Source of the DNA: Lachnospiraceae bacterium
GTDB lineage: Archaea; Thermoplasmatota; Thermoplasmata; Methanomassiliicoccales; Methanomethylophilaceae
Assembly: GCA_963645865.1 (NCBI GenBank)
Contig: CAVIUM010000001.1
Coordinates: forward strand, 35,858-99,857
Length of the DNA stretch: 64,000 nucleotides
Direction of reading: 5' to 3'
Both the position numbers and the translations under genes were made by a program. Below are positions 1 to 64,000 of this stretch, in pieces (within the stretch, counting starts at the first letter, position 1; each line of letters opens with the position of its first letter). Below the pieces are notes generated by a model. The model made no database searches and was not told where the DNA came from. It saw nothing but the letters and a program-made list of their open reading frames with translations.

Positions 1-356
1 TTTATGGCGAGCCTCTCCGGAGGGATGTACACGGCGTCGCAGATGGACGCCATCTCGCCGGGGGTGAGCGGGGTCTCCAGCTCGCTCTTCTGCATCTGCA
101 CGAGCAGGTTCCCGGGATAGTTCTGGATGATGAGGTTGCTGCCGTCGTCGAAGCCGATGTCCATCCTGTCGAAGACGGTGTCCTCGAGGTAGGAGACGTC
201 CCCGTGCAGCGCGGAGTAGATCATCCTCATGACTGTGCTCTTGCCCAGTCCGTTCGGCGAATGGATGAACGTGAGGGGCTGACAGAGCTCCACCTCGTAA
301 TCGAACTCGTTGAACAGCCCGGATACGCGGAACGACTTGATCTTCATGGTCGGCAT
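1..356 (-). CDS. AAA/ABC-type ATPase, N-terminal part (runs off the window start)
   Basis: Not in the ORF track. Read by hand as MPTMKIKSFRVSGLFNEFDYEVELCQPLTFIHSPNGLGKST; Walker A SPNGLGKS in the typical AAA_21/SMC-like N-terminal context. Confidence 0.75.
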   Translation of the reverse strand, partial: MPTMKIKSFRVSGLFNEFDYEVELCQPLTFIHSPNGLGKSTVMRMIYSALHGDVSYLEDTVFDRMDIGFDDGSNLIIQNYPGNLLVQMQKSELETPLTPGEMASICDAVYIPPERLAI

Positions 357-436
357 CCAGATGCAGATATCCCTATAAAAACTGGCCAATCTCGCATCCA
401 TCCTGTTTTTAAGCCCGATGCGTCATCGGGTGGACG

Positions 437-1270
437 ATGGACGCGGACGCCGCTTTCGATGAGATACGCACGATGATTTCAGAGGGCAGGGGACTCGAGG
501 CTGTAGGCAAGGTCAGGGAGCTGGCCAAGGCCGACAACGACCCCATCACGAGGATCAAATGCCTCTCTCTGCTGAAGGTCATCGAGGACGACGGCGCCTC
601 GCAGGAGATCGTGAGGGACCTCATGGCCGAACTGCCCGAGGATCCCCAGATGCTCATCCAGATAGCCGGTTCCCTCAGGGGACTCGACTTCCCGTCCAGC
701 GCGTACACGATCCTGAAGGGATTGGAGCCCTCGGATTCCGTCATCAGGCTCAGATGCATGTGCCTGGAGGACCTCGAGGAGTACGAGATGGCCCTGGAGG
801 CCATCAGTTCCATCCCGTCCCCCACGCCTTTCGACCGCGTGATGCTCTGCGAGGTGCTCAGCGCCCTGGGTGAGCATTCGAAGTCGGTCGCCGAGGCCGA
901 GAAGCTCCTCTCCGAGATGCCGGACGACTTCGACGTACGTCGCGCCTACGTCTCCGCGCTCATGCTCGCCGGGAGGAACAAGGACGTCGGCAAGTACGTC
1001 CGCGGCGTCCTCAAGGAGAAGACCGCACAGGCGAACGCCCTCGCCGCGTACGCCATGAGGATCAACGGCAATGCCAAGGCGGCCGCGGGCTATGCCACCC
1101 GCGCCCTGAACCTCGATTCGAAGAACGTCAGCGCCATGGAGACGCTGGGGATCTGCCTCGCCATGAAGGGCGAATACGACAAGGCCCGCATCGTCGCCGG
1201 TGCCATCAACGAGGCCTCCCCCGGAAGCCGCGCAGCCCTGAACGTCCTCTCCTACTGCGAAGGCCACTGA
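437..1270 (+). CDS. Tetratricopeptide-repeat protein
   Basis: 277 aa helical Ala-rich ORF with TPR-like segments (YATRALNLDSKNVSAMETLGICLAMKGEYDKA); host-like codon usage. Confidence 0.75.
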   Translation: MDADAAFDEIRTMISEGRGLEAVGKVRELAKADNDPITRIKCLSLLKVIEDDGASQEIVRDLMAELPEDPQMLIQIAGSLRGLDFPSSAYTILKGLEPSDSVIRLRCMCLEDLEEYEMALEAISSIPSPTPFDRVMLCEVLSALGEHSKSVAEAEKLLSEMPDDFDVRRAYVSALMLAGRNKDVGKYVRGVLKEKTAQANALAAYAMRINGNAKAAAGYATRALNLDSKNVSAMETLGICLAMKGEYDKARIVAGAINEASPGSRAALNVLSYCEGH

Positions 1271-1692
1271 TTCATCAATCCGGACAACCCGATTTCGCGA
1301 ATCATGCGATCTCGTGAAACCACTTCCCTTCTCCCGCCACTTCTTCGACCGATCCTCCGTGCACAACATCCGCATATGCATTCGAGCCTCTACGCGTATC
1401 ACCGCTCCCGATTTTTCTTGGAAGGAAAATACTGTCCGATAGGCATAGCCAGACTTCCTTGATTTTTCGGAAGCTGAGTCCATTGGACAGAAAGTTAGAA
1501 ATACGGATTCCCAGCCCCGGACCGATCCGGAGAATTCATAAAATCGTTGGAAAACTGGCTCGATAACGGCGTTTATACACCTCGTGAGATCTTTGTCGTC
1601 CGTGAATGCGGTCCATTCCGTACCCTTCCCTCGGAATCAGCAAAACCGTCCTATGGACCGGATTCCTGCGTTCGTGTCCATCGACGGCTCGA

Positions 1693-3210
1693 TCAGACAC
1701 GTCCGAAGGTCCTGCTCTTGTGGTTGGCGCGGCTGTTGAGCAGCACATCCTTCCAGAAACCGGGCGTGAAGAGCACGATCGCCGTGATGACCTCCAGACG
1801 GCCGACCCACATCAGGAAGATCAGGATGGCCTTCAGAGAGGTATCCAACCCGGCGAAATTGCCCGTCGGTCCGAAGTTCCCGAAACCCATACCTCCGTTG
1901 GAGACGACGGATATGGACAGTCCGAACGAATCCACCATGTCGAAGCCGTAGATCATGAAGATGACCGCTCCGATCAGAAGGGTCAACCCGAACAGCATGA
2001 AGACCAATATCGTGCTCTGGATGGAGGCATCGTCGACGACCTTCCCGTCTATCTTCACGGAGTAGACAGCGTTCGTATGGAGGGTGCTGTTGAACCCGTT
2101 CTTGATGTATTTGAAGATGATCAGCAGCCTGCTGAACTTGATGCCTCCGCTGGTGGAGCTGGAAGATGCCCCGATCAGGGCGACGAACATCAGCAGGATC
2201 ATGCATTGGGACGGCCAGAGGGTGAAATCCTCGGTGTAATACCCCGTGGTGGTCCCGAGGGAAATGGTGGTGAACACCGCCCCCTTGAACTTCTCGTAAA
2301 CGGAGCCGAATGTCAGGGCCTCGTTCTCGGAGATGACCAGGAGCAGGGTGACGAGGGCCGAGATCAGGATGAACCACACGATCATCATCCTGAACTCCGA
2401 ATTCCCGCTGTAGACCTTCTTCTCCTTCAGATAGAGGGACCTGTAGTGCAGGTAGAAATTGGTCCCTCCCAGGAGCATGAACACGGCCGTGATCCACTGG
2501 ACGATGTCGGGGTAGGCGGCCAGATTGTCGTTGATGAACATCAGTCCGCCGGTGGAGATGGTGGTGAACATGAGGCTGAGGGCCTCGAGCAGCTCCAGTC
2601 CGCACAGCAGGAGCAGTCCGAAGTTGATGATGCTCAGCACGAGGTAGATGATGATGAACGATCTCGCGGCCTCCGTCGTCTTCTGGGTGTACTCCGAGGA
2701 CGTGGCGCCGGACAGCTCGTTCTGGAACATGCCCCTGAAACCGATCATCGACATGAAGTAGAGGAATATCAGAACGACCACGATACCCCCGATCCACTGG
2801 GTCATGGATCTCCAGACAAGCAGGCTGACCGAGTATCTCGTCAGGTCCCCCATGATCGTGAGGCCGGTGGTGGTGATCCCGCTGACCGATTCGAATACGG
2901 CATCTATGGGGGAGAGTCCGGAAAGGATGTAGGGGAAGGTCCCGATCGCGAACATCAGGAGCCAGACCATGGCCATGAGCAGGATGCCGTTCACGGTCCG
3001 GAATCTCTTGGAATCCTCGCATGTGAGGTATTGGAACATCCCGATGGCGAAGAGAGGGGGGATGAGGACCAGGAACGGCATGGGATTCTCGCCGTATGCG
3101 TAGGCTATCCCCACGGGGAGCAGGAGGAGGACGGCGAAAAGAGCCTCCACCATCCCCAGGATCTTGGCCGTGGTGCTGTTCCAGCGGATGCACCTCTCGC
3201 GGAACCTCAT
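1693..3210 (-). CDS. trkH: Trk potassium uptake membrane protein TrkH
   Basis: Motifs FESVSGITTTG, STGG, GGTNF, SSTSGGIK and MWVGRLE. Start placed at the ATG of MRFRERC, immediately after the trkA stop. Confidence 0.93.
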   Translation of the reverse strand: MRFRERCIRWNSTTAKILGMVEALFAVLLLLPVGIAYAYGENPMPFLVLIPPLFAIGMFQYLTCEDSKRFRTVNGILLMAMVWLLMFAIGTFPYILSGLSPIDAVFESVSGITTTGLTIMGDLTRYSVSLLVWRSMTQWIGGIVVVLIFLYFMSMIGFRGMFQNELSGATSSEYTQKTTEAARSFIIIYLVLSIINFGLLLLCGLELLEALSLMFTTISTGGLMFINDNLAAYPDIVQWITAVFMLLGGTNFYLHYRSLYLKEKKVYSGNSEFRMMIVWFILISALVTLLLVISENEALTFGSVYEKFKGAVFTTISLGTTTGYYTEDFTLWPSQCMILLMFVALIGASSSSTSGGIKFSRLLIIFKYIKNGFNSTLHTNAVYSVKIDGKVVDDASIQSTILVFMLFGLTLLIGAVIFMIYGFDMVDSFGLSISVVSNGGMGFGNFGPTGNFAGLDTSLKAILIFLMWVGRLEVITAIVLFTPGFWKDVLLNSRANHKSRTFGRV

Positions 3211-3212
3211 GC

Positions 3213-4565
3213 TCACATCTCCGGCAGGGACCGTTTCCCAAGGACCTTGATGATCTCGGATTCCCTCTTCCCGTTGGAGAACACAACGGCGGAATCGCCC
3301 TCCAGGAGCTTCGTGTCCAGGAGAGGGTATATGATGGAGTCCCCGCGGCGTATCGCGACGATCCGCAATCCCTCGGGCATGTTCAGGTCCCCGACGAAGC
3401 GGCCCTCGAGCTTCGACGATCCGTCGATGACGTGCGTGAAGAACAGCCCGTCGGTGAACTGCATCCGGGCTATGGTGGCCTTCTCCGGAAGGACGCATTT
3501 GATGATCTCGTTGGAGATTATCCTGTCGCAGCCGATTATGGTCAGCAGATCCGCGTACCTGAAGATGTCCTCGTATTCCCTCATGAAGTATCTGGCTATG
3601 ACCTTCCGGGCATTGTGCCTCTTCGCGGACATGCACACGAGGAGATTGGTCCCGTCGCGGCTCGAGGTGGAGACGGTGGCGTCGGATTTGAACAGGTTCT
3701 CTTCGAACTGCACGTCGGGGTCCGTGTAATCGGAATTGATGACCGACACCCCGGACAGTTCCCTGGTGAGGGTCCTGCACTGTTCGGGGTTCTTGTCGAC
3801 GATCTTGACGTAACGTTTCTGGGGGTCCTCCGTGAGCATCTTGGCCAGATTCATGCCGACGACGGAGCCGCCGAGGATGCAGAACTCACGGCTGACGTGA
3901 TCCACCCCGACCAGGTCGTTGAACTCCTCCACTGCCCGGTCGCTGCCGAAAACGCACAGGAAGTCCCCGCTGTGGATCTCCATGGTCTCCGGGGAGGTGT
4001 ACATCTCGCCGTCGCGATAGATCGCGAACACCGTGCAATCCCGGGCCATAGGCAGCTGCATCACCACGCGTCCGCGGATCTGATGGTGGGGTTCGACCTT
4101 GAACACCGCGATGCAGGCGCCCATCTCATCGACGGCGTCGTATTCGATGGCGTTCTCCAGGACGCAGAGCTTGTACATCTTCCTGGCCGTGACGAGGTCG
4201 GGGGAGACGATGTGGTCCACGCCGTCCATGCCAGATGCGTTGGATTCCGCGACGAAGTCGGGACCGTCGACGGTGGCCACGGTCTTGATCCCGGGCTTGA
4301 TCCTTTTGGCCATCATGCAGACGAACAGGCTGTCAGAATCGGCGGGGAGCGATGCCAGGATCACATCGGCCCCGTGGCTCTCGATGGCGTATCTGAGAAC
4401 GCGGGGGTTGGTCCCATCCTCCCTCAGGACGGCGACGTTCAGACGGCTCTTCAGGCTCTCGGCGACGTCCTCGTCCTTCTCGATGACCAGCACGTCATGG
4501 TCCTCGGAGATGGTCTCGGCGGAGACGAATCCCACATCCCCCGCCCCGACGATGATGACCTTCAT
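3213..4565 (-). CDS. trkA: Trk potassium uptake NAD-binding subunit TrkA
   Basis: MKVIIVGAGDVG Rossmann start; two RCK_N/RCK_C units; adjacent to trkH. Confidence 0.93.
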   Translation of the reverse strand: MKVIIVGAGDVGFVSAETISEDHDVLVIEKDEDVAESLKSRLNVAVLREDGTNPRVLRYAIESHGADVILASLPADSDSLFVCMMAKRIKPGIKTVATVDGPDFVAESNASGMDGVDHIVSPDLVTARKMYKLCVLENAIEYDAVDEMGACIAVFKVEPHHQIRGRVVMQLPMARDCTVFAIYRDGEMYTSPETMEIHSGDFLCVFGSDRAVEEFNDLVGVDHVSREFCILGGSVVGMNLAKMLTEDPQKRYVKIVDKNPEQCRTLTRELSGVSVINSDYTDPDVQFEENLFKSDATVSTSSRDGTNLLVCMSAKRHNARKVIARYFMREYEDIFRYADLLTIIGCDRIISNEIIKCVLPEKATIARMQFTDGLFFTHVIDGSSKLEGRFVGDLNMPEGLRIVAIRRGDSIIYPLLDTKLLEGDSAVVFSNGKRESEIIKVLGKRSLPEM

Positions 4566-4689
4566 GATGGACACGGCGACGGAGGTTACCCATATATGAC
4601 TATGGGTGGTCGCAGACGAGTTGTTACGCGCGCCATGCACGCGTATGTCCCCGAATCGTATATATCGGGCGAAACGGTAGAGGAGGACC

Positions 4690-5946
4690 ATGTGGCAGCA
4701 AGTCAACGAGGACTTCTGGAAAGAGAACCGCGAGTCCAAGGTCGGACAGGTCGAGGACACCGTTCGCGAGATAGTCGAGAACGTCCGTGAGAACGGGGAC
4801 AAGGCCCTGAGGGAACTGGCGAAGAAGTTCGACAAGGTCGATCTGAAGGACATCGCCGTCTCCCGCGACGAGATCGAGGAGGCCTATGAGAAAGTGAGCC
4901 CCGAACTCGTCGAGGAGCTCGAGAACGCCGCGTACAACATCCAGAGATTCCACGAGATGCAGATGCCGGCCGGCATGTGGCTCAGGGAGGTGGAGCCCGG
5001 GATCACCCTCGGAGTGAAATCCACACCCCTCGAGAGGGTCGGATGCTACATCCCCGGAGGCAGGGCCTCCTATCCCAGCACGGTCCTGATGACCGCCATC
5101 CCCGCGAAGGTCGCGGGTGTCGACGAGGTCATCATGTGCACCCCCGCCCCGATCAACCCGCTGACCCTCGTCGCGGCGGACATCGCCGGCGTGGACGAGA
5201 TCTACAAGTCCGGAGGCGCCCAGGCCGTGGCGGCGATGGCGCTCGGAACGGAGAGCATCGAGCCCGTCCAGAAGATCGTCGGACCCGGCAACGTGTTCGT
5301 CACCGGAGCCAAGATGATGCTCCGCAACAAGGTCGACATCGACTTCCCCGCGGGACCCTCCGAGGTCGGAGTGCTCGCCGACGGTGATGCGGATGTGGAT
5401 TTCGTCGCCGCCGACCTGGTCGCGCAGGCCGAGCACGACCCCTCGTCGGCATGCCTGCTGGTCACCGACGACCCCGACCTCCCCGACAAGGTCTGGAAGG
5501 TCATGGAGAAGATCATCGCCGAGACCCCCCGCAGGGAGATCATCGAGAAGGCCATGAACAACTCCGGATACATCGTGGCGGAGGACATCGACCTCGCCGT
5601 CGAGATCATGAACGGCATCGCCCCCGAGCACCTGTCGATCCAGGTCCGCGACCCCCTCGACATTCTGGGGAAGGTGAGGAACGCCGGCTCCATCTTCGTC
5701 GGACCCTACACCCCGGTCGCCGCAGGGGACTACGCATCCGGAACCAACCACGTGCTCCCCACCTCGGGACACGCCGCGACCTGCTCCGGTCTGAACGTCT
5801 CCCACTTCATGAAGACGTCCACCGTTCAGATCCTGTCCAAGGAGGGCCTGGCGGCCATCGCGCCGACCATCGAGGCCCTGGCCGAAGCGGAGGGGCTCTA
5901 CGCCCACCGCGATTCCGTCAAAGTCAGGAAGCTGGAGGACGATTGA
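4690..5946 (+). CDS. hisD: Histidinol dehydrogenase
   Basis: Motifs GCYIPGG, GGAQAVAA, KIVGPGN, PAGPSEV, AQAEHD, APEHL and GDYASGTNHVLPT; GGAGG RBS upstream. Confidence 0.97.
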   Translation: MWQQVNEDFWKENRESKVGQVEDTVREIVENVRENGDKALRELAKKFDKVDLKDIAVSRDEIEEAYEKVSPELVEELENAAYNIQRFHEMQMPAGMWLREVEPGITLGVKSTPLERVGCYIPGGRASYPSTVLMTAIPAKVAGVDEVIMCTPAPINPLTLVAADIAGVDEIYKSGGAQAVAAMALGTESIEPVQKIVGPGNVFVTGAKMMLRNKVDIDFPAGPSEVGVLADGDADVDFVAADLVAQAEHDPSSACLLVTDDPDLPDKVWKVMEKIIAETPRREIIEKAMNNSGYIVAEDIDLAVEIMNGIAPEHLSIQVRDPLDILGKVRNAGSIFVGPYTPVAAGDYASGTNHVLPTSGHAATCSGLNVSHFMKTSTVQILSKEGLAAIAPTIEALAEAEGLYAHRDSVKVRKLEDD

Positions 5947-8043
5947 ATGGCCTCCCGCCGCGGCAACGGGGGAGGGGCCGCGGCGCCCGCCGAGGCCCCC
6001 GACCTCTACGATTCGAAGTACTACATCAACAGGGAGCTGTCCTGGCTGGAGTTTAACAGGCGCTGCCTGGAGGAGGCCGAGGACACCACCAACCCCCTCC
6101 TTGAGAGGGTCAAGTTCCTGGCGATCTGCTACGGGAACATGGACGAGTTCTACATGATCCGCGTCCCCGGGCTGATCTCCAAGACCCCCATACCGGGTCC
6201 GGATTACGCCTCCACGAACTACGCCACCCTGATGCATCAGATCTCGGACACCGTCCAGGACCTGATCGTGCACTACAACGCGTGCTGGTCCTCCCTCCTG
6301 GCGGATCTCGGTGCCGTGGGCATCCGCATCAGCAAGGTCAACGACCTCAGCCCGGACCAGCAGGCCTGGGTCGCCAACTTCTACAGGCAGAGGGTGCACC
6401 CGCTGCTGACGCCGTTGGCGTTGGATGTCAGCCATCCCTTCCCGTTCATCTCCAACAACTCGCTGAACATCGCCGTCAGGATGTACGACAGCAACCGCGA
6501 GCAGCTCTACGCCAGGGTCAAGGTCCCCGTGGGCATCATACCCCGCTTCGTGCAGGTCCCCTCGACCAGCGGCGAGCAGTACGTCATGCTGGAGGACATC
6601 CTGGAGAACCACGTGTCCTCCCTGTTCCCGGGATTGGACGTCGTCGGGGCGTACACCTTCAGGGTCACGAGGAACGCCGACGTCAAGGTGACGATCGACG
6701 AGGCCTGCGACTTCATGACCGCCGTGGAGGAGTCCCTGGAGGACAGGGATGTCGGATTCCCGGTCAGGATGACCGTCGAGAGGTCCATGCCCACCGACAT
6801 GGTCAAGCTGTTCGCCAGGAACCTCAAGCTGTCCGACCTCCAGGTCCACAGGACCGACGCCATCAGCCTCGGGGACCTCTGGCAGCTGGTCTCCCTCGAC
6901 AGGCCGAAGCTCAAGGAGAAGCCCTTCGAGCCCTACATGCCCCCGGAACTCGCCGAGGGCATGGACATGTTCGAAGCGATCAAGCAGAGGGATTGGATCC
7001 TGTACCATCCCTACGAGTCCTTCTCGGCCATCGTCCGTCTGGTCAACGAATCCGCGGAGGATCCCAACGTACAGAGCATCAAGATCTGCCTGTACAGGAT
7101 CGGACGCGACCCGTCCCTGATCAAGGCGCTCATGAGGGCCAAGGAGAACGGGAAGACCGTGTCGGTCCTGATGGAGCTCCGCGCCAAGTTCGACGAGAGT
7201 AACAACATCCTCTGGGCCAGGGAGATGGAGAAGATCGGCGTGCACGTGGTATACGGGCCGGTCAATCTCAAGGTGCATTCCAAGCTGCTCCAGATCGTCC
7301 GTCTGGAGGGCGACCGCCTCATTCGCTACACGCACATGAGCTCCGGCAACTACAACACGTCGTCCGCGAAGCAGTACGGGGACATCTCGTTCCTCACCGC
7401 GAATCCCGAGATAGGGGAGGACGTGGGGGAGCTGTTCAACGCCCTGACCGGATATTACGGGCCCAGGATGTACTCGCGCCTGCTCGTGGCCCCGTTCACG
7501 CTCAAGAGCACCCTCATCATGAAGATCGAGAGGGAGATCGAGGTCTGCAGGACCACCGGCCGCGGATACATAGCGATGAAGGCCAACGGTCTCATCGATT
7601 CGGACATCATCGCCACCCTTTACAAGGCGTCCATCGCCGGCGTCAGGATCGATCTGAACATACGCGGCCTCTGCTGCCTCCGTCCCGGCGTGCCCGGAAT
7701 CTCCGAGAACATCAGGGTCACCAGCGTCGTCGACCGCTTCCTCGAGCATTCCAGGATATACTACTTCGAGAACGGCGGCAAGCCGGAGATGTACATGGGA
7801 TCGTCCGATATGATGCCCAGGAACCTCCTGGCCAGGGTGGAGGTGCTGTTCCCAGTCCTGGATCCCACGATGCTCGAGCTCATCCGCGACAGGATTCTGA
7901 GGGTCCATCTGGACGATAACGTGAAAGCTAGGGTGCTGCAGCCGGACGGCTCCTACGTGCGCGCCACGAGGCATCCCGGCGAGAAGAAGCTCAGGTCCCA
8001 GAAGTGGCTGATCGACAACAGGGGATGCTGGCATGAGCCCTGA
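5947..8043 (+). CDS. ppk1: Polyphosphate kinase 1
   Basis: Motifs NRELSWLEFN, HPFP, YHPYESF, ELRAKFDE, LKVHSK, SGNYN, RFLEHSRIYYF and SSDMMPRN. Confidence 0.96.
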   Translation: MASRRGNGGGAAAPAEAPDLYDSKYYINRELSWLEFNRRCLEEAEDTTNPLLERVKFLAICYGNMDEFYMIRVPGLISKTPIPGPDYASTNYATLMHQISDTVQDLIVHYNACWSSLLADLGAVGIRISKVNDLSPDQQAWVANFYRQRVHPLLTPLALDVSHPFPFISNNSLNIAVRMYDSNREQLYARVKVPVGIIPRFVQVPSTSGEQYVMLEDILENHVSSLFPGLDVVGAYTFRVTRNADVKVTIDEACDFMTAVEESLEDRDVGFPVRMTVERSMPTDMVKLFARNLKLSDLQVHRTDAISLGDLWQLVSLDRPKLKEKPFEPYMPPELAEGMDMFEAIKQRDWILYHPYESFSAIVRLVNESAEDPNVQSIKICLYRIGRDPSLIKALMRAKENGKTVSVLMELRAKFDESNNILWAREMEKIGVHVVYGPVNLKVHSKLLQIVRLEGDRLIRYTHMSSGNYNTSSAKQYGDISFLTANPEIGEDVGELFNALTGYYGPRMYSRLLVAPFTLKSTLIMKIEREIEVCRTTGRGYIAMKANGLIDSDIIATLYKASIAGVRIDLNIRGLCCLRPGVPGISENIRVTSVVDRFLEHSRIYYFENGGKPEMYMGSSDMMPRNLLARVEVLFPVLDPTMLELIRDRILRVHLDDNVKARVLQPDGSYVRATRHPGEKKLRSQKWLIDNRGCWHEP

Positions 8044-9610
8044 CCCCGAGACCGAGACCGTCGGTTTCATCGATGTCGGCACCAACTCGATCCATCTGCT
8101 GGTCGTCAGGTTCTATCCCGGCACCTCCGGGACGCCGATCTACCAGGACAAGGAATCCGTCCGTCTGGGGAAGAGCCTGTACAGCGAAGGCCTCATCGAC
8201 CCCCCGTCGATCGCGAAGGCCTCGCTGGTCATCAAGAGGTTCGCCGAGATCTCCAGGGGGCTGGGCGCCAAGGACGTCATCGCGCTGGCGACATGCGCCG
8301 CCAGGGAGGCGTCCAACAGGCAGGAGCTCATAGACGCCGTCTCCGACGACGTGCAGATGAAGGTCATCCCCGGCGCCGAGGAGGCCAGGCTCATCGCGCT
8401 GGGCGTCTTCGGGGACAAGGGCCCCGATACCCGCACCGTCGAGCTGGACATCGGAGGCGGGAGCACGGAGGTCATCGTCCGCGACAGGGGCGAGGACGTG
8501 TTCCTGGACAGCCTCAGCATGGGCGCGGTCAGATACAACTACTCGCTGGGGATCGACTTCTCCCAGCCCGTATCCCAGTCGGATTACTCCCACATCCTCC
8601 GCACCGTGGACATCTCCTCGTACCACGCGGTCAACAGGGTGAGGTCGTCGGGATTCAGGAGGGCGGTCGGATCCTCCGGGACGCTCATCTCCCTCGCGGA
8701 GCTGTGCGCCGCCAGACGCGGGGACGGGGACGATTCCCGTTTCACCCTAAGGGAGCTGCAGGAGCTGATGACGCATCTCTGCTCCATGGACATCCAGCAC
8801 CGCCTCTCGGTGCCCGGCATGGGCAAGAACCGCGCGGACATCATCATCCCCGGGGGAGCGATCGCCGAGGAGCTGATGTCGCAGTTCGGGATATCCGAGA
8901 TCGAGATCAGCCGCAACGGCCTGAAGCAGGGCATGATGTACGACAGGATGCTGTCCCGCGGAGGCATCGTCTCGGATGCCCGCATCTCGTCGGTCCGCGC
9001 ATTGGCCCACCGCTGCCAGTACGACAGGAAGCACGCGGAGACGGTGGAGAGGAACGCCATGTCCCTCTTCGACCAGACCGAGGCGCTAGGATTGCACCAT
9101 CTGGATGCCGATTGGCGCAGCCTGCTGTCCTGCTCGTGCATCCTCCACGACATCGGCGAGCTCGTGAGCTACACGAACCACAACGTCCTGTCGCAGATGA
9201 TGATCGAGAACGCCGATCTCCAGGGATTCACCTGTCCAGAGATCCATGCGATGGGGCTGATCGTCAGGAGCCACCACAAGAAGTTCCCGGGAGCGAAGGA
9301 TCAGAGGTTCGAGGGTCTGGACCGTCCCACCATAGATTCCATCAGGACATGCGCGGTCCTGCTGAAGATGGCCGACGTCCTCGACAGGCACCGCAACGGG
9401 GCCGTCCGCAGCGTCAGGCTGTCCCTGACGGACGAGGGGGTTCATCTCAAGGTCTCGGCCGACTCCGACCCGAGCATGGAGATGTGGAGCCTCGAGAAGA
9501 TGCGTCCGGAGTTCCGGAAGGTCTTCGGCGTCGATCTCCTGCCGGAGGCCGGCGAGCCTCCGAAGGGCGGGTACCCCGCCGACGCCGTTCCCAGAAGTAG
9601 AAAACCATAA
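8033..9610 (+). CDS. ppx: Exopolyphosphatase (Ppx/GppA family with HD domain)
   Basis: Motifs IDVGTNSIHL, ATCAAREASN, EEARL, DIGGGSTE and C-terminal LHDIG; overlaps the ppk1 stop. Confidence 0.94.
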   Translation: MSPDPETETVGFIDVGTNSIHLLVVRFYPGTSGTPIYQDKESVRLGKSLYSEGLIDPPSIAKASLVIKRFAEISRGLGAKDVIALATCAAREASNRQELIDAVSDDVQMKVIPGAEEARLIALGVFGDKGPDTRTVELDIGGGSTEVIVRDRGEDVFLDSLSMGAVRYNYSLGIDFSQPVSQSDYSHILRTVDISSYHAVNRVRSSGFRRAVGSSGTLISLAELCAARRGDGDDSRFTLRELQELMTHLCSMDIQHRLSVPGMGKNRADIIIPGGAIAEELMSQFGISEIEISRNGLKQGMMYDRMLSRGGIVSDARISSVRALAHRCQYDRKHAETVERNAMSLFDQTEALGLHHLDADWRSLLSCSCILHDIGELVSYTNHNVLSQMMIENADLQGFTCPEIHAMGLIVRSHHKKFPGAKDQRFEGLDRPTIDSIRTCAVLLKMADVLDRHRNGAVRSVRLSLTDEGVHLKVSADSDPSMEMWSLEKMRPEFRKVFGVDLLPEAGEPPKGGYPADAVPRSRKP

Positions 9611-9816
9611 TCCTATTATCACAATAGGATTAATATTCCGCATTCTCCGGGCATGTTTTTGCTAATTTTAACGCTGTTTACAAAAAATAGACGAAAAATC
9701 ATTTAAACAGCAGGGCGATTCACACGCAAAGCGGAAACCGGTCCCCTTGCTCGGGAGAGATCCCAAACTGGCTTCCGCTTCACCTTATATTCAACTAGAT
9801 CGGCACAGGGATTCAG

Positions 9817-11094
9817 ATGGTGACGGCCACGAGGTTCTTCGAACAATCCGCCGAGTTGAACGGCGGCATCGTGAAGAACGGCCTGTGCTCCATATGCAAG
9901 GGCGCCCACCGCCTGTGCGGGAAGGACCGCTGCCCCCTGATGGTCAAATTCTATTCGCAACAGAAGTCGCGCCCGCTCATCGACGCCACCGAGCTGGCGG
10001 GGTCCAGTCCCCCCGCGGTCTTCGTCGGCAGGTACGGGTATCCCAAGGTGGACATCGGACCGCTCCTGCCGCCGGAGTTCGGGGACACCTCCCTCATGGG
10101 CACCCCGGAGAGATGGGTCGGGAGGTCCATCGACGAGATCGTCGACTTCAGATTCAGGCTGGTCCGCGGGAAGTTCAGGATCGACGCCACCGACTTCAGG
10201 AAGAGCGGGAAGATCGTGGACGGGGTGCAGGAGCTGGCGCTGTCGGAGCGTCCCGTGGATACCGAGGCATCCTTCACCCAGAAGCCCAAGGGACGCGTCG
10301 TGTTGGACGATGACATCGAGCCCTTCGGTCCGTCCGCGAGGATGGAGAAGATGTCCACGGGCAACAGCAGGTTCGAGAGGAACCTGGAGAAGAGCTTCTA
10401 CGACACCGACATGAAGGCGACCGACGCCGTCGTCTCCGCCTACAGGAACGGCACCCTGATCTCCGAGATCCAGAAGGCGTTCTCCGTCGGCACCATGGGG
10501 ATGGGGAGGAACCGTCGCTTCGTCCCCACGAGATGGAGCATCACCGCCGTGGACGACATCATCGGGAAGGACCTGCTGAAGACCACCAAGTGGAACCCCA
10601 CTATCGACGATTTCCGCCTCTACCAATGGACGGAGCTGGACAACAGGTGGGCGATCCTGCTGATGCCCTGCACCTGGAGGTTCGAGCTCATCGAGGCGTG
10701 GTATCCGAACACCACCTGGAACCCATCGGGCAGGACGATAGACATCATCCACGACAGCGAGTTCTTCGACGGCAGGACCGAGTACGCCCACATCGGGGGA
10801 TGCTACTACGCCTCCAGGATGGCGGTGAACGAGCTCCTGATCGAGGAGGGGAGGACCGCGGGAGCGGTAATAATGCGCGAGGCCCATCCCGGGTACATCA
10901 TGCCCGTCGGCGTATGGAACGTCAGGGAGAACGTCCGTGCGGCACTGAAGACGGAACCGACCCACTACGAGACCCTGGATGCCGCATTGGACCGGGTGGA
11001 GAAGATGATGGACATCCGCAGGGACGGATGGATCGCCAATTCCGACGTCATGCGGGATTGGCTCGTTCAGAGGAGGATCGAGGACTATTACCGA
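9817..11094 (+). CDS. nreA: Nre family archaeal DNA repair protein (CGA-terminated)
   Basis: N-terminal CxxCKG..LCG..RCP, GSSPP.VFVGRYGYPKV, PTRWSITAVD, GGCYYA and PVGVWNVRE. C-terminal PIP-like QRRIEDYY is followed directly by CGA 11092-11094; the standard-code ORF continues to 11694. Confidence 0.92.
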
Positions 11095-11101
11095 CACGAC
11101 A

Positions 11102-11872
11102 TTGGGGGAGTTCACCGGGGAGAGGCTCGAGTGGGACGGGCCCTTCAAGGTAGTCGAATGCTCCCGCGCCCTGGCCCCTTCCGGGCTGCCGGAGATGGAT
11201 TACGCCCTCAATCCCTACGGAGGATGCGAGCACGGCTGCATCTACTGCTACGCGCCCGGGCACACCCATTCCGACCTCTCGACCTGGAGGGTCGTCAAGG
11301 TCAAGCGCAACATAGCCGACCGTCTGCTGAAGGAGCTCCCGTTCACCGAGGGGACGATAGGGATCGGATCGGTCACCGATCCGTATCAGGGGGCGGAGAG
11401 GAGGTTCCTCCTCACCAGGAGGTGCCTGGAGATCCTCTCCTCCAAGGGGAGGTCCGTCCATATCCACACCAAATCCGATCTGATCCTGAGGGACCTGGAC
11501 ATCCTGACGGGGATGGACTGCGTGGTAGGGATGACGATCACCAACACGGACGACCGCGTCTCGAAGATCACCGAGCCCGGCGCCCCCCTGCCGGAGGCCC
11601 GCCTACAGGCGCTGGCGGAACTCGTCGATTCCGGCATCAGGACGTATGCGCTCGTCGCCCCCATCATGTCCACCCTGGAAGGCCGCGAGGCTGAGCTCGC
11701 AGATGCGCTCAGATCCGCAGGCATACGGACCGTCTTCCACGACCATCTCAACCTCAGGCTGGTCGATCCGTCGAGGCTCGAGAGGATGGGCATCGGTCCG
11801 TCCCCGAAGGCCGAGAGGGAGTTCCTGGAGCAGTGCCTGCTCAGGGGCCTGGACACCGTCTCCGACCACCGA
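11102..11872 (+). CDS. Radical SAM protein, SplB/spore-photoproduct-lyase-like
   Basis: NPYGGCEHGCIYCYA (CxxxCxxC), SVTDPYQ and HTKS. TTG start. Ends CAC CGA CCG CGA TGA (first CGA 11870-72; TGA 11879-81). Confidence 0.88.
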
Positions 11873-11973
11873 CCGCGATGACAGCTGGGTACTCTGGCCG
11901 TGGCGATGGTAGAATAGAATTGTTTTTATAGAAGAACTAAATTGTCGTACTCAAACTACAGGTGATAATTACC

Positions 11974-13599
11974 ATGTACGGTTCTGGAAACCAGCCCGTC
12001 ATCGTGCTCAAAGAGGGCACGGAGAGGAGCAAAGACAAGGAAGCACAGTTCAACAACATCAGCGCCGCCAAGGCAGTCGCCGACGCGGTCAGGTCCACCC
12101 TCGGACCCAAGGGAATGGACAAGATGCTGGTCAACACCATCGGCGATGTCGTCATCACCAACGACGGTGTGACCATCCTCAAGGAGATCGATGTCCAGCA
12201 CCCGGCCGCCAAGATGATCGTCGAGGTCGCCAAGACCCAGGACGCCGAGTGCGGTGACGGGACGACCACCAGCGTCGTCCTCGCCGGAGAGCTGCTCAAG
12301 CAGTCCGAGTCCCTGATCGACGCCAACGTCCACCCGACCGTCATCACGAACGGGTTCAAGATGGCCGCCGACAAGGCGGTGGAGATCCTCAACGAGATCG
12401 CCATCGACGCCAAGAACGAGAAGACCCTCAAGACCGTCGCGACCACCGCCCTCATCGGCAAGTCCGTCGGGGACGAGGAGTCCGCTCTGGCCGACATCGT
12501 CGTCAAGGCCTGCAAATCCGTCGAGGAGGACGGCAAGGTCGACACCAAGAACATCCGCATCCAGAAGAAGGTCGGCGGAGTCATCGGCGACACCAACCTC
12601 GTGCAGGGAGTCGTCATCGACAAGGAGAAGGTCCACTCCAGGATGCCCACCCACGTCGAGAAGGCCAAGATCGCTCTGTTCTCCTGCCCCCTCGAGGTCA
12701 AGAAGACCGAGTTCGACGCTCAGATCCAGATCACCGACCCCACCATGATGTCCTCCTTCCTCGCCGAGGAGGAGAACACCATGAAGGCCATGGTCGACAA
12801 GATCAAGGAGACCGGGGCCAACGTCGTGTTTTGCCAGAAGGGAGTCGATGAGCTCGTCCAGCACTACCTCGCCAAGAACGGCATCCTCGGATACAGGAGG
12901 CTCAAGGAGTCCGACCTCGAGGCCATCGCCAAGGCCACCGGCGCCAACATCATCGGCAACGTCATGGAGATGACCAAGGCCGACCTCGGAACCGCCGGAG
13001 CGGTCGACGAGAAGCAGGTCGGAGAGGACGGAATGGCGTTCATCACCGGCTGCAAGAACCCCAAGGCCATCACCATCTTCGTCCGCGGCGGAACCGAGCA
13101 CGTGCTCGAGGAAGTCGAGAGGGCCCTCAACGACTCCATCCGCGTGGTCGGAGTCGCCATCGAGGACGGCAAGGTCGTCGCGGGAGCCGGAGCCCCCGAG
13201 ATCGAGCTCGAGCTCAGGCTCGACGACTACGCCGCGTCCGTCGGCGGAAGGGAGCAGCTCGCCATCGAGAAGTTCGCCAAGGCCATGGAGATCATCCCCT
13301 GGACCCTCGCCGAGAACGCCGGTATCGACCCCATCGACAGCATCATCAAGCTGAAGAACGCCCACGAGAAGAAGGGCGCCAAGGCCAAGTACTTCGGTCT
13401 CGACCTCGACTCCGGAGAGGCCGTCGACATGAACGCCAAGAACGTCCTCGAGCCCCTCAGGGTGAAGGTCCAGGCGATCAACTCCGCACAGGAGGTCGCC
13501 AACATGATCCTCAGGATCGACGACGTCATCGCTTCCCGCAGGGCCCCTCCGACCCCGCCCCAGGGCGCTCCCGGAATGGGCGGAATGCCCGGGATGTGA
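11974..13599 (+). CDS. ths: Thermosome subunit (group II chaperonin)
   Basis: Motifs TLGPKGMDKML, TNDGVTIL, GDGTTT and RIDDVI; GGM tail; GGTGA RBS before ATG 11974. Confidence 0.98.
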   Translation: MYGSGNQPVIVLKEGTERSKDKEAQFNNISAAKAVADAVRSTLGPKGMDKMLVNTIGDVVITNDGVTILKEIDVQHPAAKMIVEVAKTQDAECGDGTTTSVVLAGELLKQSESLIDANVHPTVITNGFKMAADKAVEILNEIAIDAKNEKTLKTVATTALIGKSVGDEESALADIVVKACKSVEEDGKVDTKNIRIQKKVGGVIGDTNLVQGVVIDKEKVHSRMPTHVEKAKIALFSCPLEVKKTEFDAQIQITDPTMMSSFLAEEENTMKAMVDKIKETGANVVFCQKGVDELVQHYLAKNGILGYRRLKESDLEAIAKATGANIIGNVMEMTKADLGTAGAVDEKQVGEDGMAFITGCKNPKAITIFVRGGTEHVLEEVERALNDSIRVVGVAIEDGKVVAGAGAPEIELELRLDDYAASVGGREQLAIEKFAKAMEIIPWTLAENAGIDPIDSIIKLKNAHEKKGAKAKYFGLDLDSGEAVDMNAKNVLEPLRVKVQAINSAQEVANMILRIDDVIASRRAPPTPPQGAPGMGGMPGM

Positions 13600-13635
13600 T
13601 CCCAGTAACGAGCGGGGGACCGCTCGAATGAAACA

Positions 13636-13673
13636 GCCGGCCTCTTCCGGGAGGTCGGCCCCTTTCCTTTTTC
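13636..13673 (+). terminator. GC hairpin followed by a T-rich tract downstream of the thermosome gene
   Basis: gccggcctcttccgggaggtcggc imperfect inverted repeat followed by ccctttccttttt; lies between convergent genes. Confidence 0.55.
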
Positions 13674-13689
13674 CACATTCTGTTCGGTA

Positions 13690-14109
13690 TCGGGCGTCGA
13701 AGAACGCGGCCAACGAGGATGCCGTGTGCTTCGCATCCTCGATGACATCGTGGAGCTCCACTCCGATCTCCGATGGGATACCGTGATTGTAATCCCATCC
13801 GATGACCGCGTAGTCCGGATTCATCCAGTATTCGACGAAAGGCGGGACCTTGTTAAAGTACGAGGTATCGCCGGGCACATCGAGAACTGGATAACCAGAA
13901 TCGTTGTACTGCAGTTCAGCGGAGATCCTGTCGAAATCCATATTCCTCATCACGATGTAGGCGCAGAACCACCCCTGCCTCCCTTCGTATATCTGACTGC
14001 CTGCAGGGATGCACAGGGACACGAAGCGCACGACGATCTCTACATCGATATCGTCGTTCAGGTGCAACATCTCGGTGTGAATTGTCTTGTCGTCCTCCTC
14101 GAACCACAT
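13690..14109 (-). CDS. Hypothetical protein, about 139 aa (CGA-terminated)
   Basis: MWFEEDD...GWFCAY...LDVPGDTSY...IGWDYNH...AAFFDA, then CGA TAC CGA. In the standard code it is buried in a 752 aa ORF that runs antisense through the whole thermosome gene. Confidence 0.7.
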
Positions 14110-14263
14110 GCTCGCCTGATGCTTATGATCATTGATAGTCGTAACGGATGGAATGGGGTTTATGGTATGGATATCAACATTTGTAGAAACAACAGACCGG
14201 AATACGGCATCCAACCACCCTTAAATACCCTCATCCCGCTTATGTGGACGGGATGGATGCACG

Positions 14264-15052
14264 ATGCGCGCTGCGCTTTACGCCAGGGTATCGACGGATG
14301 ATCAGGCAGTCGAAGGCTTCTCCTTGGATGCCCAGTTCAAACGTCTGGAGGCCTACTGCAGGGTCCGCGGCTGGGAGGTGGCCGGGGAGTACAGGGACGA
14401 GGGTTATTCCGGAAGGAACACCCGCCGTCCGGAGTACGACCGCATGATGCGCGAATCCGATTCCTGGGATGTGCTTTTGGTCCTGAAGATGGACCGTATC
14501 CACAGGAACAGCGTCAATTTCACCCGCATGATGGACGACCTCCGCGGGAAAGGCAAGGAGTTCAACTCGGTTCAGGAGAAGTTCGATACGACCACTGCGA
14601 TGGGACGCTTCGTCATGGATATCATGCAGAGGATCGCCCAGCTCGAGAGCGAGCAGATCGGCGAGAGGACGTTCATGGGGATGGAGTTCAAGGCCCGCAA
14701 CGGCACCGGGAACCTCGGTTCCGGGCATCCCTACGGCTACACGTATTCCGACGGTCGTCTCGAAGTGGTCGAGGACGAGGCCTACGCCGTCCGCGCGATA
14801 TACAACATGTATCTCCGCGGCTCCACCATGGGAGGCATCGCCGACTTCCTGAACGATGCGGACATCCCCGCGAAAAAGGGCGGCAGATGGAACAAGCAGT
14901 CCGTCTGCAACATCCTCCACAACCCCCTCTATGTGGGATACTCCGATTGGAACGGCATCCTCCGCAAGGGCGAACAGGAGCCCATCGTCGAGATGGAGAA
15001 GTTCGAGAAGGTCAACGGTCCGCTGTTCAAGGACGGGACATGCGCGCAGCGA
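14264..15052 (+). CDS. Serine recombinase (resolvase plus recombinase domain), copy 1
   Basis: ALYARVSTDDQ, DEGYSG..RP, KMDRIHRN, E.E.I.ER, PYGY and ILHNPLYVG. First in-frame CGA 15050-52; TGA 15059-61. Confidence 0.92.
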
Positions 15053-15897
15053 TCTACGTGAGGGTCTCCACCGAGGAGCAGGCCGCGGAAGGTTATTCGA
15101 TCGACGCGCAGAAGGAGCTCCTGCAGGATTACTGCCTGGTGGAGGGATGGGACGTCGCCGGCGTCTACGAGGACGACGGTTTCTCCGGGAGGAACGACAA
15201 GCGTCCCGCCTATCGCAGGATGATGGCCGAGATGGATTCGTGGGATCTGATCCTCGTGATCAAGATGGACCGTATCCACAGGAACAGCCGCAATTTCATG
15301 AACATGATGGAGGTCCTCGACAGGCACGGGAAGATGTTCGTCTCCCAATCCGAATCGCTGGATACGACCAACGCCCTCGGGAGGTTCGTCGTCGACATGA
15401 TCCAGCGTCTGGCGCAGCTGGAGAGCGAGCAGATCGGCGAGAGGACCCACATGGGTATGCGCGAGAAGGCCGAGACGCTCGACAACGCCACCGAAGGGAA
15501 GAGGACCATGGGATTCACCCCTCCGTTCGGCTACAGGCTGGAGGACGGGGCTTTGAAGGAGGATGAGGACGAGCTTCCCGTGGTGAAGAGGATGTTCGAC
15601 GAATATGCCGAAGGACGCACCGTCGACGAGATCTGCTGGTCCCTCAACCGCGAGGGCATCCTGACCCGCAGGGGGAATCCATGGAACAAGCGCAACATGT
15701 CCACCATCCTCCACAACCCGGTCTATGCGGGATTCATGAGGTGGGAGGATGTGCTGATAAGGCACCCGGCGGCGGTGGCCGTGACGTCGGAGGAATTCAA
15801 CGCCGTACAGGAACTGATGGCGTCCAGAGTGCGCGATCCGGCCAAGAGGAACGTCAAGCTCCTGCCCACGGTCTCCGACTTCGTTTCGGAATCTTGA
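15040..15897 (+). CDS. Serine recombinase (resolvase plus recombinase domain), copy 2
   Basis: MRAAIYVRVSTEEQ, DDGFSG, KMDRIHRN, PPFGY and ILHNPVYAG; overlaps the end of copy 1. Confidence 0.92.
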   Translation: MRAAIYVRVSTEEQAAEGYSIDAQKELLQDYCLVEGWDVAGVYEDDGFSGRNDKRPAYRRMMAEMDSWDLILVIKMDRIHRNSRNFMNMMEVLDRHGKMFVSQSESLDTTNALGRFVVDMIQRLAQLESEQIGERTHMGMREKAETLDNATEGKRTMGFTPPFGYRLEDGALKEDEDELPVVKRMFDEYAEGRTVDEICWSLNREGILTRRGNPWNKRNMSTILHNPVYAGFMRWEDVLIRHPAAVAVTSEEFNAVQELMASRVRDPAKRNVKLLPTVSDFVSES

Positions 15898-16066
15898 CCA
15901 TTGGAATATAAACCTTGTTCATAACAGGCATTCAGGTTCCATAGCATTCATGCTACCGCGATTCGACGTCTGGCCTATGTCCGTAATGCCCGATTTTGGC
16001 AATATCATTATATATCGAATAACGCGAATCGTTGGATGGGTCTTAGGGCCCATTGGAGGAAAACGA

Positions 16067-16597
16067 ATGACTGACGAATGCAAACCCATAGACCCGACCG
16101 CGTTCGGGCTTTTCTTCGTCGCCCTGGTATCATTGCCCATCGCTCTGGTGTGCATCTTCTCTTACGCAGGCGTCGACAACGACATAGGCACAGGTTACAA
16201 CCTGGGCGGTCTCCTGATGCTTGCTGCGATTTTCATCGCCATCGCCGCCATGAAAGCCTACAAGGCAGGCAGCAACTTCGGATTCATCGTGTTCGGCATG
16301 GTCGCTCTCGGAGTGTTCTACGCCGGTGCGGTCGGAGGAGATCTCTATGTCAACCTCACCCTGGGCATAATGTATCTCATCGCCCTGGTCTGGTCCTTCC
16401 GCGCGAAGAACCTCAAGACCCTCACGACCATCCTGCTCACCACCGCCCTGATCTTCATCTTCGGTGGACTTGCGGTCAACGACGGTAGTGCGGACAGCAT
16501 CTGGATGCTCCTGAAGGGAATCGCCGCCCTGGCCAACTTCGTGCTCACCCTGTACCTGGCTTTCGCCCTGGCCGACGAGCACGTCCCCTGCTACTGA
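16067..16597 (+). CDS. Six-TM membrane protein, possibly GPR1/FUN34/YaaH (SatP)-like
   Basis: Hydrophobic 176 aa. DPTAFGLF resembles the NPAPLGL family motif. GGAGG RBS upstream. Confidence 0.55.
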   Translation: MTDECKPIDPTAFGLFFVALVSLPIALVCIFSYAGVDNDIGTGYNLGGLLMLAAIFIAIAAMKAYKAGSNFGFIVFGMVALGVFYAGAVGGDLYVNLTLGIMYLIALVWSFRAKNLKTLTTILLTTALIFIFGGLAVNDGSADSIWMLLKGIAALANFVLTLYLAFALADEHVPCY

Positions 16598-16697
16598 GCG
16601 GGGATCGAAATCAATTACCCGCTCCGGCGGGGTTTCTTCCTACCAACATTGTCCCTCACTCATGGACTTTAAATACGAGTCGTAAGATGACCTCGGT

Positions 16698-16796
16698 ATG
16701 AAGACTGAGGTCAAGAAGAAGGTCCTCGCTTACGGAATGGTCGGCATCATGATCGTTGTCGCCGTCACCGCGGCAGCCGCTGCTCTCATAAAGTGA
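16698..16796 (+). CDS. Small 32 aa single-TM peptide
   Basis: MKTEVKKKVLAYGMVGIMIVVAVTAAAAALIK*; TTTAAATA box about 25 nt upstream; stop ends 1 nt before the SDR start. Confidence 0.6.
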   Translation: MKTEVKKKVLAYGMVGIMIVVAVTAAAAALIK

Positions 16797-16797
16797 G

Positions 16798-17559
16798 ATG
16801 ATGACGATAGCCGTTGTCACTGGCGCCTCCTCCGGCATGGGTGCGGAATTCTGCAGAGCGCTCGACGGCTACGGACTGGATTCCATCTGGATCATCGCAC
16901 GCAGGGACGACAAGCTCAGAGAGCTCGCTTCCGAGCTTGAAACACCTTGCAAAACCCTCTCCATCGATCTTTCCGATGCCACTGGCATCGATTCCCTCGC
17001 ATCCATCATCGAGAGCGAGGAGCCCGAGATCCGCTATCTGGTCAACTGCGCCGGTATCGGGAGATTCGGAAACTCTTGGGAGATCCCCGTTTCCGAGACC
17101 AGGGCGATGATAGGTCTCGACGTATCCGCATTGGTGGAGATCACCAACCTGTGCATCCCGTACATGCCTCCTGGGTCGGATATCATCGAGGTCTGCTCGG
17201 CGTCCGCATATCTCCCGCTGGAGAAGCTGAACGTTTACTCGGCATGCAAAGCGTTCGTGCGCTCCTACTGCAACGGTCTCCGCAGCGAATTGGCGTCCAA
17301 GAGGATCGGAGTTCTCGAGGTCTCCCCCGGTTGGGTGGAGACGGATTTCATCCCGCTCTCCCAGGGAGACAATGCGGTTCCGCAGAAGGTGTTCAAGCAT
17401 ACCGTCACCAAGGAGGCCGTGGTCGCTCAGGCCATGAAGGACATGTCCAATGGCCGCAGCCGTTCCATCTGCGGCGGGTACAACAGATTCCAGGTCTTCT
17501 GCTGCATCCACTTCCCTTCGATGGCTTCTTTCATCTGGAGGAACTCTTTGAAACAGTGA
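16798..17559 (+). CDS. Short-chain dehydrogenase/reductase
   Basis: TGASSGMG, ARR, LVNCAG, YSACK (YxxxK) and PGWVET. Confidence 0.92.
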   Translation: MMTIAVVTGASSGMGAEFCRALDGYGLDSIWIIARRDDKLRELASELETPCKTLSIDLSDATGIDSLASIIESEEPEIRYLVNCAGIGRFGNSWEIPVSETRAMIGLDVSALVEITNLCIPYMPPGSDIIEVCSASAYLPLEKLNVYSACKAFVRSYCNGLRSELASKRIGVLEVSPGWVETDFIPLSQGDNAVPQKVFKHTVTKEAVVAQAMKDMSNGRSRSICGGYNRFQVFCCIHFPSMASFIWRNSLKQ

Positions 17560-17571
17560 GAATGTGGCCGT

Positions 17572-18777
17572 ATGTCCGATTTCGAGCTGATGCACAAGGA
17601 TCTGGGCGTATGCACCGTATCCATTGATGAAAGTGGATCCATCCGCTCCGTCCGCGACATCACCGCCTCGGATCATCTCCCAGTAGGGACATATCCATCC
17701 ATCGAATCCGATCTCACCAAAGGTCTGAACTCCTGGTGGAGTCGCAGGTCCATCCCTGCTAGCAGGGACAATCTGCAGCCGTTCCTGTCCCAGTGTGGCC
17801 TCGAAACATCATCCGCTCTCATGACTGCAACCCGTGGTCTGAGTCTTTCCGATTGTTACTGGTTGCGTCCTGTCGCTTCTGATCTTCGCTGGGACGACGT
17901 CAACTACTACGACAACGATTTCTCCGAGGATCTGGGGTTGATTCTCTTCGGAGAAGATGTCGCAGGGGACATCTCTCTGAAAACACCGGATGCCTCGTCT
18001 GACGGTCGTCTCAGGAAGCGTTGGTCCATCATGGACGGATCCAGGTATCTCATCAAGGCCGGAAGTCCACCTTTCCATCAGGAACCTTACAACGAGACGA
18101 TAGCTTCGGAGATTATGAGACGTCTGGGCATCGAAGGTGTGGATTATCGCATCAATGGCTCTGGCAAGCAGCCCGTTTCTGTTTGCAAGGACTTCACAGA
18201 TCCTGACAACGAATTGGTATCAGCTTCGGCCATCGACAGAATAATGCAACGTTCCGGCGGAACGAACTACGAGCACTCGGTCCGTTGCTTCCGTGAAGCA
18301 GGAATGGAGGATCCGGAAAGTTCCATAGACCGGATGCTCGTTTTGGATTTCATCGTGGCCAATGAGGATCGCCATTATGGGAACTTCGGACTTCTCAGGA
18401 ATCCAGACAGTCTGGAATGCACCGGATTCGCTCCCATCTATGACAGCGGTTCTTCCCTGGGTTACCGCACGATTGCCCCCCTCATCGACGAAGGCTATGA
18501 CCTGAAATGCAAGTGCTTCAAAGAAGTCCTTTCGGAGCAGATTCGCCTCGTTCATTCATTCGATTGGTTGGATCTTTCCAAACTCGATGGTATCGAGGAT
18601 TTCATCCGTAAGACGTTCGAAGGTTCGAGATACATCGACGGTAGTCGCGCTGAAGCCATCGCAGCTTATACGCGCCGTCGTATCGATATGCTCGATAGGA
18701 TCTCATCCAATTATGCAGGATTCCATGACAGCCCTTCGACGGACTTCAAAGGTCACTATTATAATTTATTTATCTAA
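17572..18777 (+). CDS. HipA-like kinase domain protein
   Basis: SLSDCYW, DGRLRKRW, LIK, PYNE, ANEDRHYGNFG and APIYDSGSSL; lower GC3 than the flanks. Confidence 0.8.
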   Translation: MSDFELMHKDLGVCTVSIDESGSIRSVRDITASDHLPVGTYPSIESDLTKGLNSWWSRRSIPASRDNLQPFLSQCGLETSSALMTATRGLSLSDCYWLRPVASDLRWDDVNYYDNDFSEDLGLILFGEDVAGDISLKTPDASSDGRLRKRWSIMDGSRYLIKAGSPPFHQEPYNETIASEIMRRLGIEGVDYRINGSGKQPVSVCKDFTDPDNELVSASAIDRIMQRSGGTNYEHSVRCFREAGMEDPESSIDRMLVLDFIVANEDRHYGNFGLLRNPDSLECTGFAPIYDSGSSLGYRTIAPLIDEGYDLKCKCFKEVLSEQIRLVHSFDWLDLSKLDGIEDFIRKTFEGSRYIDGSRAEAIAAYTRRRIDMLDRISSNYAGFHDSPSTDFKGHYYNLFI

Positions 18778-18785
18778 TATCGCAT

Positions 18786-19850
18786 TTAGCTTTATTAATT
18801 TCAAGTCTACTTTCCAACACCAGTTTTCAGAAGATTTGAGGCTAGGTGATTAAGGAGTTGGTGCACCTATCGGGCGGGGACAGGTCATCACCGTGCTTCA
18901 CGACTCTGAGGCCTAGCCGCGCGCCCCACGGCCAGGATGTTTCTTGCCGAATTGACGTCCCGATCCATCACGAGCTCGCATTACGGGCATTCGAGGGTTC
19001 TGACGGAGAGGTCTTTAGCGACGAGGCACCCACATCCCGAGACAGATCATTTTGCTATCGTATTCGAGCATGTGGTGTCACGCGTATCTATGCGTGGAGG
19101 ATCCGAGTCATGATCCGAGAAGTACTTGCCTAGACGGTCATGATATCGCCGGACCTGAGCTCTCTTGAATCATAGGCTACCATCATGAGCATCCAGGTCA
19201 CGTTCTCTGAGCTGAGCATGATGGGCATCCTCGTCTTATTACCCTGAACATTTTTGGCTATAATTAAAGTTGATAAGACGTAATTGTTACAACATAATTC
19301 CAATAGGAAATTCCATTCATGGCATTGATACGAAATTCAAATGAAAATGGGGGGAGAATTGGTCCAAATCCACAAAATCAAGTACACATTCGGGAGGCCG
19401 TCGTGGACAAAACTACCCCTAAAAATTGAATAAAATTTGAGATTCAGTGGAATTTGTACATTTTTTCAAAAATCGCCGAATTTCGTGTCATTACCTTGTG
19501 CTTTTATCGAATTTCAACCTATTGATAATAAAATCTCTAATAACGATTTTAGCTTAATTAATTATCATATATCAGAATAAGCAGAGATTTTCATAAAAAT
19601 ACGTGAATTCTGTTAGACATAATGAATCACCGTAAATCATGCCTCTGATTTGCTTTTCTACCGTATTTTTGTCTTGAATTTATTTAGTTATTATAAATCA
19701 ACTAAATTACGTAATTAGCTAAATTAATTCAAGCTAATGCGAATCAATGCTTCTAGGGGGAATTCCCCTTTATTCATGGCATTATCTGAGACCTCATCTC
19801 GATATTCTTGATTAAATACGCTAATAAAACTATTAGCTTAATTAATCAAG
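18786..19850. repeat. Dispersed ~18 bp motif TTAGCTWWATTAAT(T)CAAG in AT-rich DNA
   Basis: Copies on + at 18786, 19549, 19715 and 19833; inverted copies near 19673 and 19807. Confidence 0.65.
18845..19040 (-). pseudogene. tnpB: IS200/IS605-family tnpB 3' remnant with probable right end
   Basis: Minus strand reads SGCGCLVAKDLSVRTLECP*CELVMDRDVNSARNILAVG: zinc ribbon plus RuvC-III DRDxNAAxNI, with an internal TAA. The upstream part of the gene is missing. Confidence 0.8.
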
Positions 19851-19857
19851 TTCATCC

Positions 19858-20772
19858 TCAATTGGATGAGATTTCAGTGCGCATGTACATCATCATGCCC
19901 TGCAGACTGTTGATGACGCGCGAGTAGGAGTATTCGACGGAAGCTTCCTCGGGAGTGAGCCGAGCGACGTATTCGTCCTGATGCTCCGGTTCCTTGGACT
20001 CCTGGAGCACCTTGATGATCTTCTTGAATCCCTCTACCACGCTGCTCTTCTCTGAGAAATCAATGGAGAGGATCGCATCGCAAATCGCCACATCCACCGC
20101 GAGGAAATCCGTGATGTCCTGGCAGATACCCTTCTCCATCGTACCGTCCTCGGCTTCGGCGAGGAACAGCTCGATCTTCGACGACTTCATCTCCCTGGCC
20201 TTGCGGATGGCCTCTGTGCTCTCCCTGCTGAGATATCCTCCGAGCTGGGGCTTCGATGCGGGGACCGGTTCGGGCTTCTTCTCTTCGGCGGGACGGAGAG
20301 CCTTCAACTCGTCCCTGAGACGCGACGATTCGGCGGAGACCCTCTCGAGCTCCTCCTCCAGAGCTGCGATCTCCTCTTCGAGGGAGGCCTCGTTGCCTTT
20401 GGAATAATCGAGCTCCTGCGATAGCTTCTCGATGCGGTCGCGGCAGATGGAGATCTCCTCCTTCAGGACGGAGACGGCATCCGATTCCTCCTGAGGCTCG
20501 GACTTGAGGGAATCGAAGGCCTCCTCATCGGCGAGATCCTGCGGCGAGAGCATCGCGAGGTATTCGGGGGAATCCATCGGATCCAATTCTATCTCCGCTT
20601 CCCCTCCGGTCTCGAGAAGGATGTCGCAGGCATCGATGTCATCGCCCAGTGAGACGATTATGTCGATGTAGGTCCCGACGTTGGAACCGTCGGATTTGGC
20701 CTTATCGGCGAAGATAGAGATCTCGTTGAGCTTCCTTTCCCTGACCCTTGCGATGAGGTCTGCATCGAACAT
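19858..20772 (-). CDS. Hypothetical protein with central coiled coil and duplicated helical domain
   Basis: 304 aa acidic ORF with heptad-rich middle; C-terminal domain aligns by eye with the neighbouring 139 aa gene. Confidence 0.75.
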   Translation of the reverse strand: MFDADLIARVRERKLNEISIFADKAKSDGSNVGTYIDIIVSLGDDIDACDILLETGGEAEIELDPMDSPEYLAMLSPQDLADEEAFDSLKSEPQEESDAVSVLKEEISICRDRIEKLSQELDYSKGNEASLEEEIAALEEELERVSAESSRLRDELKALRPAEEKKPEPVPASKPQLGGYLSRESTEAIRKAREMKSSKIELFLAEAEDGTMEKGICQDITDFLAVDVAICDAILSIDFSEKSSVVEGFKKIIKVLQESKEPEHQDEYVARLTPEEASVEYSYSRVINSLQGMMMYMRTEISSN

Positions 20773-20890
20773 GCACCCGTCATGTGCCGGGCGTGATATA
20801 TTGTTCGTCCGGGAGAAGGACGAGGGAGGAATACGAAAAGAGGAATCCCGGGGATGCAGCCCCGGGTGTTTGCGAAGGTACAGCGTCGCC

Positions 20891-21310
20891 TCATCCGCGG
20901 ATGAGGTTCTGGATGTCCTCGATGGTCTTGGAGTACATCAGCTCCATGGAGGCCTCGTTGTCCGAGAGTCCCTGGGCGTACTCCTTCTGGTTGCTGGGCT
21001 GGGGAGAATGCTTGACGATCCCTTTGATGAGCTCGAGCGCGACGTCAACGTTCGCCTCGTCATCGAAATCGGTTGCTATCAGGATGTCGCAGATGGCCAC
21101 ATCCGCGGTCAGGACCCCGTTGATGCCCACACAGACATCCTCCGGGATTGTACCCGCCGCTTTGGCATCCTGGTAACCCCTTATCTTGCTCAGTTTCATG
21201 TCGCGGATCCCGATGAAGAGGTCGCGGTGCTTGTTGGATAGATACTCCCCGTCGGGGATGACTTCGATCTCGGACCTGGTGAGTATCCTGGCTGCGTCGA
21301 TTTCGCTCAT
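20891..21310 (-). CDS. Hypothetical protein, paralogue of the C-terminal domain of 19858-20772
   Basis: LTADVAICDILIATDF vs LAVDVAICDAILSIDF; QKEYAQGLSDNEASME vs QDEYVARLTPEEASVE. Confidence 0.75.
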   Translation of the reverse strand: MSEIDAARILTRSEIEVIPDGEYLSNKHRDLFIGIRDMKLSKIRGYQDAKAAGTIPEDVCVGINGVLTADVAICDILIATDFDDEANVDVALELIKGIVKHSPQPSNQKEYAQGLSDNEASMELMYSKTIEDIQNLIRG

Positions 21311-21388
21311 CGGAGTTTATCAGCCGATGCTAGGTATTTCAAATGGCCGAGAATTGGATGATATGGATGGATGAATCTGCCAACTACC

Positions 21389-22174
21389 TCGATGGGGGAA
21401 GTAGTGCAGAGTGCGGGTTTCCGGATACTGGGAGTTCAGGATGCACTTCGCATACATCGCTGTTATATACCTCCCCGTTCCGACAGAGTACTGGTCGTAG
21501 TTTTCGCGCTCTGAAGGGGTCATTTCACCCAGAAGCGTGCAGTCGAAATCGCACTCGTCGGAGATGTTCTGATTGAGCAGGATCTTGGAGATCTCGGAAC
21601 TCTCTATACTCTTGCCCGATCTTATACGGGTCACGGCGGAACAGATTTCCAGGGTGTTGTTTATGAATCTTTCCGTGCCCTCCATCCGATCGGGATCGTC
21701 CACGGGGATGTCGCTGAGACGCTCCATCGTCGTACGGACTCCGCGGAGGACGGTCGGATCCTCGCCGTTCAGGGAGAGATCGCCGGTGAGGCCCTCGGAA
21801 GCGAGTCCCGACGAGACCTTCAATAACGGAAGAGTGCGGATGAGCTTGCCCGTCATGAAAGAGAACCTGACCTCATCGGCCCTGTCGCGTTCGCTCAGGT
21901 CGGCGAAGTACCTCTTACCCATCCCTTCGGGCATGAACGTGATGCCGTCTCCGACGACGCGCATCTGGTTCTGGATGTTGCACAGCTCGTTGCGTCCCAG
22001 GGACGACATGAATTTGGCGAGGCCGATCTGACGGGTGATCTCGTCCACCCAGTGATAGCGCTCGAAATCGTCCATGTCGGGATCGAAGGTGTATCTGGCG
22101 ATCTCGCAGCCTTTGCGCATGATGATGCGTCCGAGCACCGTCACATCGTCCCCGCTGAAGATCATCCGTTGCAC
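21389..22174 (-). CDS. Hypothetical protein (CGA-terminated)
   Basis: Long ORF co-oriented with its neighbours. In-frame CGA at 21389-91 after LHYFPH; standard-code end at 21320. Confidence 0.65.
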
Positions 22175-22212
22175 ATCCTTGATTATTCAAGCTAGTAGCT
22201 TTATCTGCGTAT

Positions 22213-22839
22213 TCATTTCCTGTTGGAGCTAGAACCGCTCATTATATTGGCCTCGATGATGGAATCGAGCTTGCGGGAAACGTCGATCGCCAGCCTCAGA
22301 CTGTCCTCGCGGGACGGGCAGACGCCCTTGGCGCCGTGACGGATCTGATACGTGGAGAACCGGACGTTCTCCCTCAGACTGTCGATGTCCAGGTCGATGG
22401 TATCGATCTTCTTCCCCGCGGAGCGGATGAACTCGTCGGTGCAGACCTTGAACAGCGCCCTCGTCCCACCGACGGAGTTGAACGCGGTGGGGACACCATC
22501 CACGGTGATCCTGTATCCTCCGATCTCACTGTACGAGAGCACCGGGATCGAGTAGCTGGGCCAGGGACCCTTGAAGAACAGCCCGTTCGAATCGTCGAAG
22601 CGCAGGTCCGCGAAAGACACGGATTCCTCGAAGGAATCTATCCTCGAGAGGAGCTCCGGATCCTTGATGTGACGGGCGGACACCTCTTTGGCCGTAGGGT
22701 TGTCGAAGCGCTCGCCCATCGGGACGCAGTAGCTGCACACGTAACCGCCCTCGATGCGTACGGTGCCGGGACGGCGGCCGCAGACCAGGCAGGTCCTGTC
22801 CGCATCTTCCTTGGCGGCCCTTCTCAGGAACATGCCCAT
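22213..22839 (-). CDS. Hypothetical protein with N-terminal zinc ribbon (DUF4428-like)
   Basis: CLVCG...IEGGYVCSYC. Confidence 0.65.
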   Translation of the reverse strand: MGMFLRRAAKEDADRTCLVCGRRPGTVRIEGGYVCSYCVPMGERFDNPTAKEVSARHIKDPELLSRIDSFEESVSFADLRFDDSNGLFFKGPWPSYSIPVLSYSEIGGYRITVDGVPTAFNSVGGTRALFKVCTDEFIRSAGKKIDTIDLDIDSLRENVRFSTYQIRHGAKGVCPSREDSLRLAIDVSRKLDSIIEANIMSGSSSNRK

Positions 22840-22873
22840 GCGATGCGTGCGCCGTATTTAACCTGGATGCGGG

Positions 22874-24607
22874 TCATCTCTCGATCGAGATCTTGAGGGT
22901 GTCCCCTTCGAGGGCCACGCCGGGGGATTCTTCCACGGTCATCCTTCTGCCATCCGGCAGTTCGATGACATCTCCATCCGAAAGGAACTCATCGTTGACG
23001 ATGAGGTGATAAGCCAACTCGGACAGGATGCTCCTGACCTCCGCGGAGTCGGCATCCATTCCCACGATCTCGACCTCGCGCCTCCCGAACGTCTCGAGTC
23101 CCCGGGTGTATCCTCCGCAACCCTGTTCGGAATTGTAGATGCCGAACCAGATCCAGTCGTTGATGGGGATGTCCCCCTCGCGTATCTTCTCCGCTTCGGC
23201 GAGATAGTCCTCCGTGGACACGACGGTGCCCTGGAAGTAAACGGCAGTGGCGTTGGGGAGCCTGCACGCTGCTGCGACCATCTTGCTGTGCATCATGGCA
23301 GCATCCATGGGCGATCCGCCGTGGTTCACAAGGGCGATCAGCAGATGCGCCTTGTGCTTAGAGGCCACCTCGCACGCCTCCGGCCACATGTAGTTGTTGC
23401 GCGCGTTCTCCTCGGCCTCGCCGTTGGGGACGGGGGTCTTGACCAGACTGTACGCGCCGAGGTCGCCGTCGTATTCGAACACGAGGCTGTCCCCCTCGGG
23501 CTTCTCGGAGAATCTGACGCCCCATTCCATCAGCAGGGTATGGGGGATAGCGGCGGGATCCCATGAGGGGCTGGACAGCAGGACGAATGCGACGAACGGT
23601 CCCCCGCTGACCTGCGGGCGCAGGGGCCGGAGCTCCCTGTCGAAGGAGACGGTGGCGGAACCCTCCTCCTCGAATCCCCCGAAGCTGAGCATGACGCCGG
23701 TGTCCCTGTAGATCGTGACGCCGTAGAGCGATTTGCCGGAGGATTCCGGGGGCAGCATGCCCCTCGCGGTCTCCTCGAGGGAGGGCAGCGAGTCCATTAT
23801 CCTGCGGATCCTGTCCGCAGGGAGCTTGGATGCGTACGCCTCGTTCATCGCGAGTGTGAACAGCGCCTGCGAGTTCCCGACCTTGCCCATGAATGTGCAG
23901 TACGGATGGTCGGCGATCCATCCCTCGGGCTTCAGCACCCTCCTCACGGCATCCAGGCCGCGCCTGTTGAGAACTATGCCCATCACGGATTCGGCCTTGG
24001 ACGAGAGCTCGGGATCGTCGGATTCCAGCGCATCGCGGACGTCCCTCCCCTCCCAGATCGGGTGCATCTCCATGTTCTCCAGGGAGGCGCCGTTCTCGAT
24101 GTCCGAAGCGAGCGTGATGAATTCCGGATCGTCCGGGACGAGCTCCAGACCCTTGGTAACGGCCTCCTGTGCGCCCTTGCGGTCGCCGTAGGACGCCCTG
24201 AGGCGTCCGAGGGTCAGCCAGTTCCACGGATAGGTCGGATCCTCGGCGACTCCGCGGGACAGGAACTCCATCGCCATGCGGGGCTTCCCGCAGTACATGA
24301 GCGCGTTGGCGTAGCGGTAGTACCACGTCCCGCATCCGCGGGCGGATTCCTCCACGCGGGAGAGCCACTCGCACGCCGTGCAGTAGTGCTCGTAATCGTC
24401 CATGTTGATGCAGGCGTAGGATATCCACAGGGCGAGCTCCAGGTCGCTCTGGACCTGCTGCTCGGTGAAGCGGGATTCCCTCATGCCGTCCGCGATCGTC
24501 CTTCCGATGCACTCGAGCATCGCCTCGAAGTCGCCGCGGTCGTCGTCGACGTAGGACTCGAAGGATTCGATGTCCTCGGGGCGGAGTATGCCTGCCTGTC
24601 CGGTCAT
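22874..24607 (-). CDS. TPR protein with DUF4261-like C-terminal domain
   Basis: N-terminal TPR (WYYRYANALMYCG, EDPTYPWNWL); C-terminal NYMWPEA..H.AH, YTRGLETFGRREVEI and SPGVALEGDTLKI. Confidence 0.72.
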   Translation of the reverse strand: MTGQAGILRPEDIESFESYVDDDRGDFEAMLECIGRTIADGMRESRFTEQQVQSDLELALWISYACINMDDYEHYCTACEWLSRVEESARGCGTWYYRYANALMYCGKPRMAMEFLSRGVAEDPTYPWNWLTLGRLRASYGDRKGAQEAVTKGLELVPDDPEFITLASDIENGASLENMEMHPIWEGRDVRDALESDDPELSSKAESVMGIVLNRRGLDAVRRVLKPEGWIADHPYCTFMGKVGNSQALFTLAMNEAYASKLPADRIRRIMDSLPSLEETARGMLPPESSGKSLYGVTIYRDTGVMLSFGGFEEEGSATVSFDRELRPLRPQVSGGPFVAFVLLSSPSWDPAAIPHTLLMEWGVRFSEKPEGDSLVFEYDGDLGAYSLVKTPVPNGEAEENARNNYMWPEACEVASKHKAHLLIALVNHGGSPMDAAMMHSKMVAAACRLPNATAVYFQGTVVSTEDYLAEAEKIREGDIPINDWIWFGIYNSEQGCGGYTRGLETFGRREVEIVGMDADSAEVRSILSELAYHLIVNDEFLSDGDVIELPDGRRMTVEESPGVALEGDTLKISIER

Positions 24608-24694
24608 GACGGCCCGTAACAAGAATCAGATTTTAAGCAATCGGTCGCACCAGGGGAATACGAATGCGATAGCTCCCGAAAACAGTCCGCCCGA

Positions 24695-25570
24695 TCGGGA
24701 CCGGTCGGACGCGGATGCGCCGATCCCGATCTCCATGGCGCGGATCAGGTGCTTCTCGGCCTCCTCGATCCTCCCCACCTTCATCAGGGCGCCTGCCAGG
24801 TCGTGGTGCAGCGACATGAGGGATTCGGTGTCCGGGAGGGTGTGGTTCTCCAGGAGCCCTTCGAGTATCCCCACGGCGGCCGTGAGGTCCGCGACCGCGT
24901 TGTCGAGCATCCCGAGGTCGGATTCCCCGCTGGCGCGCATGGCGAGGGCGAGCACGATCTGATCGGTGTCCTCCAGGGTTCCGTTCTCCAGCAGGGAGGA
25001 TCCGATCTCGATGGCCTCTGAATATCTGGACACGGAGCCGCGGACGTCGTTCATCAGGTCGTCCGCTTCGGCGGCGATGTTGCACAGCTCGAGACGGCGG
25101 TTCTGCGACCAGGGATCCATCGCCTCCGTCTCCGACAGGCCCTTCATGATGAACGCGTAGGCGTCGTCCGGATGCTCGGAATCGATGAGCTCCCCTGCTG
25201 CGGTCATGCACATCCTGACCACCGCGCGGCGGTCGTAGCGGAATGAGCGGGGTCCGAAAGCGTCCAGGCGGGTGATGGCGACGGAATACTCCTCGATGGG
25301 GTCCCCTCCCTGCTCGTAGATCAGCGATGCGATCTCGCAGTGGATCTTAACGAAGGTGCCGGGATCCACGGAGTCGAGGGAATCGGCGATCTCCGCCGCC
25401 GATGTCAGATCGTCGAGGGCGGATGTCCTGTAGCCCATCATCGCCAGCACGCATCCGCGGTTGAGATAGGCCTCCGTGAGCGCCTCCCTGTCGTCTCCCG
25501 ACTCCAGGGCGTTGACCCTGCCGTTGAGCTCCTCGAGCGATGCCTCCAAGTGGGAATCCGCCTTCTCCAT
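24695..25570 (-). CDS. TPR protein (CGA-terminated)
   Basis: TPR segments (AYLNRGCVLAMMG, HHDLAGALMKVGRIEEAEKHL); in-frame CGA at 24695-97. Confidence 0.72.
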
Positions 25571-25621
25571 CGGGCCTTGATTCCGCACCGTAGTCTTAAA
25601 TCATGCGCGCGATTAGCCCGC

Positions 25622-26968
25622 ATGAACCATGAGAGGATCCTTGCGGTCCATGACATCTCCTGCGTCGGCAGGTGCTCGCTCACCGTCGCGCTGCCCATCA
25701 TCTCCGCCGTCGGAATCGAATGCTCCGGACTGCCGACGGCCGTTCTGTCCACCCACACGGGCGGATTCAAGGGATTCACGTACCGCGACCTCACCGAGGA
25801 CATGGTGCCCATCGACGAGCACTGGCAGACCCTGGACATAAAGTTCGATGCGTTCTACACCGGGTTCCTGGGCTCCTTCGAGCAGATCGACATCGTCTCC
25901 AAGCTCTTCGACGACCTCTCCCACGACGGGACGACCATCTACGTCGACCCGGTCATGGCCGACGAGGGGAAGCTGTACGGAGTCTTCGGGCCCGATTTCC
26001 CTGCGGGGATGAGGAGGCTCTGCGAGAAGGCCGACGTCATCATGCCGAATCTGACCGAGCTGTGCCTCATGCTCGGCATCGAGTGGAAGCCCGGCCCGTA
26101 CACCCATGAATACATCGATTCCATGCTGGACCGTGCGAAGGAGTTCGGCGTCAAGCGCATCGTTCTCACCGGCATCAGCTTCGAGAAGGGGCTGCTCGGC
26201 GCCGTTTACAAGGACTTCGAAACCGGCGAGACCGGTGAAGTGATGAGGCCAGAGATCCCCGGATACTACCACGGCACCGGGGACGTGTTCAGCTCGGCAC
26301 TGGTAGGCGCATGCGAGTCCGGCGTGTCCCTCGCCAAGGCCGTCGAGGCGGCCATCAATCTGACCGTTTCGAGCATCAAGCGCACCTACGAGTCCGGTGA
26401 GGACATCAGGTACGGTGTCAACTTCGAGATCGGCCTCGCGGATTACATCAGGGAGGTCTCCGAGGGGAGGACGGGATTCACCATGCTCCCCGCGGCCAAC
26501 GACGAGGAGCTCAGGATCATCGCATCCATGGGTTTCACCGTCTGGAACGAGGCCTACGACGGCATCGTCCCCCAGGACCAGATCTACTACATGCTGAAGA
26601 AGTACCAGTCCTTCGAGGCCCTGAAGGAGCAGATCTCCCACGGATACACCTATCTGATGCTCAGGGACGGCTCCACGCCCGCCGGATACTGCGGATACGC
26701 CCCCGAGGAAGACTGCCTGTTCCTCTCCAAGGCGTACATCCTGAAGGAGTTCAGGCACCACGGCTACTTCTCGAAGATAGTCGCCCACCTGAAGGACGTC
26801 GCCGTCCAGCTGGGGAAGGACCGCATCAGGCTCACCGTCAACAGGGATAACGCCAACGCCGTCGCCGCCTACCAGCACGAGGGGTTCGAGACCGTCAAGG
26901 TCCAGGACGTCCCCATTGGCGACGGGTTCGTCATGAACGACTTCGTGATGGAGCTGAAGGTCCAGCGA
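25622..26968 (+). CDS. pdxK: Pyridoxal/pyridoxamine kinase fused to a GNAT acetyltransferase (CGA-terminated)
   Basis: HDISCVGRCSL, LSTHTG, DPVMAD, PNLTE and GTGDVF, then a GNAT domain (LSKAYI, LTVNRDN, YQHEGF, MNDFVME). CGA 26966-68 overlaps the next ATG. Confidence 0.88.
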
Positions 26969-28659
26969 TGTTCATACCGACCACGGCCGACGAGGTCCGC
27001 CGTCTCGGTTGGGAGAAGCTGGATGTGATCCTCGTCTCCGGGGACACGTACACCGACAACTCCTACAACGGGACGGCCCTCGTGGGCCACTGGCTGATCG
27101 ACCACGGGTTCAGGGTCGGGATAATAGCCCAGCCCGACGTATCGTCGGGCGATGACATCTCCAGACTGGGGATGCCGGAGCTTTTCTGGTCCGTATCCGC
27201 CGGGTGCGTCGACTCCATGGTCGCCAACTACACCCCCACGAAGAAGTTCAGGAAGGAGGATGATTTCACACCCGGAGGGGTGAACGACAGGCGCCCCGAC
27301 AGGGCGTGCATCGCTTACACCAACCTGATCAAGAAGCACATGAAGGGGAGGCCGGTCATCCTCGCAGGGATCGAAGCGAGCCTGAGGAGGATCGCCCACT
27401 ACGACTTCTGGTCCGATTCCGTCAGGAGATCGATCCTCTTCGATTCCAAGGCCGACGCCATCGTCTACGGCATGGGGGAGCTGGCCAATCTCGAGATGGC
27501 CCGCCGCATGCGCGACGGGAAGGACTGGAAGGGAGTGGACGGGATCTGCCACATCGTCTCCTCCGAACCGGAGGGCTGCATCCGCCTCCCCTCGTACGAG
27601 GAGGTGTCCTCCAGGGAGGACCGCAGGCCTTTCATGAAGGCGTTCGAGGTATTCAGACGCAATTCGGATCCGATCACGGCCCAGCCCCTCTGTCAGAAAC
27701 ATGGGGACAGATGGCTGGTGCAGAACAGGCCCATGCGCTGCATGACCTCCGAGGAATTGGATTCCGCCTACGGATCGGATTTCGAGAACGCCGTGCATCC
27801 CTACTATGCGAAGCAGGGCAGGGTCAAGGCCATGGAGACCGTGAGGAACTCCATCACCACCCACCGCGGATGCTACGGGAACTGCTCGTTCTGCGCCATA
27901 GCCGCCCATCAGGGCACGACCGTCGTTTCCCGTTCGAAGGGATCCATACTCGCCGAAGTGGAGAGGATGGCCTCCCGGAAGGGCTTCAACGGCGTCATCC
28001 AGGATGTCGGAGGGCCCACGGCCAACATGTACGGCATCGAATGCAGGAAGAAATGCACCGTGGGGAGGTGCGAGGACCGCAGATGCCTCGACGGCCCCTG
28101 TCCCAAGCTGGGGATCGACCATTCGGCCCAGATCGACCTTCTGCATTCCATATCCGAAGTCGACGGGGTCCGGAGGGTCTTCGTGAACTCCGGGATAAGG
28201 CACGACATGATCGTCGCCGACAAGCGGATGGGCGGCGAGTATCTCGATATGCTCGTGTCGAAGCACGTCTCCGGTCAGATGAAGATCGCTCCGGAGCACG
28301 TATGCGACGATGTCCTGAAGCTTATGGGGAAGCCCGGCAGCGATGTCCTCCGCAGGTTCAAGGGCATGTTCGACGCTTCCTGCAGGAACCTCGGCCGGGA
28401 CGAGTACCTCACCTACTACTTCATCGCCGCCCATCCGGGCTGCACCGACGACGACATGCGCGAGCTGAGCAGGTTCTGCCATGACGAATTGAAGATCTCC
28501 CCGGAGCAGGTGCAGGTCTTCACCCCCACCCCGTCCACCTATTCCACGGCGATGTGGTGGTGCGGCACCGATTCCAAAGGGAGGCCGGTGAAGGTCGAGC
28601 GCTCGATCCAGAGACGTCAGCATCAGAAGGAGCTGGTGGTGGGGAAGGGTGGACGCTGA
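26968..28659 (+). CDS. YgiQ/UPF0313 family radical SAM protein
   Basis: DVILVSGD.Y.D, DSMVANYT, GIEASLRRIAHYDFW, HRGCYGNCSFCAI, GGPTANMY, SGIRHD, KIAPEH and YFIAAHPG. Confidence 0.93.
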   Translation: MFIPTTADEVRRLGWEKLDVILVSGDTYTDNSYNGTALVGHWLIDHGFRVGIIAQPDVSSGDDISRLGMPELFWSVSAGCVDSMVANYTPTKKFRKEDDFTPGGVNDRRPDRACIAYTNLIKKHMKGRPVILAGIEASLRRIAHYDFWSDSVRRSILFDSKADAIVYGMGELANLEMARRMRDGKDWKGVDGICHIVSSEPEGCIRLPSYEEVSSREDRRPFMKAFEVFRRNSDPITAQPLCQKHGDRWLVQNRPMRCMTSEELDSAYGSDFENAVHPYYAKQGRVKAMETVRNSITTHRGCYGNCSFCAIAAHQGTTVVSRSKGSILAEVERMASRKGFNGVIQDVGGPTANMYGIECRKKCTVGRCEDRRCLDGPCPKLGIDHSAQIDLLHSISEVDGVRRVFVNSGIRHDMIVADKRMGGEYLDMLVSKHVSGQMKIAPEHVCDDVLKLMGKPGSDVLRRFKGMFDASCRNLGRDEYLTYYFIAAHPGCTDDDMRELSRFCHDELKISPEQVQVFTPTPSTYSTAMWWCGTDSKGRPVKVERSIQRRQHQKELVVGKGGR

Positions 28660-29323
28660 ACTCTCCGCCCTGCTGACCGGGGCATGCTCCCCCTATGTGG
28701 ATTCCGTCAAGGCCGATTATGTCCGCAAGAAGGACTTCTACTACGCCTGGGGCATCAGGAACGGGGTCGCCACATTGCAGATATCCGATTACCTCCAAGG
28801 CGCATCCGACGATGTACTCGCCGATTTCGGCGTCATGATCGTCAGGAGGGCCAAGAACATGTCATGGGAGGAGCCCCAATCCCTCCTGGACTTCGTCTCC
28901 GCGGACGACTTCATCCTCTCCAGGCGCCCGATTTTCATTCGCAGGAGCAAGAACCTGCTCCGCACCGACAGGGGCGAGCACGCCTTCCTCCCCGATTCCG
29001 TGGAGAGGCTGATCGATTCCGGACTGCTCCGTCCGTCCGATATCGACAATTCATGGTTCTCCTGGACCCGCAGGGACAACCTCAGGCGCGTGGGGTTCTG
29101 CGCCACCATGTTCCGCGTGGTGGGGATATCCTCGGTGCTCGACTCCCCCGACATCCCCGATGAGGTCCTGGACTACGTGGTGTACCACGAATGCCTCCAT
29201 CTGAGGCAGGGCTACCGTCCTTCGCACAGGGTCCATGACGCCGAGTTCCGCGCTTGGGAGCGCTCCTATCCCGGCTGGGAGGATTGCGAGAAGGTCCTCC
29301 GCTCCCTGTCGCTCTCCGTCCGA
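28649..29323 (+). CDS. SprT/YgjP-like zinc metallopeptidase
   Basis: ISSVLD.PDIP..VLDYVVYHECLH...H..EF. In-frame CGA at 29321-23; TGA at 29339-41. Confidence 0.8.
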
Positions 29324-29356
29324 GGAGGATATCTACCATGACCCCATCGGGGTCTC

Positions 29357-30226
29357 ATGGAGCAGCGGGGATTCATTTTCCACGGAACGGACGGAGAGGT
29401 CGAACTCTCCATCGAACAGGTCAGGGAACTGGCCGCCAAGGACGATCCCGAAGGTCTCTACGCGCTTTCGATGGCCTACCTCTTCGGATGGGACGTCGAG
29501 GCCGACGAGGACCGCGGCTACATGCTGCTCGAGAAGGCCGTCGACCTCGGGAACACCGACGCCATGGCCCTGATGGTCCGCCTGTACATGCAGGACGAGT
29601 ATCAGGGGATCGACAACGAGCGCGCCGCCGAGCTCTCCATCATCGCCGCCAAGGACGGGATACCCGAGGCCCAGCTCTACGCCGGACTGGCGTACATGGA
29701 CGGAGTCTCCGTCGACCAGGACTACAAGGAGGCGTCGAGGTACCTCTCGCTGGCCGCCAATCAGGGCGACCAGGAGGCCAGGACCGCCCTCGCGTTCCTC
29801 TACGAGAACGGATACGGGGTCGAGAAGGACGAGGCCAAGGCTCTGAAGATGTACCGCACCGCGGCCCGCGGTGGCAGCGTCAACGCCATGTTCCATGCCG
29901 GCGTCTGCTACGAGTTCGGCAACGGCACCAAGGCCGATCCGGAACAGGCCAAGTCGTGGTACCTCAAGGGGGCCCAGGCCGGGGACGCCTTCGCCATGGA
30001 GCGCCTCGGACACCTCATGATGCACGATTCCCCCGAAGAGGGGTTCGAATGGTTCCTCAGGGCTGCCATGAACGGCGTGTCCACCGCCATGGGCACCGTC
30101 GGATTCTGCTACCTCGGAGGGACCGGTACGCCCGAAAACATCGACGAGGCGAAGAAATGGCTCAAGCTCGCCGCGGACAACGGCGTCGAAGAGGCCATCG
30201 AAGCGCTCAGGGACCTCCAGTCCTGA
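29357..30226 (+). CDS. Sel1-repeat protein
   Basis: Repeated A...LA..Y..G.GV..D...A...Y..AA..G. Confidence 0.92.
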   Translation: MEQRGFIFHGTDGEVELSIEQVRELAAKDDPEGLYALSMAYLFGWDVEADEDRGYMLLEKAVDLGNTDAMALMVRLYMQDEYQGIDNERAAELSIIAAKDGIPEAQLYAGLAYMDGVSVDQDYKEASRYLSLAANQGDQEARTALAFLYENGYGVEKDEAKALKMYRTAARGGSVNAMFHAGVCYEFGNGTKADPEQAKSWYLKGAQAGDAFAMERLGHLMMHDSPEEGFEWFLRAAMNGVSTAMGTVGFCYLGGTGTPENIDEAKKWLKLAADNGVEEAIEALRDLQS

Positions 30227-31106
30227 TCCTGTCGCCGTACTCGTATATCGCCAATCCGGACAGCGTCAGCGCCACACCGGCCGCGGACATCGCCGTGACG
30301 GGCTCGCCCAGGAATATGGCGGACACGATCATCGTGACCACCGGCATCAGATACAGGTACACGCCGACCCCGACGGCCCCGAGGACCTTCGTGGAGTAGG
30401 CCCACGTGGAGAAGCATATCGCGGATGCGCCCAACCCCAGGAAGAGGAAGTTGGCGATGGTCGATACCTCCCCGAACGCTCCCCAATCCGGGTCGAATCC
30501 CGTGATGAACAGGAAGGGCACCGTGAAGATCAGCCCGTACATGAACGTCCTGCGCGTGATCTGCATCTCGCCGTATCCGAACGACGAGATCTTCTTGATC
30601 AGGACGCAGTAGACGGACCACAGGAGGGCGGAGGCGATCGCGATGAGATCGCCCAGGGGGTTGAACTCCAGCTCCGCACCGTTGAAGGATATCAGAGCCA
30701 CCCCGACGATGGACACGGCGAATCCCAGGAAGAACCATCCGCGGAGCCTCTCCTCGCCCGGCAGGAAGAGATGGACCATTATCGCGGTGAAGAACGGGGA
30801 CATGGCCACGATGACCGCGATGTTCGACGACATGGTGTACAGCAGCGCGGTGTTCTCGAGCATGTAGCTCAGGCAGATCCCCGTCAATCCGGCCAGGATG
30901 AAGTAGACCTCCTGACGGCGGTCCTCCAGATGCAGGACCCTGGGGCACATGACGCAGAGCGCCAGGAACCCTATCAGGAATCTGATGAACAGGATCTCCG
31001 CGGGCGAGAAATCGTCCAGGAGGATCTTGGTGGAGATGAACGTGGATCCCCAGATCAGGATCGTGAACAGGGCGAGCGCATGGCCCGCCGTTATCTCTCT
31101 GCCCAT
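30207..31106 (-). CDS. DMT/EamA family transporter
   Basis: IWGSTFISTK, about 10 TM helices, YLYLMPV. Confidence 0.9.
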   Translation of the reverse strand: MGREITAGHALALFTILIWGSTFISTKILLDDFSPAEILFIRFLIGFLALCVMCPRVLHLEDRRQEVYFILAGLTGICLSYMLENTALLYTMSSNIAVIVAMSPFFTAIMVHLFLPGEERLRGWFFLGFAVSIVGVALISFNGAELEFNPLGDLIAIASALLWSVYCVLIKKISSFGYGEMQITRRTFMYGLIFTVPFLFITGFDPDWGAFGEVSTIANFLFLGLGASAICFSTWAYSTKVLGAVGVGVYLYLMPVVTMIVSAIFLGEPVTAMSAAGVALTLSGLAIYEYGDRIRTGGP

Positions 31107-31110
31107 GGTA

Positions 31111-32025
31111 TCATCCGATATCCAGGCGGACCCTCCTTCCGCCGAACTGCGATATGGCCAATCCCACGAGGGTCATGGCAGCTCCGGTGACCGACATCGC
31201 GGTCAGTACCTCGCCGAGGAATATCGCGGACAGGACCATCGTGACCACCGGGATCAGATAGAGGTAGACGTTGAGGCTGACCGCACCCAGCCTCTTCAAC
31301 GAGAAGCCCCAGGTCACGAAGCATATCGCCGAAGCACCGACTCCCAGGAACAGGATGTGCCCCGCGAGGGTCGGGTCGCCGAAAGCGCCCCAATCGGGAT
31401 CGAACCCCATGGCCAGGGCGAACGGCAGCATCCACAGCAGCCCGTACATGAACGTCCTCCTGGTGACAGGGATCGTGTCGTAACCGAACGCGGAGATCTT
31501 CTTCAGCAGGACCGAGTAAACGGACCAGGTCAGGGCCGCCAGGACGGCGAGGAGGTCTCCCAGCGGATTGAGCTCGAAGGACGCGCCGTTGAACGATACC
31601 AGTGCGATACCGGTGAGGGACACCGCGAATCCGAGGAAGAACCATCTGGTCAGGGGTTCTTCCCCCGGACAGAAGAAGTGCATCAGTATCCCGGTGAAGA
31701 AAGGAGACACGGCAACGATCACCCCGACGTTGGACGTCAGAGTGTAGGTGAGCGCGATGTTCTCCATCAGGAAGTACATGCAGGCACCCGTCAGTCCGGC
31801 GAACACGAAGTAGACCTCGCGACGGATGTCGCCGATGCGGAGCAGATGGGGATAGATGGCGAAGAGCGCCAGGAATCCTATCAGGAACCTGATGACGAGG
31901 ATCTCGATCGGTGTGAAGTGATCGAGGAGTATCTTCGTCGAGATGAAGGTGGCTCCCCAGACGACCACGGTGCACAATGCCACCAGGTGTCCGACCGAGC
32001 TCCTTCCGTCCATACAGCCACCCAA
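31111..32025 (-). CDS. DMT/EamA family transporter (tandem paralogue)
   Basis: VWGATFISTK and YLYLIPV; highly similar to the adjacent gene. Confidence 0.9.
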   Translation of the reverse strand: MGGCMDGRSSVGHLVALCTVVVWGATFISTKILLDHFTPIEILVIRFLIGFLALFAIYPHLLRIGDIRREVYFVFAGLTGACMYFLMENIALTYTLTSNVGVIVAVSPFFTGILMHFFCPGEEPLTRWFFLGFAVSLTGIALVSFNGASFELNPLGDLLAVLAALTWSVYSVLLKKISAFGYDTIPVTRRTFMYGLLWMLPFALAMGFDPDWGAFGDPTLAGHILFLGVGASAICFVTWGFSLKRLGAVSLNVYLYLIPVVTMVLSAIFLGEVLTAMSVTGAAMTLVGLAISQFGGRRVRLDIG

Positions 32026-32186
32026 CTGGAATCTGTATATAGCGATTATCGGGAGAGGACGGCGTTTTACAAGTTGCTATTTTGCTGCTCGCGGGAAACG
32101 GGGGTCGACATTTTGCAAGGGTGGCTGGACATTTTCATCATACCCGCCCTTTAATATGGACCTCACCCGTTCCAGGACCGATCAGA

Positions 32187-32852
32187 ATGACCACAGGGGT
32201 TTCATTGGAGCAGGCGGCGAACGAAGGGGACATGGATGCCCAGTTCCAACTGGGAGTCAAGTATCTCTACGGTACCGATGTCACGAAGGACACCGCCAAG
32301 GCTGCGGAGCTGTTCTCCAAGGCCATGGCGCAGGGCCATGTCCCGGCCATGAGGGAGTACGGCATCCTCCTCGCCTCGGGCGACGGTGTCGAGCCGGATC
32401 CGGAGAAGGGGGCGCAGATCCTCGGCAAGGCCGCGGACGAGCTGGATCCCAGCGCCATGTACCATCTCGGGCTGATGTTCGAGAACGGCATCGGCGTGGC
32501 CCAGGACAGGCAGAAGGCCGTCAGGCTCCTGGCGTACGCCGCGATGATGGGCTATCCCGGCGCGGATATCGACGCCCAGCGTCTGGACGACATCCTCACA
32601 GAGGAGCGCAACGCGAAGCTGAAGGCCAGGCCCGTGATCAAGCTGCAGCTCTCCGACGTCGATGTCGAGGCGGCATGCTGCCCCAAGATGCTCGAGGACC
32701 TCCTCGGACAATACATGGTGTTCACGGAGAGCGAAGAGGGTCCCGCCCTGCTCGGCGACGATGCCAAGGGCATAGAGACCGTTTTCCACTCCTGCCCCTA
32801 CTGCGGGGCCAAGATTCAGATCGTTCCCAGGGACAAGGTCCACTGGGGATGA
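32187..32852 (+). CDS. Sel1-repeat protein with C-terminal Cys-rich domain
   Basis: Three to four Sel1 repeats, then CCPKM...CPYCGAKI. Confidence 0.85.
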   Translation: MTTGVSLEQAANEGDMDAQFQLGVKYLYGTDVTKDTAKAAELFSKAMAQGHVPAMREYGILLASGDGVEPDPEKGAQILGKAADELDPSAMYHLGLMFENGIGVAQDRQKAVRLLAYAAMMGYPGADIDAQRLDDILTEERNAKLKARPVIKLQLSDVDVEAACCPKMLEDLLGQYMVFTESEEGPALLGDDAKGIETVFHSCPYCGAKIQIVPRDKVHWG

Positions 32853-32892
32853 ACTTCTTACGGACGGGGAGACCTGTCCGAACCTTTTTTAA

Positions 32893-32980
32893 AAAGTGAA
32901 TGTGCAAAAACCTGCTTCATTCTAAGAAAGTGAATGTGCAAAAACCTGCTTCATTCTAAGAAAGTGAATGTGCAAAAACC
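32893..32980. repeat. Tandem direct repeat, 34 bp unit, about 2.6 copies
   Basis: aaagtgaatgtgcaaaaacctgcttcattctaag at 32893 and 32927, partial at 32961; no spacers. Confidence 0.9.
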
Positions 32981-33048
32981 CTGCAACCATCCGGGGCCCC
33001 ATCTTCCTTCGAGAGGGTTCTGGGTGGTATCAGATACCTTTGCTGCGA

Positions 33049-34008
33049 TCGCTCGCGCGATATCCTCGCCAGGAAATCAACCGCCTCGGGGCTTCCGATC
33101 TCCGCGGCAAGCTTCGCCAGGCCGACGCCCCTGCTCTCGTTGAGCTCCACTCCTTCGCCGTTGTAATAGAGCATCCCGAGCATGAATATCGCCAGGGGAT
33201 CCCAGGAAAGAGCGGCGTTAGAGAACAGGTCGTGGGCCTTGTTGTAGTTCATCGGCACCCCGGTCCCCGAATAATACATCATTCCGAGGGTGAGCATCGC
33301 ATCGGGGTCGCGGCGTTCCACGGATGCCGTGAGCATCTTCGCGGCGAGTTCCGGATCGCGTTCGACCCCTTCGCCGTGCAGATACCTCAGACCGACGAGG
33401 TACAGCGCATGGGGGTCGCCCTTGCTCGCGGCCTCGGTGTACCACTTCATCGCCATCATCGCATCGGCTTCGACGCCCTGCCCGTTCTCGTACATCCTGC
33501 CGAGGTTGAACATGGCGTCCATGTTGCCCTGTTCGGCCGACAGGGAGAACATGCGGAATGCCTCCGCCGGATCCTTGCGGACGCCCCATCCGTTGAAGTA
33601 GAGGATCCCGAGGTTGCATTGGGCGGCGGCGTGGCCCTTGTCAGCCGCCAGCATGTACCATTTGGCGGCCTCCATCTTATTGACGGCGATGCCCTCGCCC
33701 TTGTCGCACATGTATCCGAGTCCGTATTGAGCCTCGACGTATCCCTGGTTAGCGGATTTGCGGTACCATTGGATGGCATCCATCTTGTCCATCGGGACTC
33801 CGATACCGTAGCAGCGGAAGTAGCCGAAGGTGTACTGGGCTGCCGGGACTCCGGCGTTGGCGGCGACTCCGATGAAGGCGACGGCCTGCACGAGATCGCG
33901 TTCGACGCCGTCCCCTTCATAGTACTTCTTTCCGAGGAGGTACTGGGCCTCGGCATCCCCGCGCTCGCTCCTCGCGGTCAATTCCAAGACAGAAGGGTCG
34001 TCCGTCAT
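33049..34008 (-). CDS. Sel1-repeat protein (CGA-terminated)
   Basis: About 8 Sel1 repeats; CGA at 33049-51 right after the last helix (EAVDFLARISRE). An alternative TTG start lies at 34047. Confidence 0.9.
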
Positions 34009-34274
34009 GCTATCGGGCTTGAATTGGAACTGGGTGGTATTTGGCAATTTCTGTCATGAAATCTGCATGTATAAAAAAGGGACCCCGAGTGTTACGAATT
34101 CAAGTTCCGTAATAATCTGTTAGGATGAGTTTTGTAAAGGGTTAGACATAGTATTTAATTATTACTGTTAATCGAATTCGAGCGAGGGTATAGTTTTATA
34201 AACTCACCGTGACATGGAATAGCATTGGATAATGCATCCAATGAATGAAATAATCCATTCCGGCAGGGAATTAC

Positions 34275-35741
34275 ATGGATAAGAACGTCAAGATAATAGC
34301 AGCTGTGGCTATCGTCATAATAATTGTCGCGGCTGCATTCGTTGTGCTGAACAACGGGAACAAATCCAGTGACAATGGAGATGGAACCGAGGCAAGCAAG
34401 AACAAGTCCGATCTCAACAAGATGCTCACGCAGTGGGACGAGGGGACCACAACCCCCTACCCTGCACGTCTGATGATCCTCGGAAACGCGAACTGCGACG
34501 ATGACATCACGCAGGCCGACATCACCTACATCGAGAACCTCATCAAGAACGGATACAAGTACACCGACGAGTTCATGGCAGACGCCAACTTCGACGGCGT
34601 CATCGACGAGAAGGACATCGAGCTCGTGAAGGAGCTCATCAACAAGGACTCCTACAAGGGCAAGGTCAACTACATCAACTGCAACTACAAGATCAGGACC
34701 TTCGACATGGGGGTTCCTCTCAAACTCGCGAACATTCTCACTCAGACCCTTGAGATGGAGATGATCCTCGCTCCCGACAACATCGTAGCTACCGACTACA
34801 GGGCCAACACCCCCGCCAACGGCGGACAGTCCACGTTCTGGACAGAGTATGCCTCCGTGATCGACTACAGCAAGGTCGGGAACATCGGGAGCCACAAGAC
34901 CCCCAACGCGGAAGAGCTCGCCGCGGTCGCCAAGAATTACGGCGACGGCTACCTCACCGTCTGGTTCAACTCCGAGCACGCCAACAACACCGGATACCTC
35001 GAGGATGCCCTCGCCGGCACCAACGTGCAGATCCTCCGTCTCCCCTCCTGGGAGAACGGGGCCACCGCCAACGGTATGCTCACCGCGGGATACATGTTCC
35101 ACAACTACAGCAAGGCCGTCGAGTGGGTCACCTGGTACGACGGGGTCATGAAGGATATCACCGACAGGGTCGCCAAGCTCACCGATGCTGACAAGAAGAA
35201 GGTCCTCGGATCCTACCTGTACACGTCTGAGAACAAGAACTCCGGAACCTACGATATCTTCAAGGGAGACTCCGGCGAGTATCAGAACCTCCTCAGGCTC
35301 GGCATCGTCGACCTCGTCAAGGAGATCGACCTCTCCGGAAGCAGGTCCTGGAAGGAGACCCTGACCGACGAGCAGTTCGCGCAGCTCTGCAAGACCTCCG
35401 GTTGCGACCTCATGGTCGGGACCGTTCCCGGACCCTTCGGAGCCGTCAACAACGAGGTCATCACCGCCGACTACCTCAAGCAGATCTACCAGCAGCGTCT
35501 GAGCGGAATCAGGGAGTACACCGACGGAGACGTCGACCTGATCGTCTACGGTTGGATCTGGGCCTCCGGCCCCATGGAGCTGACCTTCCTGGCCACAGTC
35601 GGCAACTACCTGTACGACTGGGGCCTCGATGTCGAGGGGATCACCAACCAGGGACTGAAGTTCATGGGAATCTACGGTACCGGCGAATACCAGTACACGT
35701 ACGACACCGTCAAGGACGTCCTTTTCTACGAGGGCGAGTGA
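34275..35741 (+). CDS. ABC transporter substrate-binding protein (iron/cobalamin type) with dockerin-like domain
   Basis: N-terminal membrane anchor; GNANCDDDITQADI / ADANFDGVIDEKDI duplicated Ca-binding motif; upstream of a FecCD permease and ATPase. Confidence 0.82.
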   Translation: MDKNVKIIAAVAIVIIIVAAAFVVLNNGNKSSDNGDGTEASKNKSDLNKMLTQWDEGTTTPYPARLMILGNANCDDDITQADITYIENLIKNGYKYTDEFMADANFDGVIDEKDIELVKELINKDSYKGKVNYINCNYKIRTFDMGVPLKLANILTQTLEMEMILAPDNIVATDYRANTPANGGQSTFWTEYASVIDYSKVGNIGSHKTPNAEELAAVAKNYGDGYLTVWFNSEHANNTGYLEDALAGTNVQILRLPSWENGATANGMLTAGYMFHNYSKAVEWVTWYDGVMKDITDRVAKLTDADKKKVLGSYLYTSENKNSGTYDIFKGDSGEYQNLLRLGIVDLVKEIDLSGSRSWKETLTDEQFAQLCKTSGCDLMVGTVPGPFGAVNNEVITADYLKQIYQQRLSGIREYTDGDVDLIVYGWIWASGPMELTFLATVGNYLYDWGLDVEGITNQGLKFMGIYGTGEYQYTYDTVKDVLFYEGE

Positions 35742-35750
35742 TTGAAACCG

Positions 35751-35768
35751 GAGGGGCCTGAGCCCCTC
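35751..35768 (+). terminator. GC hairpin after the binding-protein gene
   Basis: gaggggc-ctga-gcccctc perfect inverted repeat. Confidence 0.5.
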
Positions 35769-35794
35769 CATTATACCATTAACGAGGCATCCGT

Positions 35795-36274
35795 TTGAGC
35801 GTGACCATCGGCGATACCGCCGTCACCATTGCCTTCGTAGCCCTTCTGGTTACGGGATCGGCGGCCACCTTCCTCGTCTACGAGGGGTGGAACACGATGT
35901 ACCCGGACGAGAGGGAGGAGTCCCACGAATACGTGTTCGAGGGGACCTACGATGGAATGCCGTGCACCGGATCCGGGACATCCGAGCACATCGGATTCCG
36001 CGGAGGATACCGGCTCTACACGCTCAGCATCTCGATGGAGTCAGGCGATGTCCGCGACAGCGCATCGCTGAACCTCATATTCGATGGAAACGACAGCCTC
36101 GACACAACCCTCTACACCCTGGTCGGCGAGGATGACCTCGACGGCAAGAGGGTGACCGTCTGGACGCGCACCGAGAACGATGTCGACTATACGCTGTTCG
36201 TCTCCGAAGGATGCCTTCTGGAGTCGATCGCGATGTCTTCTCCGCATTACAGACTGACCGGCAGCGTCATCTGA
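35795..36274 (+). CDS. Membrane-anchored hypothetical protein
   Basis: N-terminal TM segment followed by a beta-rich acidic domain; start uncertain. Confidence 0.65.
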   Translation: MSVTIGDTAVTIAFVALLVTGSAATFLVYEGWNTMYPDEREESHEYVFEGTYDGMPCTGSGTSEHIGFRGGYRLYTLSISMESGDVRDSASLNLIFDGNDSLDTTLYTLVGEDDLDGKRVTVWTRTENDVDYTLFVSEGCLLESIAMSSPHYRLTGSVI

Positions 36275-36290
36275 CGCTGGAGAGGATACA

Positions 36291-37439
36291 ATGGCCAAAT
36301 TGAAATTGAGAACGAAGATCGCCGATGCGCAGCATAAGATTAGGCTGTCCGGCGACTATATCGGCAAACTGCAGAGCGCCGGTGAAGGGGAGACCGATAA
36401 CGAGGCCATCATCCGGCACTACAAGGCGTACAAGTACGCCAAGAACCTGATGCTCATCGTCGTCCTCATCCTGGCGCTCATAGTGCTCGCCGTCGATGTG
36501 GGGATGGGACCCTACAAGCTGGATTTCGTCACCGTGTACCAGCTCATCTTCGACAGATTGGGCGACTGGGGCCAGGAGATGAGCACCGATATGAGGATCA
36601 TCTGGAACCTGCGTCTCCCGCGTGTTCTGGCCGCATTGTTGGCAGGAACCGGTCTCGCCATGGCCGGAGCCGCCATGCAGAGCATGATGAAGAATCCGCT
36701 GGCCGACCCCTACACCACGGGTATCTCGTCGGGAGCCGCTCTCGGAGCCACCCTGGCGATGACCATGGGCATCTGCCTCGTCCCCGGGGATTACGGGACC
36801 GTCATCAACGCGTTCGTCTTCGCGCTGATCCCCGCGGCATTCATCATACTGATATCCACATTCCGCAAACCCTCCCCTGCGACGATCATCCTTTCCGGTA
36901 TCGCGCTGATGTACATCTTCAACGCGATCCAGTCGTACCTGATGCTCGTCGCCGATCCGAACGCCGCTTCATCGGTGTACTCCTGGACCGTGGGTTCGCT
37001 CAACAGCATAACCTGGAACAACCTCCCGTTCCTGTTCGCCGTCTCGCTCTTCGGCGGAATCGCCCTGATGAGCATGGCGAAGATCCTGAACACGATGAAC
37101 TCCGGGGATGCCTATTCCAAGAGCATCGGTATCAACATCAACCGCGCCCGCATGATCGTGCTGGTCGTCGTCTCGCTTATGGCGGCCGGCATTGTTTCCT
37201 TCACGGGTATCATCGGATTCATCGGACTGGTCGGACCGCACATCGCCCGTATGTTCGTGGGATCGGACAACAAGATCCTCATCCCCGCGGCGGCGCTGAT
37301 GGGTGCCTGCATCATGATGGTCTCCGACTGCATCGTGCAGATGGTCATGCCCAGCCTGCCCATCGGAATCATCACGTCCATCCTCGGAGGGCCGGTGTTC
37401 ATGCTGCTCATCCTGAGGCAGAAGAAGGAGATCTGGTGA
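36291..37439 (+). CDS. FecCD/BtuC family ABC permease
   Basis: IIWNLRLPR, KNPLADPYTTGISSGA and GIIGFIGLVGPHIAR. Confidence 0.94.
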   Translation: MAKLKLRTKIADAQHKIRLSGDYIGKLQSAGEGETDNEAIIRHYKAYKYAKNLMLIVVLILALIVLAVDVGMGPYKLDFVTVYQLIFDRLGDWGQEMSTDMRIIWNLRLPRVLAALLAGTGLAMAGAAMQSMMKNPLADPYTTGISSGAALGATLAMTMGICLVPGDYGTVINAFVFALIPAAFIILISTFRKPSPATIILSGIALMYIFNAIQSYLMLVADPNAASSVYSWTVGSLNSITWNNLPFLFAVSLFGGIALMSMAKILNTMNSGDAYSKSIGININRARMIVLVVVSLMAAGIVSFTGIIGFIGLVGPHIARMFVGSDNKILIPAAALMGACIMMVSDCIVQMVMPSLPIGIITSILGGPVFMLLILRQKKEIW

Positions 37440-37440
37440 C

Positions 37441-38319
37441 ATGACGATCGACATCGAGATTGAGAACCTGGGCGTCTCCTACGGGGACGTCTGCGTCTGG
37501 AAGAACATCGATCTGAAGATGAACGAGCCGGGTCTGATCAGCATCCTCGGACCCAACGGGGTCGGGAAGTCGACTCTGATGTACACCCTCAACAAGATCC
37601 TCGAACCTACTGAGGGGAGGGTGGTCATCGACGGGAAGGACGTCGAGGAGATGACCTTCAAGGATGTCGCGAAGAAGATCGCCTACGTCCCCCAGACCTC
37701 CGGCGAGACCTTCGCCATGACCGTGATGGATACCGTACTGATGGGGAGGTATCCCCATTCCGGCTACGCCGTCACGAAGGAGGACCTGGAGATCGCCGCT
37801 GACTGCATCACCAAGATGCACATGGCCGAATACGCCATGAGGTTCTTCAACGAGCTCTCGGCCGGTCAGCATCAGAGGGTGATGATCGCCCGCGGACTGG
37901 CACAGGAACCGGAGCTGCTGATGCTGGACGAGCCCACATCCAACCTGGATATCTACCACCAGATCTACACAATGAGGCTCCTCCGCGACATAGCTCACGA
38001 GCGCGGAATCATCGTGCTGGTCATCTGCCACGATCTGAACATCGCATCCAGATTCTCCGACAGGGTCATCCTGTTCAGCAACGGATGCGTCTACGCCGAC
38101 GGAACCGCGCCCGAGGTCATCACCGAGGACACCATCTACAGGGTCTACAACGTGAAGGCCGACGTGCAGGATGTCGACGGCAGGCCGTACGTGATCTTCC
38201 ACGCCGACGACAGCTGCCTCCCCGTGGATCCGGAGATGCGCAAGCTGGAGAAGCAGTGCGGAAACGACGGGAACATCGTCCTCGAAGTGGTCGAGGACAT
38301 GGAAGATCCCGGCGACTGA
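37441..38319 (+). CDS. ABC transporter ATP-binding protein (FecE/BtuD type)
   Basis: GPNGVGKST, LSAGQHQRV, LDEPTSNLD and HDLN. Confidence 0.95.
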   Translation: MTIDIEIENLGVSYGDVCVWKNIDLKMNEPGLISILGPNGVGKSTLMYTLNKILEPTEGRVVIDGKDVEEMTFKDVAKKIAYVPQTSGETFAMTVMDTVLMGRYPHSGYAVTKEDLEIAADCITKMHMAEYAMRFFNELSAGQHQRVMIARGLAQEPELLMLDEPTSNLDIYHQIYTMRLLRDIAHERGIIVLVICHDLNIASRFSDRVILFSNGCVYADGTAPEVITEDTIYRVYNVKADVQDVDGRPYVIFHADDSCLPVDPEMRKLEKQCGNDGNIVLEVVEDMEDPGD

Positions 38320-38345
38320 AACCTTTCAGGGCCCTCCGGGGCCCC

Positions 38346-39740
38346 TCATCCCTTTCTGAGAGATATCATCGAACCGACGCGGATGTCCCCTCCGCCCATC
38401 TCCTTCACGAGGCTCCTGACCGCGTGATAGGCGAATACCGATATCACGAACATCATGGTGAAGTTCGTGACATCGCAGGCCCAGAAGATGGCCTCCATCG
38501 AATAGAAGCTGGCGATGTAGAACGTCCCGAGGAACAGCAGCTCCCTGGCGAGGGTGAGTACGCTGGAGAGCATCGCATGACGGGTGGCCTGCAGAATGGA
38601 AGTTCCCACCAGGCGGAACGTGTGGAAGACGCAGGTCAAAGTGAAAATCCTCAATGCCAGCGTCATCTGCCCGCGGACCGCCTCCATGCTCTCCGAGTTC
38701 ATGAACAGCCCGACAAGGATGTCGGCGAAGATGAATATTGAGACCATGCAGACGAACCCGATGCCCAATGTGATGCGGTACGCGATCCTGCAGCTCTCGA
38801 GGACCTTCTCCGGACTGTTCTGACCGATATCGGCGGATATGATCGGGATGAGCGACTTGGATATCGCGTTCGCCGGGATCAGGGCCATGTCGATGAACTT
38901 GAACGCATAGGTGTACGCGACCATCCCCGTGTTACCCCCGCAGGAGAACACGATTGCGTTCTGAGGGATCATCAGCAGCGGGGCGACGAACATCTCCAGG
39001 GCGCAGGGCCCGCCGACGGTCACCAGGTCGCGGTTGACGGCCCTGTCGGGTCTGAATCCCCTGAAGCGCATCTTCACATAGGTGCGGCCGGAGAGGTAGT
39101 ACCAGAATCCGACAACGGTGACTGCGACATAGGAAAGGCATGTGGCTATCGAGGCACCTTCCAATCCCATATCCAACCCGTAGATGAACAAGGGGTCCAG
39201 GACGATGTTGATGGCAGATGCCAGTATGGACATGCCCATGCAGACCAGCGAGGCTCCCTCCGCACGCAATATGCCGACCCAGACGGAGTTCATCATCAGG
39301 AAGAACGACATGATCAGGAACGGACGGGTGTACTCCATGCACGCCTCGACGTTCTGCCCCTGACCGACGAATGACACGATGGGTTCTGCCAAGAACCAGA
39401 ATGCGATGCTCGTCAGAACGGACATCGCGAGGATGATGAGGATTATCGAAGGGATGGCGTTCTCGGCGGACCTCCTGTCCCCCGCGCCGATGCTCCTGGC
39501 TATTGATGCGGAGGCCCCGACGGCCATGCCGGTACCCAGGGCGACGATCATGGAGTATATGCAGCTCGAGATGGATATCGCGGAGAGCGCCTCGGAACCG
39601 AGTCCGGAGCACCACATCCCGTCCACGAAGGTCTGGAGGTTTTCGACGAGAATCGCGAGGAACAGGGGGAACGCCATGGACAGGAGCGACCTGCGCGGAT
39701 CGCTCAGGAGATTGTCCACATGGTTCCCGCCGTTCTTCAT
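38346..39740 (-). CDS. MATE family efflux transporter
   Basis: About 12 TM helices; VDGMWCSGLG, LRAEG and NIVLDPLFIY. Confidence 0.9.
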   Translation of the reverse strand: MKNGGNHVDNLLSDPRRSLLSMAFPLFLAILVENLQTFVDGMWCSGLGSEALSAISISSCIYSMIVALGTGMAVGASASIARSIGAGDRRSAENAIPSIILIILAMSVLTSIAFWFLAEPIVSFVGQGQNVEACMEYTRPFLIMSFFLMMNSVWVGILRAEGASLVCMGMSILASAINIVLDPLFIYGLDMGLEGASIATCLSYVAVTVVGFWYYLSGRTYVKMRFRGFRPDRAVNRDLVTVGGPCALEMFVAPLLMIPQNAIVFSCGGNTGMVAYTYAFKFIDMALIPANAISKSLIPIISADIGQNSPEKVLESCRIAYRITLGIGFVCMVSIFIFADILVGLFMNSESMEAVRGQMTLALRIFTLTCVFHTFRLVGTSILQATRHAMLSSVLTLARELLFLGTFYIASFYSMEAIFWACDVTNFTMMFVISVFAYHAVRSLVKEMGGGDIRVGSMISLRKG

Positions 39741-39898
39741 CGCCCCCCGCTAATGCGACCCAGCGTATAACGGTTTGTCGAATAGCAAGAACTTCGGAAA
39801 GGTAACACCACGTGCCGGAACGCAGGCAACTGTTACCAGGATTCATCCAGCATCCGACTTCTTTTATCAATAGCCAGCGCGATGCTTCATGCGTTCGC

Positions 39899-41278
39899 AT
39901 GTCCACGGCAGGGAAGGATTTGGATGTGATGCTCGGGGATCCCCGGAAGGCCATCAAAAGCATGATAGTCGCATTCTTCCTCGCCCTCGCCGTCGTACAG
40001 ATCAACCAGTTCGTCGATACGTTCTGGGTTTCAGGGCTGGGGGCCACCGCGAGCTCCGCCGTGGCCACCGTGATCCCCATCTACGGCCTCCTGATGTGCG
40101 CAGGCCTGGGTATCGGCACCGGCGTGACCGCCGGGATCGCGTTCCATCTCGGGAAGGGGGACCAGAGGCACGCCAACAGGGTCGCCGGATCTTCGATCAT
40201 GCTCGGGATCCTGTTCGCGATCGTCGGATCCGTTCTCGCCGCGATATTCTCCTTGCCTGCGATCGAGCTCATGGGGGCAGGTGACATCGAGGACGAGTGC
40301 ATGATGTACCTGATACCGTACATCATCCTCTCGCCCATCCTTCTGTGCGAGACGATAGTCGGTTCGGCCCTGCGCGGAGAGGGGGCCGCCAGGAAGGCCA
40401 CCATCGTCCAGGCGAGCGCCGCGGCGTTCAACATGGTGATCGACCCGATCTTCATCTACGGGCTGGGTATGGGCGTCTTCGGGGCCGGATTGGCCACCTG
40501 CGTCGCGGCCCTCCTGTCGATGCTTATCGGCCTGTGGTGGTACCTCACCGGCAGGACCATCGTCAAGCTCGACCGCGACGCCTTCGTCCGCGACAGGAAG
40601 GCGGCGAGGGACGTCATGGACATCGGAGGTCCCAAGACGGTTCAGACGGTCATCTCCAACGCCACCGACCTGATTCAGCGCGTGTTCCTCATCGCCGCGG
40701 GCGGGACCAACTCCGTCATGTTCTACAACTACGCCTGGAGGTACATCGAACTGGTAAATCTCCCCGGTAAATCTTACGAGAACGCCATGATACCGGTCTG
40801 CTCAGCCGGATACGGCCAGGGCGATTACAAGAAGATGGGGGACGGGTTCTCCTACGCCGCGAAGATGACCATCCTGTTCGGGGTGGCCTTCACTGCGCTG
40901 ATCCTCCTCTTCGCGGAACCGCTGATGGCCATCATGACCTACGAGGAGTCCATGGCCGCCCTGAGACCGGAGTTCGTATGGACGCTTAGGGTCTCCGCAC
41001 TGCTCATCCCGTTCTCCGCCCTGATGGGGATCGGTTCGTCGATGCTGCAGGTCATGAAGCGCGCCAAGCTTTCCATGGACTTCTACCTGGCCTGGGGCCT
41101 CATCAAGCTCGCCCTGTACGCGGTATCCGCCTACGTTTTCGGCTCCTTCGAGGGGATCATCTACAGCATGGTCGCCATCCATGTGTTCGGAGGCGTGTGC
41201 CTGATGTGGATGGGGATGAAGGAGTTCAGGAAGGTCACCTCCGAGGACGGATGTGAGGTTCGGGACGGAACGGATTGA
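39899..41278 (+). CDS. MATE family efflux transporter (divergent paralogue)
   Basis: VDTFWVSGLG, LRGEG and NMVIDPIFIY. Confidence 0.9.
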   Translation: MSTAGKDLDVMLGDPRKAIKSMIVAFFLALAVVQINQFVDTFWVSGLGATASSAVATVIPIYGLLMCAGLGIGTGVTAGIAFHLGKGDQRHANRVAGSSIMLGILFAIVGSVLAAIFSLPAIELMGAGDIEDECMMYLIPYIILSPILLCETIVGSALRGEGAARKATIVQASAAAFNMVIDPIFIYGLGMGVFGAGLATCVAALLSMLIGLWWYLTGRTIVKLDRDAFVRDRKAARDVMDIGGPKTVQTVISNATDLIQRVFLIAAGGTNSVMFYNYAWRYIELVNLPGKSYENAMIPVCSAGYGQGDYKKMGDGFSYAAKMTILFGVAFTALILLFAEPLMAIMTYEESMAALRPEFVWTLRVSALLIPFSALMGIGSSMLQVMKRAKLSMDFYLAWGLIKLALYAVSAYVFGSFEGIIYSMVAIHVFGGVCLMWMGMKEFRKVTSEDGCEVRDGTD

Positions 41279-41384
41279 GATTTCCGCGACATGAGGCCGT
41301 TCTTTTTTGCGGATCTGGGAATGGAGACGTTGCCGATACCCATCCAATGTCACCGAAATTCCCCAATCCCCTTTTTTAATCTGA

Positions 41385-41966
41385 ATGGCCATCACCCTGG
41401 CCATGCAAGAGTACACGGACGACCAGCGCACGGCCGGAGAGCTCATCGCCGTGCTCGAACAGGCCGCCGAGAGGAAGACATCCGAGGCGGATGCCCTCAG
41501 GAAGAAGACGAAACGCCTCAAGAATCCCGACAGGATCGCGATGACCGGCGATCTCATCGAGTTCCTTGAGGCGGACTCCCGCGGATACCGCATCGTCGCC
41601 GCCGGTCTGGCCGGCGAGCCCGTCGATTCCGTGGAGGATGCCGAACCCCCCGTGGACGAGGACCTCTACGAGGAGTACGTCCTGTCCCTCGATCCCGAGG
41701 ACCTCGAGAACGAGAGGGATGCAGTGGAGATCCGCGCCGATCTCATCGATTCCGTGCTGCAGGACACCTGCACCGCGATCGGGAAGGACGTGCTCGGATC
41801 CAAGAAGATGATCAAAGCCCTCCTGGACGACCCCGTCGCCCTGGAGTTCATCGGGGAGGTGGTGTACTCCGACGAGTACCTCATGGACCTCTACCGCACC
41901 GCCGTGGTCTCCAAGAAGCAGGATGGCGACAAGGGCGGGAAGAAGAAGAAAAAGAAGAAGGTTTGA
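41385..41966 (+). CDS. Hypothetical acidic protein with poly-Lys tail
   Basis: 193 aa, host codon usage, ends GGKKKKKKKV. Confidence 0.75.
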   Translation: MAITLAMQEYTDDQRTAGELIAVLEQAAERKTSEADALRKKTKRLKNPDRIAMTGDLIEFLEADSRGYRIVAAGLAGEPVDSVEDAEPPVDEDLYEEYVLSLDPEDLENERDAVEIRADLIDSVLQDTCTAIGKDVLGSKKMIKALLDDPVALEFIGEVVYSDEYLMDLYRTAVVSKKQDGDKGGKKKKKKKV

Positions 41967-41969
41967 AGA

Positions 41970-42662
41970 ATGCCGCCGAGCAAATACGAACGCGAACTCA
42001 GATTCATAGACACAGAAGTCGCCCGCATGAGCAGGAAGCTGAAGGATATGGCCGAGGCCATACCCGACAGCCCCGCCGAGGCCGCTAAGAAGGCCGAGGA
42101 GGTCCTGGGCATCCAGGACAAGATCGCAGCCATGCTGGCCAGGAAGAGGGAGATAGAGGATTCCTTCATCCAGGCCGGGATGGAGCTTCCGGACATCGGA
42201 AGGAGCATGAACGCCACCGTCCACAACGCATCCGGATTCGAGGTGCGCTCCTCCGAGGAGGCCGAATCCCTTGCGGGACTGGCGGAGAAGCCCGCCGCAT
42301 CCCCCAAGACCACCGACGTCCAGTCGGAGATCAGGAGCATCGGCGAGGAGCTCGCATCCATCGAGACGAAGCTGATGGAGGCGGAGATCGACGGGAACGA
42401 CGCCGAGGTCGACAAGCTGAAGATGATGTCGTCCTCGCTCCGCGCCAGGAGGGACGCCCTCGTACAGGAGGCAAAGCAGCAGAAGGCCGAGAAGCCCGCC
42501 CCCGCACCCGCTGCGGACGAGGAGACGATGAAGCGCATCGCCGACCTCGAGGCGGACAACCGTGCCCTGCGCTCCCAGGTCTCCGGCGTCAGGTCCGACG
42601 TCCAGGACGTCAAGGACCAGCTCAGGCAGATCATGGCCGCCCTGGGGATCGACCAGGAGTGA
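41970..42662 (+). CDS. Coiled-coil hypothetical protein
   Basis: 230 aa with heptad-rich helices; starts 3 nt after the upstream gene. Confidence 0.75.
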   Translation: MPPSKYERELRFIDTEVARMSRKLKDMAEAIPDSPAEAAKKAEEVLGIQDKIAAMLARKREIEDSFIQAGMELPDIGRSMNATVHNASGFEVRSSEEAESLAGLAEKPAASPKTTDVQSEIRSIGEELASIETKLMEAEIDGNDAEVDKLKMMSSSLRARRDALVQEAKQQKAEKPAPAPAADEETMKRIADLEADNRALRSQVSGVRSDVQDVKDQLRQIMAALGIDQE

Positions 42663-42686
42663 AACTTCCAGGGGCCGCGAGGCCCC

Positions 42687-44762
42687 TCATACCGCCTCTT
42701 TTATTATCCCGCCTATCAGCTCGTCGCCCCTGGATTCCCAGAACCCTTTGTCGCATACCATCACCAGGCGCTTCTTGGCCCTCGATACCGCCGTATTGAT
42801 CACCTTCAGACCTATCGGCGTCTCCGAGCTGGTGAACCTGAACGGCACGTCCCTCGATATCACCCCGCAGTCCGCCACGCTCAGGATCACCGTATCCCAT
42901 TCCCTCCCCTGGGACCCGTGCACGGTCATGACGCAGTCCCTGTACCTCCTCGGGACCTTGGACCTCAGGAGCGAGCATTGCACCGAATAGGGCGTCAGGA
43001 TGCAGACGTCCTTCGGATCCGGGGATTCCGCCTTCAGGAGTTCGGACACCATCCTCGCCTCCGCATCGTTCTCCCTGTTCTCCCTATGGGTGCATTGGGC
43101 GTCGAAGCACGCTATGTCGATGTCGTGGCCGTCCTCGCCGGACAGACCGTTCCTGTACACGTAGCGGTCCAGCACCGTGGCGAGGTTCGAACCGAACCTC
43201 CTGGTCCTGGTCAGGTCGAATCTCGATGTGATCTCGAACCTAGGGCCCTCGTCGGCCAGATATGACCGTCTGAAATCCTCCATCCCGACGGTCAGAGCCT
43301 TCTCGCACTCCAATGCCGGGAGCGTCCAGAGGAAAGCATCCTCCATCCTGCAGGGACGTGATGCCCACGACCTCACCTGTTCGGGATCCAATTCCGATAC
43401 CGGAGGGAGCTGCATATGGTCGCCGAGCATCGCGACGGGGACGCCGTTGGAGAATAGCGACAGTGCCTGGACGAACCCGCAGTAGCCCGCTTCGTCGAGG
43501 AATATCCTGTCCACGTCCAGCTCCATCCTCCCGTCCTCCTCGGATCCGCGGGGCCTGAAGCGGGATATGAACTGCTGCGGGGTCGCGGCTACGATGTTCG
43601 CTGCGCTCATGCGTTCGCACGTTGTGGATGCTCTGAGGCGCTTCTCCTCCTCTCTGAGGGAGGCTATCATCGATTCCATGTCCCCGTCGGACATCATCGA
43701 GTACTCGTCGATGTGGATGGCGGGCCTCTGCCTGCCGTACAGCGCGGTCTTAACCGAACGGAGGAACTCCGACATGGTGCATTCCTTTCCCGCGATGGCG
43801 GAGGTCTCGGCCCGCATTCCGCATACGGCCTTGATGGAATCAAGCGCGGGGATCAGATCGGGACGCTTCTCCATGAAATCCGACAGGTCCCATGCGTCGC
43901 ATCCCGCCGATGACAATGCCTCCAAGTCCTTCCTGACGGCCTCGCAGGCCCTCTCGTATCTGGCCTCCTCCAGATTTGTCAGGGATTCCATCGTCCTCTC
44001 CAGGAGCCTCTGGACCTGCCTGTCCTCGCACATCTCCGGATGCTCGGCGAAGAACCTCCTGGTGGGTATCCCTAGACGGATGACCCCTCCCAGCTCCTCC
44101 GGGGGAACCGAGGCCAGGACGCCCCTCAGCACCTGCTCGACGGAATTGTTGGTCGGAGCGAACACCGCGACCCTCTCCCCCGCTCTCAGGCAACCCCTGA
44201 TTGCGGAAGACAGGACGAACTGCGTCTTCCCCGTCCCGGGGGCGCCCCACACGTACGAGAGCTTCGAAGAGAGCAATCCCTCCGCCGCCCTCCTCTGCTC
44301 GTCAGTCGGCGTGCCTGCGTCGGGGTAGACGGGATGAACATCGGCGGGGATATAGTCGGGAAGGCGGATGGAATCGCCGTACGTGCGGTAGAACTCCTTC
44401 ACTGCCAGTACGAGGAACCTCATGTCCGTCAGGACGGAGATCTTAGCATCGGGCTCCGCCATCATGTCGAGGATATCGAAACCGGGCCTGACGAGGACCG
44501 TCTTCGACACCTCGTCATAGCGTGAGAAACCCGCCTCCTCTTCGGTGCAGACCCTCGGACCCACCTTCAGCATCAGACCGGACGAGTCCGAGAGGAGGGA
44601 CGACAGGTGGAGGATCGCATACCCGTCCATCACATCGCAGGATTCCACCCTGGTCTCCGAAACACCCTTGGGAGGGTCTTCGACCCATTGCATGTCGGTG
44701 AGGTAGTCGTACAGGGCCCCGGCCGATGAGGAGACTATCGAAGCGATCTCGTTGCCATCCAT
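42687..44762 (-). CDS. SF1 helicase, Upf1/DNA2/NAM7-like
   Basis: WGAPGTGKT, APTNNSV, LDEAG, GDHMQLPP, TPYSVQ, TVHGSQGREWD and NTAVSRAK. Confidence 0.9.
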   Translation of the reverse strand: MDGNEIASIVSSSAGALYDYLTDMQWVEDPPKGVSETRVESCDVMDGYAILHLSSLLSDSSGLMLKVGPRVCTEEEAGFSRYDEVSKTVLVRPGFDILDMMAEPDAKISVLTDMRFLVLAVKEFYRTYGDSIRLPDYIPADVHPVYPDAGTPTDEQRRAAEGLLSSKLSYVWGAPGTGKTQFVLSSAIRGCLRAGERVAVFAPTNNSVEQVLRGVLASVPPEELGGVIRLGIPTRRFFAEHPEMCEDRQVQRLLERTMESLTNLEEARYERACEAVRKDLEALSSAGCDAWDLSDFMEKRPDLIPALDSIKAVCGMRAETSAIAGKECTMSEFLRSVKTALYGRQRPAIHIDEYSMMSDGDMESMIASLREEEKRLRASTTCERMSAANIVAATPQQFISRFRPRGSEEDGRMELDVDRIFLDEAGYCGFVQALSLFSNGVPVAMLGDHMQLPPVSELDPEQVRSWASRPCRMEDAFLWTLPALECEKALTVGMEDFRRSYLADEGPRFEITSRFDLTRTRRFGSNLATVLDRYVYRNGLSGEDGHDIDIACFDAQCTHRENRENDAEARMVSELLKAESPDPKDVCILTPYSVQCSLLRSKVPRRYRDCVMTVHGSQGREWDTVILSVADCGVISRDVPFRFTSSETPIGLKVINTAVSRAKKRLVMVCDKGFWESRGDELIGGIIKEAV

Positions 44763-44915
44763 ATCGTACGGACGTCGGGTCCGAGTATATAGGCGAATCA
44801 CAGAGGGGTACGATTTGGCATAGTTCAAACTTAGACCGCAAACGTTAGACACGGTCCCGTCGGAGAACGGAGAAAGTTGGGTACGGGCCGGAGGACCGGC
44901 CCTTGAAAAGAAGGA

Positions 44916-45353
44916 TCAGCTGTAGAAGCTGGCCCAGTTCGACTCCTCGATGTCCTTGTCGTCGAACTTCGGCACGTTCTCCGAGAAACCCTCCCAATCG
45001 GCGGGCTCCCTGGAGAGCACGGCGAACGAGTTGTTCCCGGTGTCGAACTTGATGGCATCGGGCGAGACCATGATCCTGACGTTGAAGAGCATGCTGAAGT
45101 TCATGTCCTTGTAGTCGCCCTCGGGATCCTCGACGCTCCTGTCCCTGCGGAGGCTGTTGATCCTGATGGTCTTCTCCCTGAACAGGCCCTTGGCCTTCTT
45201 GGTCACCCTGTCGAGGCTGTATCCGTCCCCCAGGTCCAGGGTCCAGAACTCCACATCCTGGCCGCTCTCCTGGACGTCGGATTTGACCCATCCGGTGTAA
45301 TCGTCCTTGCTGGTGCCGGCGTATATGCGGTACTGAGTCTCCTTCGAAATCAT
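44916..45353 (-). CDS. Hypothetical protein
   Basis: 145 aa ORF with host codon usage; no recognised motif. Confidence 0.7.
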   Translation of the reverse strand: MISKETQYRIYAGTSKDDYTGWVKSDVQESGQDVEFWTLDLGDGYSLDRVTKKAKGLFREKTIRINSLRRDRSVEDPEGDYKDMNFSMLFNVRIMVSPDAIKFDTGNNSFAVLSREPADWEGFSENVPKFDDKDIEESNWASFYS

Positions 45354-45453
45354 GGCGTCCCCTTCGACGGCACCCGATTGGACGGGATGTCTTTTAGATT
45401 TTGCTCACGGAGGGCGGAGCGTGTGCGCGCACACGTTAACTACAGGTTCGCAC

Positions 45454-46344
45454 ATGGCCCCGGACATGTTCGCAGACGCCTGCAGCAAGGCCTCCGAGTT
45501 CACCAGGCCCCTGGCGGTCTCCATCAGGCATCAGGACGGTTCCGTCGAGACCACCATCGGATCGTTCATCGTCATCAACCGCGAGGGATGGGTGCTGACC
45601 GCCGGCCACATGTACGATTCCTTCGTCAAGTACCAGAGCGATCTGAAGAAGGCCGAGGAGATCAACGAGCTCAACAGCTCCAGGGCGTCCAAACGCGGAG
45701 CGCCCAGCTCCGAGGTGAAGCTCGAACCCTCCCTGATAACCAACCATTCCTTCTGGTGGGGCTGGGACGGCGTCCGCGTCAAGGACGTGTTCGTCAACAG
45801 GCAACTCGACATCGCCATCGGCAAACTCGATCCGTTCAACCCCGACTGGGTCCGCGAGTATCCGGTCTTCAGGGACCCGTCGCACCTCCGTCCCGGGACC
45901 AGCGTCTGCCGCGGGGGGTTCGCGTTCACCAATCTCGCAGCCACCTGGAACGAGGCGAAGAAATCCTTCGTGATCCCCCAGCCCTCCCAGGACTCCCTCT
46001 TCTTCAACGAGGGCATGCACACCCGCACGGTCTGCATGGGCAAGTGCAAGGACGGATCCCACGACATGCTCTACGTGGAGACGTCCACGCCCGGGCTGAG
46101 GGGACAGTCCGGCGGTCCGATCTTCGACACCAAGGGCATGATCTACGCCATGCAGGTGTCCACACAGCACATGGACCTCGGTTTCCACCCGACCACCCAG
46201 TTCGAGGGCAGGAGGGTGGTGGAGAACCAGTTCCTCAACGTGGGATTGGGGGTCCATGCGAGGATACTGAGGGAAGTGCTCGAGGAGCGCGGTATCCGCT
46301 ACGACGCCGAGGGCGACGAGAGCGGATTCAGGATCGTGGAATGA
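45454..46344 (+). CDS. Trypsin-like serine protease
   Basis: LTAGH, LDIAI and GQSGGP catalytic triad motifs; no signal peptide. Confidence 0.85.
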   Translation: MAPDMFADACSKASEFTRPLAVSIRHQDGSVETTIGSFIVINREGWVLTAGHMYDSFVKYQSDLKKAEEINELNSSRASKRGAPSSEVKLEPSLITNHSFWWGWDGVRVKDVFVNRQLDIAIGKLDPFNPDWVREYPVFRDPSHLRPGTSVCRGGFAFTNLAATWNEAKKSFVIPQPSQDSLFFNEGMHTRTVCMGKCKDGSHDMLYVETSTPGLRGQSGGPIFDTKGMIYAMQVSTQHMDLGFHPTTQFEGRRVVENQFLNVGLGVHARILREVLEERGIRYDAEGDESGFRIVE

Positions 46345-46850
46345 CGGGAGAGCCACTGTTCAAGGTCTCGACGGCGTACACGCTGTCGCAGTACCGCGAT
46401 TACAACCGCACCGTCCAGAACGTCATCAACAGGAGATGGCTGATGAACGCGGCCGCCTTCGCCACATACACGGCGATCGGCATCGGTCTGGCGGTCCTGT
46501 TCAAGACCCCGTACCCGGTCCCGGCCTTCTTGGCCCTCGCGGTCTTCAACCTGTGTTGCTCCCGGAGGAACCTGAACAAGGCCGAGATGGCCCAGTACCA
46601 GCAGGAGCAGTTGACCGGTACCCTGACCTACGAGTTCTACGGGGACAGGATCGATGTCGAGACCCGCTACGGCAGGACCTCCAACCCTTTGGAGACGGTA
46701 TCCGTGGTCTTCCGCACCTCCCGCAACTTCATCATCATGTTCGGAGAGGCCAGCGGGATCATCCTGCCGGAGGAGGACTGCTCCCCCGAACTGGAGGCCT
46801 TCATCCGCCGGAACCTCCCTGTCCGCGAGATCAGAAATAATCGGTCATAA
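46341..46850 (+). CDS. YcxB-like membrane protein
   Basis: Two TM helices plus C-terminal YEFYGDRIDVE...IILP; ATGA overlap with the protease stop. Confidence 0.7.
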   Translation: MTGEPLFKVSTAYTLSQYRDYNRTVQNVINRRWLMNAAAFATYTAIGIGLAVLFKTPYPVPAFLALAVFNLCCSRRNLNKAEMAQYQQEQLTGTLTYEFYGDRIDVETRYGRTSNPLETVSVVFRTSRNFIIMFGEASGIILPEEDCSPELEAFIRRNLPVREIRNNRS

Positions 46851-46886
46851 GGCAAACTTATTAACTATAACAAAGATAGAATCCGC

Positions 46887-47186
46887 ATGAAGGCAATCGA
46901 GTCCGAAGCGGTGGCGGGGGTGTGCAAGGCCCTTTCCGATCCCACCAGGGTCTCCATCCTCCGTCTTCTGAGCGAAGAGGCCATGGACTCGTCGTGTCTG
47001 GCCTGCGAACTCGGCATCCACCAGACATCTGTGAACTACCATCTGTCGTTCCTGATGAGGGCGGGACTGGTGTGCTACGAGCGCGACGGCAGGAAGAACC
47101 GCTACAGCGTCCTCATAGACGGGTTCATCCTGCTGGAGGAGTACCTGCAGGTTTTCGTTCCGGAGCTGACGGAGGAGGAGCTGTGA
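46887..47186 (+). CDS. ArsR/SmtB family transcriptional regulator
   Basis: KALSDPTRVSIL...SVNYHLSFLMRAGLV...DGR. Confidence 0.88.
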   Translation: MKAIESEAVAGVCKALSDPTRVSILRLLSEEAMDSSCLACELGIHQTSVNYHLSFLMRAGLVCYERDGRKNRYSVLIDGFILLEEYLQVFVPELTEEEL

Positions 47187-47223
47187 CCAACGATTATCTA
47201 CAAACGCCACTTCCACCCCGTCC

Positions 47224-49293
47224 ATGATGGGAATGTTCTGCCCCCGGTGCCATACGCTGGTCTCACCGCTCGACCAGAGATGCAGGTCCTGCGGGAATTC
47301 CCTCGATAAGATGGTCGAGAGCAACCAGTCCACGATCGACTTCGCCGAGGAGCGCCGTCCCAGGAAGCAGGAGGTCGTGGTGGAGGCCTCCGACGAAGCA
47401 CCGTTCATGCCCTACCGCCCCCGCGGATGCCAGATGGACATCATCCGCGACATGGTGACCGCGCTGGACGCGGGCAGGCACTTCGTCATGGAATCCGGGA
47501 CCGGCACGGGGAAGACGATCATCTCCCTCGCAGCGGGACTCGAGCATGCCGAGAAGACGGGGAAGACCATAGTCTACCTCACCAGGACCATCTCGCAGAG
47601 CGACCAGGTCATGAGGGAGCTGCGTTCCATCTCCAAGATACGCGAGGTGTCCGGCATAGCCATCACCGGGCGTGCGAAATCCTGCCCCCTGTTCAGGGGC
47701 GTGAAGGACTACGAGAACATCCCCTCCAACGTCCTCTCCATGATGTGCGAGGACGTCCGCGAGAAGAGCCTGAAGGGGAAGGCCGGGGGATGCAGGTACT
47801 TCGACAGGGTGCAGCACACCCTGCCCCAGATCGAGCAGTACGTGAAGACCGAATTCCCCACATCCGACGAGCTGGATTCGTTCTGCGTGAAGCTCCAGGT
47901 ATGCCCCTACGAGGCGAAGAAAGCCCTGATGAAGGGCGCCAAGGTGGTCGCGGCGCCGTACGTCCACATCCTCGACCCGGACATCAGGGACAGCCTGATG
48001 ACCAATCTGGACCGCCCGGGGGACCCGGAGTCCCTGCTGATCATCGTCGATGAGGCGCACAATCTCGTGGATGCCGCCCGCGACAGCGAGACATTCCGCA
48101 TAGACAGGTCCATGGTCGACTCGGCCATCGACGAGTGCTCCACGTTCAGGCGCCAGCCCATGGTATGGAACGACGTGGATCTGAAGCAGTTCCTCACGTT
48201 CCTCAAGGCCTGCATCCGCGGGGTGGCGATAGACCTCATCCCCGTCGGATCGGACACCGCCGTCATCCAGGGCCCCCTCATCGAGGAGCGCATGATGGCC
48301 AAGTTCGGCATGAGTCAGAAGGACCTCGAGGACGCCATCTCGATGGCCGAGGAGATCGGAGGGGACCGCACCGACGCTCTGATGGAGGCCGGCGAGAACC
48401 GCGTCTCCGACATACAGACCGTCGCCGCGTTCCTGGATTCCTGGTGCGGCGCATCCTCGGACAGGTTCGTCAGGACCGTCAAGGCCGACAAGGACGGGGA
48501 GTTCCTCCGCGCCTGCTGCATCGATCCCGCCGAGATCTCCAGGTTCCTCAATTCGACCAAGGGCACCGTCCACATGTCCGGGACCCTGCAGCCCCTCGAC
48601 CAGTACGCCCGCGTTATCGGGCTGTCGAACAACTGCACCTTCAGGAAGTACCCGTCCCCGTTCCCTCCGGAGAACAGGAAGGTCGTCTACACCCCGGACC
48701 TGACCACCAGGTGGCAGGACCTGAAGAACGATCCCGGCATGAAGAACCGCCTCGAGAAGACGATCGCCGACCTGTGCAATTCGGTGGACAAGAACACGCT
48801 GGTGTTCTTCACGTCCTACGCCAGCATGTCCTCCATGCGCGGATACATGGAGTCCCATGTGCAGAAGAGGATGTACTGGGAGGAATCCCGCAACGCCCAG
48901 AGGAACGCCTCCAACCTCGCATCCTTCCGCGCCAGGCGCGACGGCGTCCTGTTCTGCGTGATGGGCGGCAAGTTCGCCGAAGGGATAGACTTCCCCGGGG
49001 AGGAGCTGTGCTTCGCCATCGTCGTCGGCATACCCTATCCTCCCCCGTCGCCCGAGATGAAGGCCATGAGCGACATGTTCGACGCCAGATACGGCTCCGG
49101 GAAGGGATGGCTCTACTGCTCCGCGGTGCCCGCGCAGAGGAAGATGAAGCAGGCCATAGGCCGTCTGATCAGGACGGAGACCGACAGGGGCATGGCCGTC
49201 ATCCTGGACAACCGCGCCTCCAGGTTCGTGAGGGAGCTGGACGCGGAGAAGTGCGACGACCCCGTCGCCGAGGCCGCCAGGTTCTTCAGGTGA
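47224..49293 (+). CDS. xpd: XPD/Rad3 family Fe-S DNA helicase
   Basis: ESGTGTGKT, Fe-S cysteines (SCP, MC, GC.YF, VCPYE), VDEAHNL, MSGTL, EGIDF and QAIGRLIR; N-terminal CxxC..CxxC ribbon. Confidence 0.92.
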   Translation: MMGMFCPRCHTLVSPLDQRCRSCGNSLDKMVESNQSTIDFAEERRPRKQEVVVEASDEAPFMPYRPRGCQMDIIRDMVTALDAGRHFVMESGTGTGKTIISLAAGLEHAEKTGKTIVYLTRTISQSDQVMRELRSISKIREVSGIAITGRAKSCPLFRGVKDYENIPSNVLSMMCEDVREKSLKGKAGGCRYFDRVQHTLPQIEQYVKTEFPTSDELDSFCVKLQVCPYEAKKALMKGAKVVAAPYVHILDPDIRDSLMTNLDRPGDPESLLIIVDEAHNLVDAARDSETFRIDRSMVDSAIDECSTFRRQPMVWNDVDLKQFLTFLKACIRGVAIDLIPVGSDTAVIQGPLIEERMMAKFGMSQKDLEDAISMAEEIGGDRTDALMEAGENRVSDIQTVAAFLDSWCGASSDRFVRTVKADKDGEFLRACCIDPAEISRFLNSTKGTVHMSGTLQPLDQYARVIGLSNNCTFRKYPSPFPPENRKVVYTPDLTTRWQDLKNDPGMKNRLEKTIADLCNSVDKNTLVFFTSYASMSSMRGYMESHVQKRMYWEESRNAQRNASNLASFRARRDGVLFCVMGGKFAEGIDFPGEELCFAIVVGIPYPPPSPEMKAMSDMFDARYGSGKGWLYCSAVPAQRKMKQAIGRLIRTETDRGMAVILDNRASRFVRELDAEKCDDPVAEAARFFR

Positions 49294-49350
49294 GCGTCTT
49301 CGGCGTCGGTGGAAAATCCGTAAATATCGGCCTTCGATGGCACCCCAAGA

Positions 49351-50286
49351 ATGCCTCTGATCAACGTCCTCTGCGATGTGAAGATATGGATCGTGCTGGG
49401 TATCATCCTGGCAATGACCGTGGGCTTCGACAGCCCCGACGCCGCGAACATCCTCGTGGTCGTACTCATCGCCCAGATGGCGGTATCCCTCGACGGGATA
49501 CAGTTCAAGAAGGATGATTTCAAGACGTACGACAGGGAGATCCTGGTCAGCATACTCTGCTGCTTCGGCATCAACACCCTCCTGACCCTCGCCTGCGGTC
49601 TGCTGTTCATCAACGATACGCACCTCTGGACCGGATGGGTCATGCTGTCCTCCGTCCCCTGCGCCATCTCCGTCGTGGTCTGCACCCTGGTCATGAGGGG
49701 GGACACGAAGATGTCCGTCCTGGCCCTGACCGGGATATACGTCGTCGCCATCGCGCTGACGCCGCTGATAACGCACTTCCTCCTCGGGGATTCGGTCAAC
49801 CCGCTCGAGGTGCTGAAGTACATCGTCCTGTTCATCGCGGTGCCCTTCGCCCTGTCCTTCCTGGTGAAGAGGATGCATCTGCACAGCACCACCAAGTCGG
49901 TCTTCATCAACCTCATGATGCTGATGCTGGTGCTCGTCGGGATGGGGAGCAGGAGGGACTACATCATCAACGACTTCGACGTCGTCCTCCTGCTTATCGG
50001 CGCATGCATCATCAGGATCTTCCTGGTCAGCTTCGCGTTCCTGTTCGCGTTCAAGAAGGCGGGCGTCAAGCGCGACAACGCCGTGGTGTACCTGTCGATG
50101 ATCGCCTGGAAGAACTCAGGCATGTCGATCTCCATGACCATGGCCCTGTTCGCCGCCACCATGCCCGATGCGGTGCTGCCTTGTATCGTGTCCCTGGTGA
50201 TGGAGGCCGCCTGGTTCGCCGTCATGTCCAAGGCCATAGAGAAGGTGTGGCCGGTCAGCGATGACATCCCCGTCGCCTCGATCTGA
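49351..50286 (+). CDS. Bile acid:sodium symporter-like membrane transporter
   Basis: About 10 TM helices; SVPCAIS and WKNSG motifs. Confidence 0.7.
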   Translation: MPLINVLCDVKIWIVLGIILAMTVGFDSPDAANILVVVLIAQMAVSLDGIQFKKDDFKTYDREILVSILCCFGINTLLTLACGLLFINDTHLWTGWVMLSSVPCAISVVVCTLVMRGDTKMSVLALTGIYVVAIALTPLITHFLLGDSVNPLEVLKYIVLFIAVPFALSFLVKRMHLHSTTKSVFINLMMLMLVLVGMGSRRDYIINDFDVVLLLIGACIIRIFLVSFAFLFAFKKAGVKRDNAVVYLSMIAWKNSGMSISMTMALFAATMPDAVLPCIVSLVMEAAWFAVMSKAIEKVWPVSDDIPVASI

Positions 50287-50358
50287 GACGGCGGGCATCG
50301 CTCCCACGCGGTTCCCGGACACCGTCGGTTATAACAATTGAACCTATATGGAGGTCCG

Positions 50359-51348
50359 ATGCGCGAGGAGACGCCGGACGACAGGAACTTCTTCGAGAGG
50401 ACGTACGACTTCGTACGCCTGGCGGTCGAGAGATCCGCCATCGTCGTCATCGCCGCCATCGCGTTCCTGATGATCCTTTCGGCGGTCGTCTACGCGATGA
50501 GGGTCCACATGGGCGAGACCGGTCTTTCGGCGACGGTATCCATCGCGTACCTGGCTCTGGCCGTCGCAGGGGTGCTCATCCTGACGGACGACGAGCGCAG
50601 CCTCCCGCGTTCCGTGGGATTGTACGCCGTCGGACTGGGGATATACAGGGTGTTCTCCGTCGTCGGGAGCATCACCCTCCACAGCCGCCTGAACATCTTC
50701 TACTACATCCTGATAGCCCTGGGGATCAACATGGTCATCTCCGGCCGCGCCTACATCAAAGGCTCGACCCGGGCACGCAGGACCATGATCATGTCGTCCA
50801 GCCTACTGCTGCTCGCGAACATGATCTTCATCATCTACCTCTACCAGATGGGCTCGTCGCTCTACGATATCTTCATGATGTACCCCATGAACTTCATGCT
50901 CACGGCCCTGTACTTCATCCTCATCCTGATCCTGGATTCCGACAAGCTGAGGAGGCTGGACTGGCTCGAGGTCCACGGAAGGACCGTGGACGGGATAAGG
51001 AGGACATACCATCTGGACAGGTCCGCTTCGATATACCGCTCCGATTGGTGCATCCTGGGTTCGGGCCTCTCCGATGTTTCGGGATGGGACCCGGTCTCCG
51101 ACGGCGGCCCCGCCGAGAGGGAGTGCCATGTGAGCTTCAGCAACGGGAGGGGGAGGTCGTACCTCACCGCTCAGCGCTGGAAGGGCCGGGACGAGATGTT
51201 CGTCACGATCTGCGACCACCCGGGAGGAACGGTGATCCAGGCGGCCAGGCTCATCATAACCGAGATTGAATCCGACGACGACGCCGTGCGCCTGATATCC
51301 CCGGACGGCACCTTCATGCAGCTGACCCTGGAGGACGATCCGGAATGA
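50359..51348 (+). CDS. Membrane protein (6 TM plus soluble C-terminal domain)
   Basis: Hydrophobic N-terminal half; GGAGG RBS upstream. Confidence 0.7.
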   Translation: MREETPDDRNFFERTYDFVRLAVERSAIVVIAAIAFLMILSAVVYAMRVHMGETGLSATVSIAYLALAVAGVLILTDDERSLPRSVGLYAVGLGIYRVFSVVGSITLHSRLNIFYYILIALGINMVISGRAYIKGSTRARRTMIMSSSLLLLANMIFIIYLYQMGSSLYDIFMMYPMNFMLTALYFILILILDSDKLRRLDWLEVHGRTVDGIRRTYHLDRSASIYRSDWCILGSGLSDVSGWDPVSDGGPAERECHVSFSNGRGRSYLTAQRWKGRDEMFVTICDHPGGTVIQAARLIITEIESDDDAVRLISPDGTFMQLTLEDDPE

Positions 51349-52325
51349 TGTTCAAGAGAGAGGACGGGAGCCCGGACCTGGTGAAGGTCCTGGGTGCCTT
51401 CATGGTCATCACGGCCATGTACATACTCATCGATTCGCTGAGGACCTACTTGGGATTCTTCCAGCTCCTGATGAGCCCCTACGTCCTATCGACCCTCATC
51501 TCGCCGGTCATCACCCTCCTCTTCGGGATCGCCATCCTGGTGCCCAACGATCGCACGGTCCGCACCAACGGGTCCCTGGCCGGAATCGCCCTGGGCGCGT
51601 CGTTCATGTCCAGGAACATCGGGTTCATGGAATACTACGGCGCGGACGTCTCGTTCATCATATCCTACACATCCTTCCTCATCGGGATATTCGCGATAGT
51701 CTCCTCGACCGCCCTGCTGTTCGGATACTCGCACTATTCGGACAGGATCTGGCAGACCATGGGGATAATGTCCCTCATCGAGCTGTACCCGTTCTATGAC
51801 ATCTATGCCAGCTACCTGCCCCTGCTGGACTACATCCCCTACTTCTTCAGCAACATCCTGTTCATCGCATGCTACGGGATGCTCATCCTGCTCATGTTCG
51901 ACAAGAGCCTGAGGATCATCCCGGTCAACAAGCGCATCGACGGGGATCTGGGTACCGTCAAGGACATAATCTACTCCGGCGACGGCACATACATGGTCCC
52001 GGATGATGCGGATTCCCTGGTCCGCTTCGCCGGAGGCGACGGAGGGGAGAGGCTGGAGATCGTCCTCCACGACCGCAGGGAGACGAGGATGCTCAATCTC
52101 AGGAGGCCCCAGGGTTCCGAGAACCCGATCGCCATGGTGGTCCCGACCAACGGAAGGAGCTTCATGAAGGGCTTCAGATTCGATGTCGTCGCATGCTGCC
52201 CTTCGGCCGAGAACGACAGGATCCGCATCTACGGACGCGACGGCCTGTTCGTCGACATACTGGTCCACGAGATACCCGAGGAGCCCAGGATCGCCGGGAG
52301 GATCCGCAGGAAGAAGAAGGTCCGA
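51345..52325 (+). CDS. Membrane protein with the same architecture as the upstream gene (CGA-terminated)
   Basis: ATGA overlap with the upstream stop; ends RIRRKKKV then CGA 52323-25. Confidence 0.7.
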
Positions 52326-52854
52326 GGTTCTCGTTCAGACCCAGGTCGGAGACGTCGATGGTCCTGCATATCCGCTCGACGGCCTCCACGTTCTCCGGAT
52401 CGGTCGCCGATGTCCCGTGTCTCAGGAGGTATGCGGAGAATCCCCTGTCGAAGGCGCCGAAGTAGGTCGCGGCAACGCAGCAGTGGGCCACCATGCCTGC
52501 GATTAGGACGGAATCGCATCCCCTCCCCTTCAGGACGGATTCCAGGTCGGATCCCTTGAAGGCGTTCATCTCGGTCTTGCACACTATCGCATCCCCGTTC
52601 TCGGGAGGCAGCAGGGCGGGGTCGAAGGAATCCATTCCTTCCGGAACGGGCATCCCGTCGTACATCTCGCCTGTGTAGCGCACGTAGACCACCGGATTAC
52701 CGGTCGAATGGAAACGCGAGATGGCCTGGTTGACCGTGCCCATCCTCTCCGAAGAGGAGATCCTGATGCCTTCGGTGGACTCGGAGAACTTCCTCTGGAT
52801 GTCCACCAGGACGAGCGCCATCCGCTCCTTCTCGAAACCCGAAGTGCACCTCAT
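52291..52854 (-). CDS. Isochorismatase/cysteine hydrolase family protein (CGA-terminated)
   Basis: ALVLVDIQ, K..MNAF, IAGMVAHCCVAAT and AFDRGF; in-frame CGA at 52291-93. Confidence 0.85.
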
Positions 52855-52968
52855 GCGACCGCTTCCGGACCTTGAGCGTCTGCCCCCCTTAAATCGATGC
52901 TGTCGGGTGCACGTTCGCAGAACTCCATACAGAAGGTTATAAGAGTGCCGAGTAACCAATCACCCCCG

Positions 52969-54513
52969 ATGGGAGAAATCGGACGTTTCATCGACGGGAT
53001 GCCGTCGCTTCGCTTCAGGAACGGAAAGATCGCGGTGCACATCCCCCGGTACATCTCGGACGAGGATGCGCTGCTGGAAGTGGGATTGGAATGTCCGAAC
53101 GGCCGCAGAATCGTCGGCAGACTGCCGGAGAGCGGATTCCCCGGAACGAGCGAACCCGCCTCCGTCATCATAGACGGGATATCCCCTCTCGACGGGTTCT
53201 CGGTCCTGATAGACGGATGCGCGGTCTACGAATGCCCCCGCACCGATGCCCTGTACTTCGGTGCCGATGGCAGGCAGATCGGGGAACCCGACGGAATGAC
53301 AACCGCTGTCAGGAGACCTGGGTCCGGACCTGACATCGGAGATGCGATTTCCATCGCGCCTCTCGGCGATGCGGAAGCAGTGGTGTACGCCGCTCCCGCG
53401 CTCGAACGCAGGTTCGAGATCTCCAGGCCGTCTGTCCGGTTCAGGGACGGCGTCTCCTACCTCTACGTCGCCAGATACATCGGCGTCCCCGGTGACCTCT
53501 TCCTCGTATCCATAGCAGGGGATTTCGGCAGGATCGATCTGGGGAAGATGCCGTCGAAGTCTGCCGACGGGAAGCAGATCGCCTCCGGGACGGAATTCAG
53601 ACTATCCGATTACGGCATCACGGTCCTCGATTGGTTCGATGTGATGATCGACGGGCGCAAGGTCTTCTCGTTCCCCCAGCGCGATGTCCTCGTCTTCTCC
53701 GAGAGGGGCACCGTCACGGCATTCCCCCTCGACAAAGCTGTAGTCGTCTTCCTCGACGACGTCATCATCGAGAGCGACGGGGAGTGCCTGAAGGAATGTT
53801 CGCTTCCAAGCGGTATCCTCTATCGCCTCTACGAGGCCGAAGGGCCGATATCCTTCGGAACCAGCATCCCCGATTATTCGCCCGAGCCTGAGACGATCGA
53901 GCAAACCTGCGATCCCGTACCCGGACCTACGGTCATCGAGGAGGATACGGAAGAGGGTCCGAACATCCCCGGACCGGAGATCGAGGAGGTACCCCGGGAA
54001 CCCGATACCGATCCCTATCCGGAGGTCCCCTCGGGATCCTTCGTCCGTCTCACGCCGAGGATGGTGCTGAGGGAATCGGGGATACTCCGCAGGGTCGGCG
54101 TGCTCGTCCCCGAATACAGGCCTTCAACGGAGAATCCCGTCCTGACCGCCGTCGGGAACCGCGGGCGCATCGAGATCGGCCCCCTGCCCATGGGCAGATG
54201 GGCGTCGAAGGAGACCGTCGTCAGCATCCAGGCGTACGGCATCAATCCCCTGGAGACGTTCTCTCTGGAATTGGAAGGTAGGACGATATTCACCAGCCAG
54301 GGCACCAACATTCTGTTCTTCACCTCCGAGGGCACCAGGCTGACCACGCCCCGCGGAAGGATAATCGCGGTCCACCGCCCCGAACTGGAGCTCGGTGTCC
54401 GCGGTGCGGCGAGATGCAGGATCGTCTCCTCCGAGGAGCGCGGCGGACTGGTGTACGACGAGGTGGAGCTCGGGGCCAGGGGCACCGTCTACAACATGAA
54501 CGTCGAACGCCGA
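52969..54513 (+). CDS. Hypothetical protein with three internal repeats (CGA-terminated)
   Basis: 514 aa; three similar beta-rich units and a Pro/Glu linker; first in-frame CGA at 54511-13. Confidence 0.72.
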
Positions 54514-54607
54514 TGTCATTCCAGCATCGCTAAATACGGTCCTCGCAGTAGGGTGTCACATAGGAATGGCGCCGGGAACGGCGCCGATACGATCGGAGTG
54601 TGCCGAC

Positions 54608-55036
54608 ATGATAGAGGACAAGATAATCACCCAGCTGTCGATCTTCGTCAACAACGAACCCGGCCGTCTGGCCACCATCAGCAGGATCATCAAGGAGACC
54701 GGGATCAAGGTCAGGGCTTTCAACCTGGCGGAATCCGCCGAGTTCGGGATTCTCAGGGCCATCGTCGTCGACCCCGACAGCTCCTACGACAGGCTCAAGC
54801 AGAACGGCATCATCGTCAGGAAGACGGACATCATCGCGATCTCCGTCCAGGATGCCCCCGATTCGTTCTTCATGGCCGCCGACGTGCTCGGGAAGGCCGA
54901 CATCAACATCGAGTACGGCTACTTCTACGCCGGTGCATCCGGCAGCACCCTCTTCGTCCGCGTCGACGACACCCCCAAGGCCGTCGACATACTGGAGAAG
55001 GCGGGCATCAGGCTTCTCGACGACGGGGAGATCTGA
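54608..55036 (+). CDS. ACT-domain protein (tandem ACT)
   Basis: QLSIFVNNEPGRL...NLAESAEFGILR...INIEYGY. Confidence 0.9.
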   Translation: MIEDKIITQLSIFVNNEPGRLATISRIIKETGIKVRAFNLAESAEFGILRAIVVDPDSSYDRLKQNGIIVRKTDIIAISVQDAPDSFFMAADVLGKADINIEYGYFYAGASGSTLFVRVDDTPKAVDILEKAGIRLLDDGEI

Positions 55037-55999
55037 ATGGGAAACCTGAACATCGCCGTCCTCGGCGCCAAGGACTTCGCCGGGAAGGTCGGGAAGAAGG
55101 GCACGGTCACCGACATGACCTTCTACGACCACAAGGCCGGGACGGACTCGTTCACCCTCATCGAGCCCTCGAAATACCCCGAGAAGCTGTCGTCGCTGTT
55201 CTACTCCGTCGCCATGTCCGAGTTCGCCATCCTCGTGGTGGACAAGATCGACTCGTTCCTCGGGGAGACCATCGTCATGACAGACAGCCTCGGCATCGAC
55301 AGGGGATGGATCGTCCTCAGGAACTACATCCAGCCGGAGCAGCTGAAGCCCCTGCTGGCGGGTACATGTCTGGAGAACTACGAGTACCGCGACGAGGACC
55401 CCATCAAGCTCAGGGAGGAGCTCATCGCCCTCGCCAAGGCTGAAGGGAAGAGCCCCGGAGACGGGACCTGCGGGTCCTGCCCCGTGGACAGCCACTTCAA
55501 TGTGAAGGGGGTCGGGACGGTCGTCCTGGGATCGGTCATAGACGGGTGGTTCAGGAAGCACGACAAGATGAAGGTGCTCCCGATCAACCGCGAGGTCACC
55601 CTCAAATCGATCCAGAAGCACGACCTCGATGCCGACGACGCCGTCAAAGGAGACCATGTCGGTCTCGCACTCCGCGGTATCGAATCCGACGAGCTGGACC
55701 GCGGGTTCGTGGTCACCACGGATCAGAGCGTGAAGCTCTCCAGGCACATCGAGGGTAAGGTCTCCCTCGTGAAGTACTGGCCCTCGCCCCTCAAGGAGGG
55801 CATGGTCCTCCACATCGGCCACTGGATGCAGATGGTCCCGTGCCGCGTCGCATCCGTCGACGACTCCGGCGACTTCAGGAGCGCGAACGTCGTGTTCGAG
55901 CTCGAATCGGACATCATTCACAAGCCGGGCGATGTCGCCACCATAATGTACCTCGAGGGCGGGAAGCTCCGCGTCGCGGGCTCCGTCACCCTCGCTTGA
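55037..55999 (+). CDS. EF-Tu/SelB-like translation factor (aSelBL-type) with degenerate G domain
   Basis: GKKGTVTD, P..YPEKL.SL, VDSHFNVKGVGTVVLG, KSIQKHD and GDHVGLALRG; no GHxDxGKT or NKxD motif. Confidence 0.82.
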   Translation: MGNLNIAVLGAKDFAGKVGKKGTVTDMTFYDHKAGTDSFTLIEPSKYPEKLSSLFYSVAMSEFAILVVDKIDSFLGETIVMTDSLGIDRGWIVLRNYIQPEQLKPLLAGTCLENYEYRDEDPIKLREELIALAKAEGKSPGDGTCGSCPVDSHFNVKGVGTVVLGSVIDGWFRKHDKMKVLPINREVTLKSIQKHDLDADDAVKGDHVGLALRGIESDELDRGFVVTTDQSVKLSRHIEGKVSLVKYWPSPLKEGMVLHIGHWMQMVPCRVASVDDSGDFRSANVVFELESDIIHKPGDVATIMYLEGGKLRVAGSVTLA

Positions 56000-56008
56000 A
56001 AACACATT

Positions 56009-56026
56009 CCCCCTCGGAAGAGGGGG
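56009..56026. terminator. Hairpin between convergent genes
   Basis: ccccctc-ggaa-gaggggg perfect inverted repeat. Confidence 0.5.
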
Positions 56027-56032
56027 TTTCTC

Positions 56033-56350
56033 TCACATCTTCGGTCTGATCCTACCGCATCCGGGACAGACGCCGTCCTCCCCGAACCTGGAACCGCATC
56101 TGGAGCAGATTCCCTGGTAGATCTCCATGTACTCGTCCGAGGGCTTGGGCCTCGTGTACAGGAGGGCGAATATCACGAGGAACACCATCATCCCCGACGA
56201 GATCATGCCCATGGCGATCATCCCGACCTGGTCCTCGGGGTTGGAACTGTACACGTACACGGAGTACGCCAGGGCGATCATGAGGACCGCGGTTACCGCG
56301 GTTCCGATTATCGCCATGCTCCTCTGTTTCATGGATGATGCATCCAACAT
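56033..56350 (-). CDS. Small two-TM protein with C-terminal zinc ribbon
   Basis: Two hydrophobic helices then CSRCG...CPGCG; start at 56350 or 56332. Confidence 0.7.
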   Translation of the reverse strand: MLDASSMKQRSMAIIGTAVTAVLMIALAYSVYVYSSNPEDQVGMIAMGMISSGMMVFLVIFALLYTRPKPSDEYMEIYQGICSRCGSRFGEDGVCPGCGRIRPKM

Positions 56351-56455
56351 GGGTATTTCTGGATTCCGACGGATGCAGCGTCGCACCCTTTAAGTACGCG
56401 GGCGCATACCAAGAGCGTCCGTGCTAAGTGATAGCACACAGCAAGAGGTCGGAAC

Positions 56456-57757
56456 ATGGCATTCTGGAACGAAGAGATCGAGACGATGCCCAGGGAGGAG
56501 CTGGAGAAGATGCAGCTCAAACTCCTGCAGGCGAAGGTCCGCGAGATGTACGAGAAATCCGAATTCTTCCACGAGAGGATGGTCGAAGCGGGCGTGCATC
56601 CCGACGACATCACCAGTTTCGAAGCGTTCCGCAAGGTCCCGTTCATGAGGAAGAGCGACCTCCGCGACAACTACCCGGACAAGCTCTTCACCGTCCCGTA
56701 CGAGGACATCACCAGGGTGCATGTCTCATCCGGCACCACCGGCAGGCCCACGGTCGTCGGTTACACCAAGAGGGACCTCGACAACTGGACGGAATCCCTC
56801 GCCAGGGGGATGACCTCCTTCGGCATGACCAAGAAGGACATGCTGCAGAACTTCCACGGATACGGACTGTTCACCGGGGGACTCGGCGTCCATTACGGTG
56901 CCGAGAGGCTCGGAGCCACCGTCCTGCCCATCAGCACCGGGAACACCGAGAGGCAGATCCAGCTGATGCAGGACCTCCCCGTCACCGCCTGGGCCGGCAC
57001 GCCCTCGTACATGTTCCACATCGCCGACACCTGCGACCGCCTCGGCGTCGACATCAGGAAGGATACCAAGGTCAAGCTGGCCATCGCCGGCGGAGAGCCC
57101 TGGTCCGAATCCATGAGGAGGAAGCTCCAGGAGAGGACCGGCGTCAGGGTCCACAACTGCTACGGCGCCAGCGAGATGTCCGGACCGATGTTCCTCGAAT
57201 GCTCCGAGCAGTGCGGCCTCCACGTATGGGCCGACCTGGCGTACATCGAGATCCTCGACAAGAACGGGGAGCCCTGCGCCGAAGGCGAGAGGGGCGAGGT
57301 GGTCGTCACAATGCTCCAGAAGGAGGCGTTCCCGCTGATCCGCTACAAGATGAACGACATCTCCGCGATCACCTGGGAGAAGTGCGCCTGCGGAAGGACC
57401 CATCCGCGCCTCGACAGGATCTCCGGAAGGACCGACGACATGCTCGTGGTCCGCGGGGTCAACGTGTTCCCGTCGCAGATCGAGAGCGTCATCGGCGAGC
57501 TGGACTTCCTTTCGCCGTTCTACCACATCACCCTGGAGAACAAGAACTACATGGACTCCATGGCCGTGGAGGTCGAACTCAACGAGGAGTCCCTCACAGA
57601 GGACATGAACAGGCTGAACGAGATGTCCAAGACCCTGTCCGCCCGCCTGAAGAACGTCCTGAACATCAAGGCGGACGTGAAACTGGTCCTCCCCGGGACC
57701 CTTCAGAGGTTCGAGGGCAAGGCCAACCACGTGACCGACAACAGGTCCTACGAGTGA
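56456..57757 (+). CDS. paaK: Phenylacetate-CoA ligase family protein
   Basis: HVSSGTTGRP, YGLFTGGLG, GGEPWS, YGASE and GRTDDML.RGVNVFPSQIE. Confidence 0.93.
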   Translation: MAFWNEEIETMPREELEKMQLKLLQAKVREMYEKSEFFHERMVEAGVHPDDITSFEAFRKVPFMRKSDLRDNYPDKLFTVPYEDITRVHVSSGTTGRPTVVGYTKRDLDNWTESLARGMTSFGMTKKDMLQNFHGYGLFTGGLGVHYGAERLGATVLPISTGNTERQIQLMQDLPVTAWAGTPSYMFHIADTCDRLGVDIRKDTKVKLAIAGGEPWSESMRRKLQERTGVRVHNCYGASEMSGPMFLECSEQCGLHVWADLAYIEILDKNGEPCAEGERGEVVVTMLQKEAFPLIRYKMNDISAITWEKCACGRTHPRLDRISGRTDDMLVVRGVNVFPSQIESVIGELDFLSPFYHITLENKNYMDSMAVEVELNEESLTEDMNRLNEMSKTLSARLKNVLNIKADVKLVLPGTLQRFEGKANHVTDNRSYE

Positions 57758-57759
57758 CC

Positions 57760-58191
57760 TCAGTCATCGTGACTGAAGGCTTCGAGCCTCCTCATGTCGG
57801 GCGGACCGTCGGGGGTGACCCCCGACGGTTCCCTGCATGACACATATCCGTCCTTCACGTAGTCCCTCCCATCGGAGCCGATGAAGCAGTCTCCCGCGAA
57901 TATGTGCCCGGGGTCCCCGACCTCCCCGTAGACGTCCTCCTCGATCCTGCAGAGCGATTCCGCCACCTGCGTTCCCAATGGCGTCAGGTCGAGGTCGATC
58001 CTCTTCCCCTTCTGCGTCGCCTCGATGAAACCCATGTCCACGAGGGTGTCGATCTTCTGACCCATGCGGGGGTTGGACGATATGGCCCTCGAGAGCGCTG
58101 TTTTGGACATCCTGCCCCTCATGTAGAGACACACCAGGATGCTGGTGTTGTGCTTGCCCTCGATCACATCGCTGATTCTCAGGAGCGTCAT
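57760..58191 (-). CDS. Winged-helix DNA-binding protein (HxlR/MarR-like)
   Basis: MSKTALSRAIS...IDTLVDMGFIE...LTPLG. Confidence 0.72.
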   Translation of the reverse strand: MTLLRISDVIEGKHNTSILVCLYMRGRMSKTALSRAISSNPRMGQKIDTLVDMGFIEATQKGKRIDLDLTPLGTQVAESLCRIEEDVYGEVGDPGHIFAGDCFIGSDGRDYVKDGYVSCREPSGVTPDGPPDMRRLEAFSHDD

Positions 58192-58296
58192 GAGGGTACG
58201 ACGAGATACTAATTATTAATACCTATACAATACCCTACCACTATAACAAACGAAGAGTACTGAAGCGACCCGCCCCGGGGACGGGCCGCTTCGCCC

Positions 58297-59490
58297 TCAC
58301 TGGGCGGGGGTTTCGGGCGCCTTGGCGGGGGCGTCGTCGTCGAAGGTGTTGTTGCCGGACATCATGTCCTCATAAAGCAGGAACAGCTCGCTCTGGGAGA
58401 GGCTGCGGTGCATCTGGCAGGAGGCCTTCCTCACCAGGACGAGGAGGTTCTCCGCATCGTTCCTGCTGATCTCGATGCCCATGTCGCTCAGAGCTGCGGT
58501 GATCGTGTTCCTGACGGAGTGCTTTCCGATGATGATGGACCTCTCCATGCCGACCTCTGCGGGGTCGTAGGGCTCGGTGACTGTCGGATCGTGGGCCAGT
58601 CCGTCCTCCTGTGCGAAGCACTTCGAACCGATGACGGGCTTGCCGGGATTGATGGCGATACCGGACGCCTTGGAGACGGATTCGGCGATGGTGTGCATCT
58701 TGGCGGTGTCGATACCGGTGTCCATGCCGAGCATGTGCTTGGAGACCATCACGACCTCCTCGAGCGGGGCGCATCCGGCCCTCTTACCGATACCCATGGC
58801 GGTGACGCGGGCGAACCTCGCACCGCTCTTGACGGCGGCGACGGTGTTGGCCGTGGCCATGCCGAAGTCGTTGCGAGCGATGATCTCCACATCGATCCCG
58901 GCGATCTGCCTGAGCATCCTTATGCGCTCGGAGCAGGTGAAAGGGTCCTCGATGCCGAGACTGTCGGCATATCCGAAGCGGTCGGCTCCGGCACCCTTGG
59001 CGACCTTCGCGAAATCGATCAGGAATCCGAGGTCTGCCCTGGATGCGTCCTCGGCGACGAAAGAGATGTACAGGCCGTGCTCGGCGGCGTAGGAGGTGGC
59101 CTCGTAAATCTTGTCGAGCACCCATTCCCTGTTCTTGTTGTACTTCTTGGTGATCAGAACGTCGGAGGCGGGGAGGGAGATCGAAACGGCGTCGACGTCG
59201 CACTCCAGACTGACGTTGATGTCCGCTATGTCCGCCCTGTTGCTGGACATGACGGAAGCTGCGAGACCCATGTTCGCGATGTGGCGGACCGCGGTCTTCT
59301 CCTCCGGACCGATCATGGGCATGCCCACCTCGATCTGGGGAACGCCCGCTTCGTTCAGGAGCTGAGCCATCCTGTATTTCTCAATGTTCGAGAACACGAC
59401 CCCCGCGGCCTGCTCCCCCGCGGAAAGCGTGGAATCGCATATGCATACAGGTGCGTTCAGCCGGTCGACTACCTCGTTCTTCGTCTTCAT
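58297..59490 (-). CDS. Homocitrate/isopropylmalate synthase-family protein with degenerate active site
   Basis: Fold motifs GEQ.AGV.F, IEVG, AEDASRAD, NDFGMATAN, EPYDP and IGKHS. DSTLSAGEQ and ARND replace the canonical DTTLRDGEQ and HxHND. Confidence 0.85.
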   Translation of the reverse strand: MKTKNEVVDRLNAPVCICDSTLSAGEQAAGVVFSNIEKYRMAQLLNEAGVPQIEVGMPMIGPEEKTAVRHIANMGLAASVMSSNRADIADINVSLECDVDAVSISLPASDVLITKKYNKNREWVLDKIYEATSYAAEHGLYISFVAEDASRADLGFLIDFAKVAKGAGADRFGYADSLGIEDPFTCSERIRMLRQIAGIDVEIIARNDFGMATANTVAAVKSGARFARVTAMGIGKRAGCAPLEEVVMVSKHMLGMDTGIDTAKMHTIAESVSKASGIAINPGKPVIGSKCFAQEDGLAHDPTVTEPYDPAEVGMERSIIIGKHSVRNTITAALSDMGIEISRNDAENLLVLVRKASCQMHRSLSQSELFLLYEDMMSGNNTFDDDAPAKAPETPAQ

Positions 59491-59860
59491 TTGCATCCCA
59501 TCCATCGGCCCGCCTTCGGAGACGGCCTCTGTGCTTCTCCGTATATATTCGCGCTATTTAAAGTTCGAATCGGGGTCAAAAAAAGACGATTGCAATCGGC
59601 ATCTCAACTCTAACACTTAACAAATAATATAGTTGAGTCTGAACGTGGTCGTATTTACAGTTCCTACAACGTGTGGTTCCAGAGACAGAATTGCCGAAAA
59701 GAAATACAAACGAAGTGACAGGGTCCGTATGTCCTGTCATGTTGGAACCAGTCGTATCGTATGAGGAATGGCGGGACGCCCGTTCCGTTCCGATGACCGA
59801 GATGAGCTCCGACAAAGAGGATTCGGACTCGCGCGATAACCAGCCTTCTCCGAGATCCCA

Positions 59861-60904
59861 TCGATCCATCCTGTATCTCAGGATCGCACCCATCCCGCCC
59901 AACGCGGCGAGGGACTTCCCCCCGTCATGCTGTCCGGAAACGACGATGACGTTGCCCTTCTGGGATTCGACCGCGCGCACCACATCGTCCAGATCCTGAT
60001 CCCTGACCTTCGAGTCGAGCAGCAGGAGAGTCTCCACAGCCCCCGACAGGGCGGCATCGCGCACCTCCGAGGTCCCGTACGTCCCGAGCCCGTTGGGCTT
60101 GGATATCTCGGACATCAGCTTCTCCACGGCCTCGATCTCCGTTCCGACGGCCGAATCCCTCAGGACATCGGCACCCATGCCCGCCTTGAGCAGCTCGTTG
60201 ATCCCGGCCATCCCGCACTGTCCCGTGTGGTAGACGTACATCTTCCCGAACAGATCCGGACGCATCCTCTTGAGGTCCTCGGACAGCGTCTCCTTCTCGA
60301 ATCCCGGGCCCAGGAGGACCAGCGGCATGTTGGGCTCCATCAGCGGTGCGAGCTTCTCCGCTATCTCGGCGTGGTACGAATCCGCCTGCGGCTTCTCCGC
60401 GTACTGCTTCCCGGACCTGCCGGAGCGGATGGTCACCACCTCCTTCAGGCCGTACTGCCTCAGGACCGCGACGGTCGCGTCGTCCTGGTCCAGGGACACG
60501 AACACGATCCTGGGCTTCTTGGAATCCGACACGGCCCTCCTGAGCCTCTCGAGCTGGGTCTCCCTCCAGTGCTCCTTGGAGATCGTCAGGGAATCCCCGT
60601 TCTCGAGGATCAGCGTGTGATGCTGTCCGATATCCTGCGGACCGGTCTCGATGGTTCCCAGGAGCTTCAGCCTGAGGTCGTCCTCCGAGAACTCGATCTT
60701 CTCCATGCGCACTCCGAGGGTCATCCTCTTCTTCTCCGCCCTCTCGGCGCGGAGCTTGTCGGCGGACTTCTCCTCGCGCCTGGTGGTGGAAGCTGTGACG
60801 AGATCCCCCACCTCGATGACGTTGTACAGGTGCCAGATGTCCTCATCGGTCTCTATGAGCACCTTTATCCCGCCGGACGAGGGATCCTCCCCGAGTATGC
60901 GCAT
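59861..60904 (-). CDS. pelA: Pelota ribosome rescue factor (CGA-terminated)
   Basis: EDIWHLYNVI..GD.V...TTR, GQHHTL, GPGFEK and LGGMGAILRYRMD followed by CGA 59861-63. Confidence 0.94.
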
Positions 60905-61058
60905 GGGACGGGTAGAAGCGCTCGCCTCTGATAATAGGAACGGGCGCCCGCGGGGTCCTGACACGGAGCATTTGTCCGACATCCGACAGGTCAATCTGAG
61001 GACTGTCCTGAGTCTGTCCAAGCTAATATATACGGTACCCGAATCTGAGAATTCCCCG

Positions 61059-62144
61059 ATGGCACGCGGTTATTTGGTCCTCGAGGACGGGACAGTGTTT
61101 GAAGGCGAACTCTTCGGCAGCGACAAGGTCGCGGACGGAGAGGTGGTTTTCGCCACCGGGATGAGCGGCTACCAGGAGAGTCTGACGGACCCCTCGTACC
61201 GCGGACAGATCCTCGTCATGACCTACCCCCTTATCGGCAACTACGGGATTAGCGACGAATTCTACCAGTCCGGAGGCGTCCACGTACGCGGACTGGTGGT
61301 CAGGGAGTACTGCTCCGAGCCCTCGCCCATGTACGGCGGGAGGACCCTCGACGACTTCCTGAAGCACTACGGCATCCCCGCGATATCGGGCATAGACACC
61401 CGCGAGCTCGTCATCAAGATACGCACCGGAGGAACCGTCAAGGGAGCCATCACCTCCGACGCGTCGGACCTGGACGGCGTCGCGAAGAGGCTCAGGGCGA
61501 TGCCCGCCCCCTCCGAGAGCAACCTGGTGGCCGAGGTCACCTGCAAGGGGATCACGAAGGAGGACACCGGCCACGAGATCACCGTCGGTATGATCGACTG
61601 CGGAGCCAAAGGCGGCATCCCCAGGGATCTGAAGGCGAGATTCAACCTGATCACCTTCCCCTACGACACCCCAGCCGACGTGATCGTCGAATCCGGCGTC
61701 AAGGGCGTGCTCATCTCCAACGGTCCCGGGGACCCGTCCCACCCGGACATCGCCAAGACCACCGTCAGGACGATCCAGGACCTCTCTTCGCAGATGCCCC
61801 TGTTCGGCATCTGCTTCGGCAGCCAGCTCATCGGCATCGCCATGGGCGGCTCCACCTACAAGCTCAAATTCGGGCACAGGGGCTGCAACCAGCCCGTCAA
61901 GTACGGCGACCGCGTCTACATCACATCGCAGAACCACGGGTTCGCCGTCGACGAGAACAGCCTCGAGGGAACGGGCCTCATCGTCGACCAGGTCAACGTC
62001 AACGACGGCTCCGTCGAGGGCGTCAGGCACAGGGACCTGCCCATATTCACTTCGCAGTACCACCCCGAGGCCTCCCCCGGCCCGTGGGACACATCGTTCC
62101 TGTTCGATAAATTCGGCAAGATGATCGAGGAGGGAAGGCTATGA
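61059..62144 (+). CDS. carA: Carbamoyl-phosphate synthase small subunit
   Basis: [40 protein letters not shown] and [10 protein letters not shown]. Confidence 0.97.
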
Positions 62145-64000
62145 GGAAGGATTACAGGAAGCTCCTGGTCATCGGATCCGGTCCCATCGTGATCGGACAG
62201 GCCGCCGAATTCGATTTCTCCGGTTCGCAGGCGTGCCGCTCGCTCCGCGAGGAGGGATACAAGACCGTCCTCGTGAACTCGAACCCCGCCACCATCCAGA
62301 CCGACCCGGACACCGCGGACAGCGTCTACATCGAGCCGCTCGACGCCAGGAACGTCGCCAAGATCATCGAGAAGGAGGGCGTCGACGGTGTCGTCTCCGG
62401 TATGGGCGGACAGACCGCGCTGAACATCTGCTCCGAGCTCGCCGATTCCGGGGAGCTCAAGAGACTGGGCGCCGAACTCGTCGGCACCCAGCCCGAGGCC
62501 ATCGCCATGTCCGAGGACAGGGAGCTGTTCAAGGAGACCATGGAGCGCATCGGGGAGCCCGTTCCCGTCTCCAGGAGCGTCAATACGATCGAGGAGGCCA
62601 AGGAGGCCGTCAGGATCATCGGGCGCTACCCCGTCCTCGTCAGGCCCGCCTACACGCTGGGAGGCACCGGCGGAGGGATCGCGTACAACGAGGAGGAGCT
62701 GGAGGACATCTGCGCCCGCGGACTCGCCTACTCCAGGATCCACCAGGTCCTGATCGAGGAGAGCGTCCTCGGATGGAAGGAGTACGAGTACGAGGTGATG
62801 AGGGACGCCAACGACAACTGCATCATCATCTGCAACATGGAGAACCTCGACGCCATGGGGATCCACACCGGGGAGAGCATAGTCGTCGCCCCGTGCCTCA
62901 CCCTGTCCGACAAGGACCATCAGCGCCTCAGGACGGCCGCGCTCAAGGTCATCCGCGCCCTCGGCATCGAGGGGGGATGCAACGTCCAGTTCGCATTCAA
63001 CCCCGCCAACGGCGACTACCGCCTGATCGAGGTCAACCCGAGGGTCTCCAGGTCATCGGCGCTCGCCTCCAAGGCGACGGGATACCCCATCGCCAGGGTC
63101 GCCACCAAGATCGCCGTCGGCTACACGCTCGACGAGATCCCCAACAACATCACCGGATCCACCTACGCCGCGTTCGAGCCCTCCATCGACTACGTGGTAG
63201 TGAAGATCCCCCGCTGGCCCTTCGACAAGTTCCGCACCGTGGACCGCCACCTCGGGACCCAGATGAAGAGCACCGGGGAGGTCATGGCCATCGGAAGGAC
63301 CTTCGAGGAGGCCCTGCTCAAGGGACTCCGCTCCCTGGAGATCGGCGTCAAGGGACTCGACAGGGTCGAGATGTCCGACGCCGAGATGGAGGACGAGCTG
63401 ATCCACGCCACCGACAAGCGCATCTTCGTGATCGCGGAGGCGCTCAGGAAGGGCTGGAGCGTCGAGAAGGTCGCGGACCTCGCCAAATGGGACACGTTCT
63501 ACGTGAAGAAGATCCGCAACATCGTCGAGATGGAGAAGCGCATCGCCGCCTCCCTCGACACCGACACCCTCCGCGACGCCAAGTTCATGGGATTCTCCGA
63601 CGAGACCATCGCGGAGATCCGCGGCACCGACTCCCTGGAGATCCGCGCGCTCCGCTCATCGCAGGGGATCAAGCCGGTCTACAAGATGGTCGATACCTGC
63701 GCCGCCGAGTTCGCGGCCAAAACGCCCTACTTCTACAGCACGTACGGCAGGATGACCGAGATCACCCCCGAGGACGACAAGAAGAAGGTCGTTCTCATCG
63801 GGGCCGGCCCCATCAGGATCGGACAGGGCATCGAGTTCGACTACTGCTGCGTCCACGGTGTCATGGCGCTGCAGGAGGAGGGCGTCGATGCGGTCATCAT
63901 CAACAACAATCCCGAGACCGTGTCCACGGACTACGATATCTCCGATCGCCTCTACTTCGAGCCCCTGACCCTCGGGAACGTCCTGAACGTCATCGAGGCC
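62141..64000 (+). CDS. carB: Carbamoyl-phosphate synthase large subunit (runs off the window end)
   Basis: Not in the ORF track. Read by hand: [71 protein letters not shown] and [13 protein letters not shown] overlap with carA. Confidence 0.97.

What the first reader, a model, noticed from the sequence alone, without database searches (positions are those of the whole stretch)
9817..60904. CGA appears to function as a stop codon: candidate variant genetic code in an archaeon
SEEN: in 13 of 57 genes ending in this window, an in-frame CGA lies at or near the expected C-terminus: 11092(+), 11870(+), 13690(-), 15050(+), 21389(-), 24695(-), 26966(+), 29321(+), 33049(-), 52291(-), 52323(+), 54511(+) and 59861(-). 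Ten of these otherwise carry non-homologous tails of about 20 to 580 codons that cross likely promoters or neighbouring genes. Three (11870, 15050, 29321) have a TGA within six codons and are weak alone. SEEN: hand-checking Arg codons in hisD, ppk1, ths, trkA, the YgiQ gene, the HipA-like gene, recombinase 1 and the 52969 gene gave no internal CGA, while AGG, CGC, CGT, AGA and CGG all occur. Manual stop tally is TGA 41, CGA 13, TAA 3, TAG 0. The CGA sites share no flanking motif. KNOWN: CGA is Arg in table 11, and I know of no described prokaryotic code with CGA as stop. INFERENCE, four options: (a) aRF1 accepts C at position 1; (b) C-to-U mRNA editing makes UGA; (c) CGA is unassigned and resolved by ribosome rescue; (d) an artefact.
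Basis: partly seen in the sequence, partly recalled or inferred. Interest (0 to 1): 0.97.

Follow-up and report, generated by a model that had tools for sequence, protein, structure and literature searches.

The report
CGA used as a stop codon
In this gut methanogen and its relatives the arginine codon CGA has almost vanished from inside genes and sits where sister species have a TGA stop, so it seems to end proteins, which would be the first sense-to-stop code change seen in archaea.

Summary
All 13 CGA codons are in frame at the stated places. My own codon-score gene caller finds CGA as the first stop-like codon at 13 of 56 coding segments touching the window, and at 362 of 2,001 genome-wide. 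CGA is nearly absent inside genes: 13 of 653,754 in-frame codons have coding signal on both sides. A GC3-matched outgroup uses CGA normally. At orthologous C-termini CGA alternates with TGA or TAA, not with Arg codons. The window belongs to a Pyl-using archaeon whose relatives are titled Methanomethylophilaceae or Methanoprimaticola.

Three mechanistic leads emerged.
- aRF1 of the whole family has Met or Leu where human eRF1 has Arg68. A published simulation predicts that losing Arg68 relaxes discrimination against C at the first codon position.
- tRNA-Arg(UCG) is kept, but its anticodon arm is atypical in all 23 genus sequences seen.
- All 77 full-length aRF1 genes examined keep at least one in-frame CGA, and 66 keep exactly one. 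This suggests feedback.

CGA is not a pure stop, because aRF1 and L18e need it read as Arg. There is no read, RNA or protein evidence. I read it as a leaky, aRF1-read terminator.

The parts
11092..11094 (+). CGA ending the Nre-family gene (9817-11091). The next standard stop is 200 codons on, inside the next gene in another frame.
   Evidence: Nre_C reaches profile end at residue 424; of 30 rows, the same column is CGA in 8, TGA in 21 and TAA in 1.
11870..11872 (+). CGA near the end of a radical-SAM gene (11102-11869). TGA follows 3 codons on. Weak on its own.
   Evidence: Orthologue ends are poorly alignable.
13690..13692 (-). First in-frame CGA at the end of a small gene of unknown family. 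A second CGA lies at 13624. The next standard stop is more than 550 codons on.
   Evidence: The nearest relative (L054) also has CGA in this column. No Pfam match.
15050..15052 (+). CGA 3 codons before TGA 15059 at the end of a serine recombinase gene (14264-). It overlaps the start (ATG CGC GCA GCG ATC TAC GTG...) of a second recombinase gene. Ambiguous.
21389..21391 (-). CGA ending a gene of unknown family (to 22174). The next standard stop is 23 codons on.
   Evidence: CGA is also present in L015. L014 has TAA one codon later, after small indels.
24695..24697 (-). CGA ending a TPR-repeat protein gene (to 25588). The next standard stop is 23 codons on.
   Evidence: the last TPR match ends at residue 288 and CGA is codon 298. 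Relatives have CGA or CGA-TGA nearby.
26966..26968 (+). CGA ending a kinase-GNAT fusion gene. It forms CGATG with the ATG of the next gene (26968).
   Evidence: The same column is TGA in L018 and TAA in L021. Four further relatives stop one codon earlier, three with TGA and one with TAA.
29321..29323 (+). CGA in CGA GGA GGA (Shine-Dalgarno-like), 6 codons before TGA 29339, at the end of a YgjP-like gene. Ambiguous.
33049..33051 (-). CGA near the end of a Sel1-repeat gene (to 34047). TAG 32956 lies 31 codons on. My caller placed the score end after this CGA.
52291..52293 (-). CGA ending an isochorismatase-family gene (to 52959). The next standard stop is 39 codons on. Convergent with the gene ending at 52323.
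   Evidence: the domain ends at residue 193 and CGA is codon 223.
52323..52325 (+). CGA ending the gene 51345-52322 (no Pfam family). The next standard stop is 78 codons on.
54511..54513 (+). CGA ending the gene 52897/52987-54510 (no Pfam family). The next standard stop is 310 codons on, running through two downstream genes.
59861..59863 (-). CGA ending the Pelota (aRF1 paralogue, ribosome rescue) gene, 59864-61021. The next standard stop is 95 codons on.
   Evidence: eRF1_3 matches 3-106 of 106, ends at residue 385, and CGA is codon 387.

Best explanation
In this genus of Pyl-using gut methanogens, CGA has become a working but probably leaky termination signal. Public relatives carry titles such as Ca. 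Methanoprimaticola and Ca. Methanomethylophilaceae.

Shown:
- CGA is almost absent inside genes.
- CGA stands where relatives have TGA or TAA.
- CGA is the first stop-like codon at roughly one gene in six in this genome.

Inferred mechanism:
- The single release factor aRF1 reads CGA as a near-cognate of UGA. In the whole family the Arg that braces the NIKS loop (human eRF1 Arg68) is replaced by Met or Leu.
- aRF1 competes with a tRNA-Arg(UCG) that is retained but has an atypical anticodon arm in this genus. The arm has either a 31.39 mismatch, or C33 with a 27.43 mismatch.
- GC pressure (GC3 about 0.86-0.9), together with low use of TAG as a stop (TAG can be Pyl here), favours TGA-to-CGA changes at gene ends.
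- The tRNA is kept because a few CGA must still be read as Arg. These include one in ribosomal protein L18e and one in aRF1 itself.
- The aRF1 CGA is kept with positional turnover across the family. It probably acts as a feedback sensor, where more aRF1 causes more premature termination of its own mRNA. This is analogous in logic to RF2 autoregulation.
For: (1) Orthologous stop columns.
- At the Nre gene end, 30 rows show CGA in 8, TGA in 21 and TAA in 1.
- At site 26966, CGA in this genome aligns with TGA or TAA in relatives.
- Across 18 terminal-CGA sites with alignable orthologues, 46 aligned codons are CGA 19, TGA 17, TAA 1, CGG 1 and other sense codons 8. None is AGG or CGC, the common Arg codons.
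- Conversely, 12 CGA align with terminal TGA of this genome at 143 sites.

(2) Purge from gene interiors.
- Of 371 in-frame CGA in 653,754 codons, 13 have coding score on both sides. Of those 13, 7 lie truly inside a gene.
- CGA/CGN divided by the A-fraction of the other four-fold boxes is 0.014-0.13 in 7 genus genomes.
- The same index is 1.05 in outgroup G117 (GC3 0.91), 1.05 in G083 and 0.37 in G024.

(3) Frequency at gene ends.
- The first stop-like codon at 2,001 scored segment ends is TGA 1,536, CGA 362, TAA 92 and TAG 11.
- Within 4 codons of the score end the counts are 1,228, 249, 49 and 7.

(4) Back-up stops.
- A standard stop lies within 3 codons after 59 of 247 terminal CGA (23.9%), against 122 of 1,217 terminal TGA (10.0%).

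(5) aRF1 sequence.
- Met65 aligns with human Arg68. The two archaeal aRF1 chains shown (4af1 and 3agk) also have Arg there.
- The site is M in 74 and L in 3 of 77 family aRF1.
- Families f3, f5 and f6 have R.
- Lind et al. 2017 (passages read) predict that Arg68Ala lowers the penalty for a first-position C from about 6 to 1-2 kcal/mol.
- Wada and Ito 2018 (abstract and outline read) report that yeast eRF1/eRF3 decodes CGA as a stop to some extent, in competition with the tRNA.

(6) tRNA-Arg(UCG).
- 19 of 19 genus sequences aligned have a non-Watson-Crick 31.39 pair (A.A, C.A or U.C), with compensatory changes elsewhere in the stem.
- 4 of 4 from a subclade have C33.
- 3 of 3 outgroups have a normal 5-bp stem.

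(7) The aRF1 gene.
- All 77 full-length genes hold at least one CGA, and 66 hold exactly one.
- 34 of 35 genes at 80% identity or more have it at codon 78. Of 42 more distant genes, 24 have one at codon 25.
- GCT CGA is invariant in 31 genus genes while neighbouring synonymous sites vary.
Against: - There is no direct evidence of termination. No reads, RNA-seq, ribosome profiling or peptides were available; no sequencing run was listed.
- tRNA-Arg(UCG) is present, conserved by compensatory changes, and scores as a normal tRNA at 55 bits. CGA can therefore be decoded.
- L18e carries CGA at codon 30 in 30 of 30 family genomes and all 10 outgroup genomes. An essential, abundant protein must be translated through it, so termination at CGA cannot be efficient in every context.
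- No context separating read CGA from terminating CGA was found.
- Outgroup family f7 also lacks Arg at the Arg68 position (it has Gln) yet uses CGA normally. Loss of Arg68 is therefore not sufficient.
- The Arg68 effect is a simulation on human eRF1 with Ala, not Met.
- CAA, which relaxed first-position reading should also affect, is not clearly purged.
- About 44% of terminal CGA have a standard stop within 9 codons. For those sites a short Arg-initiated extension is an alternative reading.
- My gene caller is home-made and its counts are approximate.
- The genomes compared are related, so they are not independent replicates.
Confidence: 0.62

Rival explanations
1. CGA is an effectively unassigned or very slow codon. 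Ribosomes stall on it because the tRNA is poor. The nascent chain is then released by rescue (Pelota/ABCE1 with peptidyl-tRNA hydrolysis, or drop-off) rather than by aRF1 reading CGA.
For: - tRNA-Arg(UCG) has an atypical anticodon arm in all 23 genus sequences seen.
- CGA is purged from gene interiors.
- Back-up stops are enriched after terminal CGA.
- A Pelota gene is present.
Against: - This does not explain why every aRF1 gene keeps an in-frame CGA.
- It does not explain why the family's aRF1 has lost Arg68.
- Recalled: Pelota lacks the GGQ release motif, so rescue would be a costly way to end one gene in six.
- CGA exchanges specifically with TGA, its one-base neighbour. That exchange fits mutation, and it is the same under both models.
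Confidence: 0.17
2. CGA is edited to UGA in the mRNA (C-to-U), so the ribosome sees a standard stop.
For: - It would explain CGA/TGA equivalence at gene ends and the purge of CGA inside genes.
- One cytidine/dCMP deaminase-family gene exists in the genome. Such a gene is ordinary.
Against: - No flanking motif beyond CGATG was found.
- The conserved CGA in aRF1 and L18e would be turned into premature stops unless specifically spared.
- It explains neither the tRNA peculiarity nor the aRF1 substitution.
- Recalled: mRNA C-to-U editing is not known in archaea.
Confidence: 0.05
3. CGA is always Arg. TGA-to-CGA stop losses were fixed by GC-biased mutation and drift. The extended proteins are tolerated, degraded, or ended by nearby back-up stops.
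For: - The tRNA is present, and CGA encodes Arg in aRF1 and L18e.
- 44% of terminal CGA have a standard stop within 9 codons.
Against: - 71 of 247 terminal CGA have tails of 50 codons or more, many through neighbouring genes out of frame.
- The same CGA is conserved across species at the Nre end.
- CGA occurs as the last codon before a standard stop in 29 genes, but inside genes only about 7-13 times in 650,000 codons. An ordinary Arg codon would not be confined to gene ends.
- Orthologues never show AGG or CGC at these columns.
Confidence: 0.1
4. Assembly, binning or sequencing artefact (T read as C).
For: - The genome is a 218-contig assembly.
- Reads could not be checked, since no run was listed.
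Against: - The same CGA state is seen in many separately assembled genomes, in a phylogenetically coherent pattern. Examples are the Nre site in 8 rows and aRF1 codon 78 in 34 of 35 public records.
- Errors would not avoid gene interiors.
Confidence: 0.01

Closest known systems
eRF1/eRF3 misdecoding of CGA in yeast (Wada and Ito 2018, PMC7379694; abstract and section list read)
   Same: CGA is read as a stop by the eukaryote/archaeal-type release factor, in competition with a poorly decoding tRNA-Arg. A section heading of that paper says that a single CGA at a gene end is detectably decoded as a stop.
   Different: In yeast this is a low-level error or rescue event in a standard-code organism. 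Here CGA appears to be used genome-wide as the normal gene end for about 5-35% of genes, depending on the species, and is purged from gene interiors.
Sense-to-stop reassignments in organelles (for example AGA/AGG in vertebrate mitochondria; recalled. PMC12574857 seen only in a search listing)
   Same: An arginine codon lost from coding use comes to mark gene ends.
   Different: Those cases are in tiny organelle genomes with reduced tRNA sets. This is a 2.3-Mb free-living archaeal chromosome, the cognate tRNA is retained, and the codon seems to have two meanings.
UGA reassignment by a tRNA-Trp with a 4-bp anticodon stem plus an eRF1 mutation in trypanosomatids and ciliates (start of the abstract of PMC13092985; details recalled)
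   Same: A code change that pairs an altered anticodon stem with a change near the codon-reading motifs of eRF1/aRF1.
   Different: The direction is opposite (stop to sense there, sense to stop here). The functional effect of the 31.39 mismatch or of C33 here is unknown.
RF2 (prfB) autoregulation through an early in-frame UGA (recalled)
   Same: A release-factor gene carries, early in its own reading frame, a codon that the factor itself reads. This gives negative feedback.
   Different: RF2 needs a +1 frameshift with a Shine-Dalgarno-like stimulator. Here full-length aRF1 would come from ordinary decoding by tRNA-Arg(UCG). No stimulatory structure was found. The function is untested.
Genetic code 34: all TAG as pyrrolysine in Methanomethylophilus, Methanogranum, Methanoplasma and others (bioRxiv 10.1101/2024.09.30.615893; passages read)
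   Same: The same family of archaea, already known to have changed its stop-codon set. tRNA-Pyl is present here. TAG is the first stop-like codon at only 11 of 2,001 segment ends.
   Different: That work concerns TAG. 'CGA' does not occur in its main text.
Speculated CGA stop in two hydrothermal-vent archaeal assemblies with CGG read as Trp (Melnykov, bioRxiv 10.64898/2026.04.02.715157; passages read)
   Same: CGA is absent from recognisable domains, and a stop function is raised as a possibility.
   Different: - A different lineage and setting: balanced GC, CGG reassigned, tRNA-UCG not found.
- No evidence at gene ends is given there.
- Here CGG is ordinary Arg, the tRNA is present, and orthologous stop columns were examined.

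Membership tests
Sense-to-stop codon reassignment (variant genetic code) | The codon is absent or strongly depleted at internal, conserved positions | tested here: met
   - 13 of 653,754 in-frame codons are CGA with coding score on both sides.
- Normalised use is 0.014-0.13 in the genus, against 1.05 in a GC3-matched outgroup.
Sense-to-stop codon reassignment (variant genetic code) | The codon occupies the positions of stop codons in orthologues | tested here: met
   18 sites gave 46 aligned codons, made up of CGA 19, TGA 17, TAA 1, CGG 1 and other sense codons 8.
Sense-to-stop codon reassignment (variant genetic code) | The cognate tRNA is lost or disabled | tested here: inconclusive
   tRNA-Arg(UCG) is present and conserved, but its anticodon arm is atypical. 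19 of 19 sequences have a 31.39 mismatch and 4 of 4 have C33. Its activity is unknown.
Sense-to-stop codon reassignment (variant genetic code) | The release factor is changed in its codon-reading region | tested here: met
   Met or Leu stands in place of human Arg68 in 77 of 77 family aRF1. The functional effect is inferred from a simulation only.
Sense-to-stop codon reassignment (variant genetic code) | Proteins end at the codon (peptides, ribosome footprints) | not testable with these tools
   No sequencing run was listed. No proteome is at hand.
Unassigned codon (codon capture, as recalled for Micrococcus AGA/AUA and Mycoplasma capricolum CGG) | No tRNA able to read the codon | tested here: not met
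   tRNA-Arg(UCG) was found in this genome and in all 29 genus genomes whose candidate loci were scanned with aragorn, 24 and 5. It is used at conserved Arg in aRF1 and L18e.
Release-factor autoregulation by an in-frame cognate codon (prfB-like logic) | A conserved in-frame copy of the codon early in the release-factor gene, kept against codon bias | tested here: met
   77 of 77 aRF1 genes hold at least one CGA and 66 hold exactly one. Most copies lie in the N-terminal third, at codons 78, 25, 11, 50 or 123, though a few scattered ones lie at codons 213-327. GCT CGA is invariant in 31 genus genes.
Release-factor autoregulation by an in-frame cognate codon (prfB-like logic) | Expression responds to release-factor level | not testable with these tools
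   Needs reporter or profiling experiments.
C-to-U mRNA editing | RNA differs from DNA at the sites, and a site motif and an enzyme exist | not testable with these tools
   No RNA run was listed. No motif beyond CGATG was found. There is one ordinary deaminase-family gene.
Genetic code 34 (TAG as Pyl) | tRNA-Pyl is present, and TAG is in frame in genes and rarely terminal | tested here: met
   tRNA-Pyl(CUA) lies on C36. TAG is the first stop-like codon at 11 of 2,001 segment ends, and 104 in-frame TAG lie in segment interiors. The pyl genes and Pyl proteins were not examined.

The most novel reading that the evidence does not exclude
CGA is a two-meaning codon in Methanomethylophilaceae. Its outcome, stop or Arg, is set by competition between two players. 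One is an aRF1 that lost the NIKS-bracing Arg68 and so accepts C at codon position 1. The other is a deliberately weakened tRNA-Arg(UCG). The cell sets this balance through a single in-frame CGA in the aRF1 gene, an archaeal counterpart of RF2 feedback. In one genus, GC pressure has then converted a sixth or more of all TGA stops to CGA. This would be the first sense-to-stop change in a cellular (non-organelle) genome. It also comes with an identifiable enabling mutation.
Probability: 0.4. Interest if true: 0.95.

Novelty: new variant of a known kind. Interest (0 to 1): 0.9.

Why it matters
**Genetic code.** No sense-to-stop reassignment is established for any bacterial or archaeal chromosome. 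My searches found only one speculative remark, on other archaea. Code surveys of the Codetta type do not infer stop codons directly. A clade in which CGA ends genes would therefore add a new class of code change. It would also show a plausible path: loss of TAG as a stop, GC pressure, a relaxed release factor and a weakened tRNA.

**Annotation.** Standard annotation under table 11 would give false C-terminal extensions, false fusions and overlaps. This would affect about 5-35% of genes in these gut methanogens.

**Testability.**
- It offers a natural test of the published prediction that eRF1 Arg68 enforces U at the first codon position.
- The one-CGA rule in aRF1 suggests a new feedback circuit.
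- Recalled: the family supplies widely used PylRS/tRNA pairs, and cultured members exist, so the idea can be tested directly.

**Horizontal transfer.** Foreign genes that use CGA for Arg would be truncated. An IS66 transposase and a group II intron reverse transcriptase seen here carry such CGA, so the code change may act as a barrier to horizontal transfer.

Tried and rejected
- **Reads and RNA.** The look-up of sequencing runs listed no run. C versus T in the reads and RNA editing could therefore not be checked, and read laying was not used.
- **Earlier findings.** This tool was not open to the session.
- **Early statistics.**
  - Searches were too noisy, because segment ends were fuzzy and shadow ORFs intruded.
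  - Self-training without competition between overlapping ORFs trained on shadow frames for this genome and for G046.
  - I replaced all of this and use no numbers from those calls, except as stated.
- **Frameshift or indel at gene ends.** Rejected for the Nre site. The three forward frames around 11092 hold no standard stop nearby (sequence). Relatives have TGA in the same column.
- **GC3 bias as the cause of CGA rarity.** Rejected. Outgroup G117 has GC3 0.91 and uses CGA at the expected rate.
- **RNA structure at the aRF1 CGA.** RNAalifold on 20 sequences gave a covariation term of -0.18, and only 1 of 34 predicted pairs showed a compensatory change. This gives no support.
- **Rfam.** Nothing was found at the aRF1 or L18e CGA.
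- **L18e CGA as family-specific.** Rejected. It is conserved in all 10 outgroup genomes too.
- **Finding the tRNA.**
  - BLAST and a pattern search missed the divergent tRNA-Arg(UCG) of G008, G015, G007 and G060.
  - A covariance model found it.
- **Deaminase search.** One ordinary PF00383 gene was found, which is uninformative.
- **CAA purge.** A purge would be expected if first-position reading were fully relaxed. No clear signal was seen.

Full report
**What the window is.** The window is G000:C1:35858-99857, part of a 2.28-Mb assembly of 218 contigs with GC 0.60. Real genes have an extreme third-position bias. The Nre gene has GC by codon position of 0.52, 0.44 and 0.90, and AGG is the main Arg codon. 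The genome encodes tRNA-Pyl(CUA). Public relatives of its aRF1 carry titles such as Candidatus Methanoprimaticola sp., Ca. Methanomethylophilaceae archaeon and uncultured Methanomassiliicoccales archaeon. It is therefore a Pyl-using methanogen of the Methanomassiliicoccales.

**Checking the observation.**
- All 13 sites carry CGA in the stated frame.
- I built a simple gene caller. It uses codon log-odds trained on the genome, treats CGA, TGA, TAA and TAG as neutral, and keeps the best of overlapping segments.
- It finds 56 coding segments touching the window. The first stop-like codon at their ends is TGA 40, CGA 13, TAA 2 and TAG 1.
One of my 13 ends outside the window.
- Tails to the next standard stop run 20-556 codons at the strong sites and 3-6 codons at 11870, 15050 and 29321.
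- Pfam domains end one or two residues before the CGA where a full-length family exists. Nre_C reaches profile position 110 of 110 at residue 424, and CGA is codon 426. Pelota eRF1_3 ends at residue 385, and CGA is codon 387. No tail has a match.
- The Nre tail has the composition of an out-of-frame reading of the next gene, with GC3 0.47 and 13 CGA.

**Genome-wide pattern.**
- Of 2,102 called segments, 2,001 have a scorable end. The first stop-like codon there is TGA 1,536, CGA 362, TAA 92 and TAG 11. Within four codons of the point where the coding score ends, the counts are 1,228, 249, 49 and 7.
- Inside segments there are 371 in-frame CGA in 653,754 codons. Of these, 241 lie within ten codons of a segment end, and only 13 have coding score on both sides.
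- Reading those 13:
  - Seven lie truly inside a gene: aRF1, ribosomal protein L18e, a DUF3990-like gene, three in one IS66 transposase and one in a group II intron reverse transcriptase.
  - Three look like gene boundaries, with a CGA followed by a Shine-Dalgarno-like motif and a start, or the C-terminus of a universal stress protein.
  - Two are junctions of same-frame neighbours (CfbC|CfbD, GmhA|GmhB) and are ambiguous.
  - One looks like a shadow frame.
- CGA is the last codon before a standard stop in 29 genes, far more often than its internal use would allow.

**Not just GC3 bias.** I divided CGA/CGN by the share of A-ending codons in seven other four-fold boxes.
- Seven genomes of the genus give 0.014-0.13.
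- Two other genera of the family give 0.037 and 0.044, and a third gives 0.335.
- Outgroup families give 0.37, 1.05 and 1.05. The last is a genome with GC3 0.91.

**Orthologues.**
- At the end of the Nre gene the amino-acid alignment runs to the last residue in every relative. The next codon is CGA in 8 rows, TGA in 21 and TAA in 1, of 30 rows. Five genomes contribute a paralogue as well.
- At 26966 this genome has CAG CGA TG. One relative has CAG TGA, another has CAG TAA, and four stop one codon earlier.
- Systematically, for 18 terminal-CGA sites of this genome with an alignment reaching the C-terminus, the 46 aligned codons in other genomes are CGA 19, TGA 17, TAA 1, CGG 1 and eight other single sense codons. 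None is AGG or CGC.
- For 143 terminal-TGA sites the aligned codons include TGA 182, TAA 26 and CGA 12.
- CGA therefore exchanges with stops, not with arginine codons.
- The share of CGA ends varies within the genus. It is 11 of 32 ends in G046, 9 of 67 in G013, 5 of 94 in G043 and 4 of 87 in G008. In other genera it is 3 of 93 (G090) and 0 of 104 (G098). These counts come from 40-100 kb samples.

**The tRNA.**
- tRNA-Arg(UCG) is present on C131, so CGA is not simply unassigned.
- In 19 of 19 genus sequences aligned, the stem shows compensatory changes. Position 31.39 is nevertheless always a non-Watson-Crick pair (A.A, C.A or U.C), which leaves four regular pairs and a widened loop.
- Four genomes of a subclade have another form, with C at the normally invariant U33 and a 27.43 mismatch.
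- Three outgroup genomes have ordinary five-pair stems. Other genera of the family have five pairs or a 27.43 mismatch.
- What these features do to decoding is unknown.

**The release factor.**
- The NIKS, GT- and YxCxxxF motifs of aRF1 are intact.
- Four residues after NIKS the family has Met (13 of 15 sequences; 74 of 77) or Leu. Families f3, f5 and f6 have Arg, and f7 has Gln.
- HMMER alignment puts this Met65 opposite human eRF1 Arg68. Two solved archaeal aRF1 also have Arg there.
- Lind et al. 2017 (passages read) calculated that eRF1 rejects CGA, CAA and CAG by about 6 kcal/mol. They found that Arg68 holds the NIKS loop, and that Arg68Ala lets the penalty for a first-position C fall to 1-2 kcal/mol.
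- Wada and Ito 2018 (abstract and outline read) report that yeast eRF1/eRF3 decodes CGA as a stop to a certain extent, competing with the tRNA.
- These are leads, not proof. Family f7 lacks the Arg yet uses CGA normally, and CAA is not clearly purged.

**A CGA inside the aRF1 gene.**
- The aRF1 gene of this genome has one in-frame CGA, at codon 78, a conserved Arg.
- All 30 genus genes fetched first have GCT CGA there.
- Among 144 invariant four- or six-fold columns in 31 genus genes, 12 use a single codon throughout. Codons 77-78 are an adjacent pair of rare codons, while their neighbours vary.
- In 77 full-length public aRF1 genes of the family, every one has at least one CGA, and 66 have exactly one.
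  - 34 of 35 genes at 80% identity or more have it at codon 78. The remaining one has it at codon 11.
  - Among 42 more distant genes the positions are codon 25 (24 genes), 123 (8), 78 (7), 11 (5), 50 (3) and a few others.
- Outgroup families carry 0-5 CGA at scattered places.
- A codon that is otherwise nearly extinct is thus always kept, with turnover of its position, in the gene of the factor suspected of reading it. I infer negative feedback. This is untested.
- No conserved RNA structure flanks the site.

**Limits on the stop reading.**
- L18e has CGA at codon 30 within an invariant ATC TGG CGA GAC AT in 30 of 30 family genomes and in all 10 outgroup genomes. This is an old nucleotide-level constraint of unknown cause.
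- It means ribosomes must read CGA as Arg often enough to make an essential protein.
- After terminal CGA, a standard stop follows within three codons in 23.9% of 247 cases, against 10.0% of 1,217 after TGA. This fits leaky termination with selected back-ups. For some sites it equally fits a short extension.
- CGATG, where the start of the next gene overlaps the CGA, makes up 27.5% of terminal CGA, against 6.7% TGATG. I cannot explain this.

**Literature.**
- Searches for CGA as a stop in archaea or Methanomassiliicoccales found no description for this clade.
- One 2026 preprint raises the possibility for two unrelated vent archaea (passages read).
- The preprint on TAG as Pyl in this family does not contain 'CGA' in its main text.
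- Supplements were not read.

**Verdict.** The best reading is a leaky, aRF1-read CGA terminator in competition with an atypical tRNA, with probable aRF1 feedback. Direct evidence from peptides, ribosome footprints, release assays or RNA reads is lacking.

Noticed in passing
G000:C16:27585-27941 (-), outside the window; loci L197-L237: Ribosomal protein L18e carries an invariant ATC/GTC TGG CGA GAC AT around codon 30. It is present in all 30 family genomes and all 10 outgroup genomes examined, although identity falls to 56%. This is a nucleotide-level constraint of unknown cause. No Rfam family lies there.
   Followed up: partly
whole genome G000; tRNA-Pyl at C36:6527-6597: TAG is almost never the terminator (11 of 2,001 segment ends), while 104 in-frame TAG lie in segment interiors. 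This fits the published TAG-as-Pyl or ambiguous TAG use of this family. The pyl genes and Pyl proteins were not examined.
   Followed up: partly
genome-wide; example window 26966-26970: Terminal CGA is followed by TG (CGATG, overlapping the next gene's ATG) in 27.5% of 247 cases, against 6.7% TGATG among 1,218 terminal TGA. CGA seems favoured at translationally coupled junctions. Unexplained.
   Followed up: partly
window 11080-11110: The radical-SAM gene after the Nre gene has a conserved N-terminus (T-D-T-T-L-x-E/D-F) with no ATG, GTG or TTG at the conserved position in most relatives. An ATT sits 9 nt after a GGAGGA motif and may be the start. One relative (L033) has ATG there.
   Followed up: no
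G000:C206 (IS66 transposase, 3 CGA) and C179 (group II intron reverse transcriptase, 1 CGA), outside the window: Mobile-element genes hold 4 of the 7 CGA read as lying truly inside a gene. If CGA terminates, these genes are truncated in this host. They may also be recent arrivals or binning contaminants.
   Followed up: no
window 59864-61021 (-); L067 / L316: The ribosome-rescue factor Pelota gene ends in CGA in this genome. In one relative the aRF1 gene itself ends in CGA where others have TGA.
   Followed up: partly
window 14264-20000: Two overlapping serine recombinase genes (14264-15059 and from about 15037) sit next to a stretch of lower GC (0.50 at 16-20 kb). This is probably an integrated mobile element.
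   Followed up: no
loci L313, L314, L323-L326, L361: Several public records that encode this archaeal aRF1 at 75-99% identity carry bacterial titles (Bifidobacteriaceae, Ruminococcus, Lachnospiraceae, Dialister, Bacteroidaceae, Prevotella, Anaerovoracaceae). These look like mislabelled bins.
   Followed up: no
G000:C155:3-2099 and C24:2890-3942, outside the window: CfbC|CfbD-like and GmhA|GmhB-like pairs lie in one frame, separated only by a CGA. They are either two genes split by a CGA stop or true fusions with a linker Arg. This was not resolved.
   Followed up: no

Follow-up and report, generated by a model that had tools for sequence, protein, structure and literature searches.

The window analysed here, a stretch of 64,000 nucleotides, belongs to the genome (G000) of a gut methanogen, a Ca. 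Methanoprimaticola-like Methanomethylophilaceae archaeon with 60% GC and about 2,000 genes. Two of its genes meet at the letters ...AAG GTC CAG CGA TGT TCA..., where the CGA occupies positions 26966-26968 and an ATG positions 26968-26970:

25622..26968, plus strand: pyridoxamine kinase-GNAT fusion gene (pdxK-GNAT), 448 aa with CGA as stop and 468 aa under table 11
26966..26968, plus strand: CGA closing pdxK-GNAT (putative stop), its final A being the A of the ygiQ ATG
26968..28659, plus strand: ygiQ, a radical SAM gene of 563 aa that begins with the overlapping ATG

The pdxK-GNAT product matches PRK07105 (pyridoxamine kinase) with 266 bits against a cut-off of 231 and has a GNAT domain in addition. 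The ygiQ product scores 741 bits against TIGR03904, its residues 2-557 covering positions 1-557 of the 558 in the model, and because this alignment begins at residue 2, ATG 26968 is taken as the true start. The initial annotation had the upstream frame ending in GTC CAG CGA with the last A shared with this ATG, which the sequence confirms, and the ygiQ start on which its reading depended holds; the last base of the putative stop is the first base of the true start, as in a one-base stop/start overlap. Read with table 11, the pdxK-GNAT frame continues for 19 codons to a TGA at 27026-27028, 61 nt inside ygiQ. Of 29 other orthologous loci, 27 have TGA or TAA no more than one codon away from the position of this CGA, among them L003 with a real TGATG overlap, and two (L002 and L024) have CGA itself there. 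The proposal that the gene stops at CGA is thus supported by the orthologues, which stop in the same column, by the ygiQ start and by the genome-wide junction count given below. A single junction would be insufficient to reveal a genome-wide pattern. Comparison with the rest of the genome supports reading this one as an instance of a general use of CGA at gene ends, and the same window holds further candidates:

11092..11094, plus strand: end of an NreA-like gene (its family match falls short of the cut-off); table 11 would carry the frame 199 codons over the next gene
11870..11872, plus strand: ambiguous CGA gene end, a standard stop following 2 codons later
15050..15052, plus strand: ambiguous CGA gene end, a standard stop following 2 codons later
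21389..21391, minus strand: CGA gene end, 22 codons ahead of the next standard stop
24695..24697, minus strand: end of a TPR-like gene, 22 codons ahead of the next standard stop
29321..29323, plus strand: CGA gene end, 5 codons ahead of the next standard stop
33049..33051, minus strand: end of a Sel1-repeat gene, 30 codons ahead of the next standard stop
52323..52325, plus strand: CGA gene end, 77 codons ahead of the next standard stop
54511..54513, plus strand: end of an unnamed gene, whose frame table 11 would extend by 309 codons across the ACT-domain gene
59861..59863, minus strand: end of the pelota gene, whose last residues read ...ILRYRMD, 94 codons ahead of the next standard stop

In pelota, the match to TIGR00111 (positions 1-350 of 351) finishes 3 codons ahead of the terminal CGA.

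Across the genome, CGA terminates about 16-20% of genes and is nearly absent within them. The coding signal falls after 160 of 175 in-frame CGA codons and 831 of 903 TGA codons, compared with 19.5% of 631 CGG and 9% of 6411 CGC controls, and the same genome-wide test gives no stop use for CAA or CAG. We also compared gene ends with homologues, taking queries with a homologue at 45-90% identity that reached within 12 residues of the codon, which kept 68 of the 175 CGA, 326 of the 903 TGA and 69, 109 and 89 out of 300 for each of three control codons. The homologue's standard stop lay within 5 codons for 54/68 CGA (28 in the exact column) and 301/326 TGA, but only 5/267 other arginine codons (CGG 4/69, CGC 1/109, AGG 0/89), placing CGA at homologue-defined 3' ends as in known sense-to-stop changes. 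Allowing a gene caller to use CGA as a stop raised its score from 205,094 to 218,843 and the coding length from 1.740 to 1.812 Mb; CGG or CGT as a stop cost coding length, TTA made almost no change, and both measures rose substantially only with CGA. With this setting 402 of 1957 gene calls end in CGA, and in 302 of them the coding signal is lost although the next 3 codons hold no standard stop; in 88 such a stop does occur there, and 12 continue.

The initial annotation had likened CGATG to the classic TGATG overlap. When in-frame NNA codons followed by TG were counted, leaving out cases where the next codon is TGA, real gene junctions made up 16/29 for CGA and 21/49 for TGA, against 22/1701 for 13 other sense NNA codons. 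CGATG, found at 44 of 160 CGA ends, therefore behaves as TGATG does; what does not carry over is the standing of TGATG itself, which accounts for 57 of the 831 TGA ends whereas ATGA/GTGA accounts for 417, so that it is not the main overlap type in this genome. Of these types CGA can form only the TGATG-like one.

Were CGA simply a rare arginine codon, mutated from TGA in genes whose products tolerate C-terminal extensions, the presence of a tRNA-Arg(UCG) gene and the standard stop within 3 codons of 88/402 CGA ends would follow. The extensions, however, would exceed 30 codons in 60/160 cases and 100 codons in 34/160, some crossing whole genes, and other single-step neighbours of TGA (the CGG control, TGG and AGA) behave differently. 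Different species moreover retain CGA in the stop column, as at the 8 loci where it follows ...FVDSH, bearing in mind that the related genomes in our counts are kin and hence not independent. We regard this reading as extremely unlikely. Rare codons can promote frameshifts, and a slow CGA might provoke a shift into a nearby out-of-frame stop; yet such stops occur within 5 codons of CGA in 5.5% and 5.2% of cases, against 9.2% and 10.5% after TGA, with medians of 58 and 38.5 codons. With out-of-frame stops rarer after CGA than after TGA, this candidate was rejected and its probability is close to nil. Site-specific C-to-U editing of the mRNA, by which terminal CGA would become UGA under a standard code, needs one base change only, and UGA/CGA editing has been reported in plastids (PMC12574857). 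Editing that ignored frame would also recode NCG-A, and as an indirect test we found NCG before A undepleted (0.35 against 0.32-0.38), on which the frame-blind form was rejected. Editing does not predict the avoidance of internal CGA, the altered tRNA or the CGA of the aRF1 gene described below, and CAA and CAG are not stops; overall we consider it very unlikely.

Use of CGA as a stop appears to be leaky. Back-up stops within 3 codons follow 42/160 CGA ends but 103/831 TGA ends (Fisher p=2.4e-5), and CGA closes 28 of 359 genes in the fifth with the strongest codon bias compared with 105 of 360 in the fourth. Nor is the codon absent inside genes, as a finished sense-to-stop change would have it: 12 of the 402 calls continue and codon 78 of aRF1 is a conserved CGA, so that CGA use in G000 would be leaky or dual and its reassignment incomplete. 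In genus g1, 12 internal CGAs lie outside aRF1, several resembling shadow-frame artefacts. On these sequence patterns, CGA is likely an extra, leaky stop codon.

The cognate tRNA has not been lost. G000 has a tRNA-Arg(UCG) at C131:2839-2912 in which A31 and A39 are unpaired, the sole tRNA of 41 without a 31-39 pair, and its Gln tRNAs look normal. Judged by eye, the 31-39 position is unpaired in 34/34 matches from the genus and paired in 59/59 from other genera. A second subclade of 8 genomes has C33 and a 27-43 mismatch in place of the 31-39 defect. Loss of the tRNA in the G015 subclade was considered and rejected, a divergent form being present among all 43 G015 tRNA hits. Anticodon stems of 4 bp are described for bacterial tRNA-Trp (PMC13092985). 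The tRNA-Arg(UCG) defect is not necessary, as G091 (genus g22) has a paired stem and yet has CGA at ends in 4/4 cases; in g22, 5 of 8 terminal calls are a single junction in frame with the next gene, which could therefore be a fusion.

The release and rescue factors of G000 are a single aRF1 and pelota. The aRF1 retains NIKS, Glu52, YxCxxxF and GGQ, and its Met65 aligns without gaps to human Arg68, so that the factor is changed in its codon-reading region. It also has Arg123 at the position of yeast Leu123, which we treat as background and not as a cause because it is common to the whole order. Rows with Met or Leu at the Arg68 position form one clade (42 of 71 rows; SH-aLRT 99 in a quick, midpoint-rooted tree). 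In simulations of human eRF1, Arg68Ala lowers the penalty for a first-position C from ~6 to 1-2 kcal/mol and is foreseen to lose discrimination for CAA too (PMC5681627). Contrary to that simulation, made with human eRF1 and Ala, CAA and CAG are not stops in G000. Met/Leu is not sufficient either: among samples of 38-370 kb per genus, classed by homology with the 'no homologue' and 'unclear' rows excluded, the carrier genera g12, g21, g23, g24, g26 and g29 have 0 terminal CGAs and, outside aRF1, 3, 15, 11, 20, 5 and 16 internal ones, respectively; each has 0 to 4 further CGAs with a standard stop of their own within 6 codons. In family f7, where Gln or Asn stands in place of Arg68, CGA is sense.

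The aRF1 gene of G000 contains one internal CGA, at codon 78 in the context T-CGA-C. Within the genus, CGA is at codon 78 in 48 of 50 aRF1 genes, preceded by a rare GCT or TCT in 48/48, and the T-CGA-C context is present in 48/48 of these genes compared with 9/402 terminal CGAs, indicating selection at the site. The +4 C is partly forced by a conserved Leu. Over the Methanomethylophilaceae, leaving aside genera g18, g25 and g28, an internal CGA is found in 111/116 aRF1 genes, against 4/101 argS and 10/113 deacylase genes, at clade-specific positions; G152 has it at codon 11 instead of codon 78. The other families have CGA at 27/197 Arg codons of the aRF1 N-domain versus 34/367 in the rest of the gene, and they use CGA more freely than Methanomethylophilaceae. 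If, and only if, CGA is a stop, the factor's own gene thus carries a conserved early termination signal, and the frame is continuous through it, with no +1 shift as in prfB proper. Because aRF1 genes retain this codon and argS genes rarely have it, the comparison suggests release-factor feedback by readthrough. G141 has no internal CGA in aRF1, and the aRF1 gene itself ends in CGA; in about 33 kb it has 12 CGA ends vs 7 TGA ends, and no tRNA-Arg(UCG) was found in this 87% complete genome, either with five queries or among the 24 of 43 tRNA hits read.

It could also be supposed that ribosomes stall at a poorly decoded CGA and are freed by a rescue route, through aPelota and peptidyl-tRNA hydrolase or slow off-pathway action of aRF1, and not by adapted stop recognition. 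The atypical tRNA-Arg(UCG), the occurrence of the aRF1 substitution in genera without CGA ends and the description of CGA termination in yeast as rescue (PMC7379694) speak for this. Such a route would, however, have to serve about 400 genes, pelota included; CGATG junctions require intact mRNA, CGA ends occur in G091 although its stem is normal, and the conserved CGA of aRF1 would go unexplained. We therefore hold it to be improbable.

Taken together, these sequence data make it probable that CGA is an extra, leaky stop read by an aRF1 that accepts C or U at the first stop position. Loss of the Arg68 brace would loosen the NIKS loop, by which a UGA-favouring aRF1 could also bind CGA, and the weak tRNA-Arg(UCG) would lose most contests against it there; CAA and CAG may remain sense because the Gln tRNAs look normal. 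When aRF1 is scarce, the tRNA would decode codon 78 as Arg, closing a negative feedback loop like that of bacterial prfB but via in-frame readthrough. The CGATG junctions would be ordinary one-base stop/start overlaps, and the working code would have UGA, UAA and CGA as stops and UAG as pyrrolysine. With more reserve, we lean towards a sense-to-stop code change in progress on a cellular chromosome in Methanomethylophilaceae. An Arg68-type substitution would have opened aRF1 to CGA in a clade spanning most of the family, the aRF1 gene would have taken up a CGA to act as sensor, in several different places, Ca. Methanoprimaticola would then have weakened its tRNA-Arg(UCG) twice, by separate routes, and turned CGA into a main stop, and at least one lineage (G141) may have completed the change with loss of tRNA and sensor.

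If this holds, the otherwise invariant first U of stop codons is broken in a free-living cell, and archaea have release-factor feedback through a sense codon. The Arg68 position is a candidate residue which, having been singled out by a published simulation, makes that prediction testable, and the graded series among living lineages, from sense through sensor only and leaky stop to a possibly complete change, would bear on the ambiguous-intermediate model. Table 11 would mis-annotate about one fifth of C-termini in these gut methanogens, a family that is the source of widely used PylRS/tRNA pairs.

Sense codons serve as stops in vertebrate mitochondria (AGA/AGG), and NCBI tables 2, 22 and 23 hold codes of this kind. 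The plastids of peDinoflagellates use UUA/UCA in this way, a case described as the first sense-to-stop change outside mitochondria (PMC12574857). In the literature consulted, no such change is known beyond mitochondria and this single plastid lineage. A literature search on CGA as a stop codon in archaea, or as a fourth stop codon, found no report. The organelle cases resemble ours in the sense codon at homologous 3' ends and in the altered codon-reading region of the release factor; here, by contrast, the change would affect a cell's own chromosome of about 2,000 genes and involve a factor of aRF1/eRF1 type. It is also the first base that differs (C for U), most genomes still carry the cognate tRNA gene, and CGA is still sense in the aRF1 gene.

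Within the same family, genetic code 34 assigns TAG to pyrrolysine in Methanomethylophilus and its kin (10.1101/2024.09.30.615893), in line with the tRNA-Pyl and 82 internal TAG codons of called genes in G000; the main text of that paper infers reliance on TGA and TAA only and nowhere mentions CGA. The CGA/CGG reassignments found by Codetta in bacteria likewise made arginine CGN codons rare before a new meaning, but they are sense-to-sense and in low-GC genomes, and its authors state that Codetta is unable to detect new stop codons (PMC8629427); four taxon names had no match in seven supplements of that study. In yeast, eRF1 is able to terminate at CGA while competing with tRNA(UCG), and the UGA-biased variant L123R, whose Arg is also present in this aRF1, raises this activity. 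It is described as low-level misreading in reporters, with no genomic stop (PMC7379694). For the feedback, the closest parallels are prfB (RF2; PMC5009743) and the class-I release factor of Mimivirus/Megavirus (PMC3521657), both of which have an early termination signal followed by C and a full-length product that requires termination to fail. The latter source says that regulation by internal stops is absent in archaeal and eukaryotic homologues. Unlike either, the aRF1 signal is nominally a sense codon, for which a tRNA exists, and the ribosome would get past it in frame with no +1 shift.

The pyridoxamine kinase-GNAT fusion gene and the downstream ygiQ gene meet in the reading ...AAG GTC CAG CGA TG TTC ATA..., where two features overlap.

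26966-26968, plus strand: CGA at the end of the pyridoxamine kinase-GNAT gene
starting at 26968, plus strand: ATG of ygiQ, its first base being the last A of the CGA

The sequence confirms the description in the initial annotation of a frame ending GTC CAG CGA that shares its A with the ygiQ ATG, and the YgiQ family model, which begins at residue 2, bears out the proposed start at that ATG. By the standard code (table 11) the upstream frame would extend 19 codons past the CGA, into ygiQ. The stop that had been inferred at this CGA is supported by 27 of 29 orthologous loci, in which TGA or TAA lies within one codon of the CGA column; locus L003 has a TGATG overlap with ygiQ at the same junction, and CGA occupies the same column in L002 (92% identical) and L024 (59%). 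The proposed genome-wide count also agreed, with real junctions making up 16 of 29 CGATG and 21 of 49 TGATG occurrences, against 22 of 1701 for other NNA+TG.

The genome is 2.28 Mb with 60% GC and a tRNA-Pyl; in the aRF1 comparison its nearest genus-named record is Ca. Methanoprimaticola sp. (L181, 94%), and the majority of the remaining titles give Methanomethylophilaceae or Methanomassiliicoccales. Across 800 long table-11 frames, CGA is heaped at both ends and scarce in mid-frame. When codons inside coding sequence were scored genome-wide, the coding score collapsed past 160 of 175 in-frame CGAs, as compared with 831 of 903 for TGA, 19.5% of 631 for CGG, 14.8% of 405 for CAA and 7.6% of 7530 for CAG. 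In a homology test that does not depend on downstream coding score, a homologue's standard stop fell within 5 codons of the site for 54 of 68 CGAs (28 in the exact column) and 301 of 326 TGAs, versus 4/69 for CGG, 1/109 for CGC and 0/89 for AGG. Gene-caller score and coding length both rose substantially only with CGA set as a stop, in which case 402 of 1957 calls end in CGA: 302 with coding signal lost and the next standard stop more than 3 codons off, 88 with a standard stop within 3 codons, and 12 that continue coding. In the window CGA ends 12 of 55 called genes (two of them weak calls), among them the following.

59861-60904, minus strand: pelota (ribosome rescue) gene, whose family model stops three codons before the CGA

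Taken together, these data indicate that CGA very probably acts at gene ends as TGA does, as a termination site. The suggestion that the proteins carry tolerated C-terminal extensions past the CGA fails, as 60 of 160 extensions would be longer than 30 codons and 34 longer than 100. Neither frameshifting into a near stop nor frame-blind editing left a signature. Site-specific editing of CGA in the mRNA would be another way to account for these gene ends, and the main rival to direct reading of CGA as a stop is stalling followed by rescue.

Internal CGAs are few, and several of them are on the short contigs C206, C179 and C155 (2-3.4 kb); C206 alone, which looks IS66-like, holds three, and foreign genes may be truncated by a CGA-stop code. 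On contig C24 (minus strand, 0-based 21035 of the reverse complement) an in-frame CGA with no homologue among the fetched loci is flanked by presumably GmhA-like and GmhB-like stretches, a possible readthrough fusion. Two adjoining serine-recombinase genes at 14264-15897 of the window (plus strand; resolvase/recombinase, Ccr-like matches below cut-off) may mark the border of an integrated element.

The release factor is present in a single copy.

C71:4073-5302, minus strand: aRF1, with NIKS, Glu52, YxCxxxF and GGQ kept

Its Met65 occupies the position of human eRF1 Arg68, where simulations of the human factor predict a fall in the first-position-C penalty from ~6 to 1-2 kcal/mol for Arg68Ala (available text of PMC5681627). 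In a quick tree, Met or Leu at this site forms one clade (42 of 71 aRF1 rows), the remaining 29 having Arg, Lys, Gln or Asn. Residue 123, by offset yeast Leu123, is Arg throughout the order, and yeast L123R is UGA-biased with more termination at CGA. Gene ends at TAA are rare (83) and TAG, found internally 82 times, is used for pyrrolysine; a UGA-leaning aRF1 tolerating C would then read CGA. We consider it likely that the altered aRF1 reads CGA directly, with leaky readthrough. In family f7 (L162, L163, L166, L167, L173, L176), where CGA remains a sense codon, the Arg68 position carries a separate substitution, to Gln or Asn. In L242, a record of this genome's own genus (g1), the aRF1 gene has an in-frame TAG in addition to CGA78; it stands at the Gln55 position, directly ahead of NIKS, and is either pyrrolysine or an assembly error. 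Records titled Bifidobacteriaceae, Ruminococcus, Dialister, Prevotella and others (L179, L180, L189-L192, L227) carry aRF1 75-99% identical to this one, and the bacterial titles look like mislabels.

Termination at CGA looks leaky. A back-up standard stop follows within 3 codons at 42 of 160 CGA ends versus 103 of 831 TGA ends (p=2.4e-5), 17 of the 42 being immediate, which could be Arg-then-stop; CGA ends number 28 of 359 in the most codon-biased genes versus 92-105 of ~360 in the lower three fifths. The tRNA-Arg(UCG) gene is retained; of 41 tRNAs it alone lacks a 31-39 pair, and this position is unpaired in 34/34 genus matches and paired in 59/59 matches from 14 other genera. Eight more genus genomes have another defect (C33 plus a 27-43 mismatch); in G015 (L397) and in L404-L407 C33 replaces the usual U33, with a C32-C38 loop and the 27-43 mismatch. 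We infer that these altered forms decode poorly.

An in-frame CGA is also codon 78 of the aRF1 gene itself, across which alignment to solved structures is unbroken. Of 50 genus genomes, 48 have CGA here, and in each of these the codon follows GCT (5% of Ala codons) or TCT (2% of Ser codons). Across the family the internal CGA shifts among positions 9, 11, 25, 27, 50, 78, 99 and 123 (in G152, codon 78 is AGA and codon 11 CGA), and it is present in 111 of 116 distinct aRF1 genes, against 4/101 for argS and 10/113 for the adjacent deacylase gene. The level of aRF1 is probably fed back through this codon. Such feedback predicts joint loss of tRNA-Arg(UCG) and the aRF1 CGA, which was seen once, in G141 (L071). 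There the aRF1 gene has no internal CGA and itself ends in CGA, Asn66 and His67 are two further unique changes beside Met65, and gene ends are 12 CGA versus 7 TGA in ~33 kb. Arg tRNAs UCU, CCU, CCG and GCG were recovered, and tRNA-Arg(UCG) was not found among the 24 of 43 tRNA hits examined in this 87% complete genome, a candidate for completed reassignment.

Among relatives, CGA was followed by coding loss in 18/24 cases in G013 and 1/2 in G015 (genus pool 19/26), 4/4 in G091 (g22), 3/10 in G137 (g24), 0/10 in g29, 1/21 in G181 (Arg kept) and 1/4 in G042 (other family), with genus samples of 38 kb to 1.2 Mb and kin that are not independent. By homology, CGAs outside aRF1 are 27 terminal and 12 internal in g1 and 8 and 4 in g22, with no terminal CGA in g12, g21, g23, g24, g26, g28 or g29. 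Five of the g22 terminal calls are a single in-frame cmk-cbf5 junction (L256:1561-1563; same site in L133, L134, L243, L253). There a conserved CGA one codon before the cbf5 ATG separates cytidylate kinase from Cbf5/TruB in a continuous frame; translation could stop and restart there, or conserved readthrough could fuse the two proteins. These counts show that the aRF1 change does not suffice and that the tRNA change is not required, and they are consistent with a gradient, most genera keeping CGA only as a rare codon and sensor.

In a search that reached few subscription papers and not every cited preprint, we found no published report of a CGA stop; the main text of the code-34 preprint on Methanomethylophilaceae does not contain CGA, and Codetta is blind to new stop codons (available part of PMC8629427). 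Sense-to-stop changes are described in mitochondria and one plastid lineage in the portion available of PMC12574857. The present case resembles the organellar change in its way of working; in this genome it is incomplete, because tRNA-Arg(UCG) and one conserved sense use remain. The internal CGA of aRF1 has a parallel in prfB, where an early UGA-C senses RF2 (PMC5009743, in part), and a second in giant-virus release factors, said in the accessible text of PMC3521657 to be without an archaeal counterpart.

What the first reader, a model, noticed from the sequence alone, without database searches (positions are those of the whole stretch)
59576..60904. Pelota, the ribosome-rescue paralogue of aRF1, itself ends in CGA
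SEEN: ...GGMGAILRYRMD-CGA; the standard code adds about 95 unrelated residues running through the AT-rich region upstream of the next gene. KNOWN: archaeal pelota ends a few residues after the LR[YF] motif and rescues stalled ribosomes with aEF1A. INFERENCE (speculative): if CGA terminates by stalling, a CGA-terminated pelota could form a feedback loop. Otherwise it is a further strong stop example.
Basis: partly seen in the sequence, partly recalled or inferred. Interest (0 to 1): 0.72.

Follow-up and report, generated by a model that had tools for sequence, protein, structure and literature searches.

The report
CGA: fourth stop codon in methanogens
In this gut methanogen and many of its relatives the arginine codon CGA mostly acts as a stop signal; the pelota gene is just one of about 400 genes that end on it, but the gene for the stop-reading protein itself keeps one CGA inside, which looks like a built-in feedback brake.

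Summary
Observation confirmed: pelota (347 aa) ends ...LRYRMD-CGA (59863-59861); the 95-residue table-11 tail is non-coding. The pelota feedback idea is not supported: the same position is TGA or TAA in 42 of 48 family genomes, and TGA in a 99%-identical relative. What is real is larger. Genome-wide, coding signal collapses after CGA as after TGA; about 395 of 1,981 gene calls end in CGA; CGA and TGA swap at orthologous stop positions; internal CGA is 1 of 8,558 arginine codons in the genus (217 of 3,631 in other families). The likely feedback loop sits in aRF1: 64 of 65 CGA-purged Methanomethylophilaceae loci keep a CGA in its N domain, at six different arginines. A tRNA(UCG) is kept, with a broken anticodon arm in the genus. 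eL18 and an ATP-synthase-H-like gene also keep an internal CGA, so CGA is dual: mostly stop, sometimes arginine. No translation data exist here. The scan noted CGA-as-stop in this genus before, on other DNA (e1-5716919); the aRF1 site, tRNA defect and family spread are added here. Ten literature searches found no description; one preprint raises CGA=stop for a different archaeal order.

The parts
59864..60904 (-). pelota gene, 347 codons (ordinary archaeal pelota)
   Evidence: TIGR00111 above cut-off; full-length alignment to solved archaeal pelota chains 3j15, 3oby, 2qi2
59861..59863 (-). CGA acting as the stop codon of pelota; followed by U (+4)
   Evidence: same column is TGA/TAA in most relatives; coding score collapses after it
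59576..59860 (-). 94-codon table-11 tail plus TAA: intergenic DNA, not protein
   Evidence: no Pfam match, score -0.46 per codon, GC falls to 0.44; not shared by relatives
9817..11094 (+). Nre DNA-repair gene ending in CGA: a second clean example in the window
   Evidence: Pfam Nre_C ends at residue 424 of 425 at the last profile position; table 11 would add 199 codons across the next gene
52969..54513 (+). gene ending in CGA whose table-11 tail (309 codons) would run over two downstream genes
13690..14109 (-). gene ending in CGA with a 577-codon table-11 tail antisense to the neighbouring gene
   Evidence: one of 13 CGA-ended calls among 55 in the window

Best explanation
CGA is a dual-use codon in this archaeon (genus of Ca. 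Methanoprimaticola, family Methanomethylophilaceae): by default a fourth, somewhat leaky stop codon, and arginine at a few kept sites. SHOWN by sequence: about a fifth of genes, pelota among them, end at CGA; CGA has been purged from gene interiors; a tRNA with anticodon UCG is kept but its anticodon arm is damaged in the genus; aRF1 keeps one CGA in its N domain, upstream of GGQ, and the site has moved between arginines in different lineages. INFERRED: at each CGA the release factor aRF1 (with aEF1A) competes with the weakened tRNA-Arg(UCG). Plenty of aRF1 truncates its own translation at the internal CGA; scarce aRF1 lets Arg in and restores the factor: negative feedback like bacterial RF2, but by in-frame readthrough. 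The loop would hold the stop/Arg balance where ends terminate and eL18 and the ATP-synthase-H-like gene can still be read through. Pelota is a passenger: its CGA is an ordinary TGA/CGA swap. Rough odds of the steps: CGA ends pelota and hundreds of genes 0.93; aRF1 is the releasing factor 0.85; the aRF1 CGA is a feedback sensor 0.8.
For: Genome: after an in-frame CGA the next 30 codons lose coding score in 92.5% of 199 cases (mean -0.41), as after TGA (92.4% of 970, -0.44); all other sense codons average +0.10 to +0.36. CGA in 548 long ORFs by decile: 68,24,2,2,3,4,4,8,18,56. Relatives: at the aligned stop column TGA>CGA 18, CGA>TGA 14, CGA>TAA 1, CGA=CGA 4 in 35 same-genus genomes; no CGA in 77 stop-to-stop columns in other families; internal CGA 1 of 8,558 Arg codons (genus), 1 of 3,604 (G091, genus g22), 217 of 3,631 (other families). 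97 of 282 CGA-ended genes lie within 30 nt of the next same-strand gene, 35 with a CGATG-type one-base overlap; 97 of 277 table-11 tails would overlap the next gene by over 90 nt. Leakiness: +4 U in 53% of 285 against 31% of 1,159 for TGA; back-up TGA/TAA within 5 codons 28% against 14.5%; rarer in genes with the best codon scores (24 of 356 in the top fifth, 101 of 356 in the bottom). aRF1: CGA at Arg78 in 30 of 31 full-length genus sequences; among 104 distinct family sequences, 64 of the 65 whose flanking genes have no internal CGA (13,709 Arg codons) carry one in the N domain, 61 of them as the only CGA, at codons 78 (32), 25 (19), 11 (7), 9, 50, 123; N domain 67 of 480 Arg codons, M/C domains 2 of 935. 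tRNA(UCG): pair 31:39 broken in 31 of 31 genus copies found, by three different mismatches, 0 of 38 in other genera, 0 of 13 in other families, while three neighbouring pairs change on both sides; four more genus genomes have C33 in place of U33. Precedent: yeast eRF1 releases at CGA in competition with tRNA, more so with Arg at L123 (PMC7379694); these aRF1s have Arg there.
Against: No proteomics, ribosome profiling or release assay. The U1-reading residues are unchanged (NIKS in 64 of 65), and the structure paper says C at position 1 should not fit (PMC4605324). The family-wide R68>M/L change is also in 14 of 16 loci that still use CGA as sense, and Arg at L126 is in all outgroups, so neither explains the switch. 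eL18 keeps an internal CGA in 124 of 127 matches and the ATP-synthase-H-like gene in 73 of 89: readthrough must be efficient there, which simple competition does not explain. aRF1 of other families is already CGA-rich in the N domain (27 of 198 Arg codons; 19 of 23 genomes), and one other aRF1 Arg codon is as fixed (CGT at 186 in 31 of 31), so fixation at one site proves little; the argument rests on relocation and on purging elsewhere. Other CGA-purged genera have a near-normal tRNA(UCG). Genomes are related, not independent. My homology counts use queries cut at this genome's CGAs, so internal CGAs shared with it are invisible (eL18 was missed until).
Confidence: 0.75

Rival explanations
1. 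CGA is a stop, but stop-versus-Arg is set by local mRNA signals, not by aRF1 level; the CGA in aRF1 is a fixed damper or a leftover, not a feedback sensor.
For: eL18 and the ATP-synthase-H-like sites lie in invariant nucleotide motifs and need efficient readthrough; terminal CGAs prefer +4 U while these two sites and aRF1 codon 78 have G, A and C; outgroup aRF1 N domains are already CGA-rich.
Against: The aRF1 CGA has moved among six arginines with different flanks, including +4 U at codons 11 and 123, so the codon, not a motif, is kept; it is purged from the M/C domains of the same gene (2 of 935).
Confidence: 0.14
2. One reading: ribosomes stall at CGA and pelota-aEF1A rescue ends translation; a CGA-ended pelota regulates itself.
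For: The tRNA looks weakened; CGA ends are somewhat fewer inside operons than TGA ends (34% against 44%, p=0.004); pelota binds stalled ribosomes without sequence preference (PMC5119991 passages); 5 of 29 is borderline above the 7% CGA share at conserved stop columns (p=0.054; 4 of 28 without this genome, p=0.14).
Against: Pelota stop is TGA/TAA in 42 of 48 family genomes; no GGQ and no internal CGA; the same paper calls pelota a poor competitor except in long stalls; 97 CGA ends are operon-internal, 35 overlapping the next start; the conserved CGA is in aRF1; the operon deficit is expected because the common ATGA overlap cannot be written with CGA (inference).
Confidence: 0.04
3. CGA is only a rare arginine codon; the tails are real or tolerated.
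For: A tRNA(UCG) with the A20-type D loop is present; CGA is plainly Arg in aRF1 and eL18; 28% of CGA ends have a standard stop within 5 codons, and some of those may be sense.
Against: Coding collapse equal to TGA; 33 stop swaps at the same column; 39% of tails exceed 50 codons; CGG and other rare codons show no such collapse.
Confidence: 0.03
4. C-to-U editing turns terminal CGA into UGA in the mRNA.
For: Would leave aRF1 specificity unchanged.
Against: 55,170 out-of-frame CGA triplets lie in coding regions, so editing would have to be site-specific at hundreds of freely swapping sites, and then internal CGA need not be purged; it explains neither the aRF1 site nor the tRNA.
Confidence: 0.02

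Closest known systems
Bacterial RF2 (prfB) autoregulation by +1 frameshift at an internal UGA (described in PMC3521657 passages)
   Same: A release-factor gene holds, early and before the catalytic motif, a codon that the factor itself would stop at
   Different: Archaeal aRF1, unrelated fold; in-frame readthrough with Arg, no frameshift; the codon is CGA; its position moves
Mimivirus R726 / Megavirus mg280 class-I release factors (PMC3521657, passages)
   Same: eRF1/aRF1-type factor with internal stop needing readthrough
   Different: Viral, standard stops, readthrough plus frameshift; that 2012 paper states such regulation is absent from archaeal and eukaryotic homologues
Sense-to-stop reassignments in mitochondria: UCA/UCG in Sphaeropleales, UUR in Pycnococcus (PMC6821328, passages); AGA/AGG in vertebrates (recalled)
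   Same: A former sense codon ends genes and leaves gene interiors
   Different: Organelles with bacterial-type factors and, for UCG, no cognate tRNA; here a free-living genome, about 400 genes, tRNA kept, codon begins with C
eRF1 misreading of CGA in yeast (PMC7379694; abstract, first half of Results, Discussion)
   Same: Release factor competes with a weak tRNA at CGA; Arg at L123 enhances it
   Different: Low-level effect on reporters; here it appears fixed as a genome-wide stop
Possible CGA stop in two Njordarchaeales assemblies (bioRxiv 10.64898/2026.04.02.715157, parts 1-3 of 4 read)
   Same: CGA missing from conserved domains in archaea
   Different: Other order; raised only as a possibility; tRNA(UCG) not found there; comes with CGG=Trp, whereas CGG behaves as sense here
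Archaeal pelota (TIGR00111)
   Same: Full member by sequence
   Different: Nothing found apart from its stop codon

Membership tests
Archaeal pelota (TIGR00111) | score above curated cut-off, ends just after LR[YF] | tested here: met
   283.7 against 177.65 bits; ends 3 residues after LRY
Archaeal pelota (TIGR00111) | no GGQ peptide-release motif | tested here: met
   none in 25 genus ORFs
   6 of 48 family genomes
   full outgroup pelota genes were not in hand; only compared with solved chains
Sense-to-stop codon reassignment | codon stands at orthologous stop positions | tested here: met
   33 swaps in the genus, 5 in genus g22 loci, 8 against G091
Sense-to-stop codon reassignment | codon absent from gene interiors | tested here: inconclusive
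   1 of 8,558, but conserved exceptions in aRF1, eL18 and an ATP-synthase-H-like gene: dual, not pure
Sense-to-stop codon reassignment | cognate tRNA lost | tested here: not met
   tRNA(UCG) kept; altered in the genus
Sense-to-stop codon reassignment | release-factor change that tracks the new stop | tested here: inconclusive
   R68>M/L is family-wide; best N-domain correlate is T122>A (61 of 65 purged, 1 of 16 sense, 0 of 23 outgroup), confounded by kinship
Sense-to-stop codon reassignment | peptide release at the codon shown | not testable with these tools
   needs proteomics or a release assay
prfB-type release-factor autoregulation | conserved internal stop upstream of the catalytic motif | tested here: met
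   64 of 65 CGA-purged loci
prfB-type release-factor autoregulation | +1 frameshift at a slippery site | tested here: not met
   frame continues unbroken; the CGA aligns to Arg in homologues
prfB-type release-factor autoregulation | recoding rate falls as factor level rises | not testable with these tools
   needs a reporter

The most novel reading that the evidence does not exclude
Methanomethylophilaceae hold a naturally evolved sense-to-stop change in a free-living organism: aRF1 reads CGA, a stop that begins with C, in tuned competition with a weakened tRNA-Arg(UCG), and sets its own level by readthrough of an internal CGA; genera that still use CGA as sense, genera that have purged it and a genus with a damaged tRNA form a living series of how a new stop codon is born.
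Probability: 0.65. Interest if true: 0.95.

Novelty: new variant of a known kind. Interest (0 to 1): 0.88.

Why it matters
Known sense-to-stop changes that I found described are mitochondrial, and the two large prokaryotic code screens state that they cannot infer stops directly. A C-starting stop challenges the structural rule that eRF1-class factors need U first, and recoding-based autoregulation was described as absent from archaeal release factors. The family spans purged and unpurged genera, so the intermediate stages of stop-codon birth can be compared, and it has cultured members (own knowledge), so the claim is directly testable. Practically, about a fifth of this genome's proteins would be annotated with false tails under table 11; incoming standard-code DNA would be truncated at CGA. 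The pelota locus alone is ordinary.

Tried and rejected
Pelota loop: rejected. RNA test of editing: RNA-library contigs of 4 runs laid on a G091 stretch with the aRF1 CGA and one CGA stop; run X1 covers both with all 11 differences listed and none at these sites, but its flat, long contigs look like DNA; for X2 only 3 of 5 differences on the covering contig were shown; inconclusive. Intrinsic scan for internal CGA missed eL18; reverse homology search was swamped by antisense frames and was filtered; one search gave 101 raw candidates, mostly CGAs just upstream of the true start, judged by eye. tRNA search: blastn found 19 true UCG genes among 37 genomes; a strict pattern missed many; a looser one recovered most; a very loose one was useless; the Rfam search gave no answer. 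The covariance model R1 and the count had the anticodon stem one column off; one search is the corrected count, and R1's hits were checked with ARAGORN. No UCG tRNA was found by pattern in G005, G006, G017, G019, G021, G026, G028, G035, G036 and G069, and these were not followed up. Pooled genus tests are confounded by each locus holding aRF1's own CGA and were not used. G005's aRF1 (Lys78, CGA25) has an N-terminal stretch like genus g22 and the assembly is 8% contaminated, so it is not counted as a relocation; L139 (AGA at 78, CGA at 11) is one within the genus clade. The tree is the quick tree, SH-aLRT only. Bacterial promoter/terminator scan of the tail: nothing, and not apt for archaea. 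The 4-bp anticodon-stem tRNAs of PMC13092985 (passages) open the top pair, not 31:39, so they are not the same thing. Wider genome samples of the intermediate genera were not obtained, so their CGA status rests on about 20 kb each. No structure or complex prediction was run: it cannot show codon reading.

Full report
1. Observation. The gene at 60904-59864 (minus strand) is pelota (TIGR00111). It reads ...GGMGAILRYRMD and then CGA at 59863-59861; table 11 continues to TAA at 59578-59576, 95 residues more. The tail matches no Pfam family and scores -0.46 per codon against +0.38 for the gene.

2. Organism. The assembly G000 (2.28 Mb, 218 contigs, GC 0.60) has a tRNA-Pyl. Its aRF1 groups with a record named Ca. 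Methanoprimaticola sp. MG2, within Methanomethylophilaceae; other clades of the tree hold records named Methanomethylophilus, Methanogranum and Methanoplasma.

3. Is pelota special? No. In 29 of 30 same-genus loci with a parsed end, the stop column holds TGA 20 times, TAA 4 and CGA 5; in 19 genomes of other genera of the family, CGA once. G034, 99% identical in protein, has TGA. 5 of 29 equals this genome's overall CGA share (19.9%, p=1.0) and is borderline above the 7% share at conserved stop columns in relatives (p=0.054). Pelota has no internal CGA and no GGQ. Substitutions in pelota specific to the lineage were not tested.

4. CGA is a stop genome-wide. In 548 long ORFs CGA is nearly absent from the middle and piled at the ends. 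After an in-frame CGA the coding score collapses in 92.5% of 199 cases, as after TGA (92.4% of 970); no sense codon exceeds 38%. With CGA allowed as a stop, 395 of 1,981 closed gene calls end in it, against TGA 1,494, TAA 75, TAG 17 (these calls also cut the few read-through genes); 13 of 55 calls in the window. Against sampled loci of 35 same-genus genomes, CGA and TGA/TAA swap at the aligned stop column 33 times; 16 CGA columns and 43 TGA columns faced a sense codon; other families show no CGA in 77 stop-to-stop columns. Inside aligned regions, aRF1 left out, CGA is 1 of 8,558 Arg codons in the genus, 1 of 3,604 in 400 kb of G091 (genus g22) and 217 of 3,631 in other families. 97 of 282 CGA-ended genes are operon-internal, 35 overlapping the next start by one base. 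CGA looks weaker than TGA: more +4 U (also outside operons), more back-up stops, fewer well-adapted genes; yet 39% have no standard stop within 50 codons.

5. Spread. On about 20 kb per genome, genera g1, g22, g21, g17, g12, g20, g27, g14 and g16 show no or almost no internal CGA; g29, g23, g18, g28, g26 and part of g24 still use it at low rates. Stop swaps to or from CGA were seen only for g1 and g22; for the other purged genera 'stop' is inferred from absence.

6. The loop is in aRF1. The single aRF1 gene found (G000:C71:5302-4073, minus) has one in-frame CGA, at Arg78 (human R81), in 30 of 31 full-length genus sequences. Of 104 distinct family sequences, 65 have flanking genes without internal CGA; 64 of these have a CGA in the N domain, 61 as the only CGA of the gene, at codons 78, 25, 11, 9, 50 or 123. 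In that set CGA is 67 of 480 Arg codons in the N domain and 2 of 935 in the M and C domains. A codon purged from 13,709 neighbouring positions but kept, and moved about, in the front part of the release-factor gene is the pattern of prfB-like feedback (PMC3521657 passages). Against over-reading: other families already have CGA in 27 of 198 N-domain Arg codons (19 of 23 genomes), which may be a forerunner or a plain 5' codon bias; CGT at codon 186 is equally fixed; kin are not independent.

7. The tRNA. G000 keeps tRNA(UCG) (C131:2839-2912) with an A.A mismatch at 31:39. All 31 genus copies found by blastn or pattern break this pair (A.A 13, C.A 17, U.C 1); none of 38 copies in other genera or 13 in other families does; pairs 27:43 to 29:41 change on both sides in the 13 aligned copies. 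G007, G008, G015 and G149 instead have C33, A37 and C38. That such changes weaken decoding is inference from general tRNA knowledge.

8. Other kept CGAs. Ribosomal protein L18e (NF003079) has CGA at codon 30 in 124 of 127 matches among 141 genomes, inside an invariant nucleotide motif also seen in 5 other-family loci; three genus genomes changed to CGT. A gene like ATP synthase subunit H (below cut-off) has CGA at codon 3 in 73 of 89 matched genomes (one stray second row dropped), with escapes to CGG in five genomes, four of which are those with the C33 tRNA. So CGA must be read as Arg, efficiently, in some contexts. This is the main thing my model does not fully explain.

9. aRF1 changes. GTE, E55, NIKS and YxCxxxF are intact. 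R68 is M or L throughout the purged set but also M in 14 of 16 sense-using loci; in human eRF1 R68 contacts rRNA and R68A almost abolishes release (PMC4605324, PMC3632111 passages). T122>A tracks best (61 of 65, 1 of 16, 0 of 23), in a stretch known to shift specificity (PMC3384315 passages). Arg at L126, which raises CGA release in yeast (PMC7379694), is shared with outgroups. No substitution is shown to be causal.

10. Literature. Searches: (listings and abstract starts). None showed CGA as a stop in this family or recoding in an archaeal aRF1. The 2026 KACI preprint (parts 1-3 of 4 read) raises CGA=stop as an open possibility for two Njordarchaeales assemblies and says neither KACI nor Codetta infers stops directly. 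PMC8629427 was seen as passages; its supplement with per-genome calls was not read and may show CGA as uninferred here. The library lacks most subscription papers.

11. Verdict. Pelota's CGA is real and ordinary within an extraordinary code. CGA as a working stop: about 0.93. Whole model with aRF1 feedback: 0.75. Pelota loop: 0.04. Interest 0.88, nearly all of it from the code and the aRF1/tRNA arrangement, not from pelota.

Noticed in passing
G000:C16:27941-27585 (L411), CGA at 27854: L18e gene carries the motif ATCTGGCGAGA, invariant at nucleotide level across the family and in five other-family loci; probably an RNA or DNA regulatory element, unidentified.
   Followed up: partly
G000:C62:4306 onward (L412): ATP-synthase-H-like gene starts TTG AGC CGA; its first ten codons are nearly invariant in DNA across the family.
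   Followed up: partly
G000:C24:3837-2893 (L413), CGA at 3369: SIS-domain and HAD-phosphatase parts (GmhA/GmhB-like by recall) are in one frame, joined by a CGA: a possible readthrough fusion, or a GTG restart two codons on.
   Followed up: partly
G000:C2:74912, G000:C155:864, L337 (G091): Nitrogenase-like two-part genes (by recall of the motifs) have an in-frame CGA at the linker near codon 275-285, while a paralogue in G000 is fused without it: possible gene fission by CGA.
   Followed up: no
G000:C206 (270, 558, 1137) and C179:1656: Transposase-like and reverse-transcriptase-like ORFs (labels recalled, not searched) hold internal CGAs, as expected for standard-code incomers cut short by this code.
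   Followed up: no
G000 whole; C21:14891, C4:19293: TAG is rare as an end (17 calls); only 40% of 45 in-frame TAGs are followed by coding collapse; two align with TAG in G091 homologues; tRNA-Pyl on C36.
   Followed up: no
L031, aRF1 codons 78-79: The codon after CGA78 is always CTN in the purged set and CTA in 8 of 33, though CTA is 2% of Leu codons in G000; recalls the UGA-CUA readthrough context (recalled).
   Followed up: no
L113, L114, L123-L126, L161: Record titles name bacteria although the contigs encode this archaeal aRF1: the titles look mislabelled.
   Followed up: no
L176: aRF1 has an in-frame TAG at a Gln position near codon 55 besides the CGA: error or pyrrolysine-type readthrough.
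   Followed up: no
L365 (G137): ARAGORN calls two tRNA(UCG) genes about 300 nt apart.
   Followed up: no
window 58297-59490: Downstream neighbour is a homocitrate/isopropylmalate-synthase-like gene, below all curated cut-offs; carbamoyl-phosphate synthase genes lie divergently upstream of pelota.
   Followed up: no
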